This document shows positions 1 to 64,000 of a DNA stretch of 64,000 nt, one piece after another (within the stretch, counting starts at the first letter, position 1; each line of letters starts with the position of its first letter). This DNA is from Paecilomyces variotii. Lineage: Eukaryota. The notes below the pieces were generated by a model, which worked only from the letters and a program-made list of their open reading frames with translations, had not been told where the DNA came from and searched no databases. Made by a program: the position numbers and the translations under genes. The stretch is from NCBI GenBank assembly GCA_004022145.1, contig RCNU01000011.1. One strand, given 5' to 3'.

Positions 1-625
1 AGTGGCGTGTTGCTCAACCCTGTAGAGCCTTGATGACAGAGTCCAGCCGCAGTCAACAAAGGCGCAGTGCGGGACACCTGTTTCAGAGACGTAAGAAAGA
101 CCGAATTAAGAGGACGGGGATGTCCTAAATTTCAAGCGTAAAGAGAGTCGCCAAACAAGCACCGCAACGAAAGACGTGAGCGGAGAAATAGACAGACAAC
201 AGGAAAGAAATGTAAATAATACACGAAGCTCCCTCGCAGCCTCGCCACTGAGACACGGAGACTGCGGAGAAACCGAACTTATCGCCTTATCACCGGATTA
301 CCGCCTGAGGTGTCAACAGCCCTTCACCGCCTTTCCGGCAGCCTATAGCGACCATCCGCGCAGCGTGACAGGGGCAGTTTGGTCCACCCGAATAGTTAGT
401 CCGATATACTCGTGGGGATACATATATGTTCTTGTCTTGCTGTCGTCCCGGGTGTCATCGAGCTGCTATCCGTTCATGAGCCCTTTGCTCCTCTGTCTGC
501 TCTTGAATGGAGGCTTGCGCAATGTTCCTTTCCCTTATGTATGATTTCTAGAGCCCCTCCAATCTTCCTGGACGCGGTCTTGGGCGCAATCACGGACTGC
601 CTCCGCTCAGCGGCCAGATGCCACC

Positions 626-3600
626 ATGGGACTCGACCCTCTCTCCCCTATCGCCCCTGCGCGTCTGCGAGCGCTTCTTCTTCCTGTCGGCAAGATCAAA
701 CGCTCGCGTTTCCTGAGCTTTGCCGCAAGGCTACAGGCTGAGAATGTCGTTCGACTCGGGGACATCAGCCCGGACTCGCGGCCCAACAGAAGTACGTGTC
801 CAACTTACGGCAGGATGATATTACGGGGGATTTTTTGAGGATCTATGAGGCTTATTCTGGTTTACGGCAGACATGTTTTCTCCCCTAGCATTCCCCACTG
901 GAATGATAATATACGACCTTTCTATTTCGGTTCCGCCGACTTCTCATCTAGAGCTATTCCCGTTCGAAGTATTCAGGGAACCTTTGGTTGTAATAGGAAT
1001 TGCGGATGGCACTGAGCTCCCTGGGCCGTCAGAGATCTCGAATGGCGCCCCGGTAATACCGTCACAAGAATCCGGTACGCTCAAACCGCCAACCCCTCAC
1101 GGACTCGAGGGTCTATTGGAGGAGTTGAAACTGGTCAAGGAACATAATCCAAGAGCGCAGGTCCACCAGTTACTTGTGTTTGATTATCATGGTCTGGATA
1201 AGCTTGTTAGTGGTCCTGAAGAGGTCACATGGGTTCCCCGGCCGGAAGCCTCGAAGGCGACAACTATAAAGACCGTATTGTGCGACATTACCTCACTTCT
1301 TTTGGGCGAGCTTGATGAGTTCGCAAAGATAATGCAGAGTATACCCTCAATTGAATCCCCGCGGGCATCTTCCTGGGGGCCTCGGCGGAATCCAGAGCTT
1401 CGTCCGCGACCAGTAGACAAACTCTTACATCGAGTGACTATGCCTGCACAGCTACCGTCCACACCAAACGGTGCCCCCGATGGCCATCCAGCGTCTGGAC
1501 GCAGTTCACCAGCCTCCGCAGATCATGATTCTCCCACCACGTTCGATGAAATCACTCGGTCCATACAGTTGGCTAACCGTGCCAGTTCTCTGGGGAAGCC
1601 TAGTTCAGCATCTTCTTCCAAAGAGCACAGCCGTGACCGGATGTCAGTGCAGGGGTTAAGTGCAACAGACCGGACCAAAAATCGCATTAAAGGACGGTTC
1701 GGGGTAGTAGTCGGTACCCTGTTTCTCCAGGCTGGTCGGTGGCCAGACGCTCTGAAAGAATTAGTTGAGGCTGCATCTATGGCAAGAGCTAGCAGTGATT
1801 ATGTTTGGCACGGAAAAGCACTTGAGTCTATCCTTCTTTGTTTATTGATGTTTGGCTGGGCCGGGATGGATTTTCAAGTATGGCATTTCCCTGGCTATTC
1901 GACTCTGTATATAGGACCTTCATTGCTGACACCTGACAGATACCCCCCATTTGCTATCCCGTTGCGGATAAATCGAGTTCTAAGGCATCATACTATACGG
2001 CATCTGCCCCGGGTATCGACACATCTACTCTGGGACAGGCTGGCCCTGGAAACCGTATCGTCTCTCTACAGAATCTAGCTAATTTGCTACCTGATCTGTC
2101 AAATAACATCCTGAACCTGTATAATCGCGCTGCCAACATAACTGACGAACCTCTGCCCCAGCTCGTATATTCAGAGACTGTCATACGTCTGGCGAGACTA
2201 CAGACGGCAGTGAGAATACGAGATGGGACGCTGGATGACAATGCCCTGCAACATGTCGTTATGAACGAGCCATTGGTGCCTGTGCATAATCCAGAACGCC
2301 CCGTTGGCGCGACATTATTGCGCAAAACTGATATATCCAACTTTTTGCTTCGTGCTCTGCCTCTTTCTCCTGGCTCTGAGCTCCCAGCGACAGACTCGGT
2401 GCCCATCCTAGTCGGTATAGCATCGGTTCTCGGCACACTCGATCTACCGAGGAAGAAAGCTTTTATCTTGAGAGAACTCCTATCCGTCATGGTACCAAGC
2501 CTAGTTCAGGCTAGAAAAATTGGCGCTGCGGAAATAGGTATTCATCCAGCAGCAGGTCTCTCATCTCTAAGCGATGCGGCATTCGACATAAATGCGCTCG
2601 ATATGGGTCCAGGAAATATGGAGTCTACCGTGCGTACTCTGCTTGCCTCGATTGGAGAGACATATGGCGTGCAACCATCGGCGTCCCATGAGTTTGAGCG
2701 GCACCGACGTTTGTCGGCGATGTCGAACCTCGAGGGCAATACGGAATATGATTCAGTGGCTGCGATTGTCGAACGGTCGTTCCGCCACGTGGCTTTGAAT
2801 GGGTATGGAGACCTGGACTTGAAGATTGATGTTCTCAAAGCATCGATCAACTTTTGTGAGGCGCTTCCTGATTTCGAGGGAGTCCTTCGGTTCACCGTGG
2901 AACTTCTGCAGACTATCAGAGGTGATTTGATGCTCCCCGAATACGATCGTCTTACGCCGTCACTGTCCCCTGAAGAACAGATTCGCCTCCTCAACAATAT
3001 TAAACGAACGGTGGGGGCTGCTCGTAAACTCGGGGCGCCAAATCTGGAAGCCGAATACTGGGATGACTTTTTGATCCGTGGAGTTGAACTGCTGGAGTTA
3101 CCTCACTTCAAAAGGCCTATCCGCCGAACGAAAAAGGACTGGAATGCAGCAACAGCTAGCAGCGATAGGTCCAAAAAGGACCCGTTCCTGTACAGCCCTT
3201 TTTCAAAGCCAAGCAGCAAGGCGTCAGAGCCGCTGCTTATTGCCGGGGAACCAGCCTCCTTCAAAGTCACTCTTCAAAATCCGTATGAATTCGATGTAGA
3301 GATCGAAAGTCTGAGACTTGACGGTGAAGGCGTACCACTGGACGCCGTCGCGCAAGGAATCTGGCTACCTCCACTCTCGATTCAGGAGGTTATTCTTTCA
3401 GGTGTTGCACATGATGAAGGTACACTGAACGTCACTGGCTGCATTGTGAAGGTTCAGCATTGCAGGCAGCGAAAGTTCCCTATCTTCTCTAAACTGTGGA
3501 AACCTGAACCGGAGACGAAGTTCAAACGGACAGGGCTCTCCGCAAAAAAGCCGGTTTGTGAACGCCCCTTTTCCTGGAGCTCCACGACTTCAATAGGAGG

Positions 3601-5278
3601 AAAGTTACTTTCGAAGAAGGGCCCTGAGACATCGTCGTGTCCGATCACTGTCATAAAGAAGCAGCCTACCGTCCTTGTACAATCAGTGTCGCTATCGCAG
3701 TCAGCAATCATGGTTCTGGAGGGCGAGACAAGATCTTTCGAAGTCACACTCCAGAACACCTCCTCTTGCCCTGCTGATTTTGTCCTGTTCACCTTCCAAG
3801 ATTCTACTACCAGGCAACTCCAATCTGCTCTGAGCAATAGAGATCTTCTCCCTGCCGAGATATATGAGCTAGAGCTCCAATTACTGACCAAGCACCCGTT
3901 ACGGTGGCGCCGGAAAAATGCCGATGCTAGCGATTTATCTATTCCACCGGGCCAGAGTGCTACTTTCACGGTTGAAGTTTTTGGAAAGCCAGGCTTACAA
4001 GACGCTATTGTGCAAATCGACTATTGCCATGTTGGCACTTCTTCGTCGGATTTACCAGAAGTCTTCTATACCAGGCAAATGCTGCTGCCGATTACGATCA
4101 CTGTTAACGCCAGCATAGAGGTAGCTCGTTGCGATATACTTCCGTTGAGTGGTGATCTAGCATGGTCCAACATTGGTGACCATAAGTATGATACCGATGG
4201 CGATCCTTCCGGGACGGCGAATGGACCCTTGGTGAGCACTTCGAAGAAGAGTGACGAACAGTTCCCATCGCTTTTCTCTCGACTTGGGTTGTCCGAGAAA
4301 GCTTCTGAGCATTGTCTTCTTCTGCTGGACCTTCGCAACGCGTGGCCAGAGCCAATATCTGTATCACTCTATTCCAGTGAAGAACCTGACCGAGTACCGA
4401 CGGACAGCAATATTGATCAAGCTGTTGTCACTGGAAATCTCCAACCTGGCCAGACATCGCGTTTCGTTCTTGTTATTCCGCGCATCTTTTTGGACGATCC
4501 TCATGCTTCGATTCCTGTTCTCGATACAGGCTTAAAGAGACAATTTGTGGTCAGCGCTAATAAACTATCTTTTGAGGCTGAAGCCGCTTCCAGAGAGGCG
4601 TTCTGGTACAGGGAAGACCTTCTCAAGCGCATCTTTGGGTTGTGGAGAGAAGAAAACAGTGGAAGACAGGGTGAGATAGAATTCCGCAATATTCGTCTCA
4701 GCCCACGAATGGTGGATGCGATGCGAATGGAGGATGTTGATATTTCATTCTCCTTGAATCCTATGAACGTCGGCAGTGGCGACGGTGAACAGGGCGGCCA
4801 AACGAACGCTATCACTCGGGTCGGACATGCGAAATACGCTGTCAGGACGGACGACTTCCTCACGCTTTCTGTGAAGGTCCACAACCGTTCTTCAAGACCT
4901 ATCCACCCTCTACTTCGATTACAGCCTGGTCTTCGGAACCAGCCGAATGCAGTCGCCCTCGACCTTTCCCGGCGCATGGCTTGGACCGGAATGCTGCAGC
5001 GCGTATTGCCGATAGTGAAAGGCGGGGAAACAGCAGAGGCGACATTGAGCGTAACCATCCTTACTAGAGGAGAGTATGAATTCGGAGCCAGTGTTGAGGA
5101 AGTTAGGGTTCTGAAACCTCTGCCTCGCTCAGCGAAGAGCGATCAAGATGGACAAACGAGGCGTGCAACCTTCTCTGAACGAGAAGATATCATCGAAGAC
5201 ACCTTCGGCGTAGGGGTAACCAAAACCAGACGCATATGGCATGCCAGAGAGACATGTGTATTATCTGCCCATGACTAA
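626..5278 (+). CDS. TRS120: TRAPPII complex subunit Trs120 (HypA/TRAPPC9 family). Exons 626-791, 871-1877, 1940-5278
   Basis: N-terminus MGLDPLSPIAPARLRALLLPVG and motif FSPLAFPTGMIIYD are typical of fungal Trs120/HypA. Two GT-AG introns (792-870, 1878-1939) join three ORFs in frame. Confidence 0.92.
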
Positions 5279-6348
5279 AACCACAGCCCTCTTCTCAACT
5301 TCTTTCCGCTTGCTATCCCACGACGAATCCGGAGCGGGAGCCATATCTCTCTTCTCCAATTGAAAGTTCCAAAGAACATCATGATTGCAATATTTTCAAT
5401 GACGCGTATCCCGCATTTTATTATCCTTTTTTTCTCCCTGCGCGAACGCGGAGACACGAACGAGTACGGCTTACGAATTGTACATAGAGAAAGTGCATAG
5501 GCTTTCAACATTGCGGTTCTCGAGTCCCCAGCTGGGGGCTATCTACGGAATTATGGTGGTTCATGTAATGCATAGTTAAGTCTACCTTGTTAGTTGGGGT
5601 GGATTGTTATGTCGTTTCCGTTGAGACAAGGTTATTTTTGGGTCTTCTCTGTGTATGATAATATATTTGTTGAGTAGTATCATCTACTGTCCATTTATTG
5701 TGAGAATCTCTTAACCACATGAGGTGTCGTAAATAGCCTGATGTGGTAAAGGTGAAAAGATGGTAAATCCTGTATCAGCATGAGAAGCTGCGCTGTCATG
5801 GCCGACTAAAGTCCCATACATGTCGATACCAGACACAGAGAGAAGCGACCCATGCTCTTCCATGATTATTGTGTTTTCCGGCGTAAGCAGGGTAGCACTC
5901 GATTGTCCTCGATCAGCTACACGGAGCTGTCAAGAGTCATATGTGCGACGACGAATCACGCCTTCTCCCGAGATCGCACGAGACGACAAGCGTACAGCTT
6001 GTCTTCCATTCCTTCTGCCTGCATAATCCTCTTCGCCCTGTTGTGGACAGCTGTGCCATTTGTTGTGAGAACATTTGGATAAGTTCCATTCTGACCCTAG
6101 TGGTTGCCTCTGCAGACATAATAGTCGAGGTCCAGGCCAGCAAATTCCAAATCTGCGTAGTTGGCAATCAGACCCTAATGGCGTCGCGAACTTCCACTAT
6201 CAGCAGCGGAGGGGTCTCAATTTGAGGATTCTGTTTCGATCTATGGCAATCCAGACGGGTATGAAAGCCCCGTCGAAGTACCTGAGCCATCAAGAAATAA
6301 CCTTGAGGGGGCATCAGATCGAAACTCGCCGAGATAATCTCCTTCGCA

Positions 6349-6871
6349 TCAGATGCACTCAAGAACAAGATCAACAATGGCGAAGAAAACATCACGGTCC
6401 GGTTCAGCTGAGTCTAATCCGAGACCAACAACGAGAAGTCTCTTCTCATTGGGGTTTTTCATGACGATAGCACTCGCGATCTGGCGCGCATAGAGTTGGC
6501 CTACGATGTCATGCCCTGCAGCATGACCACCAAGGATTGATGTCGTTGTCAGATTAGTCATTGGTAGGAGACTATCATCATCTCCATCGGAAATCGTGTG
6601 CAAACCGTCAGTTCCAGGGTTCAGATTTTCAAGTGGTACATGGAGCTGACAAAGAGATTAGCGTATGACAGGTATGAATCAACGCTAGAGCTCGTACCCA
6701 GTGAGCCAGTTTTCCTTTCTGCGAAACGGTGACAAGGATCTTGTCCGCAAAGCCAATCGACATAACGTCTGTCTTGACCCCGTTGATCACTCCGGCAGTT
6801 TGCTTGGTAGTTGCGGGGAAGGGAGCATTGATGACCTCGTGGAGATTACTGAGGTCAAGAGGATCGGCCAT
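6349..6871 (-). CDS. Proteasome assembly chaperone 3 (PAC3/PSMG3)-like protein; one intron 6646-6697
   Basis: Two ORFs joined by a GTACGA...CAG intron give ...FADKILVTVSQKGKLAHW|LHVPL...TTSILGG...QLYARQIASAI...LLVVGLGL, which resembles the PAC3 family. Divergent from DHR1. Confidence 0.75.
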
Positions 6872-7182
6872 CTTGAACTAGGTTGTCTTGTTCTAGAGAT
6901 AAATGTAGATTTCCTATCCGTATATTCTTAGAAACAGTCTTGGAGTGCAAGAAGCATTGAGAGAGCTATTAAGTGTAGATAAACTCGACATCGCGCAGTC
7001 CACAATGATTGCGGAGAGCGAAGGCGGTGAAGGTCTGTACACACCGCCTTAGCGGCAGAATATCTCCGCCGCTCTAATTCCGCCCAACTTTTTTCGGAAA
7101 TCTCGACGAGGAAGAAAAAGCTGCACCGCAGGCAAGGTTCCTTTGTGTCGACTTCTCCTGTCGAAGCTTGCCATCGGACATC

Positions 7183-10100
7183 ATGGCGAAGCCCAAGCCT
7201 CGACAGCGCAAGAATAAGCACAGACAACAGGAGAATGCTGGCGCTCAACAACAAGACACGAATGTCGTGGAGCTGTTGCCCACTTCTAAGGCGGAGAAGG
7301 AAGAAAGAAGGCGAAAGCTGAGAGAGGAGTTGCGCGCGTCGCAACCGAAAATCTCTGCGAAGAAACAGAAGCGTCTCGATAAATATATTGTACGGAAATT
7401 ATCAAATTTTTCTCGTGTTGGGATAATACTAATCCAACCTACAGGAGAACAAGCTGAAAAAGGAAGAAAACCTCGAGCTTCTGAAGAAACTCGCGCAGAC
7501 GAAAGTCGATACCTCTGTCTTCCAAAGTTCTAAGAATATCAATCCAACTTCAGCGAAGCGCAAGAGGGAGGACTCTGAACCTCCAGTATCTCAGCCTGGG
7601 CCGGTCAGTGATGCTGGAAAGACAGTCGAAGATATTGATCTCTCCGGTGACGAAAGTGACGAGTCCGATCAGAAGCTAAAGAGTGGTACTGGTTCCGGCC
7701 GGGGTGTGGAGGCAGAGAAGAAGGGGCCATCAGCTCCAACTCCGGCCGTTGGAAGTGGCCTGAAGAGACCTCTCGAAGTTGGACCGAACGGATTCCCAAT
7801 CTTAAAGAAGCGGAAGAGAGCACCCAAGTTGAAGCCAGTTCCTGTCGAAGAAATACCATGGGAAGGGTTTGGTTCTGATGAGGATGGCTCTGAGGACGAG
7901 GAAGACGGAAAAGATGATGAGGTTAGGAGCGAATCGTCGGGCCATTCGGAAAGTGACGAGGATGGAAACGATGAATCCGGTTCGTCGAGCCAAGACACGA
8001 ATTCTGAAGATGAGGATGAGGATGAAGAAGAAGAAAATGAGACAGGATCTGAGACTGAAGAACCTGAGCAGCCTCGGAAATCCGCATTCAAGGCTTGGGC
8101 CGTACAGCAGATCAATGAGGTTGTCGGCTTCAAGCCTACGGAAGGTCCAGTTTTCACACATATCACTTCTGCAGAACTCGCGGTCCCTGCGAATAAAGTA
8201 CCGAGAAATACTGTTGAGGAGGACGAGCCTTTGCCGCAGGAACTACTACCAACAAAAGGAGACCCGTACCGAAAGGCCTTCAGTGTCCAGGTCGACAGGT
8301 CTGAGGAAATACAGAACTCACGACTTGGATTACCCGTCGTCGGCGAGGAACAGAAAATTATGGAAGCGATCCATAATAATCCCTCCGTTGTCATTTGGGG
8401 AGCCACTGGAAGTGGAAAAACAACACAGCTACCGCAGTTTCTGTTCGAAGCTGGGTATGGACATCCCGACAGCCCTAATCCCGGAATGATCGCTGTGACG
8501 CAGCCTCGACGAGTGGCTGCTGTCAGTATGGCGAAGCGAGTAGGTGATGAACTGGGACAATATTCTGACAAGGTCTCGTATCAAATCCGCTTCGACAGCA
8601 CTGTCTCGAACAAGACAGCCATCAAGTTCATGACCGACGGTATTCTTCTTCGAGAAATCGCTCAGGACTTTGCCCTGACCAAGTATTCTGTTATAATTAT
8701 CGATGAGGCTCACGAGAGAAGTGTCAATACCGATATTCTCATTGGTATGGTGAGCCGCATAGTTGATCTGCGAAAAGATATGGGCAAAGAAGATCCTTCA
8801 ATCAAGCCGCTGAAGCTTGTGATCATGTCTGCTACTCTGCGAATATCGGATTTCACGCAAAATCCAAGCCTTTTCAAACATGGTCCTCCACCATTGGTAC
8901 AGGCAGAAGGTCGCCAGTATCCAGTTACTGTTCATTTTGCGCGACGGACTCACCGGGATTATGTTGAGGAGGCATTCCGCAAGGTCTCTCGCGGCCATAG
9001 AAAGCTACCTCCTGGAGGTATGCTGGTCTTCCTAACTGGCCAGAACGAGATAAAACAGCTTGCCAAGCGACTAAAACAAACTTTCAAACCAACACAAAGA
9101 GGGGAGTCGACACAAGGAAAAGTCCAGATGGCAGCTAAAGATGCCCCATTGGAAGCTGAAGATCTGGAGCTAGGCGGTCCGGAGGTGTCAGCCCCTGGGG
9201 ATGTAGCTGATGACGACAGTGACATGGACATCAGAGGACTCGACGATGACAGTGAGGATGACGAAGGCTTTGACCTAGAAGAAGAGAGCATGGACTCCTC
9301 CACCCGAGTCCATGTCCTACCTCTATATTCTCAGCTTCCTACGAAGGAGCAGCTGAGGATATTCGAACCACCCCCAGAAGGCTCCCGACTTATTGTCTTA
9401 GCGACGAATGTGGCAGAGACAAGTTTGACTATACCAGGGATCAAATACGTATTCGATTGTGGACGGTCCAAAGAGAAGCAATACGATTTGGCGACTGGTG
9501 TTCAAAGTTACCAAATCGGCTGGATCAGCAAGGCAAGCGCAAACCAAAGAGCTGGACGTGCTGGACGAACGGGGCCGGGTCACTGCTACCGCCTGTACTC
9601 GTCCGCTATATATGAGGGCGAATTTGCGGAATATACCGATCCCGAGATCCTGCGGACTCCCATTGAGGGAGTCGTCCTGCAGATGAAGAGCATGGGTCTG
9701 CACAACGTGATCAATTTCCCGTTCCCGACACCTCCCAGCCGCCAAGGTCTTGCTAAGGCAGAGAAATTATTGAAAAACCTGGGGGCCCTCTCTCCAGGTG
9801 GCCAGGTAACGGAGATTGGTCACCGCTTGTCAGTCTATCCTTTGTCTCCTAGGTTCGGAAAGATGCTGCAAATCGGTCACCAACATGGGTGTATGCCTTA
9901 CGTTATTGCCCTTGTTTCTGCGCTGGCTGTAGGGGATATCTTTATCCCAGAGAGTCAGCTAGACCTGAGCTCCTCAAATCGTGATGAGAAAGAGGTCTAT
10001 ACGAACGCTGAACGCTTGGAGGATACAGCTCGAGAGAAGCGCCGGAAGGACTACAATCGCGCTCATCGTCTCTTCAGCAAACACGATGATACTTCTGATG

Positions 10101-10852
10101 CTCTAAAGTATATGTCGGCTGTCTGTGCTTATGCCTATGCTTCGGATGCGGAGACTTTTTGTGAGCAGATGTTCCTCCGGGCCAAGGCCCTGAAGGAGAT
10201 TTCTCAACTCCGCCAGCAGCTGACAGATATTGTCCGTGCCAACAACCCCGGTCTGATCGGTGCTTATGAGACTCGTCTTCCTGAGCCCACCTCTAAGCAA
10301 GTGAAAGCACTGAAGCAGATTGTAACAGCAGGTTTCATTGACCAAGTCGCCATCCGTGCAGACCTGGCTCCTGTACCTCCTGAGATATCACGCACGCCTA
10401 AGAGAGCAATCGATGTTCCCTATATCACGCTCTTCCGTTCAAGAGAAGGAAAAGCGAAGGAACTCAGCGAGAAGGCTGTCTATGTCCATCCTTCATCGCT
10501 GCTGTCCCAACTCACTCCAAAGGAGATGCCCCAGTATATCGTCTATTCTCATTTGCAGCAATCCAGCGCGTCCCTGGTCTCGGATCAAACACCGAAGATC
10601 AGAATGTTCCCTCTTGCAGCACCCAGCGGACTCCAACTCTCCGCTCTCGCCCACGGCACGCCGCTAGTCGAATACGGAAAGCCGATCGGGAAGATAGAGT
10701 CTCTTGGAGGCGTTCCGGAGCGACGGGAATGCTGGGTCGTTCCATCGCTTGTTGGAGAGGCCGGAACTACAGGTTGGCCCTTGCCCGCAAAGAAAGTGGT
10801 GCAGAAAAAGGACTTGAAAGAAGGTTGGGTCATTGAGAAATTCCTCCAGTAA
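7183..10852 (+). CDS. DHR1: DEAH-box RNA helicase Dhr1/Ecm16 (DHX37), small-subunit processome; intron 7390-7444
   Basis: Motifs GATGSGKTTQ, TQPRRVAA, DEAHERS, SAT, ATNVAETSLTI and QRAGRAGR, plus an acidic N-terminal extension. The first exon from ATG 7183 splices in frame to the long ORF. Confidence 0.93.
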
Positions 10853-11145
10853 AAAAAGTATCTTTTTTGGAGTTACCATAAAAGGGCCATTGCAATGGCG
10901 GCGTCTATGGGTATATGTATATATCATGAATTGGTAAAAGCTTTCCACATACTCGCATTGAATAACTCTTTTTTTTACAAATATGATCATCAAGTAGTAT
11001 TTCCTTTTTCCCATAGAAAAAAACTATATCCCCCTAGCGGAAATTTGGGACACTGCACTTTAATTTCAACATGAGGAGACCCTCCCAACAAACGCCAGAA
11101 ACAAAACCATGAATGACGGATGTTCAGTATCAACTAGTCAGACAA

Positions 11146-11841
11146 TCACTCCCTAAATCCCTGTGAAGCGGCTCTCTCACGATCTCTCGGCCTCACGGGC
11201 CAAAGGTCTTTCTGTCTCTGGCTCTCCTTCTCCGCATACCGTCTTCCATCGGTCTCTGCACTCTCCCAATCATCCCGAATCCCCAACGCCCTCCGCAACC
11301 GCTCACTCTCCTGAATCTTCGCCTCCGCCTGCTCATGCACCTGATAGGATTTGAACTGCTTCCTCTCTCGAGGCGGCCCATCACGTCCCGGACGTCTTCT
11401 CGATCGAAGATCATCGGCACGATCAGCAGATCCTCCCTCTTCCAATTCCCGCAGTAATCGCTGTCTGAGCTCTTCGCATCGCTCATCGATTTCTTCCTCT
11501 GAAAGAACCTTCTTCTTCTTCTTCTCATCCCCATCATCATCGTCATCATCGGATTTCTTCTTCCCTTTACTCTTCTTCAGTTCCTCTTCAATGCGCTCGT
11601 TCTCCTCCTCTAGCCGTTCTCGCTCCTCAAGGACTTTCACTTCGATCGCGCGTTTTCGATCATGATCGAGGATCTGCTGGTCTGGTTTCCGTTGCTTGAA
11701 TGATGGTCCGTTTGATCCAGATACGGGAGGATAGGGCGCGCCGTAGCCGGAATCGCGGGGCTTGAGGAAGGCCGAGTTGCGTTGGACGTATCCTGACGTT
11801 CCACTTCCACGAGGCGTGGATAGACCAACGTTAGATGACAT
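11146..11841 (-). CDS. CWC21: Pre-mRNA splicing factor Cwc21 (SRRM2 N-terminal/cwf21 domain)
   Basis: Diagnostic N-terminus MSSNVGLSTPRGSGTSGYVQRN and ILDHDRKRAIEVK. The true start is probably ATG 11841 rather than the ORF-track start. Confidence 0.92.
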   Translation of the reverse strand: MSSNVGLSTPRGSGTSGYVQRNSAFLKPRDSGYGAPYPPVSGSNGPSFKQRKPDQQILDHDRKRAIEVKVLEERERLEEENERIEEELKKSKGKKKSDDDDDDGDEKKKKKVLSEEEIDERCEELRQRLLRELEEGGSADRADDLRSRRRPGRDGPPRERKQFKSYQVHEQAEAKIQESERLRRALGIRDDWESAETDGRRYAEKESQRQKDLWPVRPRDRERAASQGFRE

Positions 11842-12344
11842 GGTGAGGTGGTTGTTTTTTTCTTTTTTAAGAGGATGGCGAAGGGTGGCTAGTCGAATAA
11901 ATGCAGTCGATGTAATGTCTTTCACTCCGCGCTCATGATATGGATGACTCGGAGGACCATTCGACGCTCACGGCAGGATATCGAAGGCCGCGATTGTTTC
12001 CACAATGATATGGAAGTTAAACCCTCGAGGAACCTTTTTGCGCCCCAGTCAAAAGATTGTAAGGAAGCTTGTTTCTTGTAGCAGTGTTAAAGCGCGTTGA
12101 AGCGTAGCTCTTCGGAGGCACGATCTTATCAGTCATGTGACCTTACCTCACCGGTCTCTTCTACTCCATTAGGGGAGTTATGGCCGAATCGCGAATGAGT
12201 AGAGCTTAGGATCCTACAATCGTGCGTTAAAAATGGATTCTGTTTCGAGCAATGAGGTTCTCGATTTCGGACCCTCCGATACGATGATAGGGGAACAATG
12301 GGAGAAGGAAAAGAAAAAAAAGAAAGAAAAAAAAGAATCGTCTC

Positions 12345-12435
12345 TCCCCCGAGCCGGAATCGAGCCGGCGACCTTTCGGTAACAATGGAAAATCCTATTA
12401 CAGCCGAACGCCATATCCAACTAGACCATCGGGGG
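12345..12435 (-). tRNA. tRNA-Tyr (GTA) with a 17-nt intron (12381-12397)
   Basis: Cloverleaf on the minus strand: acceptor CCCCCGA/TCGGGGG+A, anticodon stem TTCGG/CCGAA, loop CT-GTA-A with the intron after position 37, T-stem GCCGG/CCGGC, and downstream oligo-T Pol III terminator. T-loop reads CTCGATT (C at position 54). Confidence 0.9.
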
Positions 12436-13732
12436 TTTGTGAGACGTCCTATTAAAGCCTATCCTGATATACATTGCAGACTATACGTACAATTAATCAT
12501 TGCCCCAAGCGTTGTTACATAGAAAGACAGAAATATCGAACTCTTGCTTAAGGTATCGAATTCCCCTTCTAATATGTTGACATACTGCTATTAAAGATAT
12601 TTTTGAGTGTAAATGAAGCTTAAAACAGAAAGCGTTGTTTGATAAGTTTGCTGTCGCAGCATTCCAGGATATTTTCTGGTGGCTAACACGACAAATATAT
12701 TCATACCAAGATCCGATCAGCCCTACTGACTTCTTCTCCGTGTATGTTATTGGAGACTGGAAATTCGAAGGCGATTCAGTGACAGTATTAACTGAAGCGC
12801 CAAATACACGCGTGGAAGGGCCTGGATCAAGTTATCAACTAACAAAGACGCGCTTTGGGAAGATCGCTTTTCGCGCGATCCATACAAACTGCTAAGGCTT
12901 CGAGGTCAGGCATAAGTGTATCTCAGCTAGAGAACTAGTGTCAGGACAGACAAGCCTACATATTTTGTAAAAGGAACGGAGATGCCTTAGACCTTTCGAA
13001 ATAATTCTATTTCATCCCGCCACATCAAGTTCTCAGAAGACGACCATAAAAAGGGCATGCCGCAGCCCAACAATAGCTTCGCGATCGAGGCCTAAGTCGA
13101 GAGATGGCACACAGATACTCTTTATGAAATCGGTTAAGCCTTACTGGATACAGTAGACTACCAATTCGTCTCGATATAGCATTAAGGAATGGACAAACAT
13201 CACTTCCGAATAAACAATACTTGATTTTGGATTAACTACACATGGAATAGGAACCCAGGGTGCAAGAAAAGCAACTCGAGGTAAACCATATAAAAAAGAA
13301 GGGGAAATTCCATATGTAAGTAACATTCAATAGAAATATGCATGACACCGCGATAGACCCCATATTCGACGCCAAACCCACGCCGACTGGCCCCGAAAAC
13401 AATAATTATTAACGAATATCGATGCATATCTTCATTTCATCAGTCTTTGGAGACAAATGACACGGAACATCAGCCCAAATTTGTAGAAACTGGGGATATG
13501 AGCAAAGCCGAGGTTTGATGAACACATATTATCCCTCTTCTTATCTTTGTTTTGCGCCTTCATTTTGTTTAGATACCGGCGAAAGAATCACACAGGTAAT
13601 TTGAACAAGGTTAATCCATATATCCTCCGAAGGTCCTGTATGTATACGCCTTGATGAATAAAAGAAAAAGTGAAATATTCAACACAAGGTAGTTAAGCGA
13701 AGTTGAGGTTCATGAAAAAGGCCCCAGATAAT

Positions 13733-16700
13733 CTAGGCCCTGGAGCCAGAGGTGGTCGAAACATCGCCAGCTGCAACAGTGTCTGTCTCAGAGACAGACG
13801 TCACAGACCTGGTTGCCATGCATTTGCAAGTTTCAACGCCCCCATCAGTTGTGCTTGCAGTATCGGTGGGTGGCGGAGTGGGGGGAGCAGCACCAACAAT
13901 AGGACGGCACGCTTCAATGTCAGTGAGCGACCTGCGAGAAGGCTGAGGAGAAGACTTGTGTGATGCAGGAGGCGTGGTAGACGAAGCTGCATTGACAGAA
14001 GAGCCCGTACCAGTGCTGGGGTCAAATATGAGCTTCTCGATTGCCACTATCTGCTTACCATAGCTGAATTTCTTCAGCTGGCTAAGCTGTGGTCTGATCT
14101 GCTCGACAAGGCCTTCGCGCTCATCACCCTTCAGCTGCCCAAGAACTTTCTCTGTATTCGATGTTAGTAAAAGTAATAGACGGACAATGTGAACAAAGAC
14201 TTACGGATGACGTAGTTTCCATATTGATCACGCATCAAGCCCAAGAGCGGGCTCTCGCCTCGTTCGTTGGGCGAGGTGAGGAGGCGAATTATCTCGCGTC
14301 TCTGGCTTTCCTCACCGAACTCGATGCTCTTTTCGACGACGTTGCTAGCAAACTTATGCTTGGAAAACACTAGCAGCTGGGAAAGGACGATGGAGATGAT
14401 CCTCGATCGGTCCTTCTCCTCGCCATTTTCGATGACATGCTGGATGACATAGTTTCCAAACTGATCCGGAATGAGGCTTGCTGTGCAAGCGTGAAGTTCA
14501 GCAAGAATGGACTGGCGATCAGGCTCTTCGCAATGCTCGAGCATTCTTTGAATGACGCGGCAGCCATAGGGATGCGCGGCAAGCCGGTTGACCTGTCCCT
14601 TAAAGGCGTTGATAATGAACTGGACATGCTGCGACGGAACCCTTTCAATGGCTTTCTGAATGACATGGTTCCCATTCTGGTCTCGAACGCACTTCAGGAC
14701 GTGGTTCTCGAGCTCCTTGACCATGGATGCTTGCTGATCCGTCAAGATATGTTCCAGCGCTTTCTGTACGACTCGACATCCATACATCTGTGTCGACAGA
14801 GCCAGAATATGTCCCTTCATCTGGTTCGCAAGAATCTTCTTCTGGGACTGGTTGCCGTGCTCAAAGAGCTTCTGCACGACATAATTTCCGAAAACATCTG
14901 TCATCAGCTGCAGCGAGTTCGGCTGGATCTCACGGAAAACCTGTTCTTTCTCGTCACTGTTGGCAGTTTCTAACTTCTGCTGAATGAAACGAGAGCCATG
15001 CTGGTCTCCACTGAATTCGACAATGTGGTTGTATATATCCTTCAATTCGTATCGCTTGTTACCCTTGTTGTTCGTCCTGAACTCCTCTAGCAATGGACTC
15101 CGAACCACCTGCGTCGGGTCGTGGTCACGATGCGGAGCGCGGGGAAGAACACCGGCGGCACCAAAACCAGCGTAGGGGGCCATAGGATAGAAGGCCGCAA
15201 GGGGGTTGAGCCTGGCCGCCTGATATGCGGCAAAGTCGTAAGCAGGAGGAAACTGAAGACGAGGCTGGAGTAAGTTGGCCGCGTGCTGAGAGTACTCCTG
15301 TTCCTGTTGCATTGCACGAATCTTCCGATCCAGCAGCGCAGTCTGCCCATCCGGGGCGGGGTTAGCAAGTCGAATACCTCCGGAAGGCGTGCGATATTGC
15401 GTCGTAGGTGCAGGAGTCCCGCTAGCTTGGTAGAAAGGGCTATTGATGCGACCGTAGTCGACGGGAGAACCCGAGCTGCGATCCGCCAATCGAGAAGCAG
15501 CCGGGTGATATCCAGCATGTAAATCAGAGCCGTCAGGGGTGTAACCACTCACTGGCTGGTAGTTGCCTTCGTCAGCAGCCAACTGGTACTTGAATCTGTT
15601 GAAAGATCCATCGTACGAGGCATGAGAGACGTAACCTGGTCTCTGCGCGCTTTGCTGGGAGGAAACATTGTTATCATTCAGCTGCAGCTTGTCCAGTCCG
15701 GCGCTGATGTCCATTTGACTGTTTCCATATCGGTTCTGGAAGCCCTGGCTGTCGGAGTGAAATGATGGATGGGCAGAGTGGCCAGGCCTCTGGGATGCAA
15801 GAGACAGAGATCCATGGGACAGATGATTGTACGGACCAGCAACCGCAGTGCGGCCGGTCTGATTCATCGACTCAGTAACAGTCTGAGGGAATGCCAGGTT
15901 GATCGAGCTGATGTCCTCTGCTCGTGAGACCTCAACCTCTCCAGACAGACTCCCTCTGCCCTGGAAAGTCGGTCCTACTGTGTTACCACTGAACGACGAA
16001 CTGATTTGACGGCGGTTGGACTCCTCGTTCCTAAAGCCGCCAAAGTTCCCAAACGAAATGGAATCGCCGCCAGACGGGGTTAATCCCTCAGATGGCTGGT
16101 TCAGGTAGGTCTTTTCCCTGGCGGTTGTGGATCCTTGCCCGATGGCTGAAGGTCTGGGAAGCGAGAAATAGGACGTCGTATCCGCCTCAGAAATAACAGG
16201 AGCACTTCGGTCGTGGGCGCGCGCTTGTACGGGAGACGTGGCAATGCTCTTGCTCTGTGTCATCGACAATGAAGATGCTGAGCTTACAGTGCTCCATGGC
16301 AAGTTTGGCCGGCCGGTCCAACCCTCAGATTCAGAAGTGGACAGCAGGGAACCTGACCCGGATTTGCCTTCAAAAGCATGCTCCGCTCCGTTCATCTGCG
16401 TTTGGTCTAAACCGGGGTCAGTTTGATGATAGGCTACATGTAGCAAGCAGAATTCCGTACCTCTGATCAATCCAGTGTCCGCGGGACCATCCGTGAAACC
16501 AGTTCCGAGGTTAGTGTTACCCCAGATATTGTTATTCCATCTGCTCTTTCCAGAGCCAAAGCCCTTGGCCATGCCATGATTATGTGACGCCCGAGAACGG
16601 TCGCCGCTCATGCCTGAGGTCCCCATATTCGAGGCCCGATCTGATCGAACCTGGACAGCACCATCAGTCACCTGCACCATCAACCAGAGTGGGCCAAGGG

Positions 16701-16755
16701 AAGAATGGCCTACATTATGCACAGCTGCCGCGTTTGCTGCCATGGCGGACGCCAT
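13733..16755 (-). CDS. PUF3: Pumilio/PUF-family RNA-binding protein (Puf3/Pumilio orthologue); introns 16407-16460 and 14152-14204
   Basis: Eight PUF repeats with canonical recognition residues ([83 protein letters not shown] after splicing). The last exon continues KVLGQL...[11 protein letters not shown] to a stop at 13733. Confidence 0.92.
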
Positions 16756-16937
16756 CACAGCGTGGATGAGAAGATGCGATTAAATATGTACTCGAACGTG
16801 TTGCGAGGGTATTTGCAAGTGCCGTCGAGGCTACGTCAGATATATTAAATGACAGGTCGTGGGGTTAACCGTAGATCGATGGGTAATCGCACGAGCACCA
16901 GGCAGTTGGATGCGTGCGAGAGGTGTGAAATATATGA

Positions 16938-17016
16938 CTGTTGGCGCAGCAGTCAGCCCAGCAGCTCTCAGCAATGGAGGATCACCGGTACCTGGAACCA
17001 GGCAAGGAAGACTCAC
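16938..17016 (-). other. Putative 5'-UTR intron of the PUF gene
   Basis: Minus strand shows GTGAGT donor (17016), GCTGAC branch site and CAG acceptor (16938), about 180 nt upstream of the ATG. Confidence 0.5.
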
Positions 17017-18165
17017 CAAGGGAGGGGAATGAAGTCAAGAGAAGGGCTCCCTTCGGTCTAGTGACCAGGCCAGGACATGTACAATTATACAGGACGCGAA
17101 GGGCAGCGGGGGTTGTCGGAAGAAGGGAGGGAAGGGCAGGTGAGGGCGAGAAATGCTGAAGAGAGGCAACGGTTCTCGGGGGGGTCTCGGGCGGTGTCGA
17201 AGCTTGGATGCAAGGTAACAAGCAGAAAATCGGGCAGTCCCCTTCGTTTGCCCGTGCAAAAAATCAGCAGGCAGCCGTCGAACAGAAAGCCTGCATATAC
17301 CACAGAGGTTCTTTACGCTCCGTGCATGCCCCAGGAATCCCGATTCCCGCAGATCGTCCTCATATGGGTTGTGGAGAGAGCGGTGGGCGCTGGTGAGCTT
17401 GGTTGATTCGCGGAGGCAAGGGGTGGATGGATTGCGGCCTGCGTGAGAAGAATGCTGTCCGTCGCGCAGACAGAAGAACCGATGTGATTAGTCGACCGGA
17501 TTGGACTGGAATGGGAATGTCGAAGAGACACAAAGGATCGATGGTATCAAACTCCTGCAACGGTCACACAGAACGAAGCAGCGAGTCTGGGGAAGAGCTG
17601 CCGCTTCTGGGAACGAGGAACCTTTGTCTCGCGAACCTTGTCCTCCAGGGATGGGAAAAAAGGGAAGCAATAGAAGGGAGATAAAGAACGGGTGATACGA
17701 AGGAGGAAATACAGGAAGGAGAAGGGAAGGGAGAATGGGGAATGAGAAAGGGAAAGGAAGAAAAGAAAAGGTCACGGTTGATGGCGGGCGGAATTGATGA
17801 TAAGGCGAGAGGCTGCGTGTTCTCGTCTTGTCTGTAACTGCTGTGACGGGCGGTTGGCGCCCGCTGTTGGCAGACGATCCACGGGTACCTCGACCCTGCA
17901 TAGCTTTTGCGTGGTGATCCGGGTACCTTTTGATCAAACGCAAACTGTATGCTGCTGATACGGTCTGGTCTGGTATTGAATCTGATCTGACGCCGCGCTG
18001 CGCCATCCAACATGCCTAGAGGATCTAAACTTGGGGATCTTCCCCGGCGCTTGTCTAGTAGCTCCATTGGGCGCTCTCTCTTTGTCTACAGCTCGTCGTC
18101 CAGCCAGGGAGGAGTTCACTGCACAAGCCTCAGCATGGCGACCGTGGCACCGTGGATGCGCTTCA

Positions 18166-18205
18166 CTTGATTTGATTTGATTTGATTTGACTTGACTTGA
18201 CTTGA
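18166..18205. repeat. Pentanucleotide microsatellite (YTTGA)x8
   Basis: CTTGA (TTTGA)4 (CTTGA)3 read directly. Confidence 0.9.
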
Positions 18206-20716
18206 CTTTCCCTTGACTCGGCCACAGACACGAATTCCTCCTACTGTACATAGATACACTTCCCGAAACGACGCTGTTCCCCGTCGTCCATTGCGCCATG
18301 ACAGCCGTATCAGATGCTGTCATGCAGCTCTTCTAGAGGCTTGAAGGCCCGTCAAAGGCCTCCGTCTTCTGGCCAGATGCCGTGATCCCATTGTTGCGTA
18401 CCCCATGCGACACCTGGTCGATCCCGATTCTCGATCTTCCTTAAGTTAGCTAGCTTACCACGCTGTTCCCAGATTGCTGCCAAGCCCTGGATCCATGCGC
18501 AGCATTATTGCTTGTGTTCAGCTCGGACATGACTTCCTGGCCCCCGCTCGAACAGCTCTGTGGTATGACCGATCGTGACCATGGCGCGTGTCATTGCTAC
18601 AGTACATTTGCGACTGCGTACGGTGTTTCCCAGTGTTGCAGGTGCCAGGCCAGAGGACAGCCTAGCTATTTGAGATGCTGCTGATGTTGCAATAATCAAT
18701 AATAATAATGGTCTGACGTACTGTATTACATACTGGACCTGATGGCTCACCTTTTAACTAAGCCATAAGAGCCCGATAAGACTAAGAGAAACGCTAATAA
18801 AGGTTTCTAATCATGGCAAATCTCCGACGACAAGCACGATCCATTTCCTACCTCTCAGATTGACAGCCCCGCTTAGCAGCACTTGTTCTGCAACCTTGTC
18901 CATGCACAGATCAGATAGAACCAAGTTTCATGTCTGACCATCTTCTTCGGCGCGCCTACGGCTATCTAGTGGTTGTACTGTAATAGGCAGTTCCCTTGTG
19001 TACCCGACACGATTCCTTGCCCGGAGGAGAGAGCGACGAGTCCCACAGTTCCCTTCGTCGGCGTGTCTGTCAATAGTTCAATCCTTGGACCTGATGGCTG
19101 CTGACAATTGTGGGTAACCTTATGTTGGCCGACAGGAGGAGTTCGTTAATTCCTGGCCACACGATCCGCGGCTCTCCGAAGGATTGGGGGGTTTCCCTCC
19201 CCAAGAAACGCTTCTCACCCTAGCTTGTCCCAGGTATTTCACATTCTCGAGGAAGAGCTTGAAGGATAAACTTACTGCTGTGACGCTGCAGCTTTCTCTC
19301 AGACAGGGAAAAAACACATCGACCGTCCATGGTATGTAGGGATGTCACGACGTTTGTCAGAATGGCTCCACGGGCCGCCTCCCGTCTTAAAAGCTTTCTG
19401 TGTATCGATAAATCCACAGGACTAGTAGGATTTCGACTTAGCGGCCGAACCCAGGCGTCGATCTCGAGTCTGACGGCTGCCAGATCTCCCCAGGTTCGCT
19501 TGGTCCTGCACATCACGGTTCCGATTGATATCCAAGCTGTGCTCTTCTTGTCTTGAGAAGGTACAGTAAGTACATCGAGTGTACAACATGACCGCTCTAT
19601 ATTTAGTCTTTTGCGCACCCATGTATTCGAATAACACGTCTGGCGTCTCCCTCCTGCGCATATGATATTTTATTTCTCTCAGCGATCTCCGGCAGAACCA
19701 GTGGATATCGCGAGCTGAATTGGGCTCGCATTGACCGCCGCTCGCGCTAACATTCATCGCCTGGTTTGGAAACTATGGGAAAAAGAAAGTAGTACTCCTT
19801 CTTGAACGCTAGGAACAATTCAATAATATTCGAGGATCACGAAGAAAAAAGATACTGGATTTCCGGAAATATTCCCCAGATTCTTTTCAGTTTATCGAAG
19901 TTACAGAGTTGCCGCCTTGCATCCTCTTGATGGAGCCACTTCAACTAGCGCAACCCCATTGGGTGGGGACTATTTGTTCGCCCCATACCAGCAACACTAC
20001 TTCAAGATTCACGATGGAGCCAAGGAGGCGAAACTCTGAAAAGCGTCTGCCCCTTGGTAATCCTACATAGAAGACATTATTATTATTATTATCGCGCCCA
20101 TTCTCCTTGGCGTTTGCGCCTATCCCGCTGGAAGTATGTCTTGGCAGTGCTTGTAGAAGCGGTGAAGCTTCATTGGAATGTTCGTCCTCTCATCGAGATG
20201 AATCTAGGTCAAAAAGCCTCGCTCGTAGCTGGCCGGAAGGCATGGAACGATGAGCAGTCTAGATGCTGCTCTCGCGACCCATGGGAGAGATCTACCATAA
20301 GTGTACATCACGACTAAGAGCGCATCTACCGATGGATTATTTACCTCGAGCTCTATCACAAATCCATAGACGTATTAGTCTAGTGTATATCTGAATGCTT
20401 AAAGGGGCACGGAACAGACTACCGTGGAGCAGAACTAGAGGAACGTGCATATCACTAGTACCATAATAACTACTCGGCTAAACTACCATAGAAAACAGCT
20501 CTAGACTAGAGAAATGATATCCCTGCCGGAAGTTCAAAGAGATGATTACAACCAGTGATCACATTATACTGTGTCATTGACTTCCCCTGGCTATATTGAA
20601 TTGACAGAGTATGCGATCGCATACTCTCGCACGAGCAACCAACATCCCAATCTGGACCTCGCAGCATGATGACGACTCTTAACGGTCCGAAGCGGCTTCA
20701 ACCCCTCGTGCCTGTC

Positions 20717-20738
20717 GGGGGGGGGGGGGGGGGGGGGG
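20717..20738. repeat. Poly-G tract (22 G)
   Basis: Read directly; overlaps the short inverted repeat GGGTGTC-G-GACACCC (20736-20750). Confidence 0.9.
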
Positions 20739-23537
20739 TGTCGGACACCCATGGAACTGCGGACCCAGTCCCCTTGTGGCTGAGAGTCACGAGAGGGGTA
20801 TAGTCGGTAGGTAAGCATGAGAATATGAAGGTGCAGTCATTTGTATTTGCATCTAATGTGTCTTTTACGTAGTGCATCGTAGTGTATTCTCTTATAAACT
20901 ATTAGCGTGTTGCATAACAATTTTCAAATCAAAAAGAATATTCGATGTAGTTATACGTTTGGATTAGAATATACATGGTTCAGTAATAGTATAGACATTG
21001 GGTTATACATACATATATATCTATATATACTTCTGTCCGGACTGGGTATTGACATGAAGTAAACACTGTAGACTCTCAACTTAAACCACTATAAACATTC
21101 ATGACATAGACATTCTCGACCGCACAATACAAAATTAAATGACGGCAAAAAGAGCTCAAGACACAAAAAAGTCTAGATAGAATAATTACCCCTCTTCTGT
21201 TCCCCGGCTCAGAAAAACACAGCATCCAGCAGGATCAAAACTTTATCATCGACACAACTGGCAGATTCTAGACGTTATCAATGATACAGCCATAGCATAA
21301 GATACGCACAATATAACGTACTCTATGAGTACCTTACGCTTTAATTACAACTCCAATATTATCTAACAGAGCGGGGTTGATTGATGATCACTTACGTAGA
21401 GTAGAAAAGCATAGAAGCTTACATCAGCCGCACAGATCGTCCACCGGGTTTTGTCTGACTTCATCTCTTCAATCTCGCAATGCTTTTGCACACACTTTGA
21501 TCGCTGTAAATTCTCCAGGAGAAGGGGATGCTTTCCATATCAGGGAAAGAGACTAGATGTGCTGATACAAAATAGGCTGTTCCATTTCTCCTCGCCGTAC
21601 ATGCTATGTCAAAGGGCGAACGAGGAAGGCCCCGAAGAGGCTTATTCCAGAAGAGGAAACGAGAGAACCTTTCCCCAGCTCATAGTGAGCGTATGGGCCC
21701 TTCTAATCGTAAACACTCGCAGTATACATACTCCCGTATGGTTTATTCCACATATTATGGCAATATTCTATTTGCTCCGACCGCCATCCCGCGAGACATA
21801 AAAATACCACAACAAAGACCCAATGCAGCCTGGAACGTATTTAAAAAAAAAAAAAAAAAAAAAAACAAAAAAACAAAGTAACAAACCTTCTTCAACACAG
21901 CTTCTACTAGAAAGTGTGTTTATACACCATTTAGTAGAGGCTCTTTCACGGAAGGAAGAATAGCGATTTATCGACGACCTGTACAGTACATACTTACCCT
22001 CCTTGGTATTTGTGTTTTCGGTTACCTATGGAGGGCGTGTGATACAGGGACATACATGTTGAATCAGCTACTGTTTTTCTATGATACTTTTGATACCGGT
22101 AGGATATTATGTGGGAAATTGAGATTGTGCCGTGTAACCTTTGGTCTAGGGTTATATATGTTAATTAGGAGAACTATGACTTTGGACAGACTCATTCGGA
22201 TATCGATTCCTCGCCACTGTCATTTCAGACAAATTTCACTATGAAGCCTGGCATAAGCAGATTGTACTGATTTTGGTAGGTGCGTAATTGTGGACGGGAC
22301 GTCCAAGAATATGCCTCACGTCCTACTTGTATAGAAAATCCAATCCGAGGCTGTGAGGATGATCCACGAATGAGCATTATCACATCACAAGGTTTACCCA
22401 CATAGAAGAATCTGAGAAATAAGTGTGTGAGATGGTATATGGCTCTAACAAAAAAGAGAGACCTGTCTCGATATGACTGTTGGTGCTTACAAGTAACAGG
22501 GGTAGACATGTGATCTTGAAACCCTGAGCAGACACGGTAACGTGTTTCGAAGGTAAGCTGGAAGGTGCAGGGTATATATAGTATCTAGAACGTGAGAAAG
22601 ACGCGTTTTGGAATCTCTGGTCTATTGTTAGAACCCGGTGACGATATCTTGATGCTGGTATACCGACAAATGGATATAAGCTCCCCAATATGTCCCGAAC
22701 TTAGCAAGTAGAATTCTTCCTCCATCTCATAGATTTGAAAACAATACAGCGCTTTCTATCTCTGATTCAATAAAAGTGAGCTGTCCTGATGCCGCTTCTA
22801 ATCTGTGGACTCCCGCCTGCCTAGGGTATCGCATGGGCCATATTCAGCACACGTCGAGTTTTCTCGAATTAGTAGAAGGTAGATTGATTCTATTTCAGAT
22901 ATAACTGCATAAGGCTCATTCTGACACAGAGTCGGAAGTAGCCTAATTGCAGCTTTGCCTTGCCCCGCGTATGCTTCATAACGTAAAAACAGTAGACGGA
23001 TCTACACTAGGCTGGCGCTTTGCAGTTTGACATTCATACTAGCTACTTAGACAAAGCAGAAAATCTACAGGAGCAGATACTGTCGGCAGAACGTAGCCTT
23101 CTTGTCTTCCACATACAGTTTCATTCTCATCCACAAAATTTCATTTGACAGATCCATCCATTACACCATTCTATGATCACTGCCTTTACAGTATGGGACA
23201 ATTCGAATTCCAGACGCAATACAAAATGCTGCCATGATGGTGGCAGCCGAACACCAAAGCCATGACTCAGAATTTGTGCATGAATACATTGATGAAGGCT
23301 TCATAGTCGAGGGGATTTGACGGATACGAACATACAGAAAAGCTGGGAGAATGGCGCCTATGCTTATCGCAAGTCGGGAATGAAACACGGTCCATTAAGT
23401 CGGAGAAGGGGTATTTGTTCATTATCTTCTCTCCAGATTATTGAGAATAATTATGGAAATCTACTGAACTTCTAAAATCCCAGTAGACAGCAGAGCCGAT
23501 TACCTCCAGCCGTGCTGCCCGACTGTCTGGTATATGA

Positions 23538-24120
23538 GCTACTGCGATGCAGATCAATGTCTGAAAGGAAGTTGAAGTCGAGAATACAATCCGTGACGTG
23601 AAGTACCAATATACCTATATTGATATATGCGTGAATAACGCCGCCGGTGTAAGTTCTTTGCTCCAATTATCTCGTCACAGTGACTGTTGGCGGTAAGAAT
23701 ACGGGTGTCCCAAGATATACTCCCATCAGCTCCATGAGCCTGGACGAATACCGGTAGATGGATGAGGTCCACAGTATTGGCAGCTTCCTGATTATGCGAG
23801 CTGTTTCGAGAGTAATGCTGGAGCAAGAGCCTCGGATGGTCGACCGCTCATGTAGTAGAGGCTCAGTTGTGATTCTCACATCGCTAGCATCCGAAGGCGC
23901 TTTCGCCGGTGTGGGAAACTACATTGCGGCAAACACGCAGTCAAGAAGATTTTACAGACTTCTGCTAAGTCATTCTTGCCCAATCCCCAGTCCTTAGTCT
24001 GCGGCAGATACTCAACCCACCATTTTGGCCATGGAAATGCTCCCTAAGGTATCCGGGTCAATGCCGTCGCAACTTCATACGTCTCTGGTCAGATGATTAA
24101 CGGGTTCCTGGACGAGGCGC
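23538..24120 (+). pseudogene. Degraded short-chain dehydrogenase/reductase pseudogene
   Basis: Translates to ATAMQINV*KEVEVENTI...IDICVNNAAG, an intron-like GTAAGT, then ...SMSLDEYR*MDEVHSIGSFLIMRAV...RGSVVILTSLA...NYIAA/(frameshift)KHAV and ...GIRVNAVA. In-frame stops at 23562 and 23755; no intact N-terminal Gly-rich motif found. Confidence 0.75.
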
Positions 24121-26201
24121 ATGCAGAGAAGAAGAGTGACTTTTGCTGTCGTGGTAGCTGAAGAAAGTCGCGCAGATTGATATCTCTCAACAGCCTACTG
24201 TAGGTAGTTTTTTATGCGAGTGGTGCACTGGTGCAAAATGAACAAAAAGCATTGCCGAAAACAGAATGAGGATATGAATTGGCAGCTCGTCTAGATATCC
24301 TTGATCTACTCTAGGCTGGGGTTCCAATCCTACTGCAAAAAAATGAAGCTCTAGACGGAATGATGACCTGCTAAACTGGATCGGTGTTCTATGCTCATAA
24401 TAACCAACAGTGCTTCGCCGCTGCAGCAAGGTAGTACGTACATACTACATAGCAGCAACCCAGAAAATCCTGGCTGACCGTTACGATCATCGTCTTCTGG
24501 TTGAACTGAAGTGGGCAGATCCAAGAATGAGAGAAACAGTGAAACGTCGAGTTAAGGAGGGCATTGAAACATTGACAGGAGTAGGCTCGGCTTTTCTTGA
24601 GTTCCATTTTTCATCGCCTGGGAATGTCACGAGAAGATCGGCAGAGGGGTGTTTCTGAAACAGAATCCCTCTTCTGATTCTCTTAATTATGATATATTAA
24701 GCTATTCTTCGAGGGAATCATTTATGAAGACGGACGTAGCTCTGGAATCTGGACCACTATACCACATGGCATTATTTATGCAGACTTGTCCGTCCGGTCT
24801 GATAGGTCGACGCCATCTGCCTGCCTTGGCCCAGTGGACGCCGGATAGCGTGGGAGTCCCACTAGGGATCTTGGAAGTGGGAGAAGAAAATCCTGCAGGG
24901 AAGTAAATGTGATTTGATCCTCCGCATCCCATGGATCCGAACGAATATAGGTCAACAAGGGAGGGAGCATACTATACAGGAAGCCATTTGACGGAAATAC
25001 ACCTGCAAGGCCGGAGAATAAATAATAATCAAATAAGAGTTTGTCCCTTGACCGAGTGGCTCGCGTGCGTTATGTACGGGGTAGTGTGTGCAATGTGCAT
25101 TGCCGTAGCTGTAGTGGAGATCCGAACACTGTCAGACCATGCGAGCCGTTTTAGCCAGGGGTAAGTAGACATCGGTTAGATATCCAGACTGGAGAGAGTT
25201 CCAAAACCACCATGGCTGCTTCTCCTGTTTAGTTTGGATATCGTATCTCTGATGTGAGGCGGTCTGAAGTACCTCGAGTCTTCGTGTTGACGGTGCCACC
25301 TGTGAACGGTCCAGAACAGAATCCTGATTGAAGTCTTTTAAGCTCGACTTGGTTGTGATCCGGAGCCAGAAGCATTATTTGGTGTGTATCCAAATATGGA
25401 AAATCGATAGCCTGCGCCATGCAGCGAATAAGGAGTGGGATTGAGTTGACGGCGCGAGAGACGGCGCGTGCAGTGGAGGCGCCAATTCAGGTACAGAAAC
25501 ATCGTTATAGGTGGATGCAGGAGGTGGGAAATTGCAGATGGCGCCCGCCAAGCGGTTCAAGTCAACAAGCGTGTCAAACAGGGCAGAAAGTAGAAGATAG
25601 ACTACGGACGAACGAGTTAGACACAAACGACGTGGGCGAGCTTGTTGTGCTGGCGTCGTGCAGCCTGGCCAGCGTTGAACGGGCCCTTGCGCTCTCCCGC
25701 GAGGCCCCCCATTCCTTGTCTAGACGGCCTTGCGTCTTCCTCCTTTATCCTTCTTCACCACCTCCATACTATCCCTCTGCATAGGGTATACCGTCCTCCT
25801 TCTTTCCCTTTCCACTCTTTCGACTCCCATAGCAGGTGTCAGCTTCATTCTTTCAGCTGTACACTGTGCTGTCCATTCTTTCCTTTCTAGCAGTCTTGCT
25901 ACGACCGTGCCGACCTAGGCAAAAACAATCACGTTGAACCGACCAATATACCCTCCCTATCCCGAACAGGATCCATTCTTTCCAGTCCCCGTGGGATCTG
26001 TCGAGTCTTTGCTGTGAGTAAGCGGTGGAATTGCGATTGCGTCTCATTCTGCGACCGTGGTGGTTGATGGTTGTTGTGCCAGTTCTGCCGACATACAGCC
26101 ATTGATAAACGTCTATTTCCGGCAACATTCCGCACGACAACAGCATCCCCGCGTCGCGATTGATAAATCCTTGAGCTATTACCGATCATCCTGTGAAAGT
26201 G

Positions 26202-26741
26202 ATGGACGCTCTCCGGACTCTGGTTACCCGCGATGACGGTAACAACAACGAGGAGGGACTCACCCCGACTATGGTCAACCTGTTGATCTCTCTGCTGGTC
26301 TTGATACTGTTCGGACTCTCGCTCGTGGGGGCCCTCTTAGTCCTCCGTCGCAAGCGCCAGAACCGCTCCCGATCAGAGCTCCCCATCCACAACGGACAGT
26401 GCAAGTCCAACCCCCGTTACACCATTACGTCCAATGGCAAGACGGAGTCGGTCTTCGTCTACGACGAGAAGCGCAATCTTATAGAGAACTCCTCCAGCCC
26501 TCCCAGCAGCCCCGTGCCTGAGATCCGCATCACGTTCCCCGAAGAGGAGGATGAGGCCGGAAAGCGCAAGTCCGGACGGGTAGTCGTCGTTCGAATCAGC
26601 GAGACCGGCGGCGTGGGCTTGGAACCCTGCCATGAAGACCTCCCGCCTTATCAGTCCAATGACGCTGAGCGTTTCCAGTCCCTGGATCTGGAACGCATGG
26701 GCGGGCTGAAGGAGAAGCAAGATGCGAAGAGATGGTCCTAG
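26202..26741 (+). CDS. Small single-pass membrane protein of unknown function with PxIxIT and LPPY motifs
   Basis: Coding-like composition. Hydrophobic helix LLISLLVLILFGLSLVGALLVL followed by RRKR. Cytosolic tail contains PEIRIT (26517-26534) and LPPY (26640-26651). Confidence 0.8.
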   Translation: MDALRTLVTRDDGNNNEEGLTPTMVNLLISLLVLILFGLSLVGALLVLRRKRQNRSRSELPIHNGQCKSNPRYTITSNGKTESVFVYDEKRNLIENSSSPPSSPVPEIRITFPEEEDEAGKRKSGRVVVVRISETGGVGLEPCHEDLPPYQSNDAERFQSLDLERMGGLKEKQDAKRWS

Positions 26742-27492
26742 AGAAATCAATCCGTGTGGTTACCCCAATCAGATGGATCGTTTTCGTTTTGCATTCCTCT
26801 TTTCCAATTCGATTTCCTCCGTCCTCGATAGAATACCACCATCGACGACCTTCTAAAATGACGAATACTCGGGCGAAGACCTAATTTCTATTACCGTTCT
26901 TATATCTCGAACGACTCTTTTGGATATTGCAACTTGCACATATGCAGACTCATAGCCCGTGCTGCTATCGACGCCCCCGACCGCCGTTTGTTGTGCCTTT
27001 AATCTGCGACTTCTGTGCGCCTGGATCGTTTGCTACAAAACCAATTTTGGATCTTTCCGGCCACGTTCGCGGATGCGATCCGATCTGGCTACGGGGTGTA
27101 CCGGAGCCGGCTTGTGTATAGGAGAGAGCTGCTTGCTTTTTTTTATTATTTGGAAACCTTGTTTGGCGTCCATTTCTTGTGCTTGGCCACATCACCACCC
27201 GTTTTCCCTTCGAACCCTGCCACGTTACTAGGGCTGGAAATGATGTTGCGCGCAACTGTCCATTTTTCTTCTCGATTCTTTTTCTGCTGCCCTTCAATTC
27301 TCGCGGTTCGTCCTGGGCTGCTCGGTTCTAGTAGCTGTGAATAGTGTTTCTGGATAATAACCCTCCTTGAGTGCCCGAAATGCATGTGCATCTGCCATTG
27401 GATCTGCATCGCGTAGCCGTCCTAAAAATCAATAAATGAGCGCACAGCTGCTGAGCAGCAATTGATCTCCTCGATGAATATTGATTATTAGT

Positions 27493-27519
27493 ATTATTAT
27501 TATTATTATTATTATTATT
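27493..27519. repeat. (ATT)n microsatellite
   Basis: Run of TATTATTATT... read directly. Confidence 0.85.
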
Positions 27520-28169
27520 GAATTAAATAGTTAGTAGTATCAATTCCTCGACGGAGCTTAAAGCAGAAGTAGACCAGGCGATCGGCCTGCCGACCTCCAA
27601 CCACGCGCGGGCCAATCAATCGGACGCGGGCTCTCCTGACCTTCTCCGGCGCTCCCACTCCGTCCGTTCCGCAACGTCAGGAAGAAACAAATTTGGACAT
27701 GGACGCTCTGTGATCACTCTCCTCTCCTTGGATTCTCTTCCATCTTGAAACTCTCACTACTTGTATTCTCTTTTTCCTTTGTTTTCGTGTGTTTTTCTAT
27801 CAAGTTCTCAAGTGGATAATGGCCCCAGTGCTCTAGCCATGCTTGTCTGGTCCAAATCCACCCGCACTCTCGCATTTTGAACACTCGTCCGGATAGAACG
27901 GATTACCACGGCAGTTCGCATTGGAAGAACACACTTACAATACGTTGGATAGCTTCTTCTCGATCTCCTTTTTACCAATGTCCACCAATTGAATCCGCCA
28001 GATCCGTACTACTCTCCCTTTTCTCCACTCTTCCTCGAAATCCCCACGAATATCAATATTCCCGCTCCCACGCCCCTCTCCTGGAAGGGTGCCCCAGGAA
28101 GCGTACTTCTGTACCTTCCGTCCCTTATTTAAAAATAAGTGATCGCTTCGACTGCTACGCCCCTCAGAG

Positions 28170-31100
28170 ATGCTGTCTGCGAAAACTGCCGGGGCGGGGG
28201 ACAGTCATGTCAATGGCGCCGCCGGCCCTCAGCGCACTCTCACACCCTCCCCGAGAGGTCTACGGACTCCCTCCATCGAGCATCTGAGATCACAAGGGTC
28301 AAACCCTCAGTCGCGGTCGGGGAGCCCATCCTCACTGGGGAAGAGTGCAAGGGCAACGGAGGAACTTGCAAGGACGGCGAAGGCGAGAGAGGAGCAGCGG
28401 ATGAAGGAGCAGGAGGCGGACTTTAAGACGAAGCATGTGGGCGTGATTGGGGTTTTGGGGTGGATACTGTGAGTTGCTGTCGTCGAAGTGATTGCTTGTT
28501 CATTTGAACTGCGGGACGAATCGCTCCTGGATCATTTTTTTCAAGGCGAAGTATGTGATGTGCTGACGCTTCCCTGGTACAAACAGTTTCTTGCATGTCG
28601 TTGGTATTTATTTCTTTACAAGGGGTTTCCTGTTGACCCGGCTGGTTCTGGAAAGTAAATCACAGTGTGATGTGCTTCCTTTCGACGATACAGTATTGCA
28701 AAGGTCTACATTGTCAAGGACTGGTTCGCCTAGTGACGGATGCTGGCACCCAAAAACTTTTGACAAGGCGATCTTTATCATTATTGATGCTCTGCGCTAC
28801 GACTTTACCGTTCCTTTTCGCCCAGCCGCGGAGAGCGAACAGCCGCATATCTTCCACAATAATATCCCGGTTCTATACGAGACTGCGATTGCATCTCCGG
28901 ATAATGCCTTCCTTCTTCCATTCATCGCTGACCCTCCAACAACGACGCTGCAGCGGCTGAAAGGATTGACCACGGGGACCTTGCCAACTTTCATCGATGC
29001 TGGTTCGAATTTTGCGGGAACTGCCATTGACGAAGACAATCTCGTCGCGCAGCTACACGCTGCCGGAAAGAGCCTGGTCCACCTTGGTGATGACACCTGG
29101 CATGCTTTGTTTCCCCAATACTTCAATCCGAATCTGACCCATCCATTCGATTCTTTTAATGTTTGGGATCTCCACACCGTCGACAATGGAGTCAATACAC
29201 ACTTGTTCCCTCTGTTGCACCCGGATAACACGACCAAGTGGGACGTGATATTTGGTCACTATCTAGGAGTCGATCATGCCGGACACCGCTATGGACCGGA
29301 TCATCCTGCAATGGCCGCCAAACTACGCCAGATGGACCAGGTAATCCGTGACCTGATCAAGCAGATCGATGACAGTACCTTGCTCATCGTAATGGGTGAC
29401 CATGGCATGGACGCTAAAGGCGACCATGGCGGTGAGTCTGACGACGAGGTCGAGGCTGCCTTGTGGATGTATTCGAAGAAGGGGATATTTGGCCGCACGA
29501 GCCCTGATTATGTGCTGCCACCGAAGAATGCAAAGGAGCGTCCTATCCCACAGATCGATATCGTCCCGACTTTGTCTCTGCTTCTGGGTATGCCGATTCC
29601 GTTCAACAATCTTGGTTCACCGATCGAGGAGGCATTTGCGGGCAAAGGAGGCTCTGATTTCAAGAACCTCGCGACCGTTAACCGCCTGACATCCGCCCAG
29701 ATCAAGAGGTATCAGCATGAATATGCGATCGCGCGAGGTGTTGATGACAGCCAAACTTCCGGACCACTTGCTCTCTGGACTCACGCGGAGAACGAGTGGC
29801 AGAGGTTGTCCAAGTCTAGCAGGCCCAGCACTGCTGCGCTTCGGGAAGTCTACGAAGCCTACAGAGAATACCAGCGGGACACCCTCAATATATGCCGTGG
29901 TCTATGGGCCAGATTCGATGTCACGAGTATGGCTGAAGGCATTGCAGTTCTTTTCGCAGGAATTGTTGTGGTCATCTTCTATGCACGCGGGCTCAGGGCA
30001 GACCGGACAGAGCTTACATTCCCTTTGCTGGTCCGTGTTAGCGCTGGTTTGGGCGTGGGTGCTGCTGCTGGTCTACTGTCGGGCCTAGTTGGACTGGTGG
30101 AAACACCCATTCTGGAGCAGACGGCGCTTGCTGCGGCGACTGGAAGTATCCTTGGTGGACTTTCGACAACTCTTTCGTTCCCTGGGACCCTCACATCCCC
30201 CCTTCCAAACTCCCTATGGGGCTGGCTTGCCGTATTTTTCACTGTCTCTCAATCGATTGGCTATGCCTCGAACTCGTACACCATCTGGGAAGATGAGATC
30301 ATGCTGTTTTTCCTCACCACCTTTGGTGTCCTCGCAGGTGTCTCTTCGATGCGTCAGAAGTCAACTTCGGATCGGGTCCTTGGAGTTTATCATTCTATTC
30401 TCTTTATTATCTTAGGCCGCCTGGCGTCCTTCTCTCGTCTCTGCCGTGAGGAGCAAATGCCTTTCTGCCGCTCTACATACTATGCTTCCGCCACGTCCTC
30501 AACCTCGGCTCCATGGCAACTCGTCATTCCCTTCCTGCTTTCGCTCTTCTTGCCTGCTGTCGTTCGTTCTTTCTATACAGGCTCAAAATCATACCAGGGA
30601 TCAGCAACGCTCTGGATCGGAATCGCTTTCCGTGTCGGGCTGTTTATTGCTGCTATCTTCTGGACGCTCGATGCTGCGGATGATGGTGAGTGGATGTCGA
30701 TCAGCAAGGAAACACTGAAATCTGTTCGTGTTCTCCTTGCACAGATCGTCCTTGCTGTCGCTTTTGGTGCCGGAACAACCACATTTATTTATTCCAAGCC
30801 GTGTGTGAGCATCAGCGTCTCGCAGGGTGCGCCAGAAAGCGGAACCAAGACGACAGTTACCATCCTTGGCTTTGCGAACGTCCATGGCTCTCGTTTCTTC
30901 CTTCTCGTCATCAACTTCTGTTTGGCTATCATTCTCATGCAGAAGCCTATGGGCCAGGGTGCCATTGGCTTGCAGCTCTGGCAGATTCTCTCTCTTCTCG
31001 AGATTCTGGATACGAATGCTCTCTCCATCGGCAACTCAGCCATAGGTCCAGTTGTCTTGGGTCTTCTGGGTTCTTTCCACTACTTTAAGACCGGCCACCA

Positions 31101-31575
31101 AGCAACCCTCAGCAGCATCCAGTGGGAGAGTGCATTTATTCCTCTCTCGACGATCAAATATCCTTGGTCCCCCCTCCTTGTCGTCCTTAACACCTTTGGC
31201 GCGCAGATCCTTGCCGCTGTGGCTGTTCCACTAGTCGTGCTATGGAAACGCGCCGTCGATACTCGTGGGCGGATACCTGCGCAGACTGCTGGCAAAGCTG
31301 ACTCACCTGTTGGAGCCCCCAGCCCTGCGATCAGCCTTCTTTCAGACGTAGTCCAGGCCGCATCCACCCACATTCTTTACTACGCTACCATCAACCTTGC
31401 TACGACGATCTGGGCTGGACATCTTCGTCGCCATCTCATGCTATACCGCATCTTCAGCCCGCGATTTATGATGGGCGGTGCTGTGTTGCTTGTTGTGGAC
31501 GTTATTGTCATGCTTATTGCCGTGGGTGGACTCCGCTGGAATACCGTGAGCGTCGGAGAGATCTTCGGATGGTGA
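28170..31575 (+). CDS. GPI13: GPI ethanolamine-phosphate transferase 3 (Gpi13/PIG-O); intron 28469-28586
   Basis: GIYFFTRGFLLTR, IIDALRYDF, ADPPTTTLQRLKGLTTG, HYLGVDHAGH and GDHGM motifs; multi-TM C-terminus with HLRRHLMLYRIFSPRF. Confidence 0.94.
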
Positions 31576-32816
31576 TGACGGAGAGAGATCGACCTTACGC
31601 AAGAGAAAAGACGTCCCTCTGTGCAGATAAACAGAGTGCACTGCGCGCACGTCAACTGCCTATGGAGACAGCCCATATCTCTAATGTTCGCGTCCAGCTC
31701 TAGAGTATATCAGCATATGCTGGTCGACTCTTTCCTCCAACGAGGAAAACAACCGGATTCTGGCACGCTAAACCATGTTCTAAAAGTCAAGTCTTTGACT
31801 TGAGCATAGAGTGTACTTCTACTATATTTATATATACCCTGGGACTTCCAAACCCGGAATCCCAAAATCTGAGAGAGAAAAAAAAAGGGGTCGAATTTCC
31901 ATGCTATTTGAAAAGCGGGAATTTCAAAAAGATGCCCTCATTAATTCTCACATGTATGCTTATTAGCTCTCATCCTACCTACCTTTGTCGCTCGTGCGCT
32001 ATATGATAATATATCCGATCTTAACTAGTTACCGTTTTCATTCATTTTGCACTTTGTGCAGAAAATAAATAGAAAAAATAAAATAAAAAGGATGAAGACC
32101 AAGACCCGAGACCTAAAGACATAAAAGCATGCTTTGCTACTAACTGGCCTATGGACTAGTGTAAATAATAAGATCTGATAGTCCAATGGACAAAGGCCAG
32201 CTCGAGTAGACCTGATGATACACGGTACTTACAGGACGTGATATGCACAATGTATTCTTGATTTCCTTCTCTTCGAACCATCGAGAGTGTCTAAATCTAT
32301 AGAAATCCTACTTAAATCAAAATGCAGTACCAATTGAACAACATTATTTGCTCTGGCCTTTTCTTCTCGTGGTTAGATTTTTTTGTGATTATATAGATAT
32401 GGGAGAGTAAGTACACTGTAAGGAGGGGGGAAGAAAAAGTCGTCGATCCCAACGCCATTCCGAGGACTAGATAGTAACTAGAAGTTTAAGACTGATTCTT
32501 GACAGAGATTGCTTGGAAACTCTGTTTGGTATACACTTTTTGGATCCCATCACCGATAGATTATGGAAAGAGACGAAGAGGAAATACAGATTGCATTTTT
32601 TTCTTTCGTATAAAAGTAGAGAAACCTCACAATAAATCACATAACTTTTGGGGGGTATTGGCACATATTACATAGCTATCGCCGACAAGTCCATCAAGTT
32701 GGTACAGTAACGTCAAAATCATAACGATCGTCAGTAGATAGCTGGTCGATTGACCTGCCCAAGGAGAATCAGAGAGACGAGTTGGGTCATGAGACCAGAT
32801 GATCCCGCGGGTCGTT

Positions 32817-35800
32817 TCAACGACTCCAACGAGAGAAGTCCAAGTTTTGAAAGGTGTTGTTTTCCGCCGCGATGTTCCAATCGGTAGCAGCATCTGTTTG
32901 CACAATAGGTCGGTCCTGAACCTCGTCAGAGAACAGATTCGGCTTTGTGTTGCGGCGATGCCCAGGATAGGGCCCTTCAGTATTATCTGCATTTTGCAAT
33001 AGTTGAGCAGAGATACGTTCGCGAAGTCTCTTGATTTCACGCAGTCGATTCTTCCACGAGGATACATGTTCACCGCCTTCTCGATTCCAGACAAGCGAGA
33101 AGACCGAGGCATTGAGTGCGAGGATTCGGACAAACGCAGCGAGGTTCTTCCCCGAAATGACTTTGGGAATTGCAGCAGGCGTCAATTCTGGGAAACCAGG
33201 CTTACACATCACTCTCACAAGATAAAAATATTTGTCAAAGTCCGGCGTCTCATGAATTGCATCATGGTCCGCAATACGGGAAACGGGGCTGATGACGATA
33301 TTGACGAAGTTGAACTGCGATGGTATAGTTTCAAAGTCGAAGGGCAAGTTTGATCGATTGAAGATGATGTTGACGAAATCGTTTCCGATGTGTCGCTTTT
33401 TGTTCACGCAGGCGGGATCAGCTTCGAGATCAGTTGGCATCATGGTCGCAACGTGGTAGACGATCTCTGTGACGCGGTCGCGCCATGCATATGTATATTC
33501 TCCATCAATGTCAGGATGAAGACCCTGAAGGTTGAACTGGGCACCCCTCAGCTGTACTTTTGTACCCAGGCCTGATAGGAAGTGCTCATAATCGGGACTA
33601 CCGCTAGAGTTTGCAAGAATCTCAGCTTCAGTCGTTTGATTCTTGTCAATGTAGACCACACCAATCTTGTGACCATCGACAATATCATTGCGGTCAAAAG
33701 AATTTATCGCTCGACGTGTCATATCATCATCTGGAAGTGGAATTGGTTGCATGACTCTCGGCATCGGGAAAGCGGTTGTCGTCATCTGTAGCATAACATG
33801 ATTCGGCAAAATGGCTGTTCGCGTTGATGGATCGGTTAAGTGAGAATCGGATGTTGAAGGGACCTGGTGTGGAAGCACTGGTGCAGTTCGCTGCTGATAG
33901 ACTGCATAAGTTGTCCCTGAAGCTTGCCGCTTGGTGATTTGCGTCAGACCGGACACTCCTGCCGTTTCAATGGTGACAATGCTCATCCCCACAATCCACG
34001 ATTTCTTCGTTACGGGGCCATCTGTTGGAGACGGCGGGAACGTTTCGAATGGAACAGTATCTCCTAGGTCGGAATATGTTACTCGCTGCATTAAGTCGAT
34101 AAACACCTGGCTTTGCTCCTCGACAACTTCTTTGCCCGTTTCATCCATGAAGATGAGTCGACTGGTGATCCAATTAGCGTGCTTTGAGCGGTCCTGAAGC
34201 TTGAGAGATAAAAACCAGAAGATCATAACGTGATAGGTCAGCGTGTAGACATATTGCGAGACATCGTCCTGCCGTGGTACATCGGTAGTCTCCGACTGCG
34301 CCGAGGCCAGCTCCCGCAAGCCACCGCTGAGTCGACCCGAAATCGAATTATTCCGTGAGGTTGGCGACTCGGATGCTTTATATCGCTGCTCTCTAGATGT
34401 CTGCAAGAAGCGAACACAGATACCGAAGACTGTGCGAATCTCCTCCTCTCGAAGGTTGACATACACGTCGGGCAACCTTGCAAGCAGCGCCAAGAATTCC
34501 AGAATGTGGACCGCGATATTAGACATCGTGATTACTTTTGACATTTTGTCAAGGATAGCATGCAGCGACTTGGTCACAGAGAGAGGAATTTCATGACAAC
34601 ACACTGATAGGGCATGAATACATCCGCGAGACGTTCCATCCCATGAGCCAATAATGCCCATCATGAATGCCCGAACGAGGTCGTCTTCCTCACTCTTGGC
34701 AAAATGTTCATGATAGCTGATTAGTATGGACAAGGAATCGAAAATGCACACGGCAACATCGGCCTTTTTGACTCCTGTCCAGCTCGGCGGCTCGTGGAAG
34801 GACTCATTTTTGATGTGATCGCAGAGCACGCTGCGCAGCAACTTTATCTGAGGCGTGGCATTGCTGAAGAAATCTTTATTGCTTAATTGTTGTCCGAGGT
34901 GAGCAAGGATGTAGCTATATACGTCCCAGTCCGCTTCACGTTGCAAGAGTGCAATAATGGTCTCCAGCCACATATTCACTTTCAGAACTGTCTTTTGCTC
35001 AACTTCCGCCTCCGACATAGTGGAATCGTCGGGAGCTAGAAAGGCATAGGCGTAAGGGCTGGCAGAAGTTGGAGGCTCCTCTGGAAGGCCTTTCGGTCCT
35101 GCATAGGTCCAAGCGGGAGGTGTCCACCTCAAAGTACGGAACTTGGACGATTTGGATAGAACCGACGTGGATTGTTCCTTCATCGAGACCCTCGCTGCAT
35201 GGCCAAGTGCCTCCTCAGTCCTTGAACTGCGCTCGCTTGAACTGTCATCGAGTATGCTTTGAGCCTTCGATCCGACATCGACAGTTCGACAAAGGACTGC
35301 AACGAGGAAATCATTTTCGGAGGGCGAGATAACAATAACAGATCCTGAGGAGTCACAGCGGAGTCTGAATAGCAGCTTCAATGCTGTTAATCGGGAGTCC
35401 GTCGGCCTTCCAGGTGATCTGGCAACTTCCAGAAGAGCTTCGAACAAGATAGACGTCCTGGAGGACGACTTATGCAAATTTCGCAGGAAAATGCGAACGA
35501 GTCCAACCGTGCACGCATTCGACATAGACGGCTCCAAGTTAACCGCGGACGAACGACGAGAACCAGGCTCTAGTGGAACGGGCGCAGATATGCTCTCTCT
35601 CTTTGGATCTTTGCTCATAGGAGAGCTGAGAGTATCCACGAGGAGCTGGAAGGTATCACTATCACTCAAAGCCGAAAGGTCCACGAGAAATGAAACCAGA
35701 GAGTCTAGATATTGCAGGTCGTCCTCGCCGGAGAAGTCCTGCAGTAGAGTTTCAAGTAGACCCTCAGATTTGAAAAGGTTAAATCCATCTTGGTTCAAAA

Positions 35801-37514
35801 AGGCGGCTTTCAATATATCAAGAGAGTTGAGACGGACGTCAGGCGCCTTATCGCGAGGTAGAATGAACCCTTGTATCAGGTTCTTTGCATGGGACAGCCA
35901 GTCCGGATTCTCAGGAAAACAGAGTCGTTCCGTCTTCATAAGATCCAGGAGAAGATTAGCTTGCGGCTGTTCGAGATGCTGATGAAGTTCTTCGAACAGG
36001 CGTCCGGTATCCAACTTTTGTTGTCTGCTCAAAGTCTCCCACATACCTCCCAACGCGGCCGTTATTCTCGCGACATTGGCTAGGATATTAGAGCGTACGT
36101 CATCTGGCGTGCTAGTTCTTGATGGTGATATATGACGATCGGGAGACTCTATCTCAGAAGTCTCAGCCGGCTTATCGATAATTCTGCGGGAGCATGTGAT
36201 GATGAGATCGATAAAGTCAGACCAACTCTCCACTTGCAAAGAAACATGGATGAATTCGCCTTCCAGCATACTCAAGCAGAGTTCGAGGGTGTCCGCGTCA
36301 ACACGGCCTTCATCTCTCTGGACGGCAACCTGCAGGGAGTTTACCAGCTCAGGAAATGATATTTGTGGCATCCCTTCCTGACCGTAAGCGCGGATCAGAT
36401 CGGTAAAGACATATATTGTTCCTCGGATAACATTGAGATTCCGGCTTTGGTTACTCATGGCCTCCTTCAGAAAGGAATACAGGGTCTGGACCATGTCATT
36501 CTGTCGCGGTGATTTCGCAAGATTTCGTACAGCTCTCGATGTCGGCCCAGATAAAGACTTCACGGAAGCATGGATACTGCAGAGGACCTCGAGCAATCGG
36601 ACGAAGCTTCCATCAGGTACCCCAGAATAGAGGATGACGGCGTCAAATATAGCAAGGGAGTTCTTGATGTCTGCGGCCACACTGGTTCTCCTGCAGACGA
36701 GTAGAACTGCTCCAAGTAGCTCCTCTATTTCTTCTGGGGTCGGAGGACTGCGTTGTAACGTGATTAAATCGACGACGAAATGAAGCAGGTCACCGAAATG
36801 TGCCTCATCTTGTTCGAGTCCGTTAGAACGTGGAGTCTTGCCTTTTCTGGCCTTCGCCCGAGCTGACGCGACATGATCGTACAGCGGAACAATGCAGGAT
36901 GACACGACCGGTAATACGGAGCAAGTAGCGAAATCAAGTTTCCTTCCATGATCAGATAACGCTGTCAAAGCATTTATACGAGCAGGAATGACATCGGGAG
37001 CCGATTCCCGCGCGATAGATTCGAAAAGAGCCTGTCTACCGGCTGGTGATAGATCAAGGCGATTTGCAACTGCTTCCAACAATCTTGAACCACTCTTTCT
37101 AGCCTCCGGTGAGACGTCATTATGGATGAGATACGAGGCGGCCTCCCACAAAGCAATTGACTGTTCGGGAGTGAACCATTGCAGCGAGCGAGCAACATTT
37201 TCAGCTTCATCAATAGCTAGTGTGGGATTCTGCCTCTGCTCCAGATTTCTCAGTGAGACCTCGAAGTCGGGAGCACTCGGAGGGTCCGAGTTATTGGAGA
37301 TGATGCTACCACGATGCATTGACTCAAACCCGAATGTGACTCGGCTACCTCGTCGACTATCGATCCCATGTGGTTGAAGTTCACTTCCGTCGGGCTGCTG
37401 TGATACGGGCGAGAGCGATTTTTGACGGCCTGTAGCTAGTGTCTTGAAGACGTCGGCGAAACTCGAGGTAGATGATTTATGCTGAGGAGCTGGGCGTTCA
37501 TTGTCAGAAGACAT
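32817..37514 (-). CDS. TSC2: Tuberin (Tsc2), Rheb GAP
   Basis: Large single ORF with helical N-terminus, tuberin-like middle (CIHALSVCCHEIP) and Rap/Ran-GAP C-terminus (HKIGVVYI...YHVATMMP...KKRHIGNDFVNIIFN). First ATG at 37514. Confidence 0.92.
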   Translation of the reverse strand: MSSDNERPAPQHKSSTSSFADVFKTLATGRQKSLSPVSQQPDGSELQPHGIDSRRGSRVTFGFESMHRGSIISNNSDPPSAPDFEVSLRNLEQRQNPTLAIDEAENVARSLQWFTPEQSIALWEAASYLIHNDVSPEARKSGSRLLEAVANRLDLSPAGRQALFESIARESAPDVIPARINALTALSDHGRKLDFATCSVLPVVSSCIVPLYDHVASARAKARKGKTPRSNGLEQDEAHFGDLLHFVVDLITLQRSPPTPEEIEELLGAVLLVCRRTSVAADIKNSLAIFDAVILYSGVPDGSFVRLLEVLCSIHASVKSLSGPTSRAVRNLAKSPRQNDMVQTLYSFLKEAMSNQSRNLNVIRGTIYVFTDLIRAYGQEGMPQISFPELVNSLQVAVQRDEGRVDADTLELCLSMLEGEFIHVSLQVESWSDFIDLIITCSRRIIDKPAETSEIESPDRHISPSRTSTPDDVRSNILANVARITAALGGMWETLSRQQKLDTGRLFEELHQHLEQPQANLLLDLMKTERLCFPENPDWLSHAKNLIQGFILPRDKAPDVRLNSLDILKAAFLNQDGFNLFKSEGLLETLLQDFSGEDDLQYLDSLVSFLVDLSALSDSDTFQLLVDTLSSPMSKDPKRESISAPVPLEPGSRRSSAVNLEPSMSNACTVGLVRIFLRNLHKSSSRTSILFEALLEVARSPGRPTDSRLTALKLLFRLRCDSSGSVIVISPSENDFLVAVLCRTVDVGSKAQSILDDSSSERSSRTEEALGHAARVSMKEQSTSVLSKSSKFRTLRWTPPAWTYAGPKGLPEEPPTSASPYAYAFLAPDDSTMSEAEVEQKTVLKVNMWLETIIALLQREADWDVYSYILAHLGQQLSNKDFFSNATPQIKLLRSVLCDHIKNESFHEPPSWTGVKKADVAVCIFDSLSILISYHEHFAKSEEDDLVRAFMMGIIGSWDGTSRGCIHALSVCCHEIPLSVTKSLHAILDKMSKVITMSNIAVHILEFLALLARLPDVYVNLREEEIRTVFGICVRFLQTSREQRYKASESPTSRNNSISGRLSGGLRELASAQSETTDVPRQDDVSQYVYTLTYHVMIFWFLSLKLQDRSKHANWITSRLIFMDETGKEVVEEQSQVFIDLMQRVTYSDLGDTVPFETFPPSPTDGPVTKKSWIVGMSIVTIETAGVSGLTQITKRQASGTTYAVYQQRTAPVLPHQVPSTSDSHLTDPSTRTAILPNHVMLQMTTTAFPMPRVMQPIPLPDDDMTRRAINSFDRNDIVDGHKIGVVYIDKNQTTEAEILANSSGSPDYEHFLSGLGTKVQLRGAQFNLQGLHPDIDGEYTYAWRDRVTEIVYHVATMMPTDLEADPACVNKKRHIGNDFVNIIFNRSNLPFDFETIPSQFNFVNIVISPVSRIADHDAIHETPDFDKYFYLVRVMCKPGFPELTPAAIPKVISGKNLAAFVRILALNASVFSLVWNREGGEHVSSWKNRLREIKRLRERISAQLLQNADNTEGPYPGHRRNTKPNLFSDEVQDRPIVQTDAATDWNIAAENNTFQNLDFSRWSR

Positions 37515-38064
37515 GCGCCCCGTTGGACGAAGAGAATAGAGGGAATGGAGAATCCGTAGAGGATTTACTGTTTCTGTGGAGTGCCCAGAGCTAGCGGTCA
37601 ATCACTCTTCTCGATCTAAAGAAGGAAGCTGTCGTTTTCCCCGACAGAGACACCAATACAGCCGTACAGAACGGTCGGACAGGTTGGACCACTATATAGT
37701 AACGAAAACAGAAGACGGAGAATGGCTCACAATCATGCACCGTAGAGCCGCATAGAAACGGTTTGCCGCGAGTATGCGTAATGTGGAACTGTAGAGTACT
37801 TGACTGTACGGGGTGGATGAGGTGCGGCAGAGCACAGACCAAGTATTGACGTCTGCTTCCAGGAATCTGCGGCAGGAGAGAACGCAGAAACAGAGAGAGG
37901 ATGAAATGCAACAGCTGGATAGGCGGGCAGCACGCGATGAGTCAGTCTCGCGTAACAAAAGAGAGAGTTATTGACGGTCCATCTATCGCTATCCGGGGAA
38001 CCTTGACGGCCAGACGATCGGCCCAAAACGGCATCGGCTGGCGGGACCACGTTTCTCCGATATG

Positions 38065-38093
38065 CCATCACGTGATGGGCAGAATCACCCCGC
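38065..38093. promoter_or_regulatory. bHLH E-box palindrome plus an SRE-like site in the TSC2/CSE1 divergent promoter
   Basis: Perfect 14-bp palindrome CCATCACGTGATGG (38065-38078) and ATCACCCCGC (38084-38093), one mismatch from SRE ATCACCCCAC. Confidence 0.5.
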
Positions 38094-38342
38094 CATGGGC
38101 TCACCGCCTAGAAATCGCAACGCCGACCCGCCAAACAAACTGCCTGACAGGGAATCAAGCTAAATTTACGACCTTCTCGCCTGGATTCCAAAAGGCAAGG
38201 ACATCAACGCAGACACGGAGCAGCGCTCGACACAGAGCGGACAGGATAGAAAGGTTTCTCAGCTGCAGTACCATCCAGCTTCCTTGAATAGTGTGCTTAT
38301 CTCCTGTTTGTTGACTGTCAGCCACTCCGTCCTCCGCCCAAA

Positions 38343-41300
38343 ATGGCTGACGGTCTGGGAGCTGTCGCTCAGATTCTTGAGGCGAGTTTAGACCCCAGAC
38401 AGAACAAGCAAGGTAAGCAAGACATGGAAAGTTACACTTTGAGTTTGATTGGTCATCTAATTGCTCTTGTAGCCGAGATTGCTCTTCGTCAAGAGGAGAA
38501 GAAGCCAGGCTTCTCGTTGTCGCTTTTGCAAATCACAGCCTCTGCCACCTATCCTTACAACACCCGTCTTGCAGCCGCACTGTGCTTCAAGAACTTTATC
38601 AAGAGGAACTGGACGGATGAAGATGGGAACTACAAGCTCCAGCTCGATGAGGTGGCCACCATTAAGCGGGAGCTGATTGCTCTGATGATCTCGGTTCCAC
38701 CAGGAATCCAGACTCAACTGGGAGAAGCAGTCAGCGTGATTGCTGACAGTGATTTCTGGGAACGCTGGGACACGCTGGTTGACGTACGGAAATCCGAAGT
38801 CAAAATTTCCTGAAACTTTTGCTAATTGGTCCTCAGGATCTCGTCTCTCGGCTCGATCCTACCAACCCTGCCGTGAACAACGGCGTTCTACAAGTTGCAC
38901 ACTCGATCTTCAAGAGATGGAGGCCTCTGTTCCGGTCAGATGAGCTGTACACAGAGATCAACCATGTTTTGCAAAGATTTGGAAACCCGTATCTTGCGCT
39001 CTTTGAGGTCAGTCCGCGCTTGTTGGCGTTTGCCTGGGGTATTTTATTGACTTGTGACATAGGGTCTGGACGGCTACATTGAGCAAAACAAGTCGAACAA
39101 AGAAAACCTTACGCAGGGGTTCACCCAACTTAACCTGATGATCAAACTGCTGTACGATCTATCCAGCCATGATTTGCCTCCGATGTTTGAAGATCACCTG
39201 TCCGCGATCGCGTCGCTTCTGCTAAAGTACCTCACATACGACAATGCCTTGCTGCACACCGACGATGAGGCGGACTCTGGGCTTTTGGAATACGTCAAGG
39301 CTGGTATCTTCGAGGCGCTTACACTCTATGTGCAGAAATACCTGGACGTGTTCGGTCCTCACGTCCAGCAGTTTGTAGGAAGCTCCTGGAACCTCTTGAC
39401 CACAATTGGACAGGAGACGAAATATGACATCCTTGTTAGCAAGGCTCTCCAGTTCCTTACCTCGACTGCTAAGATGCCCGAACACGCGGCCGCCTTCCAG
39501 GATGAAGCGACCCTTGGCCAAGTTATCGAGAAGGTCATCCTGCCTAACGTGAGCCTCAGAGAATCAGACGAGGAATTGTTCGAAGATGAGCCTATTGAAT
39601 TCATCCGCAGAGATCTTGAGGGATCTGACAGCGAAACAAGACGGCGTGCCGCTACCGATTTCCTTAGGACGCTGGCTGAGAAGTTCGAGGAGGCTGTCAC
39701 CAAGGTCGTGCTCAAATACACAGAACACTACCTCGCAGACTATGCAAAGAACCCTGCATCGAACTGGAAGTCAAAGGATACATCTACCTACCTGTATTCG
39801 GCCATTGCTGCCAAGGGAGTTGCAACGGCCAGTCATGGAGTTACTATCACCAACCGCCTGGTCAGCATTACCGATTACTTCCAGAACCACCTTGCGGCGG
39901 ACCTGGTTGCAGACACCGGAGCCCACCCTATCCTCAAGGTGGATGCGATCAAGTATCTGTATTCCTTCAGAAGTATCATTACCAAGGAGCAGTGGCAGGA
40001 GGTGTTGCCCTTGTTGGTCAAGCATCTTGCTTCTTCCAACTACGTCGTTTATACTTACGCCGCTATCGCAGTTGAGAGAGCGCTATATCTCTCGGATGCT
40101 CAGGGGCAGCCGATAATCGCACCGAGCTCTATCACACCGTTGGCGAAGGATCTCCTTGAGCACATATTCCAGCTGATCCAGAAAGACCAGGCCCCTCAAA
40201 AGGTGCAGGAAAACGAGTTTTTGATGAAATGCATCATGCGGGTTCTGATTGTGATCAGAGATGGCGTCATCCCGCTCACTGATACTGTCCTGCAGCATCT
40301 GATCAACATCACCCAGATCATCAGCGCCAATCCCAGTAACCCAAGGTTTTACTACTATCACTTCGAGGCACTGGGCGCTTTTATCAGATTCGCTGCCCCC
40401 GCGAACCCGGACAAGCTGGAGCAGGCCCTTTATACTCCATTCGTGGCTGTGCTTTCCAATGATGTGCAAGGTATGATTAAAGATCTACTGTTCTTGTATA
40501 AGTGCTTACTCTGTCCACAGAATTTATGCCCTATGTCTTCCAGCTTTTCGCTGCCCTGCTGGAAGCGAACCGTTCCGCAACTCTTCCGGACTATTACCAG
40601 AATCTAATTGCTCCAATCCTCATGCCCGTGATGTGGGAGTCAAAGGGAAATGTCCCCGCTCTTGTTCGCTTACTGTCTGCTATCATTCCTCGCGGTAGCC
40701 AGTTTATCATCCAAAACAACCAGATCGAGCCTGTTCTCGGAATTTTCCAGAAGCTCATCTCTACCAAGGCCAATGAAAGCTATGGATTTGACCTACTAGA
40801 GACCGTTGTTGCTTCCTTCCCTCCGTAAGTGCTGCTGCAGATAATGTTCTTTCAATATTGGATACTAATAAATCGACAGGACCACTCTAGAACCATATTT
40901 CATCTCAATTATGCAGATCATTTTGACACGACTGCAAAACTCAAAAACGGAGAACCTCTCTATTCGATTCGTCCGTTTCTACCATTTCATCTCTGCTCAT
41001 GATGACAAAGGCTACAGCGCAGACTTTTTCATCCAGGTCACCGACAAAGTGCAGGCTGAGTACGGGTGTCTCGTAATTTTATATGTATCTGTTCAGCATT
41101 ATACTAACCATTGTCAGGCTTTTCACGCCCATCTATTTGAACGTCATCCTTCCTGAGACGCAGAAGCTTGCTCGCCCGCTAGACCGGAAGACGGCCGTGC
41201 TGTCGCTTACGAAGACGTTGGCGAACTCGGAAGCGTTCGCAAATCGGTACAAGAAGGGATGGGGCTTCACCTGCGAGGCACTTCTCAAGCTCCTGGAACT

Positions 41301-41565
41301 CCCCCCTCTTCCCATAAGCAAGGATGATATGATCGCGGAGAATGACGTGGATGACATGGCCTTTGGTGTTGGATTCACGCAGCTGAACACTGTGCGACCG
41401 CCGGTGAGAGACCCGTGGCCTGAGACCGGAGCGGATCTCAAGGCGTGGGTGGGCAAATATTTGAAGGAAGCGGACCAGAAGCATGGCGGACGCATTGCCG
41501 GCTTCGTGGAGGAGCGACTGAACGCTCAGGCAAAGACCGTCCTTCTCAGTTACATGACTGCATGA
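38343..41565 (+). CDS. CSE1: Exportin-2 / importin-alpha re-exporter Cse1; six introns (38413-38472, 38784-38836, 39008-39062, 40471-40520, 40825-40879, 41060-41117)
   Basis: Importin-beta N domain (RLAAALCFKNFIKRNW) and the Cse1 motifs ELFEDEPIEFIRRDLEGSDSETRRRAA, QENEFLMKCIMR and NPSNPRFYYYHFE. Confidence 0.94.
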
Positions 41566-41976
41566 GCTTCCCTGGCAGGAGTAGGTCCTTGTTGACCATC
41601 TGAAACTGTCAGTCTACATTTTTACGGGCTATGAGAATACGGTATTGTGTGGAATTTTGAGGGCGGCGGATGATTTCTCCTCTTTGCGATGTCAAGCACG
41701 CCGAGGAAAAGCATCGAGCGAGGCTGGACTTACATGCTTTAATGACCAAACTAGGCATCACTCAAAGTTCTATCGTCCCGAGAGCATTCGAAAATAAGAC
41801 AAAAAGTTATTTCTCGCTGTCTGCTGATGATATTACACCGTAGAAAACTGTAAAGGTCCCATGCATGATGTTAAATCGCAAACCCGTAAATCCTGATATA
41901 CTCAAAAAATGAACCAGTCCATCTGTCTCTTATACATGAACACTCCCAAACTCCACTGCAAAGTTCACGAAACGCT

Positions 41977-42754
41977 TCACAGTCTTCCGTCGTGTCCCCC
42001 AGCGCCCTCTTTCTCTTCATTCACACCCTCTCCTTCCTCACTATCTTCCCTTTTCTTCTCTTCCTCCAACGTGCGATACTTCCTCCGACTCTTCTTCATC
42101 TTACTCGCCTTCTTCTTCCGCTCGCGCTCGGCCTTGATGGCGGCGCGACTCTGCTCCCCCTTTTCCAATTGCTCCACTTTCTCAGCGAGGATCTGGCGTG
42201 CGATCTTCTGGTTCTGAGAACGCGAGCGCGTCGCTTGGGACTTTACCACGATCCCGGTGGGTTTGTGGATTAGTTGGACGGCCGAGTTGGTTTTGTTCTG
42301 TCCGTGGTCGTTAGTATAGAAGGAAAGAAATGAAGAAAACAAAAAGAATGAAAATGGCCATCAACAACAGGGGCTAATATAAATATTTGGATGTCCATGT
42401 GTATCAAAAAATACGGCTGGAAATGACAACAACTTCAGAAAGGATAACGCGACATGTAAATCATATCGTGTCCAATCCAGTCCAGATTCACCAAATGGAA
42501 AGGATTATTAAATAGAAATTTTAAATCCAAGTACAAAAGCAAAAAGGGGAGAAATCTTTTTCCATACATACTATTTTCTGCCCACCCGGCCCTGTCCCCT
42601 TCAGATATGTCCCCGTGATATCAGCATCGTCGAGTTTAGGTCTGGGCGGCATTGGCTTCCCCAGCAGCTGTGTCGTGCATGAAAACGGCCTGATGGACCG
42701 GATGCAGGTATTGATTGCCCTTTTCATAGGGCTAGATCGAATGGTGGAAAGCAT
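41977..42754 (-). CDS. Mitochondrial class-I release-factor homologue (C12orf65/MTRFR-like ribosome rescue factor); intron 42298-42571
   Basis: Basic presequence-like N-terminus, then YLKGTGPGGQKI|NKTNSAVQLIHKPTGIVVKSQATRSRSQN (GGQ domain) and a basic C-terminal helix. Confidence 0.88.
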
Positions 42755-43620
42755 GTCCGGAGAACTCCGCTCGTTGTTCCTGGGGTGAGAGGATGTACCT
42801 ATGGAAAGGTCAGGGCTTTCCCTTTTCCACCGAACTTTTTCTCCTGGACAATTGGTTGATCGCGCAGGAAGCCAAGCGAGATTCTACATTTATGTACGGG
42901 ATGGTGAAGAGTTTGAAGTTCTATGAGAATGGAGTCATGATCGAGAAGTTGTGCATAACGTGGTGAGAATGATGTGCTGCGCTAAGTACAGTACAGTACA
43001 ATATTGTGAATTTCCAACAGAAGCTTGGGTGTTGCAGAAAGTCTTGGCGTTGACGTTGTCCGACCAGCGAGATTAGATGGACGGCTTTATGGCAGCATTC
43101 TCGACGAAGCTGTCTGCTGTGCAGTGTACTTTCTTACATGGGACAAGTAAAGTGTTATAAGGACATGTCAAGGGCAGCAACTGCTCGGATTGACTTGAAG
43201 TCGTCGAGGCGACGATTCCAGTATATGATCTACGTGGCTGTCGCTGCTGCCATAGCCATTAACTTAACTGAAGCAGAGTAAATACGGAGTAGAGTCTTGT
43301 GCTCTTCTGATTATACGCGCATGAAAGACGCATTAACGGTGCCACAGACACTATGGGTTGTGTTTATGATTCTTTGACGCGGGTATCTGGCATAAATAAA
43401 TCTGTGGTCGCAACTATACCTAAGTGCAGCCTCTTTACTTTGAAGATTTAAGAAATATGTCGGCATTTAGATCCCCAATTCCTTAATTAGCCGATCTGTA
43501 AATATTGTAACTAAGACCTTGATGTACTCTATTTCTCTATAGCAAAGAAATTTCTAATAATAGTAACAAAAGAGTACTCATTGGATACTCATTGTTGGAG
43601 AGAGAAAGTAACCCACACGT

Positions 43621-44476
43621 TCAGGTCGCACCGCCATTTACCCTCACTACCTGCCCTGTAATCCATTCACTTTCCTTGCGCCACAATAGACTAACTGCTG
43701 TGGCGATTTCATCTGGCTTTCCGAGTCTTTTAAACGGGCTAAGGTCCGCTAGCGAGCGAACGACATCGTTGCTATTGTAGATCAAAAATTGCTCGGTTTC
43801 TGTAGCTCCTGGCGAGATTGCATTGACCCGGATGTTCTTCTGTGCGAGGTTTTGTGCCAAAACTCGCACCATCTGGTTCAAGGTGGCCTTTGTAGAAATA
43901 TAAAGTAGGTAGTGCGGCGGTAGGGTATTGAAATCGGTCAGATCGGATGAAATAAAAATGATCGTGCTTCCTGGCGGCATATGTGGAATGGCTTTCTAGA
44001 AAGGCATGTCAGTCAGTATCATTTCCATCAATATGCTTATATTGGGCAGTAATTGGAAGGGTCGATAGCAAGCTCTGTATGTGCCATCAGATACTTATTC
44101 AAGCAGAACATACCTGCACAAGAAAGCAGGGCCCTTTAACATTGACTCCAAAGGTTCGATCAAATTGGTCTTCAGTAAGAGCCTCAATGTCACCCGCAGG
44201 CATGTACACTGCATTTGGAACGAGCACATCAATCTTTCCGAACCGAGACACTGCAGAATGAACCAGATACTCGACTTCTTGGATCTTGGAAATATCGGCT
44301 TGGACGGCCACTGCCCGATCAGCTCCAATTTGTGAGACTACCGAATCCGCCGCTTCGACGTCTGACAAATAATTGACAATGACTTTGGCACCATCTGCAG
44401 CTGCTTTCAGAGCTATAGCTCTGCCGATACCTCTAGAAGCACCGGTTATGAGAACCACAAGGCCATCCAAACTCAT
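43621..44476 (-). CDS. Classical short-chain dehydrogenase/reductase; intron 43996-44113
   Basis: TGASRGIG, DVLVPNA, catalytic Ser (FISS), YISTK, IRVNAISPG and ITGQVVRVNGG. Confidence 0.9.
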
Positions 44477-45406
44477 GGTATCGAACGATAATGCGTTTCT
44501 ATACCATTTATTCCGCGCCTCAGGAGGTGACCGTGCAGACCCTTTATATATCTCTCTTCTGAGGCTCTGTTCGATGCGATCTGTATCATTAAGAAATCCA
44601 TTTGTCATAAGTCCCCCACTGTGATAACTATTCAATGATATCTAGACCGCATTAGATCTAGGCATAGGATGAATGGTAAGGTAAGTCTCCGATACTACTA
44701 GTCCACAAAAACTAGGAGCATTATGCCTCAATCTAATGATTTCTAGAAGCTCAATCTACGCTCTATAATAATAGTTCTCCGAGATATAGTTCCACCGAGG
44801 AACGCTTGCGGCCGAAAGATATTCCTATTTAGGAAAGTAGCCAATTATTTCTCCGGTAAGTTACCACCACTACTGCTAACTAATGCATTGATGATTGTTT
44901 GCATGTAGATATAATTTAGTTAATAGACGTCTTCTGCGTTACAGCTGCAAGTTAAACTACGAAGCAGATATCGTAGCTCTGTACTAACCACCCCACTGAA
45001 CTCGACGGATCCGATCGGTCTCGGAAAATAATTGGGATCACAATCTCGCATTAATGAACTAAATTAATGTGTCTCTAGTCCCAATATGCTTCTTAACCCT
45101 ATAGATTTAGATATAAAGTTATTATAATGTGCCTGTATGTCTGGTTTCTGGCTATTAAGTTGCCTCTAGTATATGACTTTGAGACGTGCAACCCTACATG
45201 TTATTATATTCTGAGAATTTAACTGCGGTTATTTTTTTCACAGTTTAGGAAAAATAATTGCCTATTGGTGGTTAAGGCAACAGGGCCAAGCCTTGAAAGT
45301 AAATATACTAATAGCTTATTTTTGTCTTGTGTTTTTCTTATTAGTTAACGTGATTGGCCAACTTCAATGCTGTGCACATTATTGACTGTGTAGCTTTTGC
45401 GTCGCA

Positions 45407-45583
45407 CTTGATTAAGATGCAGTATACGGGTAGCTCACGCCGCTTATTGATGAATAGTTGATTCTCTGTGCTTTTCAGGCTCATATTGCCGCCACGGACT
45501 ACGAATGCTTCGTTACACTCGAGCCATCCAACCTCCAATACGTGAAACCTTGTTCCCTTAAGTACGACATAACTAATAGTCAT
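45407..45583 (-). pseudogene. Truncated N-terminal fragment of a metallo-beta-lactamase-fold lactonase/lactamase (AiiA/AttM-like, fungal type)
   Basis: MTISYVVLKGTRFHVLEVGWLECNEAFVVRGGNMSLKSTEN...KRRELPVYCILIK matches, from memory, the N-terminus of fungal AHL-lactonase-like hydrolases. Similarity stops after ~59 codons and no HxHxDH motif follows. Lies in TpA-rich DNA. Confidence 0.6.
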
Positions 45584-46528
45584 CGTTTCCTAGTCCCTTT
45601 ATAAATGCTCGTTTAGTTTATGGCATCACATTCTAAATACTTATAATTTAACTTAGCATTATCTTGTTTCACGTAGATTCTTTCAGTCTCTTTTATAGGC
45701 TGGCGGCAACCGCTTGCTGAAGTGCTATATCAATTTGCGCCTAAGCATAATGCATAATAGCCAAGGGCTAATATTTTTACTGTTAGACTAATCGGGTGTA
45801 ACTGGAATAATATTTCTTCCGCATTGAGGAGCCGAAATGAGTGACTTGAGACTTATTAATGCAGTTTGGTCTAGGTACCTGGCAGAAGTCGTATTTGAAC
45901 TCCGTGGCTCTCCAGATAACTCAAAAGATCACTACTGTTGATCTAATATTAATAATACGACCTATGGTAGTAGTATGACTCGTAGAGGTATACCTTCAGA
46001 GGTCTATTCTTTCAGACAGTACGGAGTATGCTGATCGGACATGGTAAACTTGAAAAGCCGATTTTTTTTCTTTCTGACGGCCGTAAGAACTTCTAGACAA
46101 GGAAAATTGTCGGCGTCGGTTTTAGGCTCAGCCCGTCAGATTCGAATTATCCGGCTACGGACCTAAAGTCGGCCTACAAAGTCCGTTTTCTGTCATCATG
46201 AGCGGATAGCATGTAAGTATAGTACTTACCAGGCGGTTTGCCGTCAATGATCGGACCTGGGCGCCACAGTAGGTACAAATTGTATGGTATTTCCCGTGCA
46301 ACACGCATTTGCCCAACGAAGGACGATTCTCGCGACACAAAAAGAATCACAATATAGATGCTCGCAGAGACCAACGTTAGTCCTCCACCAATTCCCCCAA
46401 CCTTCTCGGCTGCTCATGCGCACTGATGCGACAAAGAAGCCGAAGTTTACAACAGTCGGCCTATATCTGACATATTATGAGTGTTTTGTAGGGAAAATAT
46501 ACTCCGTCTATCATTCATATTACCCACG

Positions 46529-47481
46529 ATGCTTATCCTAATTGCTGGAATCACTGGCTTTGTTGGCATTCCGTGTGCCAGGGCTGCCTTTGCACGTGGT
46601 CACAAAGTCCGAGGTCTGGCTCGTAATGCCAACAGACTCCCTGACGATATTTCCAACCAGCTTGAAAGTTTTGAGACTCTTTCCAACAATCATGATGTTG
46701 CTGCAATGGATCGGGCAGTGGATGGCATTGATGCGATAATCTGTGCCTTTGCCGGCCTTCCGGAGCTCTTTATGGAATCACAAATGTTGCTCCTTAGGGC
46801 AGCGGAACGCGCAGGAGTCAAGGTACGCTTTATCGATGACACTATCTGCTGCTGCAAATTGCTGATCTCTTCTAGGTGTTCCATGCCAGCTCCTGGAACT
46901 ATGACTGGAGACGTTCCCCCGGCACACATGAGATTTATGATGACATCAGGGCTTTCGCTCACCACGTCGAGATCAGCTCCACCATAAAGCCAATTTACAT
47001 GTTCACTGGCGCGATTGCCGAGTACTATTTCAGGAAGAGCCCAGCCGATTGGGACTCGAAAACAAAAACATTCAATTTTCATGGACCTTCTACGCAACCC
47101 ACTCGGTATACAACGACGAATGACATCGCCAATTACGTTCTCGAGGCTATCACTGCTCCGGACGCGTCGAGCGGAGGCTATATCTTTGTCCAGAGCTTTG
47201 AGGCTTCGCCAGAGGACATTGTCAAGGAATATAATGCGGCGAGGGAAGGCCGGATCACAGCCAAGCTTAATTGTTTGGGAACATTGGATGATGCAAAGGC
47301 TAAGCTGGATCAAGGGAGAGCTATGTACGAGAAGAAGGACTGGCCCAAGTATCTCTGGTATTGCTACCAGTACCACATCCCGTCTCGCTCTTGGGATTAC
47401 GAACCAAAGGATGTTTCCCGATTTCCGAACGTCAGACAGACGAGCCTATATGAGTTCTTTCGCCAGAACCCGGACGTGTAA
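46529..47481 (+). CDS. NmrA-like / atypical SDR (isoflavone-reductase-like fold); intron 46823-46875
   Basis: MLILIAGITGFVG Rossmann start, QMLLLRAAERAGVK|VFHASSW, and YTTTNDIANYV. Confidence 0.85.
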
Positions 47482-48245
47482 GCAATAAAGCGAGGTGGTC
47501 ACGAGCCGGTTTACCGAGTTTCTCATTCCGTAAAAAGACTTCAGAACACGGTCATATTCAAATACGTACAGTTCGAACTGCAATGAACTAGGACATGAAG
47601 TCAAAAACTTGAGATTATATTCCTGGAAAGTACTGATCAATCTGACAAAGAATGATTTACTCTTGTTATTATGTCAGACTCGACTTCTGGAAGTTAAGAA
47701 TATACGGCCTTAAAATATCTGGCTGCTCACTGGTCTACCGCCTATAGTAATACGCATAGAATAAAGTTACCAGTATGCAAGCTACTTTAAAAATAAGACA
47801 CTACCTAGTAATAGTAAATTTACTAATAGGTACTCCACTGGTGAATTTGCATATTTGTCAGAAAGCCTCTTTAGGACTATCAAGCCGAAAATATTAAGAA
47901 AGGTAGCTCTTCTACAACTACGTCTTTAAGGAAAGGTCATGTATTTATTATCTGATAGTAAATAGAGAAAAGTGCCTCTTAAGCAAGAACTAATCGTTGG
48001 TAGAACAACTGATACAGCTTTTCTCGGCCGATAAGTTCTAACCCTGAGTACATATACATCTTTTATCATTCGATACCGTCAGAATCCAATTACGATCAAA
48101 TGCGGAACATCTAACAACAGCTAGCTAGGATCGAATCGAAATGTTAAACAGGGCCCACGTACTCATTGAAAGGCTGTAAGAAAAGCTCATTTATAACGCA
48201 TGAAATCCTCTCTCCACTTACGTAGTAACCTGCCTCAACCGTGAC

Positions 48246-50522
48246 TTACGGAACCTCGTTTAGAGGTCCGATTTCCTTCAAGGGAACCACAGGAACCCGG
48301 ACAAAATTCGAATAGCCACCTCCGACGTGCAGCGTATTGATAGCATTGACATGGTACTCTTTCGCCCACGATCTCAGAGGGGGTGGCCTGTAAGATGGAA
48401 TGTCCGGTTGGGCTTCCGAAGGAAGGATGTCGACTCTCAGCCGCCAACCAGATCGGATTCGAGCTGCAACTGGGCAAATTTCGACATTCACCTCACAGAC
48501 CTCTTCCCGTTGTAGAGGTGCATAATCCTTTTCCAAATGAGTGTGCCAAGGTCTCCAAGGCAAGCTTTTCTCTGGATCTGTCGCTCGATGACTGGCCCTT
48601 AGGAGACCAGAAGCGAGCGGTTCAAGATTCGGCCCAGTGCAAAACTTCACCACCTGGTCATTTTCATCTATCGCCCACAGTGAAACAACAACATCGGCAT
48701 CATGTGATGTCGATGAAATATTGAGTGTTGCGGTAAAATGGCCAATCAATTCTATGTCTTTTCCAAATGGTTTGGAGAGGAAGCTCACTCCTGCCTTTGC
48801 GGATTTAGGTTCAATGTCTGCCATATATGAAAGTGCCTTAACAGGTGCCCCAACCGGTGTTTCGGGCCTCAGACTGCCATCAGGGTAAAGATGCCAGTCG
48901 ATATATTTCGTTCCGGGGATTTCCCAGTCATCTTCAGTTCGCCAATACCATTTCCCGTCGCCGATCCTCATTTGGATCCCGACCTTCTCCAAGTCATAGT
49001 TGTCTAGTCCTTTCAGATAACGTTCAGTGAAGCGCAGCAACTTATGAGCCGCAACCTCATTTGGCCAGCTGAAATAATTGGAATCAACAATCTGTAGATG
49101 TTTGTTTGTGGAAGAAACCCGTCGCCATGCTTCGTAAGGACCTCGATGATGGAAGATGAGCATTTGAGCAGCTGCCATAAATACCGGGATATCAATATCC
49201 TCAATCTCGCATTGCAATCTCTCCCAATAATCATCATAAAAAGGGTGACCGGCAAAGGTAGTCACTAGATCCTCGGCTGCTGGCCACCGGGGCGATGCGG
49301 CGTTGATTCCATCACTCCAGGGGCGGAGATAGTTCCACGCGGAGATACCCCCGACATATCCAAGATCCCGGTACAAGTCAACATCCGCTGCAAGCTCGAC
49401 GTGAGTATTTTCATACACAAGGAAAAGAGGGAGTCAACTCACTTGCATAAGGAATAATAGCTCTGAGTCCTTTCGGTTTTCGCACCGCAGAAGGCCATTG
49501 GCAATTGGCCCCGTACGAGTTTCCGGCCAAGCCGACATTTCCAGTGCACCATGGTTGTCTTGCAACCCATTCTACGACATCACTAATGTCACTCGACTCT
49601 TGGGGTGATACGAGAACACCTCGTGTCCCTGGTGTTTGTGAAACCCCCCGAGGATCGATCTTAACCATGGCATATCCTCGTGGAACCCAGTAGAATGTAT
49701 TGAACGTCCCTATTGTCTCATAAACTCTCTGTTTAGTCCATGTTCCAAACCAAGGGCCTGTGTTCGGAATATGCAGGGGCGTGTCGGCAGAAGTTGAATG
49801 CCAGTCATCTTCTGCCTTTTCGAAAGCCGCTACTTCGTCGTAATCATCGCGTCTTGGCCCGGAATACACTACTCGTTTGCCGTAGACTGTTGAACTGACC
49901 AAAGCTGGAAGTCTTCCCTCCGGAGGCAAATATATATCTCCAAGGACATAGTTTCCATCTCTCACAGGAATTTGGATGTCACGAAAGACCCGGAATCCTG
50001 CGATAGCTCGTCGAAGATGGTTCCGAACATGTGGTATGCTTTTGACCGGTATTCCAATTTCGGCACCAATTTTCTGGAGGACCTGGTACACGTCTCTTGT
50101 GTCTTCGGCATCGAGATTAATCTCATGAGCGTAGTTCGAGACAGTGTGTTGAATCTGCCGGAGATTCTATCATTAAGCATCAAGACGGAGATGATATAAA
50201 TTGGTAATTGTGTGTAACTCACGTCATCATTTATTTGTATGGCTTTCTCAAAACCCAACGACGGAGTAAGGCTGAACAGTAAGGCGGCCCTGTTGAGAAG
50301 TTTTGGATTGCTAAGTGAAGGATTGTCGACCAAGTCGAGGACACTCAGTCTCTGCCGTCCTTTAGCTACACCTAACTGAAGGGACCCGATAGAGAAGGAG
50401 ATGTCATCCCCATCATAGTATTGAAATTGACCGTTCGGGCTAGAAGTGGTTCCGGATAGATCGCCACATTTATATGACAGCCCAACTGTATCGGTAAAAA
50501 CACCTGTTGAGAATGAAGCCAT
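48246..50522 (-). CDS. CocE/NonD (peptidase S15-like) alpha/beta hydrolase with an extra N-terminal domain; introns 50155-50222 and 49388-49442
   Basis: RDIQIPVRDG, GYAMVKIDPRG, WVARQPWCTGNVGLAGNSYGA nucleophile elbow, and a C-terminal PepX_C-type jelly-roll (IELIGHFTATL...GLLRASHR...GWRLRVDI). Confidence 0.88.
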
Positions 50523-51323
50523 TTTCAAACAGATAAGTTGCTGAAGAACACAGAGTTTGACAGAGAGACAAGAGATATAGCAAAATCAGATTTCCGAGAG
50601 AGTACCTAGTTATTGTCGGAGGAGCGTTTATCTACTAACAGATTGTCTGCTCAGCTCTTAATTGCGAATTTGATAGATAGCATACAACGATTCTGACCTA
50701 CCTCTAAGTAGAGACATTTCACTTAGGCTATGTTCGGCAACTCACACAGCCTTTTGCACACCATTGCCGATCGGAAACATTATGCTGATAACCAGAGCAA
50801 ACTCAGCCGATTGCTCTGACGTTGACCGCCTACGCACGTTTACGAAGTAGCATGATCAGGTTCTTGGGCTGGGTTTTCTGGCCGCTTCTCTCAGTTGGGT
50901 GAAATCGTGTAGAAGATGTGTACAATTTATCTTGAGTTCGTAAGCCACCAGCAACGCCCTATACTGTATTAGCTGTCAGTAATAATCTCCCTATGCTGAC
51001 CAAGATGTACAGGAATAGTCTTTTTTATTTTCGAGTTAGTTGGAGACCAAGTCCGCTATCTGGAGGTCTCAAGAGGTATCCCTGCTACATTCTTATTCCA
51101 ACTATTGTTATGTCTAGAGCGACACAAGTCAAACGTTACAATAAACTATGTTACCGAGGATTGACTGTTGTAGTTCGTATACAGAAATAAACGGTTTGTT
51201 TTTCTTATCGAATTGCACTCGAACGATTTGTAAAGAAATTCCAATTCCAATCTTCAGTGAGCTTGCACGAAACGTATGTACATTCAATTGTCCATGTAAG
51301 GTGTCTGCCATCTTTTAGATTGC

Positions 51324-52127
51324 CTAGTTGAAGATTCTTCCATCACTGCTGTCAACCAGAGCTCCTGTGGCAGAACGATCCTTCATGGAATAGATGTAGG
51401 CCTCTGCTACATCCTCTGGCCAACCCAATTCTCCTGTCAGCAGTGTCTTCCTCCAGTTTTCTTTCGCTTGTTCAGGGAGCCTGGCCAGCAATGGTGTCTG
51501 CACAACACCAGGCGCGACAACATTTACTCGGATAGGTGCCAAGTCCTTAGATAGCCCAAATCGCATACCCTCGGTTCCGGAAGCGAAGGCTGCGAGGACT
51601 GTCCAGTCTGCCTCAGGTCGCCGAGTCATGGATCCACTAGTAAGAGTAATTGAGGATCGATTCGAAATACGCATATATTTCGCAGCGAGCTTCCCTATAA
51701 TCAATGGCGCAAGGAAGCGAACAGTACCGGACTTGAGAATCGACGCAGGTGTCGAATCATTGAGAGGGACAACCTTGAGAGTATCACCAGCCGTGAAGAT
51801 AATATGGTCGATAAGCCGCTTTTCATTTGGTAATCCACTCGAGGCCAGTTCAAACAGTTTCCGCAGGTTGTCTTCCAGCTGGTCGGAAGAGCCGAGATCG
51901 CAGGGGGCTCCAGAGATGCGATGATGGAACTCACTACTATGATATGTAGTTTTCAGCTCAGTTATCGCACGCTGGACGTTTTCTTCCTGGGAACTCGTCA
52001 CAAAAACGGACGCTCCGTGTTCCAGGGCTGCCGCCGCAACGGAGAGTCCAATGCCCTTAGTTCCCCCGAAGATGAGAACAAACGAGCCATCGAGTTTGTT
52101 GATAGATTTGAACCTTATCTCACTCAT
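51324..52127 (-). CDS. Atypical SDR lacking YxxxK (MalC/PhqE-like subfamily)
   Basis: VLIFGGTKGIG, IDHIIFTAGD, GTVRF, ITLTSGS, RPEADW, IRVNVVAPG and PEDVAEAYIY. No Tyr-x3-Lys at the catalytic position. Confidence 0.88.
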   Translation of the reverse strand: MSEIRFKSINKLDGSFVLIFGGTKGIGLSVAAAALEHGASVFVTSSQEENVQRAITELKTTYHSSEFHHRISGAPCDLGSSDQLEDNLRKLFELASSGLPNEKRLIDHIIFTAGDTLKVVPLNDSTPASILKSGTVRFLAPLIIGKLAAKYMRISNRSSITLTSGSMTRRPEADWTVLAAFASGTEGMRFGLSKDLAPIRVNVVAPGVVQTPLLARLPEQAKENWRKTLLTGELGWPEDVAEAYIYSMKDRSATGALVDSSDGRIFN

Positions 52128-53019
52128 TTTAACAGAATAGTTCCAGTCACCGTATCAATTCTTTTCGCTTTTTCTTTTGTCACCTTGACTTCTGTTTCTA
52201 GTTCAGCCAAGCTGCCAGATATATCATAACTGCTATGTTGTCACTTCAATTCTTAGTGGGATGTGTATTAATAATTAGTAAACACCATGTAGCCTATATT
52301 ATAAGGCTAAGGGCCGCATTATTAACCGTCTCTTTCGTGCTGGGCAGTCATGCCTTGATATTATTGCACTGGGAAGTAGAGAATAACCGTTGCCTATATC
52401 AACCATAGCCGAAGAGCTATCCATAGTAACGCAAAGAACGGTTGGTCTCCGGAGCCTGAAATAATGCTTCCGGCGTTAGCTTCATATTTGTAATAGTCTC
52501 TGATCCACCTTTCAACGAAAATAGTCTCCCTAACTATAGCTTGTGCATATGAAGTTAGGAAGGCACAACCCGCTCTTCAAGTCAGATATGCCGACTTAGA
52601 GGGCTGCTCAAGAAATCAATCGGACAATTTGAATTCGAGTCAACACTGAAGGTTGTAAACTTATGGACGGCAAAGAAAAAAGAAAAGAAGAAAAAAAGAA
52701 AAAAAGGGGGAGCTACAAATAGATGCTTTGCTATTGCCATGAGACTATAAGATTCTTAAGGTTTATTTCAAGATTAGCCTGCGACTTCGGTATTTCATAC
52801 ATTTGATATAGTCCGTTCTTTTGGTTTTCAGGAAGGCTGTAACTACTTCTTCTGTGCGATATAGGTCTTATTTTCATTGAAACCAAGAACTACCATATCA
52901 AATAAAACATTCAGCATATGCTCAGTAATCAATGCATATACTGAAGCTTAAGATCCTTAGGATACAACAGGTAGATGCCAACAACTTGCCAGATCAAAAA
53001 AAAAAAAAAAAAATAACAT

Positions 53020-54867
53020 TCACTGAATGCTTTTTCCCAGCAGTCGCCCCATTGCTTTCCGCAGCAATTCTTTATGGCCAGAAGATGTATCTTCGGCCTT
53101 CCACGCAATGAAACCATCAGGCCTAATGAGCAACGCCATACCCGTACCTAATCTACCCTTGTTTCTCAACATTCCGCTATAGTCACGATACGGCTGAGAT
53201 GTTTCGTGTAAAGCATAACTGTCAATCTGGAAACTGAGATTCTTGGCAGCGAGGAGCCATGGAGAGGCAGTTTCAGCAGCCACGAGAACAAAGTTCTGCT
53301 TGATCAAGTCGAGACTCGAGATGTGTGTCCCACCTTGACACTCGAGGGGGATGTGAGGAAACCTAGAACCTGCAGAGCCACTAGGTGTATGTGGATCTTC
53401 GTAATCCTTGTCAAATGTATCGCACTCTGCCGGTATGATGGCTCCAGCATTATAGCGGCATCCAAACTCGACGGTGTAATATGGTTCTTCTGGTACTCGA
53501 GGTATCGTGTTCATGATCCGATTCCGGAAGCGACGGGTGGCTTGGTCAACAACGAAAGCGTCTACGGGCTTTCGCTCCGCCTCATAACTGCGCAACAACG
53601 AAGGTGACGCTCTCCCGGTTATAACATATGCCAACTTCCAAGCAAGATTGTGCGCATCCTGTGAGCGTCAGGAGGAGCATTCCTTGAGACCACCAGGGCA
53701 ACACTTACATTTATCCCGGTATTTCCCCCGAGTGCACCTGTCGGCGGCATTATATGAACAGCATCTCCTGCAAGAAGAACTCGACCTCCTTTAGACGTAA
53801 ACCTTTCTGCTATGTATGATGCCAGTGTCCAGTGAGCAAAGGACAACAGCTCCATATCTCCCTCCCTAAAACCACCGCACTCGTTGACATAGCGCTTGGC
53901 ATCCTCCTCTGTCACGGAGCCGGGAGGAAACTCTGTTTTCCCATCGATACTGTTTATCCATAGGAGTCCTCCTTCGCCACGGTTTTCCTGGCGGAACGCA
54001 CCGGTAATGTGAGGTGTTGTGATGTACATGACTCCATGTCGGCTGCGTGATCCCAAGAGTCGTTTAATATCAGCTTTGAATCTGATATTGAGACTGCTGC
54101 TGAGAATCCCATGTCCGCTCAATTCAATACCCTCTTTTCTGCGAGTAGAGCTCCGATTGCCATCACAAGCAACAAGATATTGTGTCTTGTATTTCTTGTA
54201 TTTCTGCGTACGGAGCTCTTGAACGACAACAATGACACCATCTGTTTTCTCTTCATAATGGACTATTTTCGTTTCGTACTGCGGGGTGTATCCAAACCTG
54301 GGTGCGTACTCCAGCAAGATAGGTTCCAACATGGCCTGATTCATCCAAAGCCAATTGGACGGAGTCACCTCCGCATCTCTTTTAGGATCATGTTCTTGGA
54401 CTTGTTGGATTACCTTACCGCCGATGAGCTTTTCAACAACGAGTAGTCCGGAATCGATATCGAATTCACGGACGCTTTCTGCCTGACAGACCTTCTCCAA
54501 ATTTATCTGTCGAAGGATTTCTGAAGTCCGGAAATTCAGACCCGTCGCACGTGGGTGGGACAGGATCGTGGCATGGCGGTCGAAGGAAGTACTTTTAACC
54601 CTATGCGGAAACAACGTAGGTTAATTCTCATGTCAATGATGTATACAGATATATTGAGAATACAAACCCCCAGTGACCCAGAAGTAAGCCCATGATCATG
54701 CCAACCAAGCTGGATCCCATCATTATGACTGGCCATTCTTCCTTCTCAAATGGAATAGAGGAAGCATCAAAACCATCCAGAATCAAATCTGTAGCTGCTG
54801 GCTTTGAGGCGTCTATTCTGTCATCCACCTCCTCCAAGCCCTTCGTCGTGGTACTAATTTGCGCCAT
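53020..54867 (-). CDS. FAD-dependent aromatic monooxygenase (FAD_binding_3; PheA/TfdB/RdmE-like); introns 54601-54667 and 53659-53708
   Basis: GSSLVG dinucleotide-binding start, HPRA, ACDGNRS (DG motif), LAGDAVHIMPPTGALGGNTG|DAHNLAWKL (GD motif), and C-terminal LLIRPDGFIAW. Confidence 0.92.
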
Positions 54868-55195
54868 GGCTCGGATACTGGCTTTGTGGGACTAGGACCA
54901 GGACGAGAAAAGAAAGCCTCAACTCTGCTATGTGAGGAAAGTAGAGAGAAAATAAGGTAACACGAGAGAGTTGAGTTCTTAAGATCTTGAATCGTAGTCC
55001 TTGCTCTAATAGTGCCCTTTTATTTCTCTGAAGTCAAGTCTGAGAAACCACTCAATCTTCAGTCAGCCCACCGAAAAGCGATATGAGCCGAAGTTTTGCA
55101 GGCATATTGTTTAGGCGAAGACCACCTATTGTCTGTAACGCACCTGAAAAATGTACACAAAGGTCTAATTCGTAATAACTGTCCGGATAGTTGCC

Positions 55196-55215
55196 CGGCT
55201 ACGGCGCCGTAGCCG
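55196..55215. promoter_or_regulatory. Perfect 20-bp palindrome CGGCTACGGCGCCGTAGCCG, candidate Zn2Cys6 site
   Basis: Self-complementary and centred in the divergent promoter of the FAD monooxygenase and the ABM gene. Confidence 0.6.
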
Positions 55216-55479
55216 CTGTTCTAACGGTAGAGGCATTGTACTCCCGAGGTTTGCTTACCCACAGGCTAAGTATTGCTTCTGCCGGTCGGTCCACATTGCA
55301 AGGAATCTTTCAGGGTCGACAAAAATGGATCAATGTGTCAAGAAGAGATATTTGCACTCACTTTAAATATCAGATATCATGCGCCTCACTAAAATCAGTG
55401 TCGTTGGTTTTTTTTTTATGCGCAAGCTTTGACATATAGCTGTCTTCTCTACATTATTTCTTCCGTCAACCATTGAATA

Positions 55480-55869
55480 ATGTCCGTGATTATCATTGTT
55501 CATCTATATACAAAAGATTCACCAGAAATGGTGGAAAAAGTGCATAAAACACTTCTTGAAGCGGCCCAGGTTTACAGACGAGATGAAGGAACTGTTGCAT
55601 GGCTACCCGTGCAAGACACTGCAGATCAACGAGCCTTTTCAATTTTTGAGAAGTTCGACTCGGAGAATGTATGTTGAATCCTATGTGCTTTTATTCCGTT
55701 ATTATTTGCTTTCAATTCTGGAAATAGAAGCAGTGCACTAGTTTTCTGACTGCAGGAGAAATAGAGCTTCAAAGCCCACCGTGAAAATCCATATCGGAAC
55801 GAATTCCTACCTACTCTCACTGCACTCTTAGACCGTCCGGTGCAGCAAAGCAAATACAGAGAATTGTGA
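55480..55869 (+). CDS. Small ABM/Dabb-barrel protein (antibiotic biosynthesis monooxygenase / quinol monooxygenase-like); intron 55669-55764
   Basis: Spliced product is about 97 aa: MSVIIIVHLYTK...RRDEGTVAW...AFSIFEKFDSEN|SFKAHRENPY, matching the ABM pattern (E-G, F/YE-x-F, AH). Confidence 0.8.
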
Positions 55870-55975
55870 CATTATCGTCAATTCCTTCATTCCTAAGCAG
55901 TTCTACTAGGTACTAAAGTAGTTAATGCTAGGATGTGGTTATGTCAAAATATTGTTCAGGAATTAGTTCATCTAG

Positions 55976-58277
55976 TCACACCAGACCGTTAAGCCCAGTT
56001 TCTTTCTCCGAAGACTCACTATGCCCAACCAGGCCACGAGTCGTAGTATTTTCTTTACCCTTAGTGTTCAGTCTCTCCCATATGCCGATTTTATCCCCAA
56101 AGAATTGCTTGTATCTGGGAATAGCACAGAATATCCGATCCAATTCCAATAGGCACGAAATAGACGCTTGCTTCCTTCTGTGGATCAGGTCTTCTTCGTA
56201 TGTTGATTGCGTTTCAACGGAATGAAACACCATAGCGGATAAGATAATCATCTCCCTTGACAGGGAAAGGTCAGAACACCTTTTTTTTCTTTCATAGATT
56301 GGAAGACAGACTCACGCGTAAATAGGAAACTCGTTGGCTTCGAAGAAGTTCGATATGTCGGTGGCCAGATCGCAAATCTGAATCGCAGCATAAAAGGCCA
56401 AATGAGTAGAAAAATCACGTTCGTCGACAGAATGCTTCGCATCATTGAGACTTGGTCGGTGCAAAAGTAGCAGGACTTGGTGATGTGTCAAAGACAATAA
56501 TAGACTAAATCGATTCCGATTCAAATCTCTGTTGTACTGCATACAGGGCTCGAGCCCTGCTTGCCAATTTTGCAGTTCCAAATGCATCTGAGCTTCCACA
56601 TCTTCCTGTGGCCGCTTAGACAAAGGTACTGGTGAATATTTGTAGCGGACTACATCAGTCACTGTGAAGTTTGTTAGCTACCCCAGTCAATGTGAACTGG
56701 ACAAGACGCCCGAGGTATGAAATTGCGCTGTACCGATCTTAGCTAATCTCAACATAGAAATCGTAAAATATGCTGTATACGAAGACTCGCCATCGATAAA
56801 ATCGTCCCTGGTAAGTTCCTCCACGTCGCAATCCCGTAGGTCGATCATTAGGGGTTTTCCGATTCCGAGGGCGAGCTGACGATCACGAATCTACAAAGGT
56901 TAGTCACTAGACGTAGTCAGAAATAAATGATACTGGGGGATAGTTTACGAAAAGGAGCCACCAGATCTTCTTCCATAGCCGTCTATCTTCTGCGGAGATC
57001 GTCGTATTTCTCGTGCTTCGATGCATTCCAATTGTTTGTGCCACACTGATAGCCATGCTCGCCCACCAGAAACAGTCTCTGTGACTGGGAGTAGGTCCGA
57101 ACCGAAATTGTAGCATAAATGTGGATTGAACAATCGTGACCCTGTCCAATTCGACATCATTATCATATAGGTGCCTAGCCTTATGGTAAAAATACTCCGT
57201 GGCATCCTGTCGGGAAGAGAACCCTGCGTTTGTAATGATCGATATTGGCGCATGGAGAGCCCCAATAAAAAATATGGTTTGTTTAAGCAATGGAGAAACT
57301 TTACCGGAGATCCATCTGTTTATGAACTTGTCCTTATTCAAGATAGGATAAAGAGGAAGAAAGTTCTGACAGAACGAGTCAAGCAAGCACTTCTCCAGCC
57401 TTTGAGACTCAATTAGACGTTTGTCGTCGCCGGTGATCTCAGAAGTCACATAACCCATATCGTTGAGCCCAAGTTCGATTGTTCGATGTACTTGCTTAGA
57501 ATCCAGTCGGTCGCTAAGCAGCCAAAAAAAGAGTGAAGACTCTCCTATATGTACCATTTGTCCACAATCTGCCATGCTATTTGAGCAGCGGCCACTTCCG
57601 TTTGGGTTACTCCCTGAGCGAATTTCTCCTCTCGATACGGTTTCAATATGAGGTCGAGCGAATGGTTCGTAAGGAGGCGTCGTACTGTCATTAGTGACTT
57701 GTTGTGATGGTGTCCCGACGTGCTGCTGTGAAGGCGTCCTTCGAGTACCGTTTCTCTTCGATATTTCAAAACGACCATGTCGACCTCTAACAAACACAGG
57801 AAAATTAGCGATCAGTCTAAAAAGGCGAAACCATACGTAAGATTCATAAACGGACCTGTATCTCTTAGAGTCAATAAAGGAGCATTCTGCTGAGCGCACT
57901 CGGCAATTAGAACAGGGCAAACCACGGCTGGCAGCATCACAGCGGACACGTTTGTCGTGACAAGCTCTACACGCGATCGAAGACCGTTTCCTTTTTGTTT
58001 CCCTACTAGACTTCACAACTGGGGATGGAGATTCAGGCATTTGAGTCTGCTGGTCTGCATTGCTTGCTTGGGGTTCGGGAGCAGTAGCAGAGTTGTCTAT
58101 CGTTGTGATGCAGGCATCATTGATTCCCGTAACTGGCTGCAGAGAAGCTAAGGCAGATATGAAAACGGCATCATTTCCGAGGTCTTCATTGTTTTCAGTA
58201 AAGCTGTCGATATCGAATTCAGGAAGATCGAAGAATTGGTCTTCTGCAGGACCGTTGGAGAGGTTGGTGCGTTCCAT
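55976..58277 (-). CDS. Zn(II)2Cys6 transcription factor with fungal_trans domain; introns 57787-57855, 56891-56948, 56662-56733, 56256-56315
   Basis: ACRACHDKRVRCDAASRGLPCSNCRVRSAEC binuclear cluster and middle homology region AQTIGMHR...RRLWKKIWWLLF|IRDRQLALGIGKP. Confidence 0.9.
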
Positions 58278-59032
58278 GGACAGGTCTATTCGTATAACTA
58301 GATTTGCAACAACGATTAACACGACGAGGTTTGAACAGTGAAGAACAGAGCCAAGTCACCAGGATACTTAGCCTGAGCACGTAGTCTCAGACACTCCGTG
58401 CTAGGCTCTGACAGATTCTAAAGCCCCCGCATTTTCGGGTCCAGAGTTTGGTAATCGAGACAGCGAATCAACAGGTATTGCGGTATCCTGAGCTCTAAGT
58501 GCGGTATGTAAGAGACAAACCTCATTGTTTGCGAAACACTTGTATCTCAAAGAAAATGGGGCATTTCTTTCATAGCAAAGCTCGATATATCATCAACTTG
58601 CCTCTAGCAGCTAGCGAGATAAAAAAGGAGAGCACGCCATTTCTGATATGAAAGCCGGACGCATAGTACAGTATATCGTACAGTCCTGTTTGTTTGTTTG
58701 TTTGTAAATCTCATAATGCATGACTAGGACTTCGAATACAAAGATAGTGAGGTGCGTCGTAGTTCCTTGCCTCCTCATATGAGAGGTATTAGTATCTTGC
58801 TACGGTGTGGAACTCATATCCCAAACTCCTATGCTTCTATTACCTCAGGAACTATAGGACAAACAATATTCAAATAAGTAATCAGAATTTATTCGAGAAC
58901 ATTTTATTAAATACAAAATCCGTGTTAAAATATTGTCGTGGTTGTAATTATTGACCTATGTACTCGTGAGCTGTCTAAAAACATCTATCCGAAACTGTTC
59001 CGCTTCTACTCCGCTTATACCTAAAATGGGAT

Positions 59033-59401
59033 GTTTTTCGGCCGGTGCGGAATGTTAACAAATGCGCAAGACCAATTATGCGAAGATTAGCACGTCGCTT
59101 TCATTAGTGCCCACTACGCAGAAGTCATGCCAATGCATTATTATAATAATAAGCTGCGAACAGCGTCATCGAGGGAGCTCACCGTGGATAGGAAATTGTA
59201 AGAAGCAGCTCTAGGGGTTCTAGTTGAACATTATAAGGGGTGCCAGCCTGTGATAACCGCTACACTGTGTATAGTCTTTTTGGCTGACTTCCTTCAAGAT
59301 GCACTATCATAGGTTCGAACTAAAATGTAGCGAGATTTTCCCGAATAGTTTGCTGAAGGGGATAAGGAATTACCAAATCCAGAAAGTTTTTCGGCCGGTG
59401 C
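59033..59401. promoter_or_regulatory. Exact 16-bp direct repeat GTTTTTCGGCCGGTGC at 59033-59048 and 59386-59401
   Basis: Two identical copies in the divergent promoter between the Zn2Cys6 gene and the dioxygenase. Each is followed within ~20 nt by AATGCGCA. Confidence 0.65.
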
Positions 59402-59613
59402 TAATGCGCATTATACTGAACTATACTGAGATCCACAAAACATCTAAGCTTTGCATGTATTAATATGCCTTATAACTTCACACAATGTACTTTCATAAGT
59501 GGGGAATCCTATCACATTACGGCTATATAAGAATCTACTCATAAGAGACTTTTGACTCCAGTCCCAAAATGCTATTCCGACAAAATTAGCACCAAACAGT
59601 TTAACAACTGAAG

Positions 59614-60477
59614 ATGCCATCTCTCGAGAAAGTAAGCAGAGCCCCTGCAATATTCATTTCACATGGCGCCGGTCCGTTTCCTCTCCTGAATGAAGACCAT
59701 GAGCCATGGAGGAAGATTATGCAGGGGCTTGCACATCTCCTCGAAAATGCCAAAGGCATCATACTATTCACAGCCCATTGGGAGACATACCAGCCTCACG
59801 TTTCTGGTTGCGATGATGCGCGCCTTTTCTATGACTATGCAGATATGGAGGAGGTCAAATCCTTTATTCCGAAGGAAGCCTACACGATCCGATATAATGG
59901 TCGGGGTGACTCCGCCCTTGCTACGAGAATCTCAGAACAACTTCGTGGTGTTGGGTTCGAGCCGGTCATTGATAACAGTCGGGGATGGGATCATGGTGTC
60001 TTTGTCCCAATGTCTATTTTGAGACCCAGCGGAGATATACCGATCGTACAGATGTCAGTGCTCAAACGAGATAATGAGCATCAGTCAACCAATGCAAATA
60101 TCCTCCTTGGACAAGCAGTCGAAAGTTTTAGGGATGAGGGTTATGTGATCTTGGGAAGCGGTGCCACCGCGCACAACTTTGAGGAAGCAATAAAGGTCTA
60201 CCTCAGCGATGATCGCAATCCGAAGGTGTCTGCTGAAAACGAACAATTTGCAGAGTTTCTTCGGCTTACAGCGTCTTGTTCGGACCCGCATCGGAGACGG
60301 GAGAAACTGTCCATGTGGAGGGAAGCTCCGGGTAGCTTCATTGCACATGCTCCTGGAAGTTCAGAACATCTCATGCCATTTATGGTCGTTGCTGGGAGCG
60401 GCGGACATGATACGGGGAAGAGAATGAATGTATGGGAGCTCGCTGGAGAACCAACTGCTTTCTATGTCTGGAGTTAG
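59614..60477 (+). CDS. Extradiol ring-cleavage dioxygenase, class III LigB / 4,5-DOPA dioxygenase-like
   Basis: Conserved His motifs of the LigB/DODA family: PAIFISHGAGP, TAHWET, RGWDHGVFVP, PIVQMS, GSGATAHN, AH...EHLMP. Intronless. Confidence 0.92.
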   Translation: MPSLEKVSRAPAIFISHGAGPFPLLNEDHEPWRKIMQGLAHLLENAKGIILFTAHWETYQPHVSGCDDARLFYDYADMEEVKSFIPKEAYTIRYNGRGDSALATRISEQLRGVGFEPVIDNSRGWDHGVFVPMSILRPSGDIPIVQMSVLKRDNEHQSTNANILLGQAVESFRDEGYVILGSGATAHNFEEAIKVYLSDDRNPKVSAENEQFAEFLRLTASCSDPHRRREKLSMWREAPGSFIAHAPGSSEHLMPFMVVAGSGGHDTGKRMNVWELAGEPTAFYVWS

Positions 60478-60799
60478 AGCTGCTGCGATGCATTTTAATT
60501 CTTGTGGTTCCTAAGATCTCAAAATGAACTATTTATCCAGTTAAGATGATATGTCATGTAGCTGCATCTTCTGCTCTCTAAAGACCGAAAAAGGTAGAGT
60601 GAGCAAGACGAACACGCGGTGTTGTTTATCTATCTCATTTGTCCCCTATACTTAGTAAGAGCACTGATATACACTGTTTCGAGATCCTTCTGTTCTGGGG
60701 TACTATTACACCACAAGCATAAATTCTTTGAAGTACTGATGAAACTAAGGGCGGAGAACATACATTAGGATCTATTAAATTCTTAGATCCAACACTGTT

Positions 60800-62004
60800 C
60801 TATTCCCTGATCTTCAACAACGATGCCACAGTGTCCTTGATAGACTCCCGCAAAGTGCGATATCTCAAGCCCAAGACATTTACCGATTTCGAATTGTCGT
60901 ACTGATAGATATCCTTCGGTAAATCTCCGGGAAGATTTCTAGGAGGAAGGACCACAGAAAGATGAGGATATTCTTCCCGGATAATGTCGACAATCTGCTT
61001 GTTATCATAATGTCCTGCAGTGACGAAGAACCTCTCATTCTCAGTACCCGTTGCCGTAAGTGCCCGAATGTGAGCACGTGCTAAGTCACGAACATCAACC
61101 CATAAGTAAAGATTAGTCGGTGGAATTGCATCCTTGTATTCTCCTTGGATGATATCCCGTATCCTAGTGTTCGACGTATTGATGTCGCGCAGCGATTCCA
61201 CGTGGTGTATAACAGGACCAAAGACGAGTGGAGGACAGAAAGTTGTCAGGGAGAAATGGGGCTTCTCCTTCTCCATAAAATCCCATGCTGCCTTCTCAGC
61301 AAGCTTCTTGCTCGCTGGATAGGTGACGGACGGACGCAATGCATCCTGATATGTCATTGGATTCCAAATGCTCTCCGAGTATGTGGCTGGATGACTATCG
61401 AAGTTGATCATTGCTGCAAACGAGGACGTGATGATGAATCGTTTCACCGAGGGGGCATATTCAGTCACGGAACGAAGGATTCCGATAGTTCCTTGGATGG
61501 CCGGCTGAAGTATTTCATTCTCAGGGTCATAGGGGTTATAGAAGTAAGGACTGGCAGTGTGGATGACAGCATCAAATGGCGCATTCGCCTGAAAAGCGTG
61601 ATCGAAGGCACCTTGTTTGACGAAATCGTCGATGACAACAAATGACACCCTCTTGTTTGCGGCATCGCGGTCGTGGCGATCAAGGATCTGTTGGCCTCTA
61701 CTGGTAGACCGAACGGCGAAAACAACCGTGTGTCTTGATAGTTAGCCCACACACATAGAGAGGGAGCGATACACAGAGAGAGAGATACAGAGAGAGAAGA
61801 TAATAGAAAGGAAGCCAAAAGAGAAAAATATAGAGCTGCAGAAGTTCTAGAGTGATCGGGATCCATACCCATGGTTCAAGAGATCATTGAGAATGTGGGC
61901 TCCAATGAAGCCACTCGCACCTATAGCAATAGTGCTATTCTCAGTGGGTGGTCGTCTAAGTTATCGATCGGTAGAAACATACCTGTTAGAAAAACCTTGG
62001 TCAT
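60800..62004 (-). CDS. NAD(P)H-dependent aldehyde reductase / extended SDR (Gre2/dihydroflavonol-reductase-like); introns 61921-61982 and 61734-61868
   Basis: Reconstructed N-terminus MTKVFLTG|ASGFIGAHILNDLLNHG|HTVVFAVRS, then VIHTASP, ITSSFAA, YPASKKLAE and WVDVRDLARAH. Confidence 0.9.
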
Positions 62005-62948
62005 TTTGTGTTTCAACTCAGCCTGTACACCCTGAAACGCGCACTGTGAAAATGTCTAAGTATGATTCTTCCCACCGCGGTGATCAAGTGCCATCCTCCA
62101 GAGCCTCTTATAGCTTAACGATGCATGCTTTGTAGTAATTTTTGGTACATTTCTTTAGGGGTGTTTCGGTTCGGCTCGGTCACACACTTAGGCTATCTTA
62201 GCTGTCGGCATACCTAAGTAGGTATGTACTTAGCCTGTCATGTCTTCTGCTCGTGAGTATTAGACGTTGCCACGACGGAATCTTCCCGATCCTTGGAATA
62301 TAGGCCCTTTCTGTATGGTAGTTACGAGGCCAATAGAGAGTATGTATATAGTAAAGAGGTTCGAATGGAAAGGCTCTATGCGAAGAGCGCGATGAACCAT
62401 GCAAAGATGTGCAGCACAGTGCATATCCATATCTCAAACGGTACCCTTCCACCATGATAACCCTATTGTAGTGATGATTCGATCCTTGGATGAACAGAAG
62501 CGAATCACTCCGTTCTGACCACGACAGCATTTGTCTCTGGTTATAGTTAGTTGTAATTGCTCATAAGTATTTACTCGTTCCAAACTAGGAAAGACTCTCG
62601 GCCGCGTCACTTCCTAGAACGGGTTAGTCGAATCCAGATAATTTCGAGGAATGAGTAATCCTTTTCTGCCTGAGGCTTCAAATGAGATTACATAGTCATT
62701 CGAGATCGAGTTCTCGAAATCGAATCCTCGAATGTTTATTTGTCACTTGGTAATCTCACGGTCGGCCAGATGCTCTTTTCGTGGCCAGATTTTGCCTCTT
62801 AGTAACTGAGCATCGCCATTGAGGATGGGTTTGTAATGCAAATCCGTGTTGGACATGGAAGTTGCGATACAGTTACTACTTATGCATGTAAGAAGAGGAT
62901 GCTCTGGCCCACGGCAGTCGACGGCTTCACGACTCTGCTGCGTTTACC

Positions 62949-64000
62949 ATGGCTTCTTACAGGGGTGCTAGACATGACGAACATCCTCCCTCAGATGCAC
63001 CGCGCTTTCTCCGTCTTCATTTGGATCGCCCAAGGCTGGCGAGGAATCGCGAAGTGCAAGCCTGCGAACAATGTAGGTTAAGAAAGATAAGGTGTGACCA
63101 ATCAAAACCACATTGCGAAAGGTGTAAGGTCAATAGCCGACCCTGCGTCTATCGACCCAAAGCTGCCACGAAGGCACGACAAGTCGGGCTACCTGAAGGT
63201 CAGCCTTCGGGTACGAAGCCTTTCCATGACCACATACAACAATCAGATGGCGAACGAGAAGAAGGACAGACGATTCGACTCAACCAACACGGTCATCTCA
63301 AAGCTAACAATGGACTTCGACTCCGGTATTATTCCAGCTCTTCGTGGGTGGCATCTGTGGAAGAATCGGACGTCTCGATGCCGCTGGATGATCCCTTTGC
63401 CCTCTCCAGTCAAGGTCTTCTGGGTTTCAATAACCCATCTCTGGGGCTCTCAACTGGGGGTATCGATCGTTTTATCCAATCGAATGAGGTTGATCGACTC
63501 ATCTCGTGGTACTCTCAATACTGCCATTTCTGGTTTCCTCTCGTCGAGATCGCAGAAGTCATGACTAGTCTGCAGGACCTACGCCGTCATAAACGTTCTA
63601 CCCCTGGGGCAACAGCTATAATATCTGCTCTTTGCTATACAGCATCATGTTCTGCATCTGCCTCCAAAGATGTAGGGTCATCACTGAGTTCCATCCCGTC
63701 ATCATCATGGAGGAACGTGGCAAGTCAACTTCTATTTGACTCTGGCTATCCCAGTCGGCCTAACCTGAATACTATCAGAGCAGCATTTCTCCTTGCGGCG
63801 CCTAGTATGACAGAAGGAGCCTCACATCCTGACCCAGGCCCTGTTTGTGTCCTCGTGCGAGCTGCTCAGTCTCTCGGCCTGCACCGGGAGCCTATGTTGT
63901 TTCAGTTGTCTGCACATGAGGCGGATCTTAGCCGCATCCTCTGGTGGTCAATTCGTGTGTTAGATACAACCTATGCGGTGGCTCATGGTCTCCCACTGTT
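62949..64000 (+). CDS. Second Zn(II)2Cys6 transcription factor, truncated by the window end
   Basis: Not in the ORF track because there is no stop inside the window. Manual translation from ATG 62949 gives ACEQCRLRKIRCDQSKPHCERCKVNSRPC, later AAQSLGLHREP...SRILWWSIRVLDTTYAVAHGLP. Open to base 64000. Confidence 0.9.
   Translation, partial: MASYRGARHDEHPPSDAPRFLRLHLDRPRLARNREVQACEQCRLRKIRCDQSKPHCERCKVNSRPCVYRPKAATKARQVGLPEGQPSGTKPFHDHIQQSDGEREEGQTIRLNQHGHLKANNGLRLRYYSSSSWVASVEESDVSMPLDDPFALSSQGLLGFNNPSLGLSTGGIDRFIQSNEVDRLISWYSQYCHFWFPLVEIAEVMTSLQDLRRHKRSTPGATAIISALCYTASCSASASKDVGSSLSSIPSSSWRNVASQLLFDSGYPSRPNLNTIRAAFLLAAPSMTEGASHPDPGPVCVLVRAAQSLGLHREPMLFQLSAHEADLSRILWWSIRVLDTTYAVAHGLPL

Follow-up and report, generated by a model that had tools for sequence, protein, structure and literature searches.

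Results

Gene content of the island

The window (the whole stretch analysed, 64,000 nucleotides of a Paecilomyces variotii contig) ends in a series of ten open gene models between positions 43621 and 64715 (Table 1). Matches to Pfam or NCBIfam back nine of them. For the tenth, the ABM-like protein, neither database matched exon 1, and the assignment comes from ESM Atlas, where a cluster composed to 82% of PF03992 matched with a feature score of 0.91. The encoded proteins are 98-100% identical to P. variotii database entries, and the models of the CocE/NonD-type hydrolase (CocE), the flavin monooxygenase (FMO) and the LigB dioxygenase (LigB) are 100% identical to database proteins. Introns in the genes for NmrA, FMO, TF1 and the aldehyde reductase were confirmed by spliced contigs assembled from RNA runs, four of 23 of which were used; such contigs reveal splicing, not levels. 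Run X1 covers intergenic DNA without joints and so resembles DNA; runs X9 and X18 each cover 7 of 30 bins, and missing cover of LigB in them does not mean silence. An earlier sequence-only reading had seen ten apparently intact enzyme and regulator genes here, and all ten are real and intact.

These genes form the left part of a low-GC accessory island of about 35 kb that lies between housekeeping genes. The GC content is 0.453 at 43-78 kb versus 0.494 and 0.495 on the flanks, and both flanks consist of housekeeping genes; given this contrast and these flanks, the island is more than chance. Beyond the window follow island genes for a DUF3425 protein, a further SDR, an alpha/beta hydrolase, a DUF1295 protein and an ADAM protease, which have no common theme, and no transporter was found in the island.

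Table 1. Genes and candidate promoter elements of the island within the window
Feature	Position	Strand	Remarks
SDR1, classical short-chain dehydrogenase, 245 aa	43621..44476	-	one intron (43996-44113)
CCGGCTACGG, candidate Zn2Cys6 site	46151..46160	+	upstream of NmrA; identical 10-mer in FMO/ABM promoter
NmrA-like NAD(P)-binding protein, 299 aa	46529..47481	+	intron 46823-46875 and 5'-UTR intron 46376-46491, both seen as joints
CocE/NonD-type (S15) hydrolase (CocE), 717 aa, SACOL2612-like	48246..50522	-	core of conserved module
SDR2, atypical SDR, 267 aa, intronless	51324..52127	-	between CocE and FMO
Group A flavin monooxygenase (FMO), 576 aa, RubL/RslO9/RdmE/MbnF-like	53020..54867	-	FAD_binding_3 + Rng_hyd_C; core of conserved module; intron 53659-53708 seen as joint in spliced contigs
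20-bp perfect palindrome, two inverted CGG-N3-CGG half-sites	55196..55215	.	FMO/ABM divergent promoter
ABM-like (dimeric alpha+beta barrel) protein, 97 aa, one intron	55480..55869	+	model and feature match
TF1, Zn2Cys6 + Fungal_trans regulator, 680 aa	55976..58277	-	four introns, three of four seen as joints
15-bp direct repeat TTTTTCGGCCGGTGC, copies at 59034 and 59387	59034..59401	+	TF1/LigB divergent region
LigB/DODA (YgiD-type) extradiol dioxygenase (LigB), 287 aa, intronless	59614..60477	+	
Gre2/ARI1-type NADPH aldehyde/ketone reductase (ARI), 335 aa	60800..62004	-	two introns; 61921-61982 seen as joint
TF2, Zn2Cys6 + Fungal_trans regulator, 588 aa	62949..64000	+	continues 715 bases beyond window edge

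A CGG-N3-CGG 10-mer, which was chosen after the fact, is common to the NmrA and FMO/ABM promoters (2 of 300 shuffles) and so links them. It is not present upstream of CocE, and the repeat in the LigB promoter differs from it.

Absence of a backbone gene

A profile search of the genome gave no PKS, NRPS or terpene synthase match on the 891-kb contig. The matches to ketosynthase (at least 22), condensation (at least 30) and terpene-synthase (at least 5) profiles all lie elsewhere in the genome, with PKS loci present on other contigs. An ORF survey for backbone genes spanned 132 kb; its 68 kb to the right of the window contained accessory and housekeeping genes only. That the window holds no such synthase, as had been stated from the sequence, is therefore true of the entire contig. 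Because the contig has no backbone match, the stretch does not supply the tailoring enzymes of a neighbouring cluster, and the suggestion that such a cluster continues past the right edge is refuted.

The same reading had proposed a lactonase relic. Six-frame scans of the intergenic gaps, with stops read through, gave no Pfam match below E 0.05, PF10282 matched six times in the genome and never on this contig, and tblastn of ORFs from four of the six lactonase loci returned nothing below E 0.5 in 43-64 kb. Neither Pfam nor PDB nor the lactonases of this genome supported the relic, which was not confirmed and was rejected. By eye only, the DNA at about 45.4-46.0 kb has a lactonase-like look. 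A Starship origin was also rejected, since no DUF3435 captain is present on the contig and both DUF3435 matches lie on contig C45. Each of the 12 P. variotii strain tags shared by the two hit lists has both FMO and CocE; strains without the island would not appear in these lists. FMO, SDR2 and LigB are also present in P. lecythidis.

The hydrolase and the flavin monooxygenase

CocE scored 111.8 bits with TIGR00976 (cut-off 66.3) and has the GxSY serine motif and the C-terminal PepX_C domain of a CocE/NonD hydrolase. Both the GNSYG motif of the nucleophile and the YGK tyrosine are retained; Ser313 is serine in 23 of 23 aligned rows, and none of the 23 sequences varies at Q412, H417 or Y442. The fold is that of SACOL2612 from S. 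aureus (CocE/NonD, peptidase S15; TM 0.63), with which CocE has an H-x-R-G motif in common, and of cocaine esterase (TM 0.57), which has the same serine motif and YGK tyrosine. The acid/His region can be aligned with SACOL2612 but not with cocaine esterase, whose catalytic Asp and His could not be placed in the alignment. In contrast to both, the window protein carries an additional N-terminal domain of about 100 aa that is weakly like AcfD/SslE (two weak matches). We know of no substrate for SACOL2612. Scanning metagenomes with the CocE alignment yielded 79 loci, all 24-35% identical and none a fungal orthologue; LigB was a neighbour in two of them, an SDR in one and an FMO in none.

The FMO has the domains (FAD_binding_3 and Rng_hyd_C) and the DG and GD motifs of a group A flavoprotein monooxygenase. 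On the same FMO exon, the RdmE/DnrF/MbnF models matched with E 1e-51 to 1e-47 and the phenol 2-monooxygenase model PRK08294 with E 6e-6. Its fold is nearest to RslO9, RubL, MbnF, GrhO5 and RdmE (TM 0.81-0.84, 27-32% identity, under the NCBIfam cut-offs), while the hydroquinone hydroxylase TvMNX3 ranked 49th at 17% identity. The enzyme is closer to RubL/RdmE/MbnF than to a simple phenol hydroxylase. The earlier label of a PheA/TfdB-type aromatic hydroxylase thus stands for the group A family in the wide sense, but not for a phenol-to-catechol hydroxylase. The three-domain fold and the flavin motifs are those of the RdmE-type enzymes, whereas the window subclade has its own residues (PPTGAL, FRQE, HWT) at motifs that are otherwise conserved, and no synthase is near the window gene. 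At about 30% identity the solved relatives leave the substrate unfixed. Bacterial relatives (33-38% identity) sit among transporters, dehydrogenases and regulators: none of 80 loci had CocE, LigB, ABM or NmrA, 19 of 80 had an SDR, which is unspecific, and no PKS family occurred among the 56 recurring neighbour ORFs scanned.

Linkage and phylogeny of the CocE-FMO pair

Outside Paecilomyces, linkage was read from accession order and from agreement in the length of the longest contig, not from DNA at the loci. By this measure CocE and FMO are adjacent in Fusarium sp. LHS14.1 (KAI8711053/052) and one gene apart in Leptodontidium MPI-SDFR-AT-0119 (KAH6694301/303), Cadophora MPI-SDFR-AT-0126 (KAH7383399/397) and Leptodophora (ACEPPN_010944/942), that is, linked in four of the six non-Paecilomyces species with both identifiers readable. 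The two unlinked species, D. macrodidyma and A. calidoustus, hold more distant copies. One gene also separates the two in the window, where it is SDR2. The window's CocE and FMO are 64-67% identical to those of the Fusarium and the three Helotiales; since the three Helotiales are 97-99% identical to each other, only two outside lineages are independent. An S15 hydrolase and an FMO 15 kb apart on contig C34 were considered as a paralogous module and rejected, with unrelated genes between them.

In both trees the window protein grouped with Fusarium and Helotiales and not with other Eurotiales (FMO, UFBoot 100; CocE, FastTree 1.0). Constraining the Eurotiales FMOs to one clade costs 244 logL units; the corresponding CocE test does not bear on the window gene in particular, as other Eurotiales CocE copies are themselves scattered. 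Corynespora and Ilyonectria have FMOs in the window clade and no CocE among the 32 matches listed, and Cadophora DSE1049 has a near-clade CocE and no FMO among the 102 matches listed. Loss of old paralogues can also give patchy trees. The pair is probably shared with these distant, partly root-associated ascomycetes by horizontal transfer. A conserved hydrolase and hydroxylase fit the 'hydrolyse, then hydroxylate' part of the sequence-only reading, and its backbone-less accessory locus is supported.

LigB and the proposed ring cleavage

LigB has the intact metal-binding and catalytic histidines of an extradiol dioxygenase: H17, H55, H252, H127 and H187 are all present and align with H15, H53, H229, H119 and H175 of BvDOD. 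In the tree it groups with Penicillium/Aspergillus copies (P. psychrofluorescens and A. pseudoviridinutans, support 0.956) and not with the LigBs of Cadophora and Leptodontidium, and it adjoins the CocE-FMO pair only in Paecilomyces. FMO, SDR2 and LigB have consecutive locus tags in two annotations of P. lecythidis. Cadophora 0126 is an ambiguous case, with one LigB on the contig of the pair at a distance of 27-29 accessions; the Leptodontidium 0119 match is on a different contig from the pair, and the best 120 of 129 matches include no LigB from Fusarium LHS14.1. FMO and LigB have different tree partners, which argues against co-inheritance of hydroxylase and dioxygenase, and the nearest relative of SDR2 outside Paecilomyces is in Penicillium cosmopolitanum. 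These separate histories do not support one dedicated ten-gene pathway, as had been envisaged, and the putative ring-cutting step is, judging by the trees, of separate origin from the CocE-FMO core.

In bacterial meta-cleavage operons a hydroxylase and an extradiol dioxygenase lie near each other, as they do in the window. The remainder of such operons differs: no lower meta-pathway enzyme (aldehyde or semialdehyde dehydrogenase, semialdehyde hydrolase, tautomerase, hydratase or aldolase) was found among the island ORFs scanned, and none of the genome's 10 FAA_hydrolase matches is on this contig, which speaks against the extradiol (meta) catabolic route suggested earlier.

DODA/YgiD class III dioxygenases (BvDOD, E. 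coli YgiD, Neolecta NiDODA) have PF02900 with three metal and two catalytic histidines, as does the window LigB. BvDOD is reported to need all five histidines retained here (PMC11926856); its Thr17, which positions DOPA, is Ala in the window protein. Characterised members of this class form betalamic acid from DOPA, with no feed into central metabolism. In vitro, an ascomycete YgiD-type enzyme cleaved L-DOPA (PMC13263728), and A. niger with all 17 ring-cleavage genes deleted, LigB-domain ones included, kept its growth on gallate unimpaired (PMC10512348). PMC10512348 and PMC12388069 describe fungal extradiol cleavage as unreported or uncommon and assign no role to the LigB-domain genes of A. 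niger.

Discussion

On balance, we lean towards a composite accessory island whose core, CocE and the RdmE/RubL-type FMO, would be a detoxification module for an acylated aromatic, probably horizontally shared, with other accessory genes accreted around it. What we observed are the gene content, the family assignments, the accession-order linkage and the tree positions; all the reactions, the substrate class and the transfer we infer. Most likely, the hydrolase would take an acyl group (ester or amide) off a bulky aromatic, exposing a phenol or amine. With NAD(P)H and O2, the FMO would then hydroxylate the activated ring, and quinone or carbonyl products would fall to the SDR, NmrA and ABM proteins, the outcome being detoxification and not growth on the compound. 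One regulator would raise FMO, ABM and NmrA via CGGCTACGG sites, plus CocE, and LigB would answer to a different signal. LigB, ARI and TF2 would be separate arrivals, with or without a role in turning over the product.

Possible, though doubtful, is a single co-regulated pathway, in which the hydrolase would free a phenol, the FMO would make a catechol and LigB, recruited in Paecilomyces to extend the imported pair, would open the ring extradiolically, the pyrone or muconic semialdehyde then being reduced or excreted. The retained BvDOD-required histidines and the L-DOPA cleavage by an ascomycete enzyme (PMC13263728) are consistent with it, as are the same-contig LigB of Cadophora 0126 and the P. 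lecythidis locus, where LigB is kept beside the pair despite a changed order. It is opposed by the tree position of LigB, the Leptodontidium and Fusarium results, the differing promoter repeat, the lack of a lower-pathway gene among the island ORFs and the gallate growth of the 17-gene A. niger mutant (PMC10512348). That Paecilomyces joined a horizontally acquired CocE-FMO pair to a resident LigB, giving a regulated extradiol ring-opening route, we consider unlikely. If true, the fungal LigB family, which is uncharacterised, would gain a physiological substrate, and the locus would illustrate how a fungal pathway can be put together from parts with different origins.

Chance accretion, with the island a landing site for unrelated accessory genes and CocE and FMO travelling together only as former neighbours, appears improbable. 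SDR, NmrA and Zn2Cys6 genes are common in accessory regions; their presence would suit this explanation, as would the at least three histories among the ten genes and an island remainder with neither theme nor transporter found. However, CocE and FMO have remained at most one gene apart in three fungal classes, through a protein divergence of about 35%, and all ten genes are intact, several of them spliced. Very improbable is a stand-alone tailoring locus for an aromatic polyketide from a synthase elsewhere in the genome, as in a biosynthetic cluster that is split or a relic. Aromatic polyketides are what the closest solved FMO relatives tailor, tailoring enzymes are typically of kinds such as ABM proteins and ketoreductases, and PKS loci exist on other contigs, but this contig has no backbone and the scanned neighbours of the bacterial FMO relatives included no PKS family.

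A literature search, which covered few subscription journals, found no paper on this gene combination. Published degradative cluster models (ARD/PMO, Gluck-Thaler and Slot) are backbone-less like the island: in them an aromatic-modifying enzyme is accompanied by oxidoreductases and regulators, their distribution over Pezizomycotina is patchy, and plant phenolics are their predicted substrates. The island appears to differ from these models in that its conserved unit is CocE plus an RdmE-type FMO and not a dioxygenase. The composite island that we favour offers, in the linked pair, a small, testable unit: two uncharacterised enzymes that a mould of food and soil, one Fusarium and three Helotiales have all kept together, which points to a common compound that these fungi must disarm. 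If LigB is coupled to the pair, the locus would open the question of fungal extradiol cleavage and the role of LigB to direct test; if it is not, the locus would be another degradative cluster, with an unusual core.

Gene content and transcription

Ten gene models, all of which translate without internal stops, encode a short-chain dehydrogenase (SDR1), an NmrA-like protein, a CocE/NonD-type hydrolase (CocE), a second short-chain dehydrogenase (SDR2), a flavin monooxygenase (FMO), an ABM-like protein, a Zn2Cys6 regulator (TF1), a LigB extradiol dioxygenase, a Gre2/ARI1-type reductase and a second Zn2Cys6 regulator (TF2). Nine gave Pfam or NCBIfam matches; the ABM-like protein was assigned by its ESM Atlas feature score (0.91). 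Database entries from Paecilomyces variotii match the CocE, FMO and LigB proteins at 98-100% identity. The sequence-only reading had described ten apparently intact genes, in agreement with these models, and a lactonase relic, for which none of five tests gave support.

RNA evidence came from assembled contigs of four of 23 runs (X1, X2, X9 and X18), which carry joints, not levels. Since contigs of X2, X9 and X18 were joined at introns of the NmrA, FMO, TF1 and reductase genes, these genes are transcribed and spliced. The NmrA-like gene also has a 5'-UTR intron with a GT..AG joint in the contigs. X1 contigs were unspliced and DNA-like in appearance. An X18 contig (run 90-95% alike) with a loose end matched an intergenic segment that may be a decayed gene, intact in a relative; our guess is that the lactonase relic had been perceived here. 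X1 and X2 shared two identical loose ends, which could reflect a structural variant or similar sequence at another place in the genome. A ~90-bp element, possibly a small repeat, has two further genomic copies (78-81% identity).

Features of the locus and of related regions (window coordinates unless prefixed; the window corresponds to G000:C3:372001-436000)
Feature	Location	Strand
Ten gene models	43621-64715	
Intergenic match to X18 contig	45410-45493	
5'-UTR intron, NmrA-like gene	46376-46491	
CocE residues 405-445	48246-49387	-
CocE N-terminal ~100 aa	50223-50522	-
Loose ends, X1 and X2	51196; 63008	
~90-bp element	59196-59287	
Island continuation: DUF3425 protein, SDR, alpha/beta hydrolase, DUF1295 protein, unassigned ORF, ADAM-type metalloprotease	L004:3897-10000 + L005:1-5158	
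HNH_2 endonuclease-like gene	L006:5731-6675	-
Dioxygenase, SDR, S15 hydrolase, GH43 and FMO genes on a second contig	G000:C34:1185001-1215000 (L091-L093)	

The island is flanked on the left, below 43 kb, by housekeeping genes (Trs120, DEAH helicase, cwf21, Pumilio, tuberin, Cse1 and a release factor). The accessory run continues past the right window edge, and housekeeping genes, the HNH_2 endonuclease-like gene amid them, resume near 78 kb. GC content is 0.453 within the island versus 0.494-0.495 outside. No Starship captain was found on the 891-kb contig.

A palindrome of 20 bp in the FMO/ABM promoter contains two CGGCTACGG half-sites, and this 10-mer, which occurs 28 times in the genome, also precedes NmrA. 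A shared word arose in 2 of 300 shuffles of these two promoters, a pair picked post hoc from 15. In the TF1/LigB region the repeat is another one, a 15-bp direct repeat. Together, these motifs hint at two putative regulons.

The CocE-FMO pair in other fungi

Our main finding is a cross-class module smaller than ten genes. Among the matches listed, CocE and FMO were two locus tags apart in nine of the 12 P. variotii strain tags common to both lists, and on different contigs in the other three. Fusarium sp. LHS14.1 and Leptodontidium sp. gave the best non-Paecilomyces matches for both proteins. Neighbouring FMO/CocE accessions were found in four of six outside species with both identifiers readable, namely Fusarium sp. 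LHS14.1 (KAI8711052/053), Leptodontidium (KAH6694303/301), Cadophora MPI-SDFR-AT-0126 (KAH7383397/399) and Leptodophora (ACEPPN_010942/944), and in all four the two proteins came from contigs of equal size. Thus, accession order points to linkage outside Paecilomyces. In Dactylonectria macrodidyma and Aspergillus calidoustus the copies are unlinked and more distantly related. As the three Helotiales are 97-99% alike, they and Fusarium count as two independent lineages besides Paecilomyces; the independent lineages of the pair share 64-70% identity.

In a tree of 30 sequences, the window FMO and those of Fusarium LHS14.1, the Helotiales, Ilyonectria and Corynespora formed one clade (UFBoot 100), apart from Penicillium and Aspergillus copies, and a constraint grouping the Eurotiales FMOs was rejected by 244 logL units (fast search, 2000 replicates). 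The CocE tree (25 sequences) recovered the same partner fungi with FastTree support of 1.0. Horizontal transfer would be the simplest reading of both trees; loss of old paralogues is a possible alternative.

The two enzymes

CocE passes TIGR00976 and comes closest to SACOL2612. Ser313 and Tyr191 are retained, whereas the acid/His region is not alignable with that of cocaine esterase. Where the canonical acid and His are expected, Gln412, His417 and Tyr442 are invariant in the fungal clade; His417 is likely the catalytic base, and catalysis may rely on an unusual arrangement like that of SACOL2612. The N-terminal region weakly matches that of AcfD/SslE (E 4e-4). All 23 aligned sequences contain this domain, even the distant protein P0253, a hint that the fungal clade is of old bacterial origin.

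The FMO is predicted to adopt a group A fold (pLDDT 88). Among solved structures, it is nearest to RslO9, RubL, MbnF, GrhO5 and RdmE (27-32% identity), then to PieE and HbpA, while the fungal hydroquinone hydroxylase ranks only 49th. Most of these relatives act on polycyclic aromatics, and identity near 30% is too low to pin down a substrate. Bacterial relatives (33-38%) are neighboured by transporters, dehydrogenases and regulators; CocE, LigB, ABM or NmrA lay beside none of them at 80 loci.

On balance, we favour a detoxification module within an island that accumulated other genes. With reactions as expected from family membership, the hydrolase would act first on an acylated, probably bulky aromatic and the FMO would then hydroxylate it, while reductases and the ABM protein would deal with quinone or carbonyl products.

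LigB and the meta-cleavage question

A full pathway, with LigB coupled to hydrolase and FMO, appears rather unlikely to us. All three metal histidines and both catalytic histidines of BvDOD are conserved in LigB, but Thr17 is not (residues described in PMC11926856), and LigB is probably an active extradiol dioxygenase. Two annotations of P. lecythidis list FMO, SDR2 and LigB one after another, so within the genus the three stay associated. In Cadophora, one LigB (47% identity) shares the contig of the pair, 27-29 accessions away on the CocE side, which is too loose for a cluster, yet not negligible. In the tree, however, the window LigB is placed with those of P. psychrofluorescens and A. pseudoviridinutans (58% identity, support 0.956) and away from those of Cadophora and Leptodontidium, and the Leptodontidium match lies on a different contig from its pair. 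The island yielded no lower meta-pathway enzymes or transporters, which fits detoxification better than growth. Of the proposed hydrolyse-hydroxylate-cleave route, the genes for the first two putative steps recur in outside fungi, whereas LigB, the loose Cadophora case aside, lies beside them only within Paecilomyces, and a single ten-gene meta-cleavage unit is not supported. Only one full-length representative of the 50% library is close to SDR2; it comes from P. cosmopolitanum (73%; next full-length at most 48%), and closer Helotiales copies could be hidden within that cluster.

Chance accretion of genes seems improbable, with the separate grouping of LigB in its favour and the recurring pair against it. 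Remote tailoring of an own polyketide is the least credible account, given polycyclic substrates among FMO relatives on one side and, on the other, none of the 22 ketosynthase, 30 condensation and five terpene-synthase matches found in the genome, each count a lower bound, on the 891-kb contig. The latter result extends the reported lack of PKS, NRPS and terpene synthase genes from the window to the whole contig, and therefore refutes the idea of a tailoring half whose cluster runs past the right edge.

Comparison with published work

The searched literature, whose coverage leaves out most subscription journals, held no report of a CocE and RdmE-type FMO pair. Backbone-less degradative clusters are known, and some classes are built around aromatic ring dioxygenases and phenol monooxygenases (10.1101/184242, PMC10735191); our locus resembles them by their description and may match one of the published models. 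Five main central pathways are listed for fungi (PMC10832562), and extradiol enzymes are called less common there (PMC12388069). By one account, intradiol cleavage was until then the one type reported from fungi, and A. niger still used gallate after deletion of 17 ring-cleavage genes, LigB-domain ones included (PMC10512348). An ascomycete YgiD-type enzyme is reported to cleave DOPA in vitro (PMC13263728).

On a second P. variotii contig, 30 kb hold genes for an RPE65-family (carotenoid/stilbene-type) dioxygenase, an SDR, an S15 hydrolase, GH43, a PheA/TfdB-type FMO and an intradiol dioxygenase, with unrelated genes interspersed; the last two adjoin and resemble a usual ortho-cleavage pair. 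LigB matches also included three butterfly proteins of the family (P0144, P0166 and P0167; 35-40% identity), and LigB is mentioned in Lepidoptera (PMC12477841).
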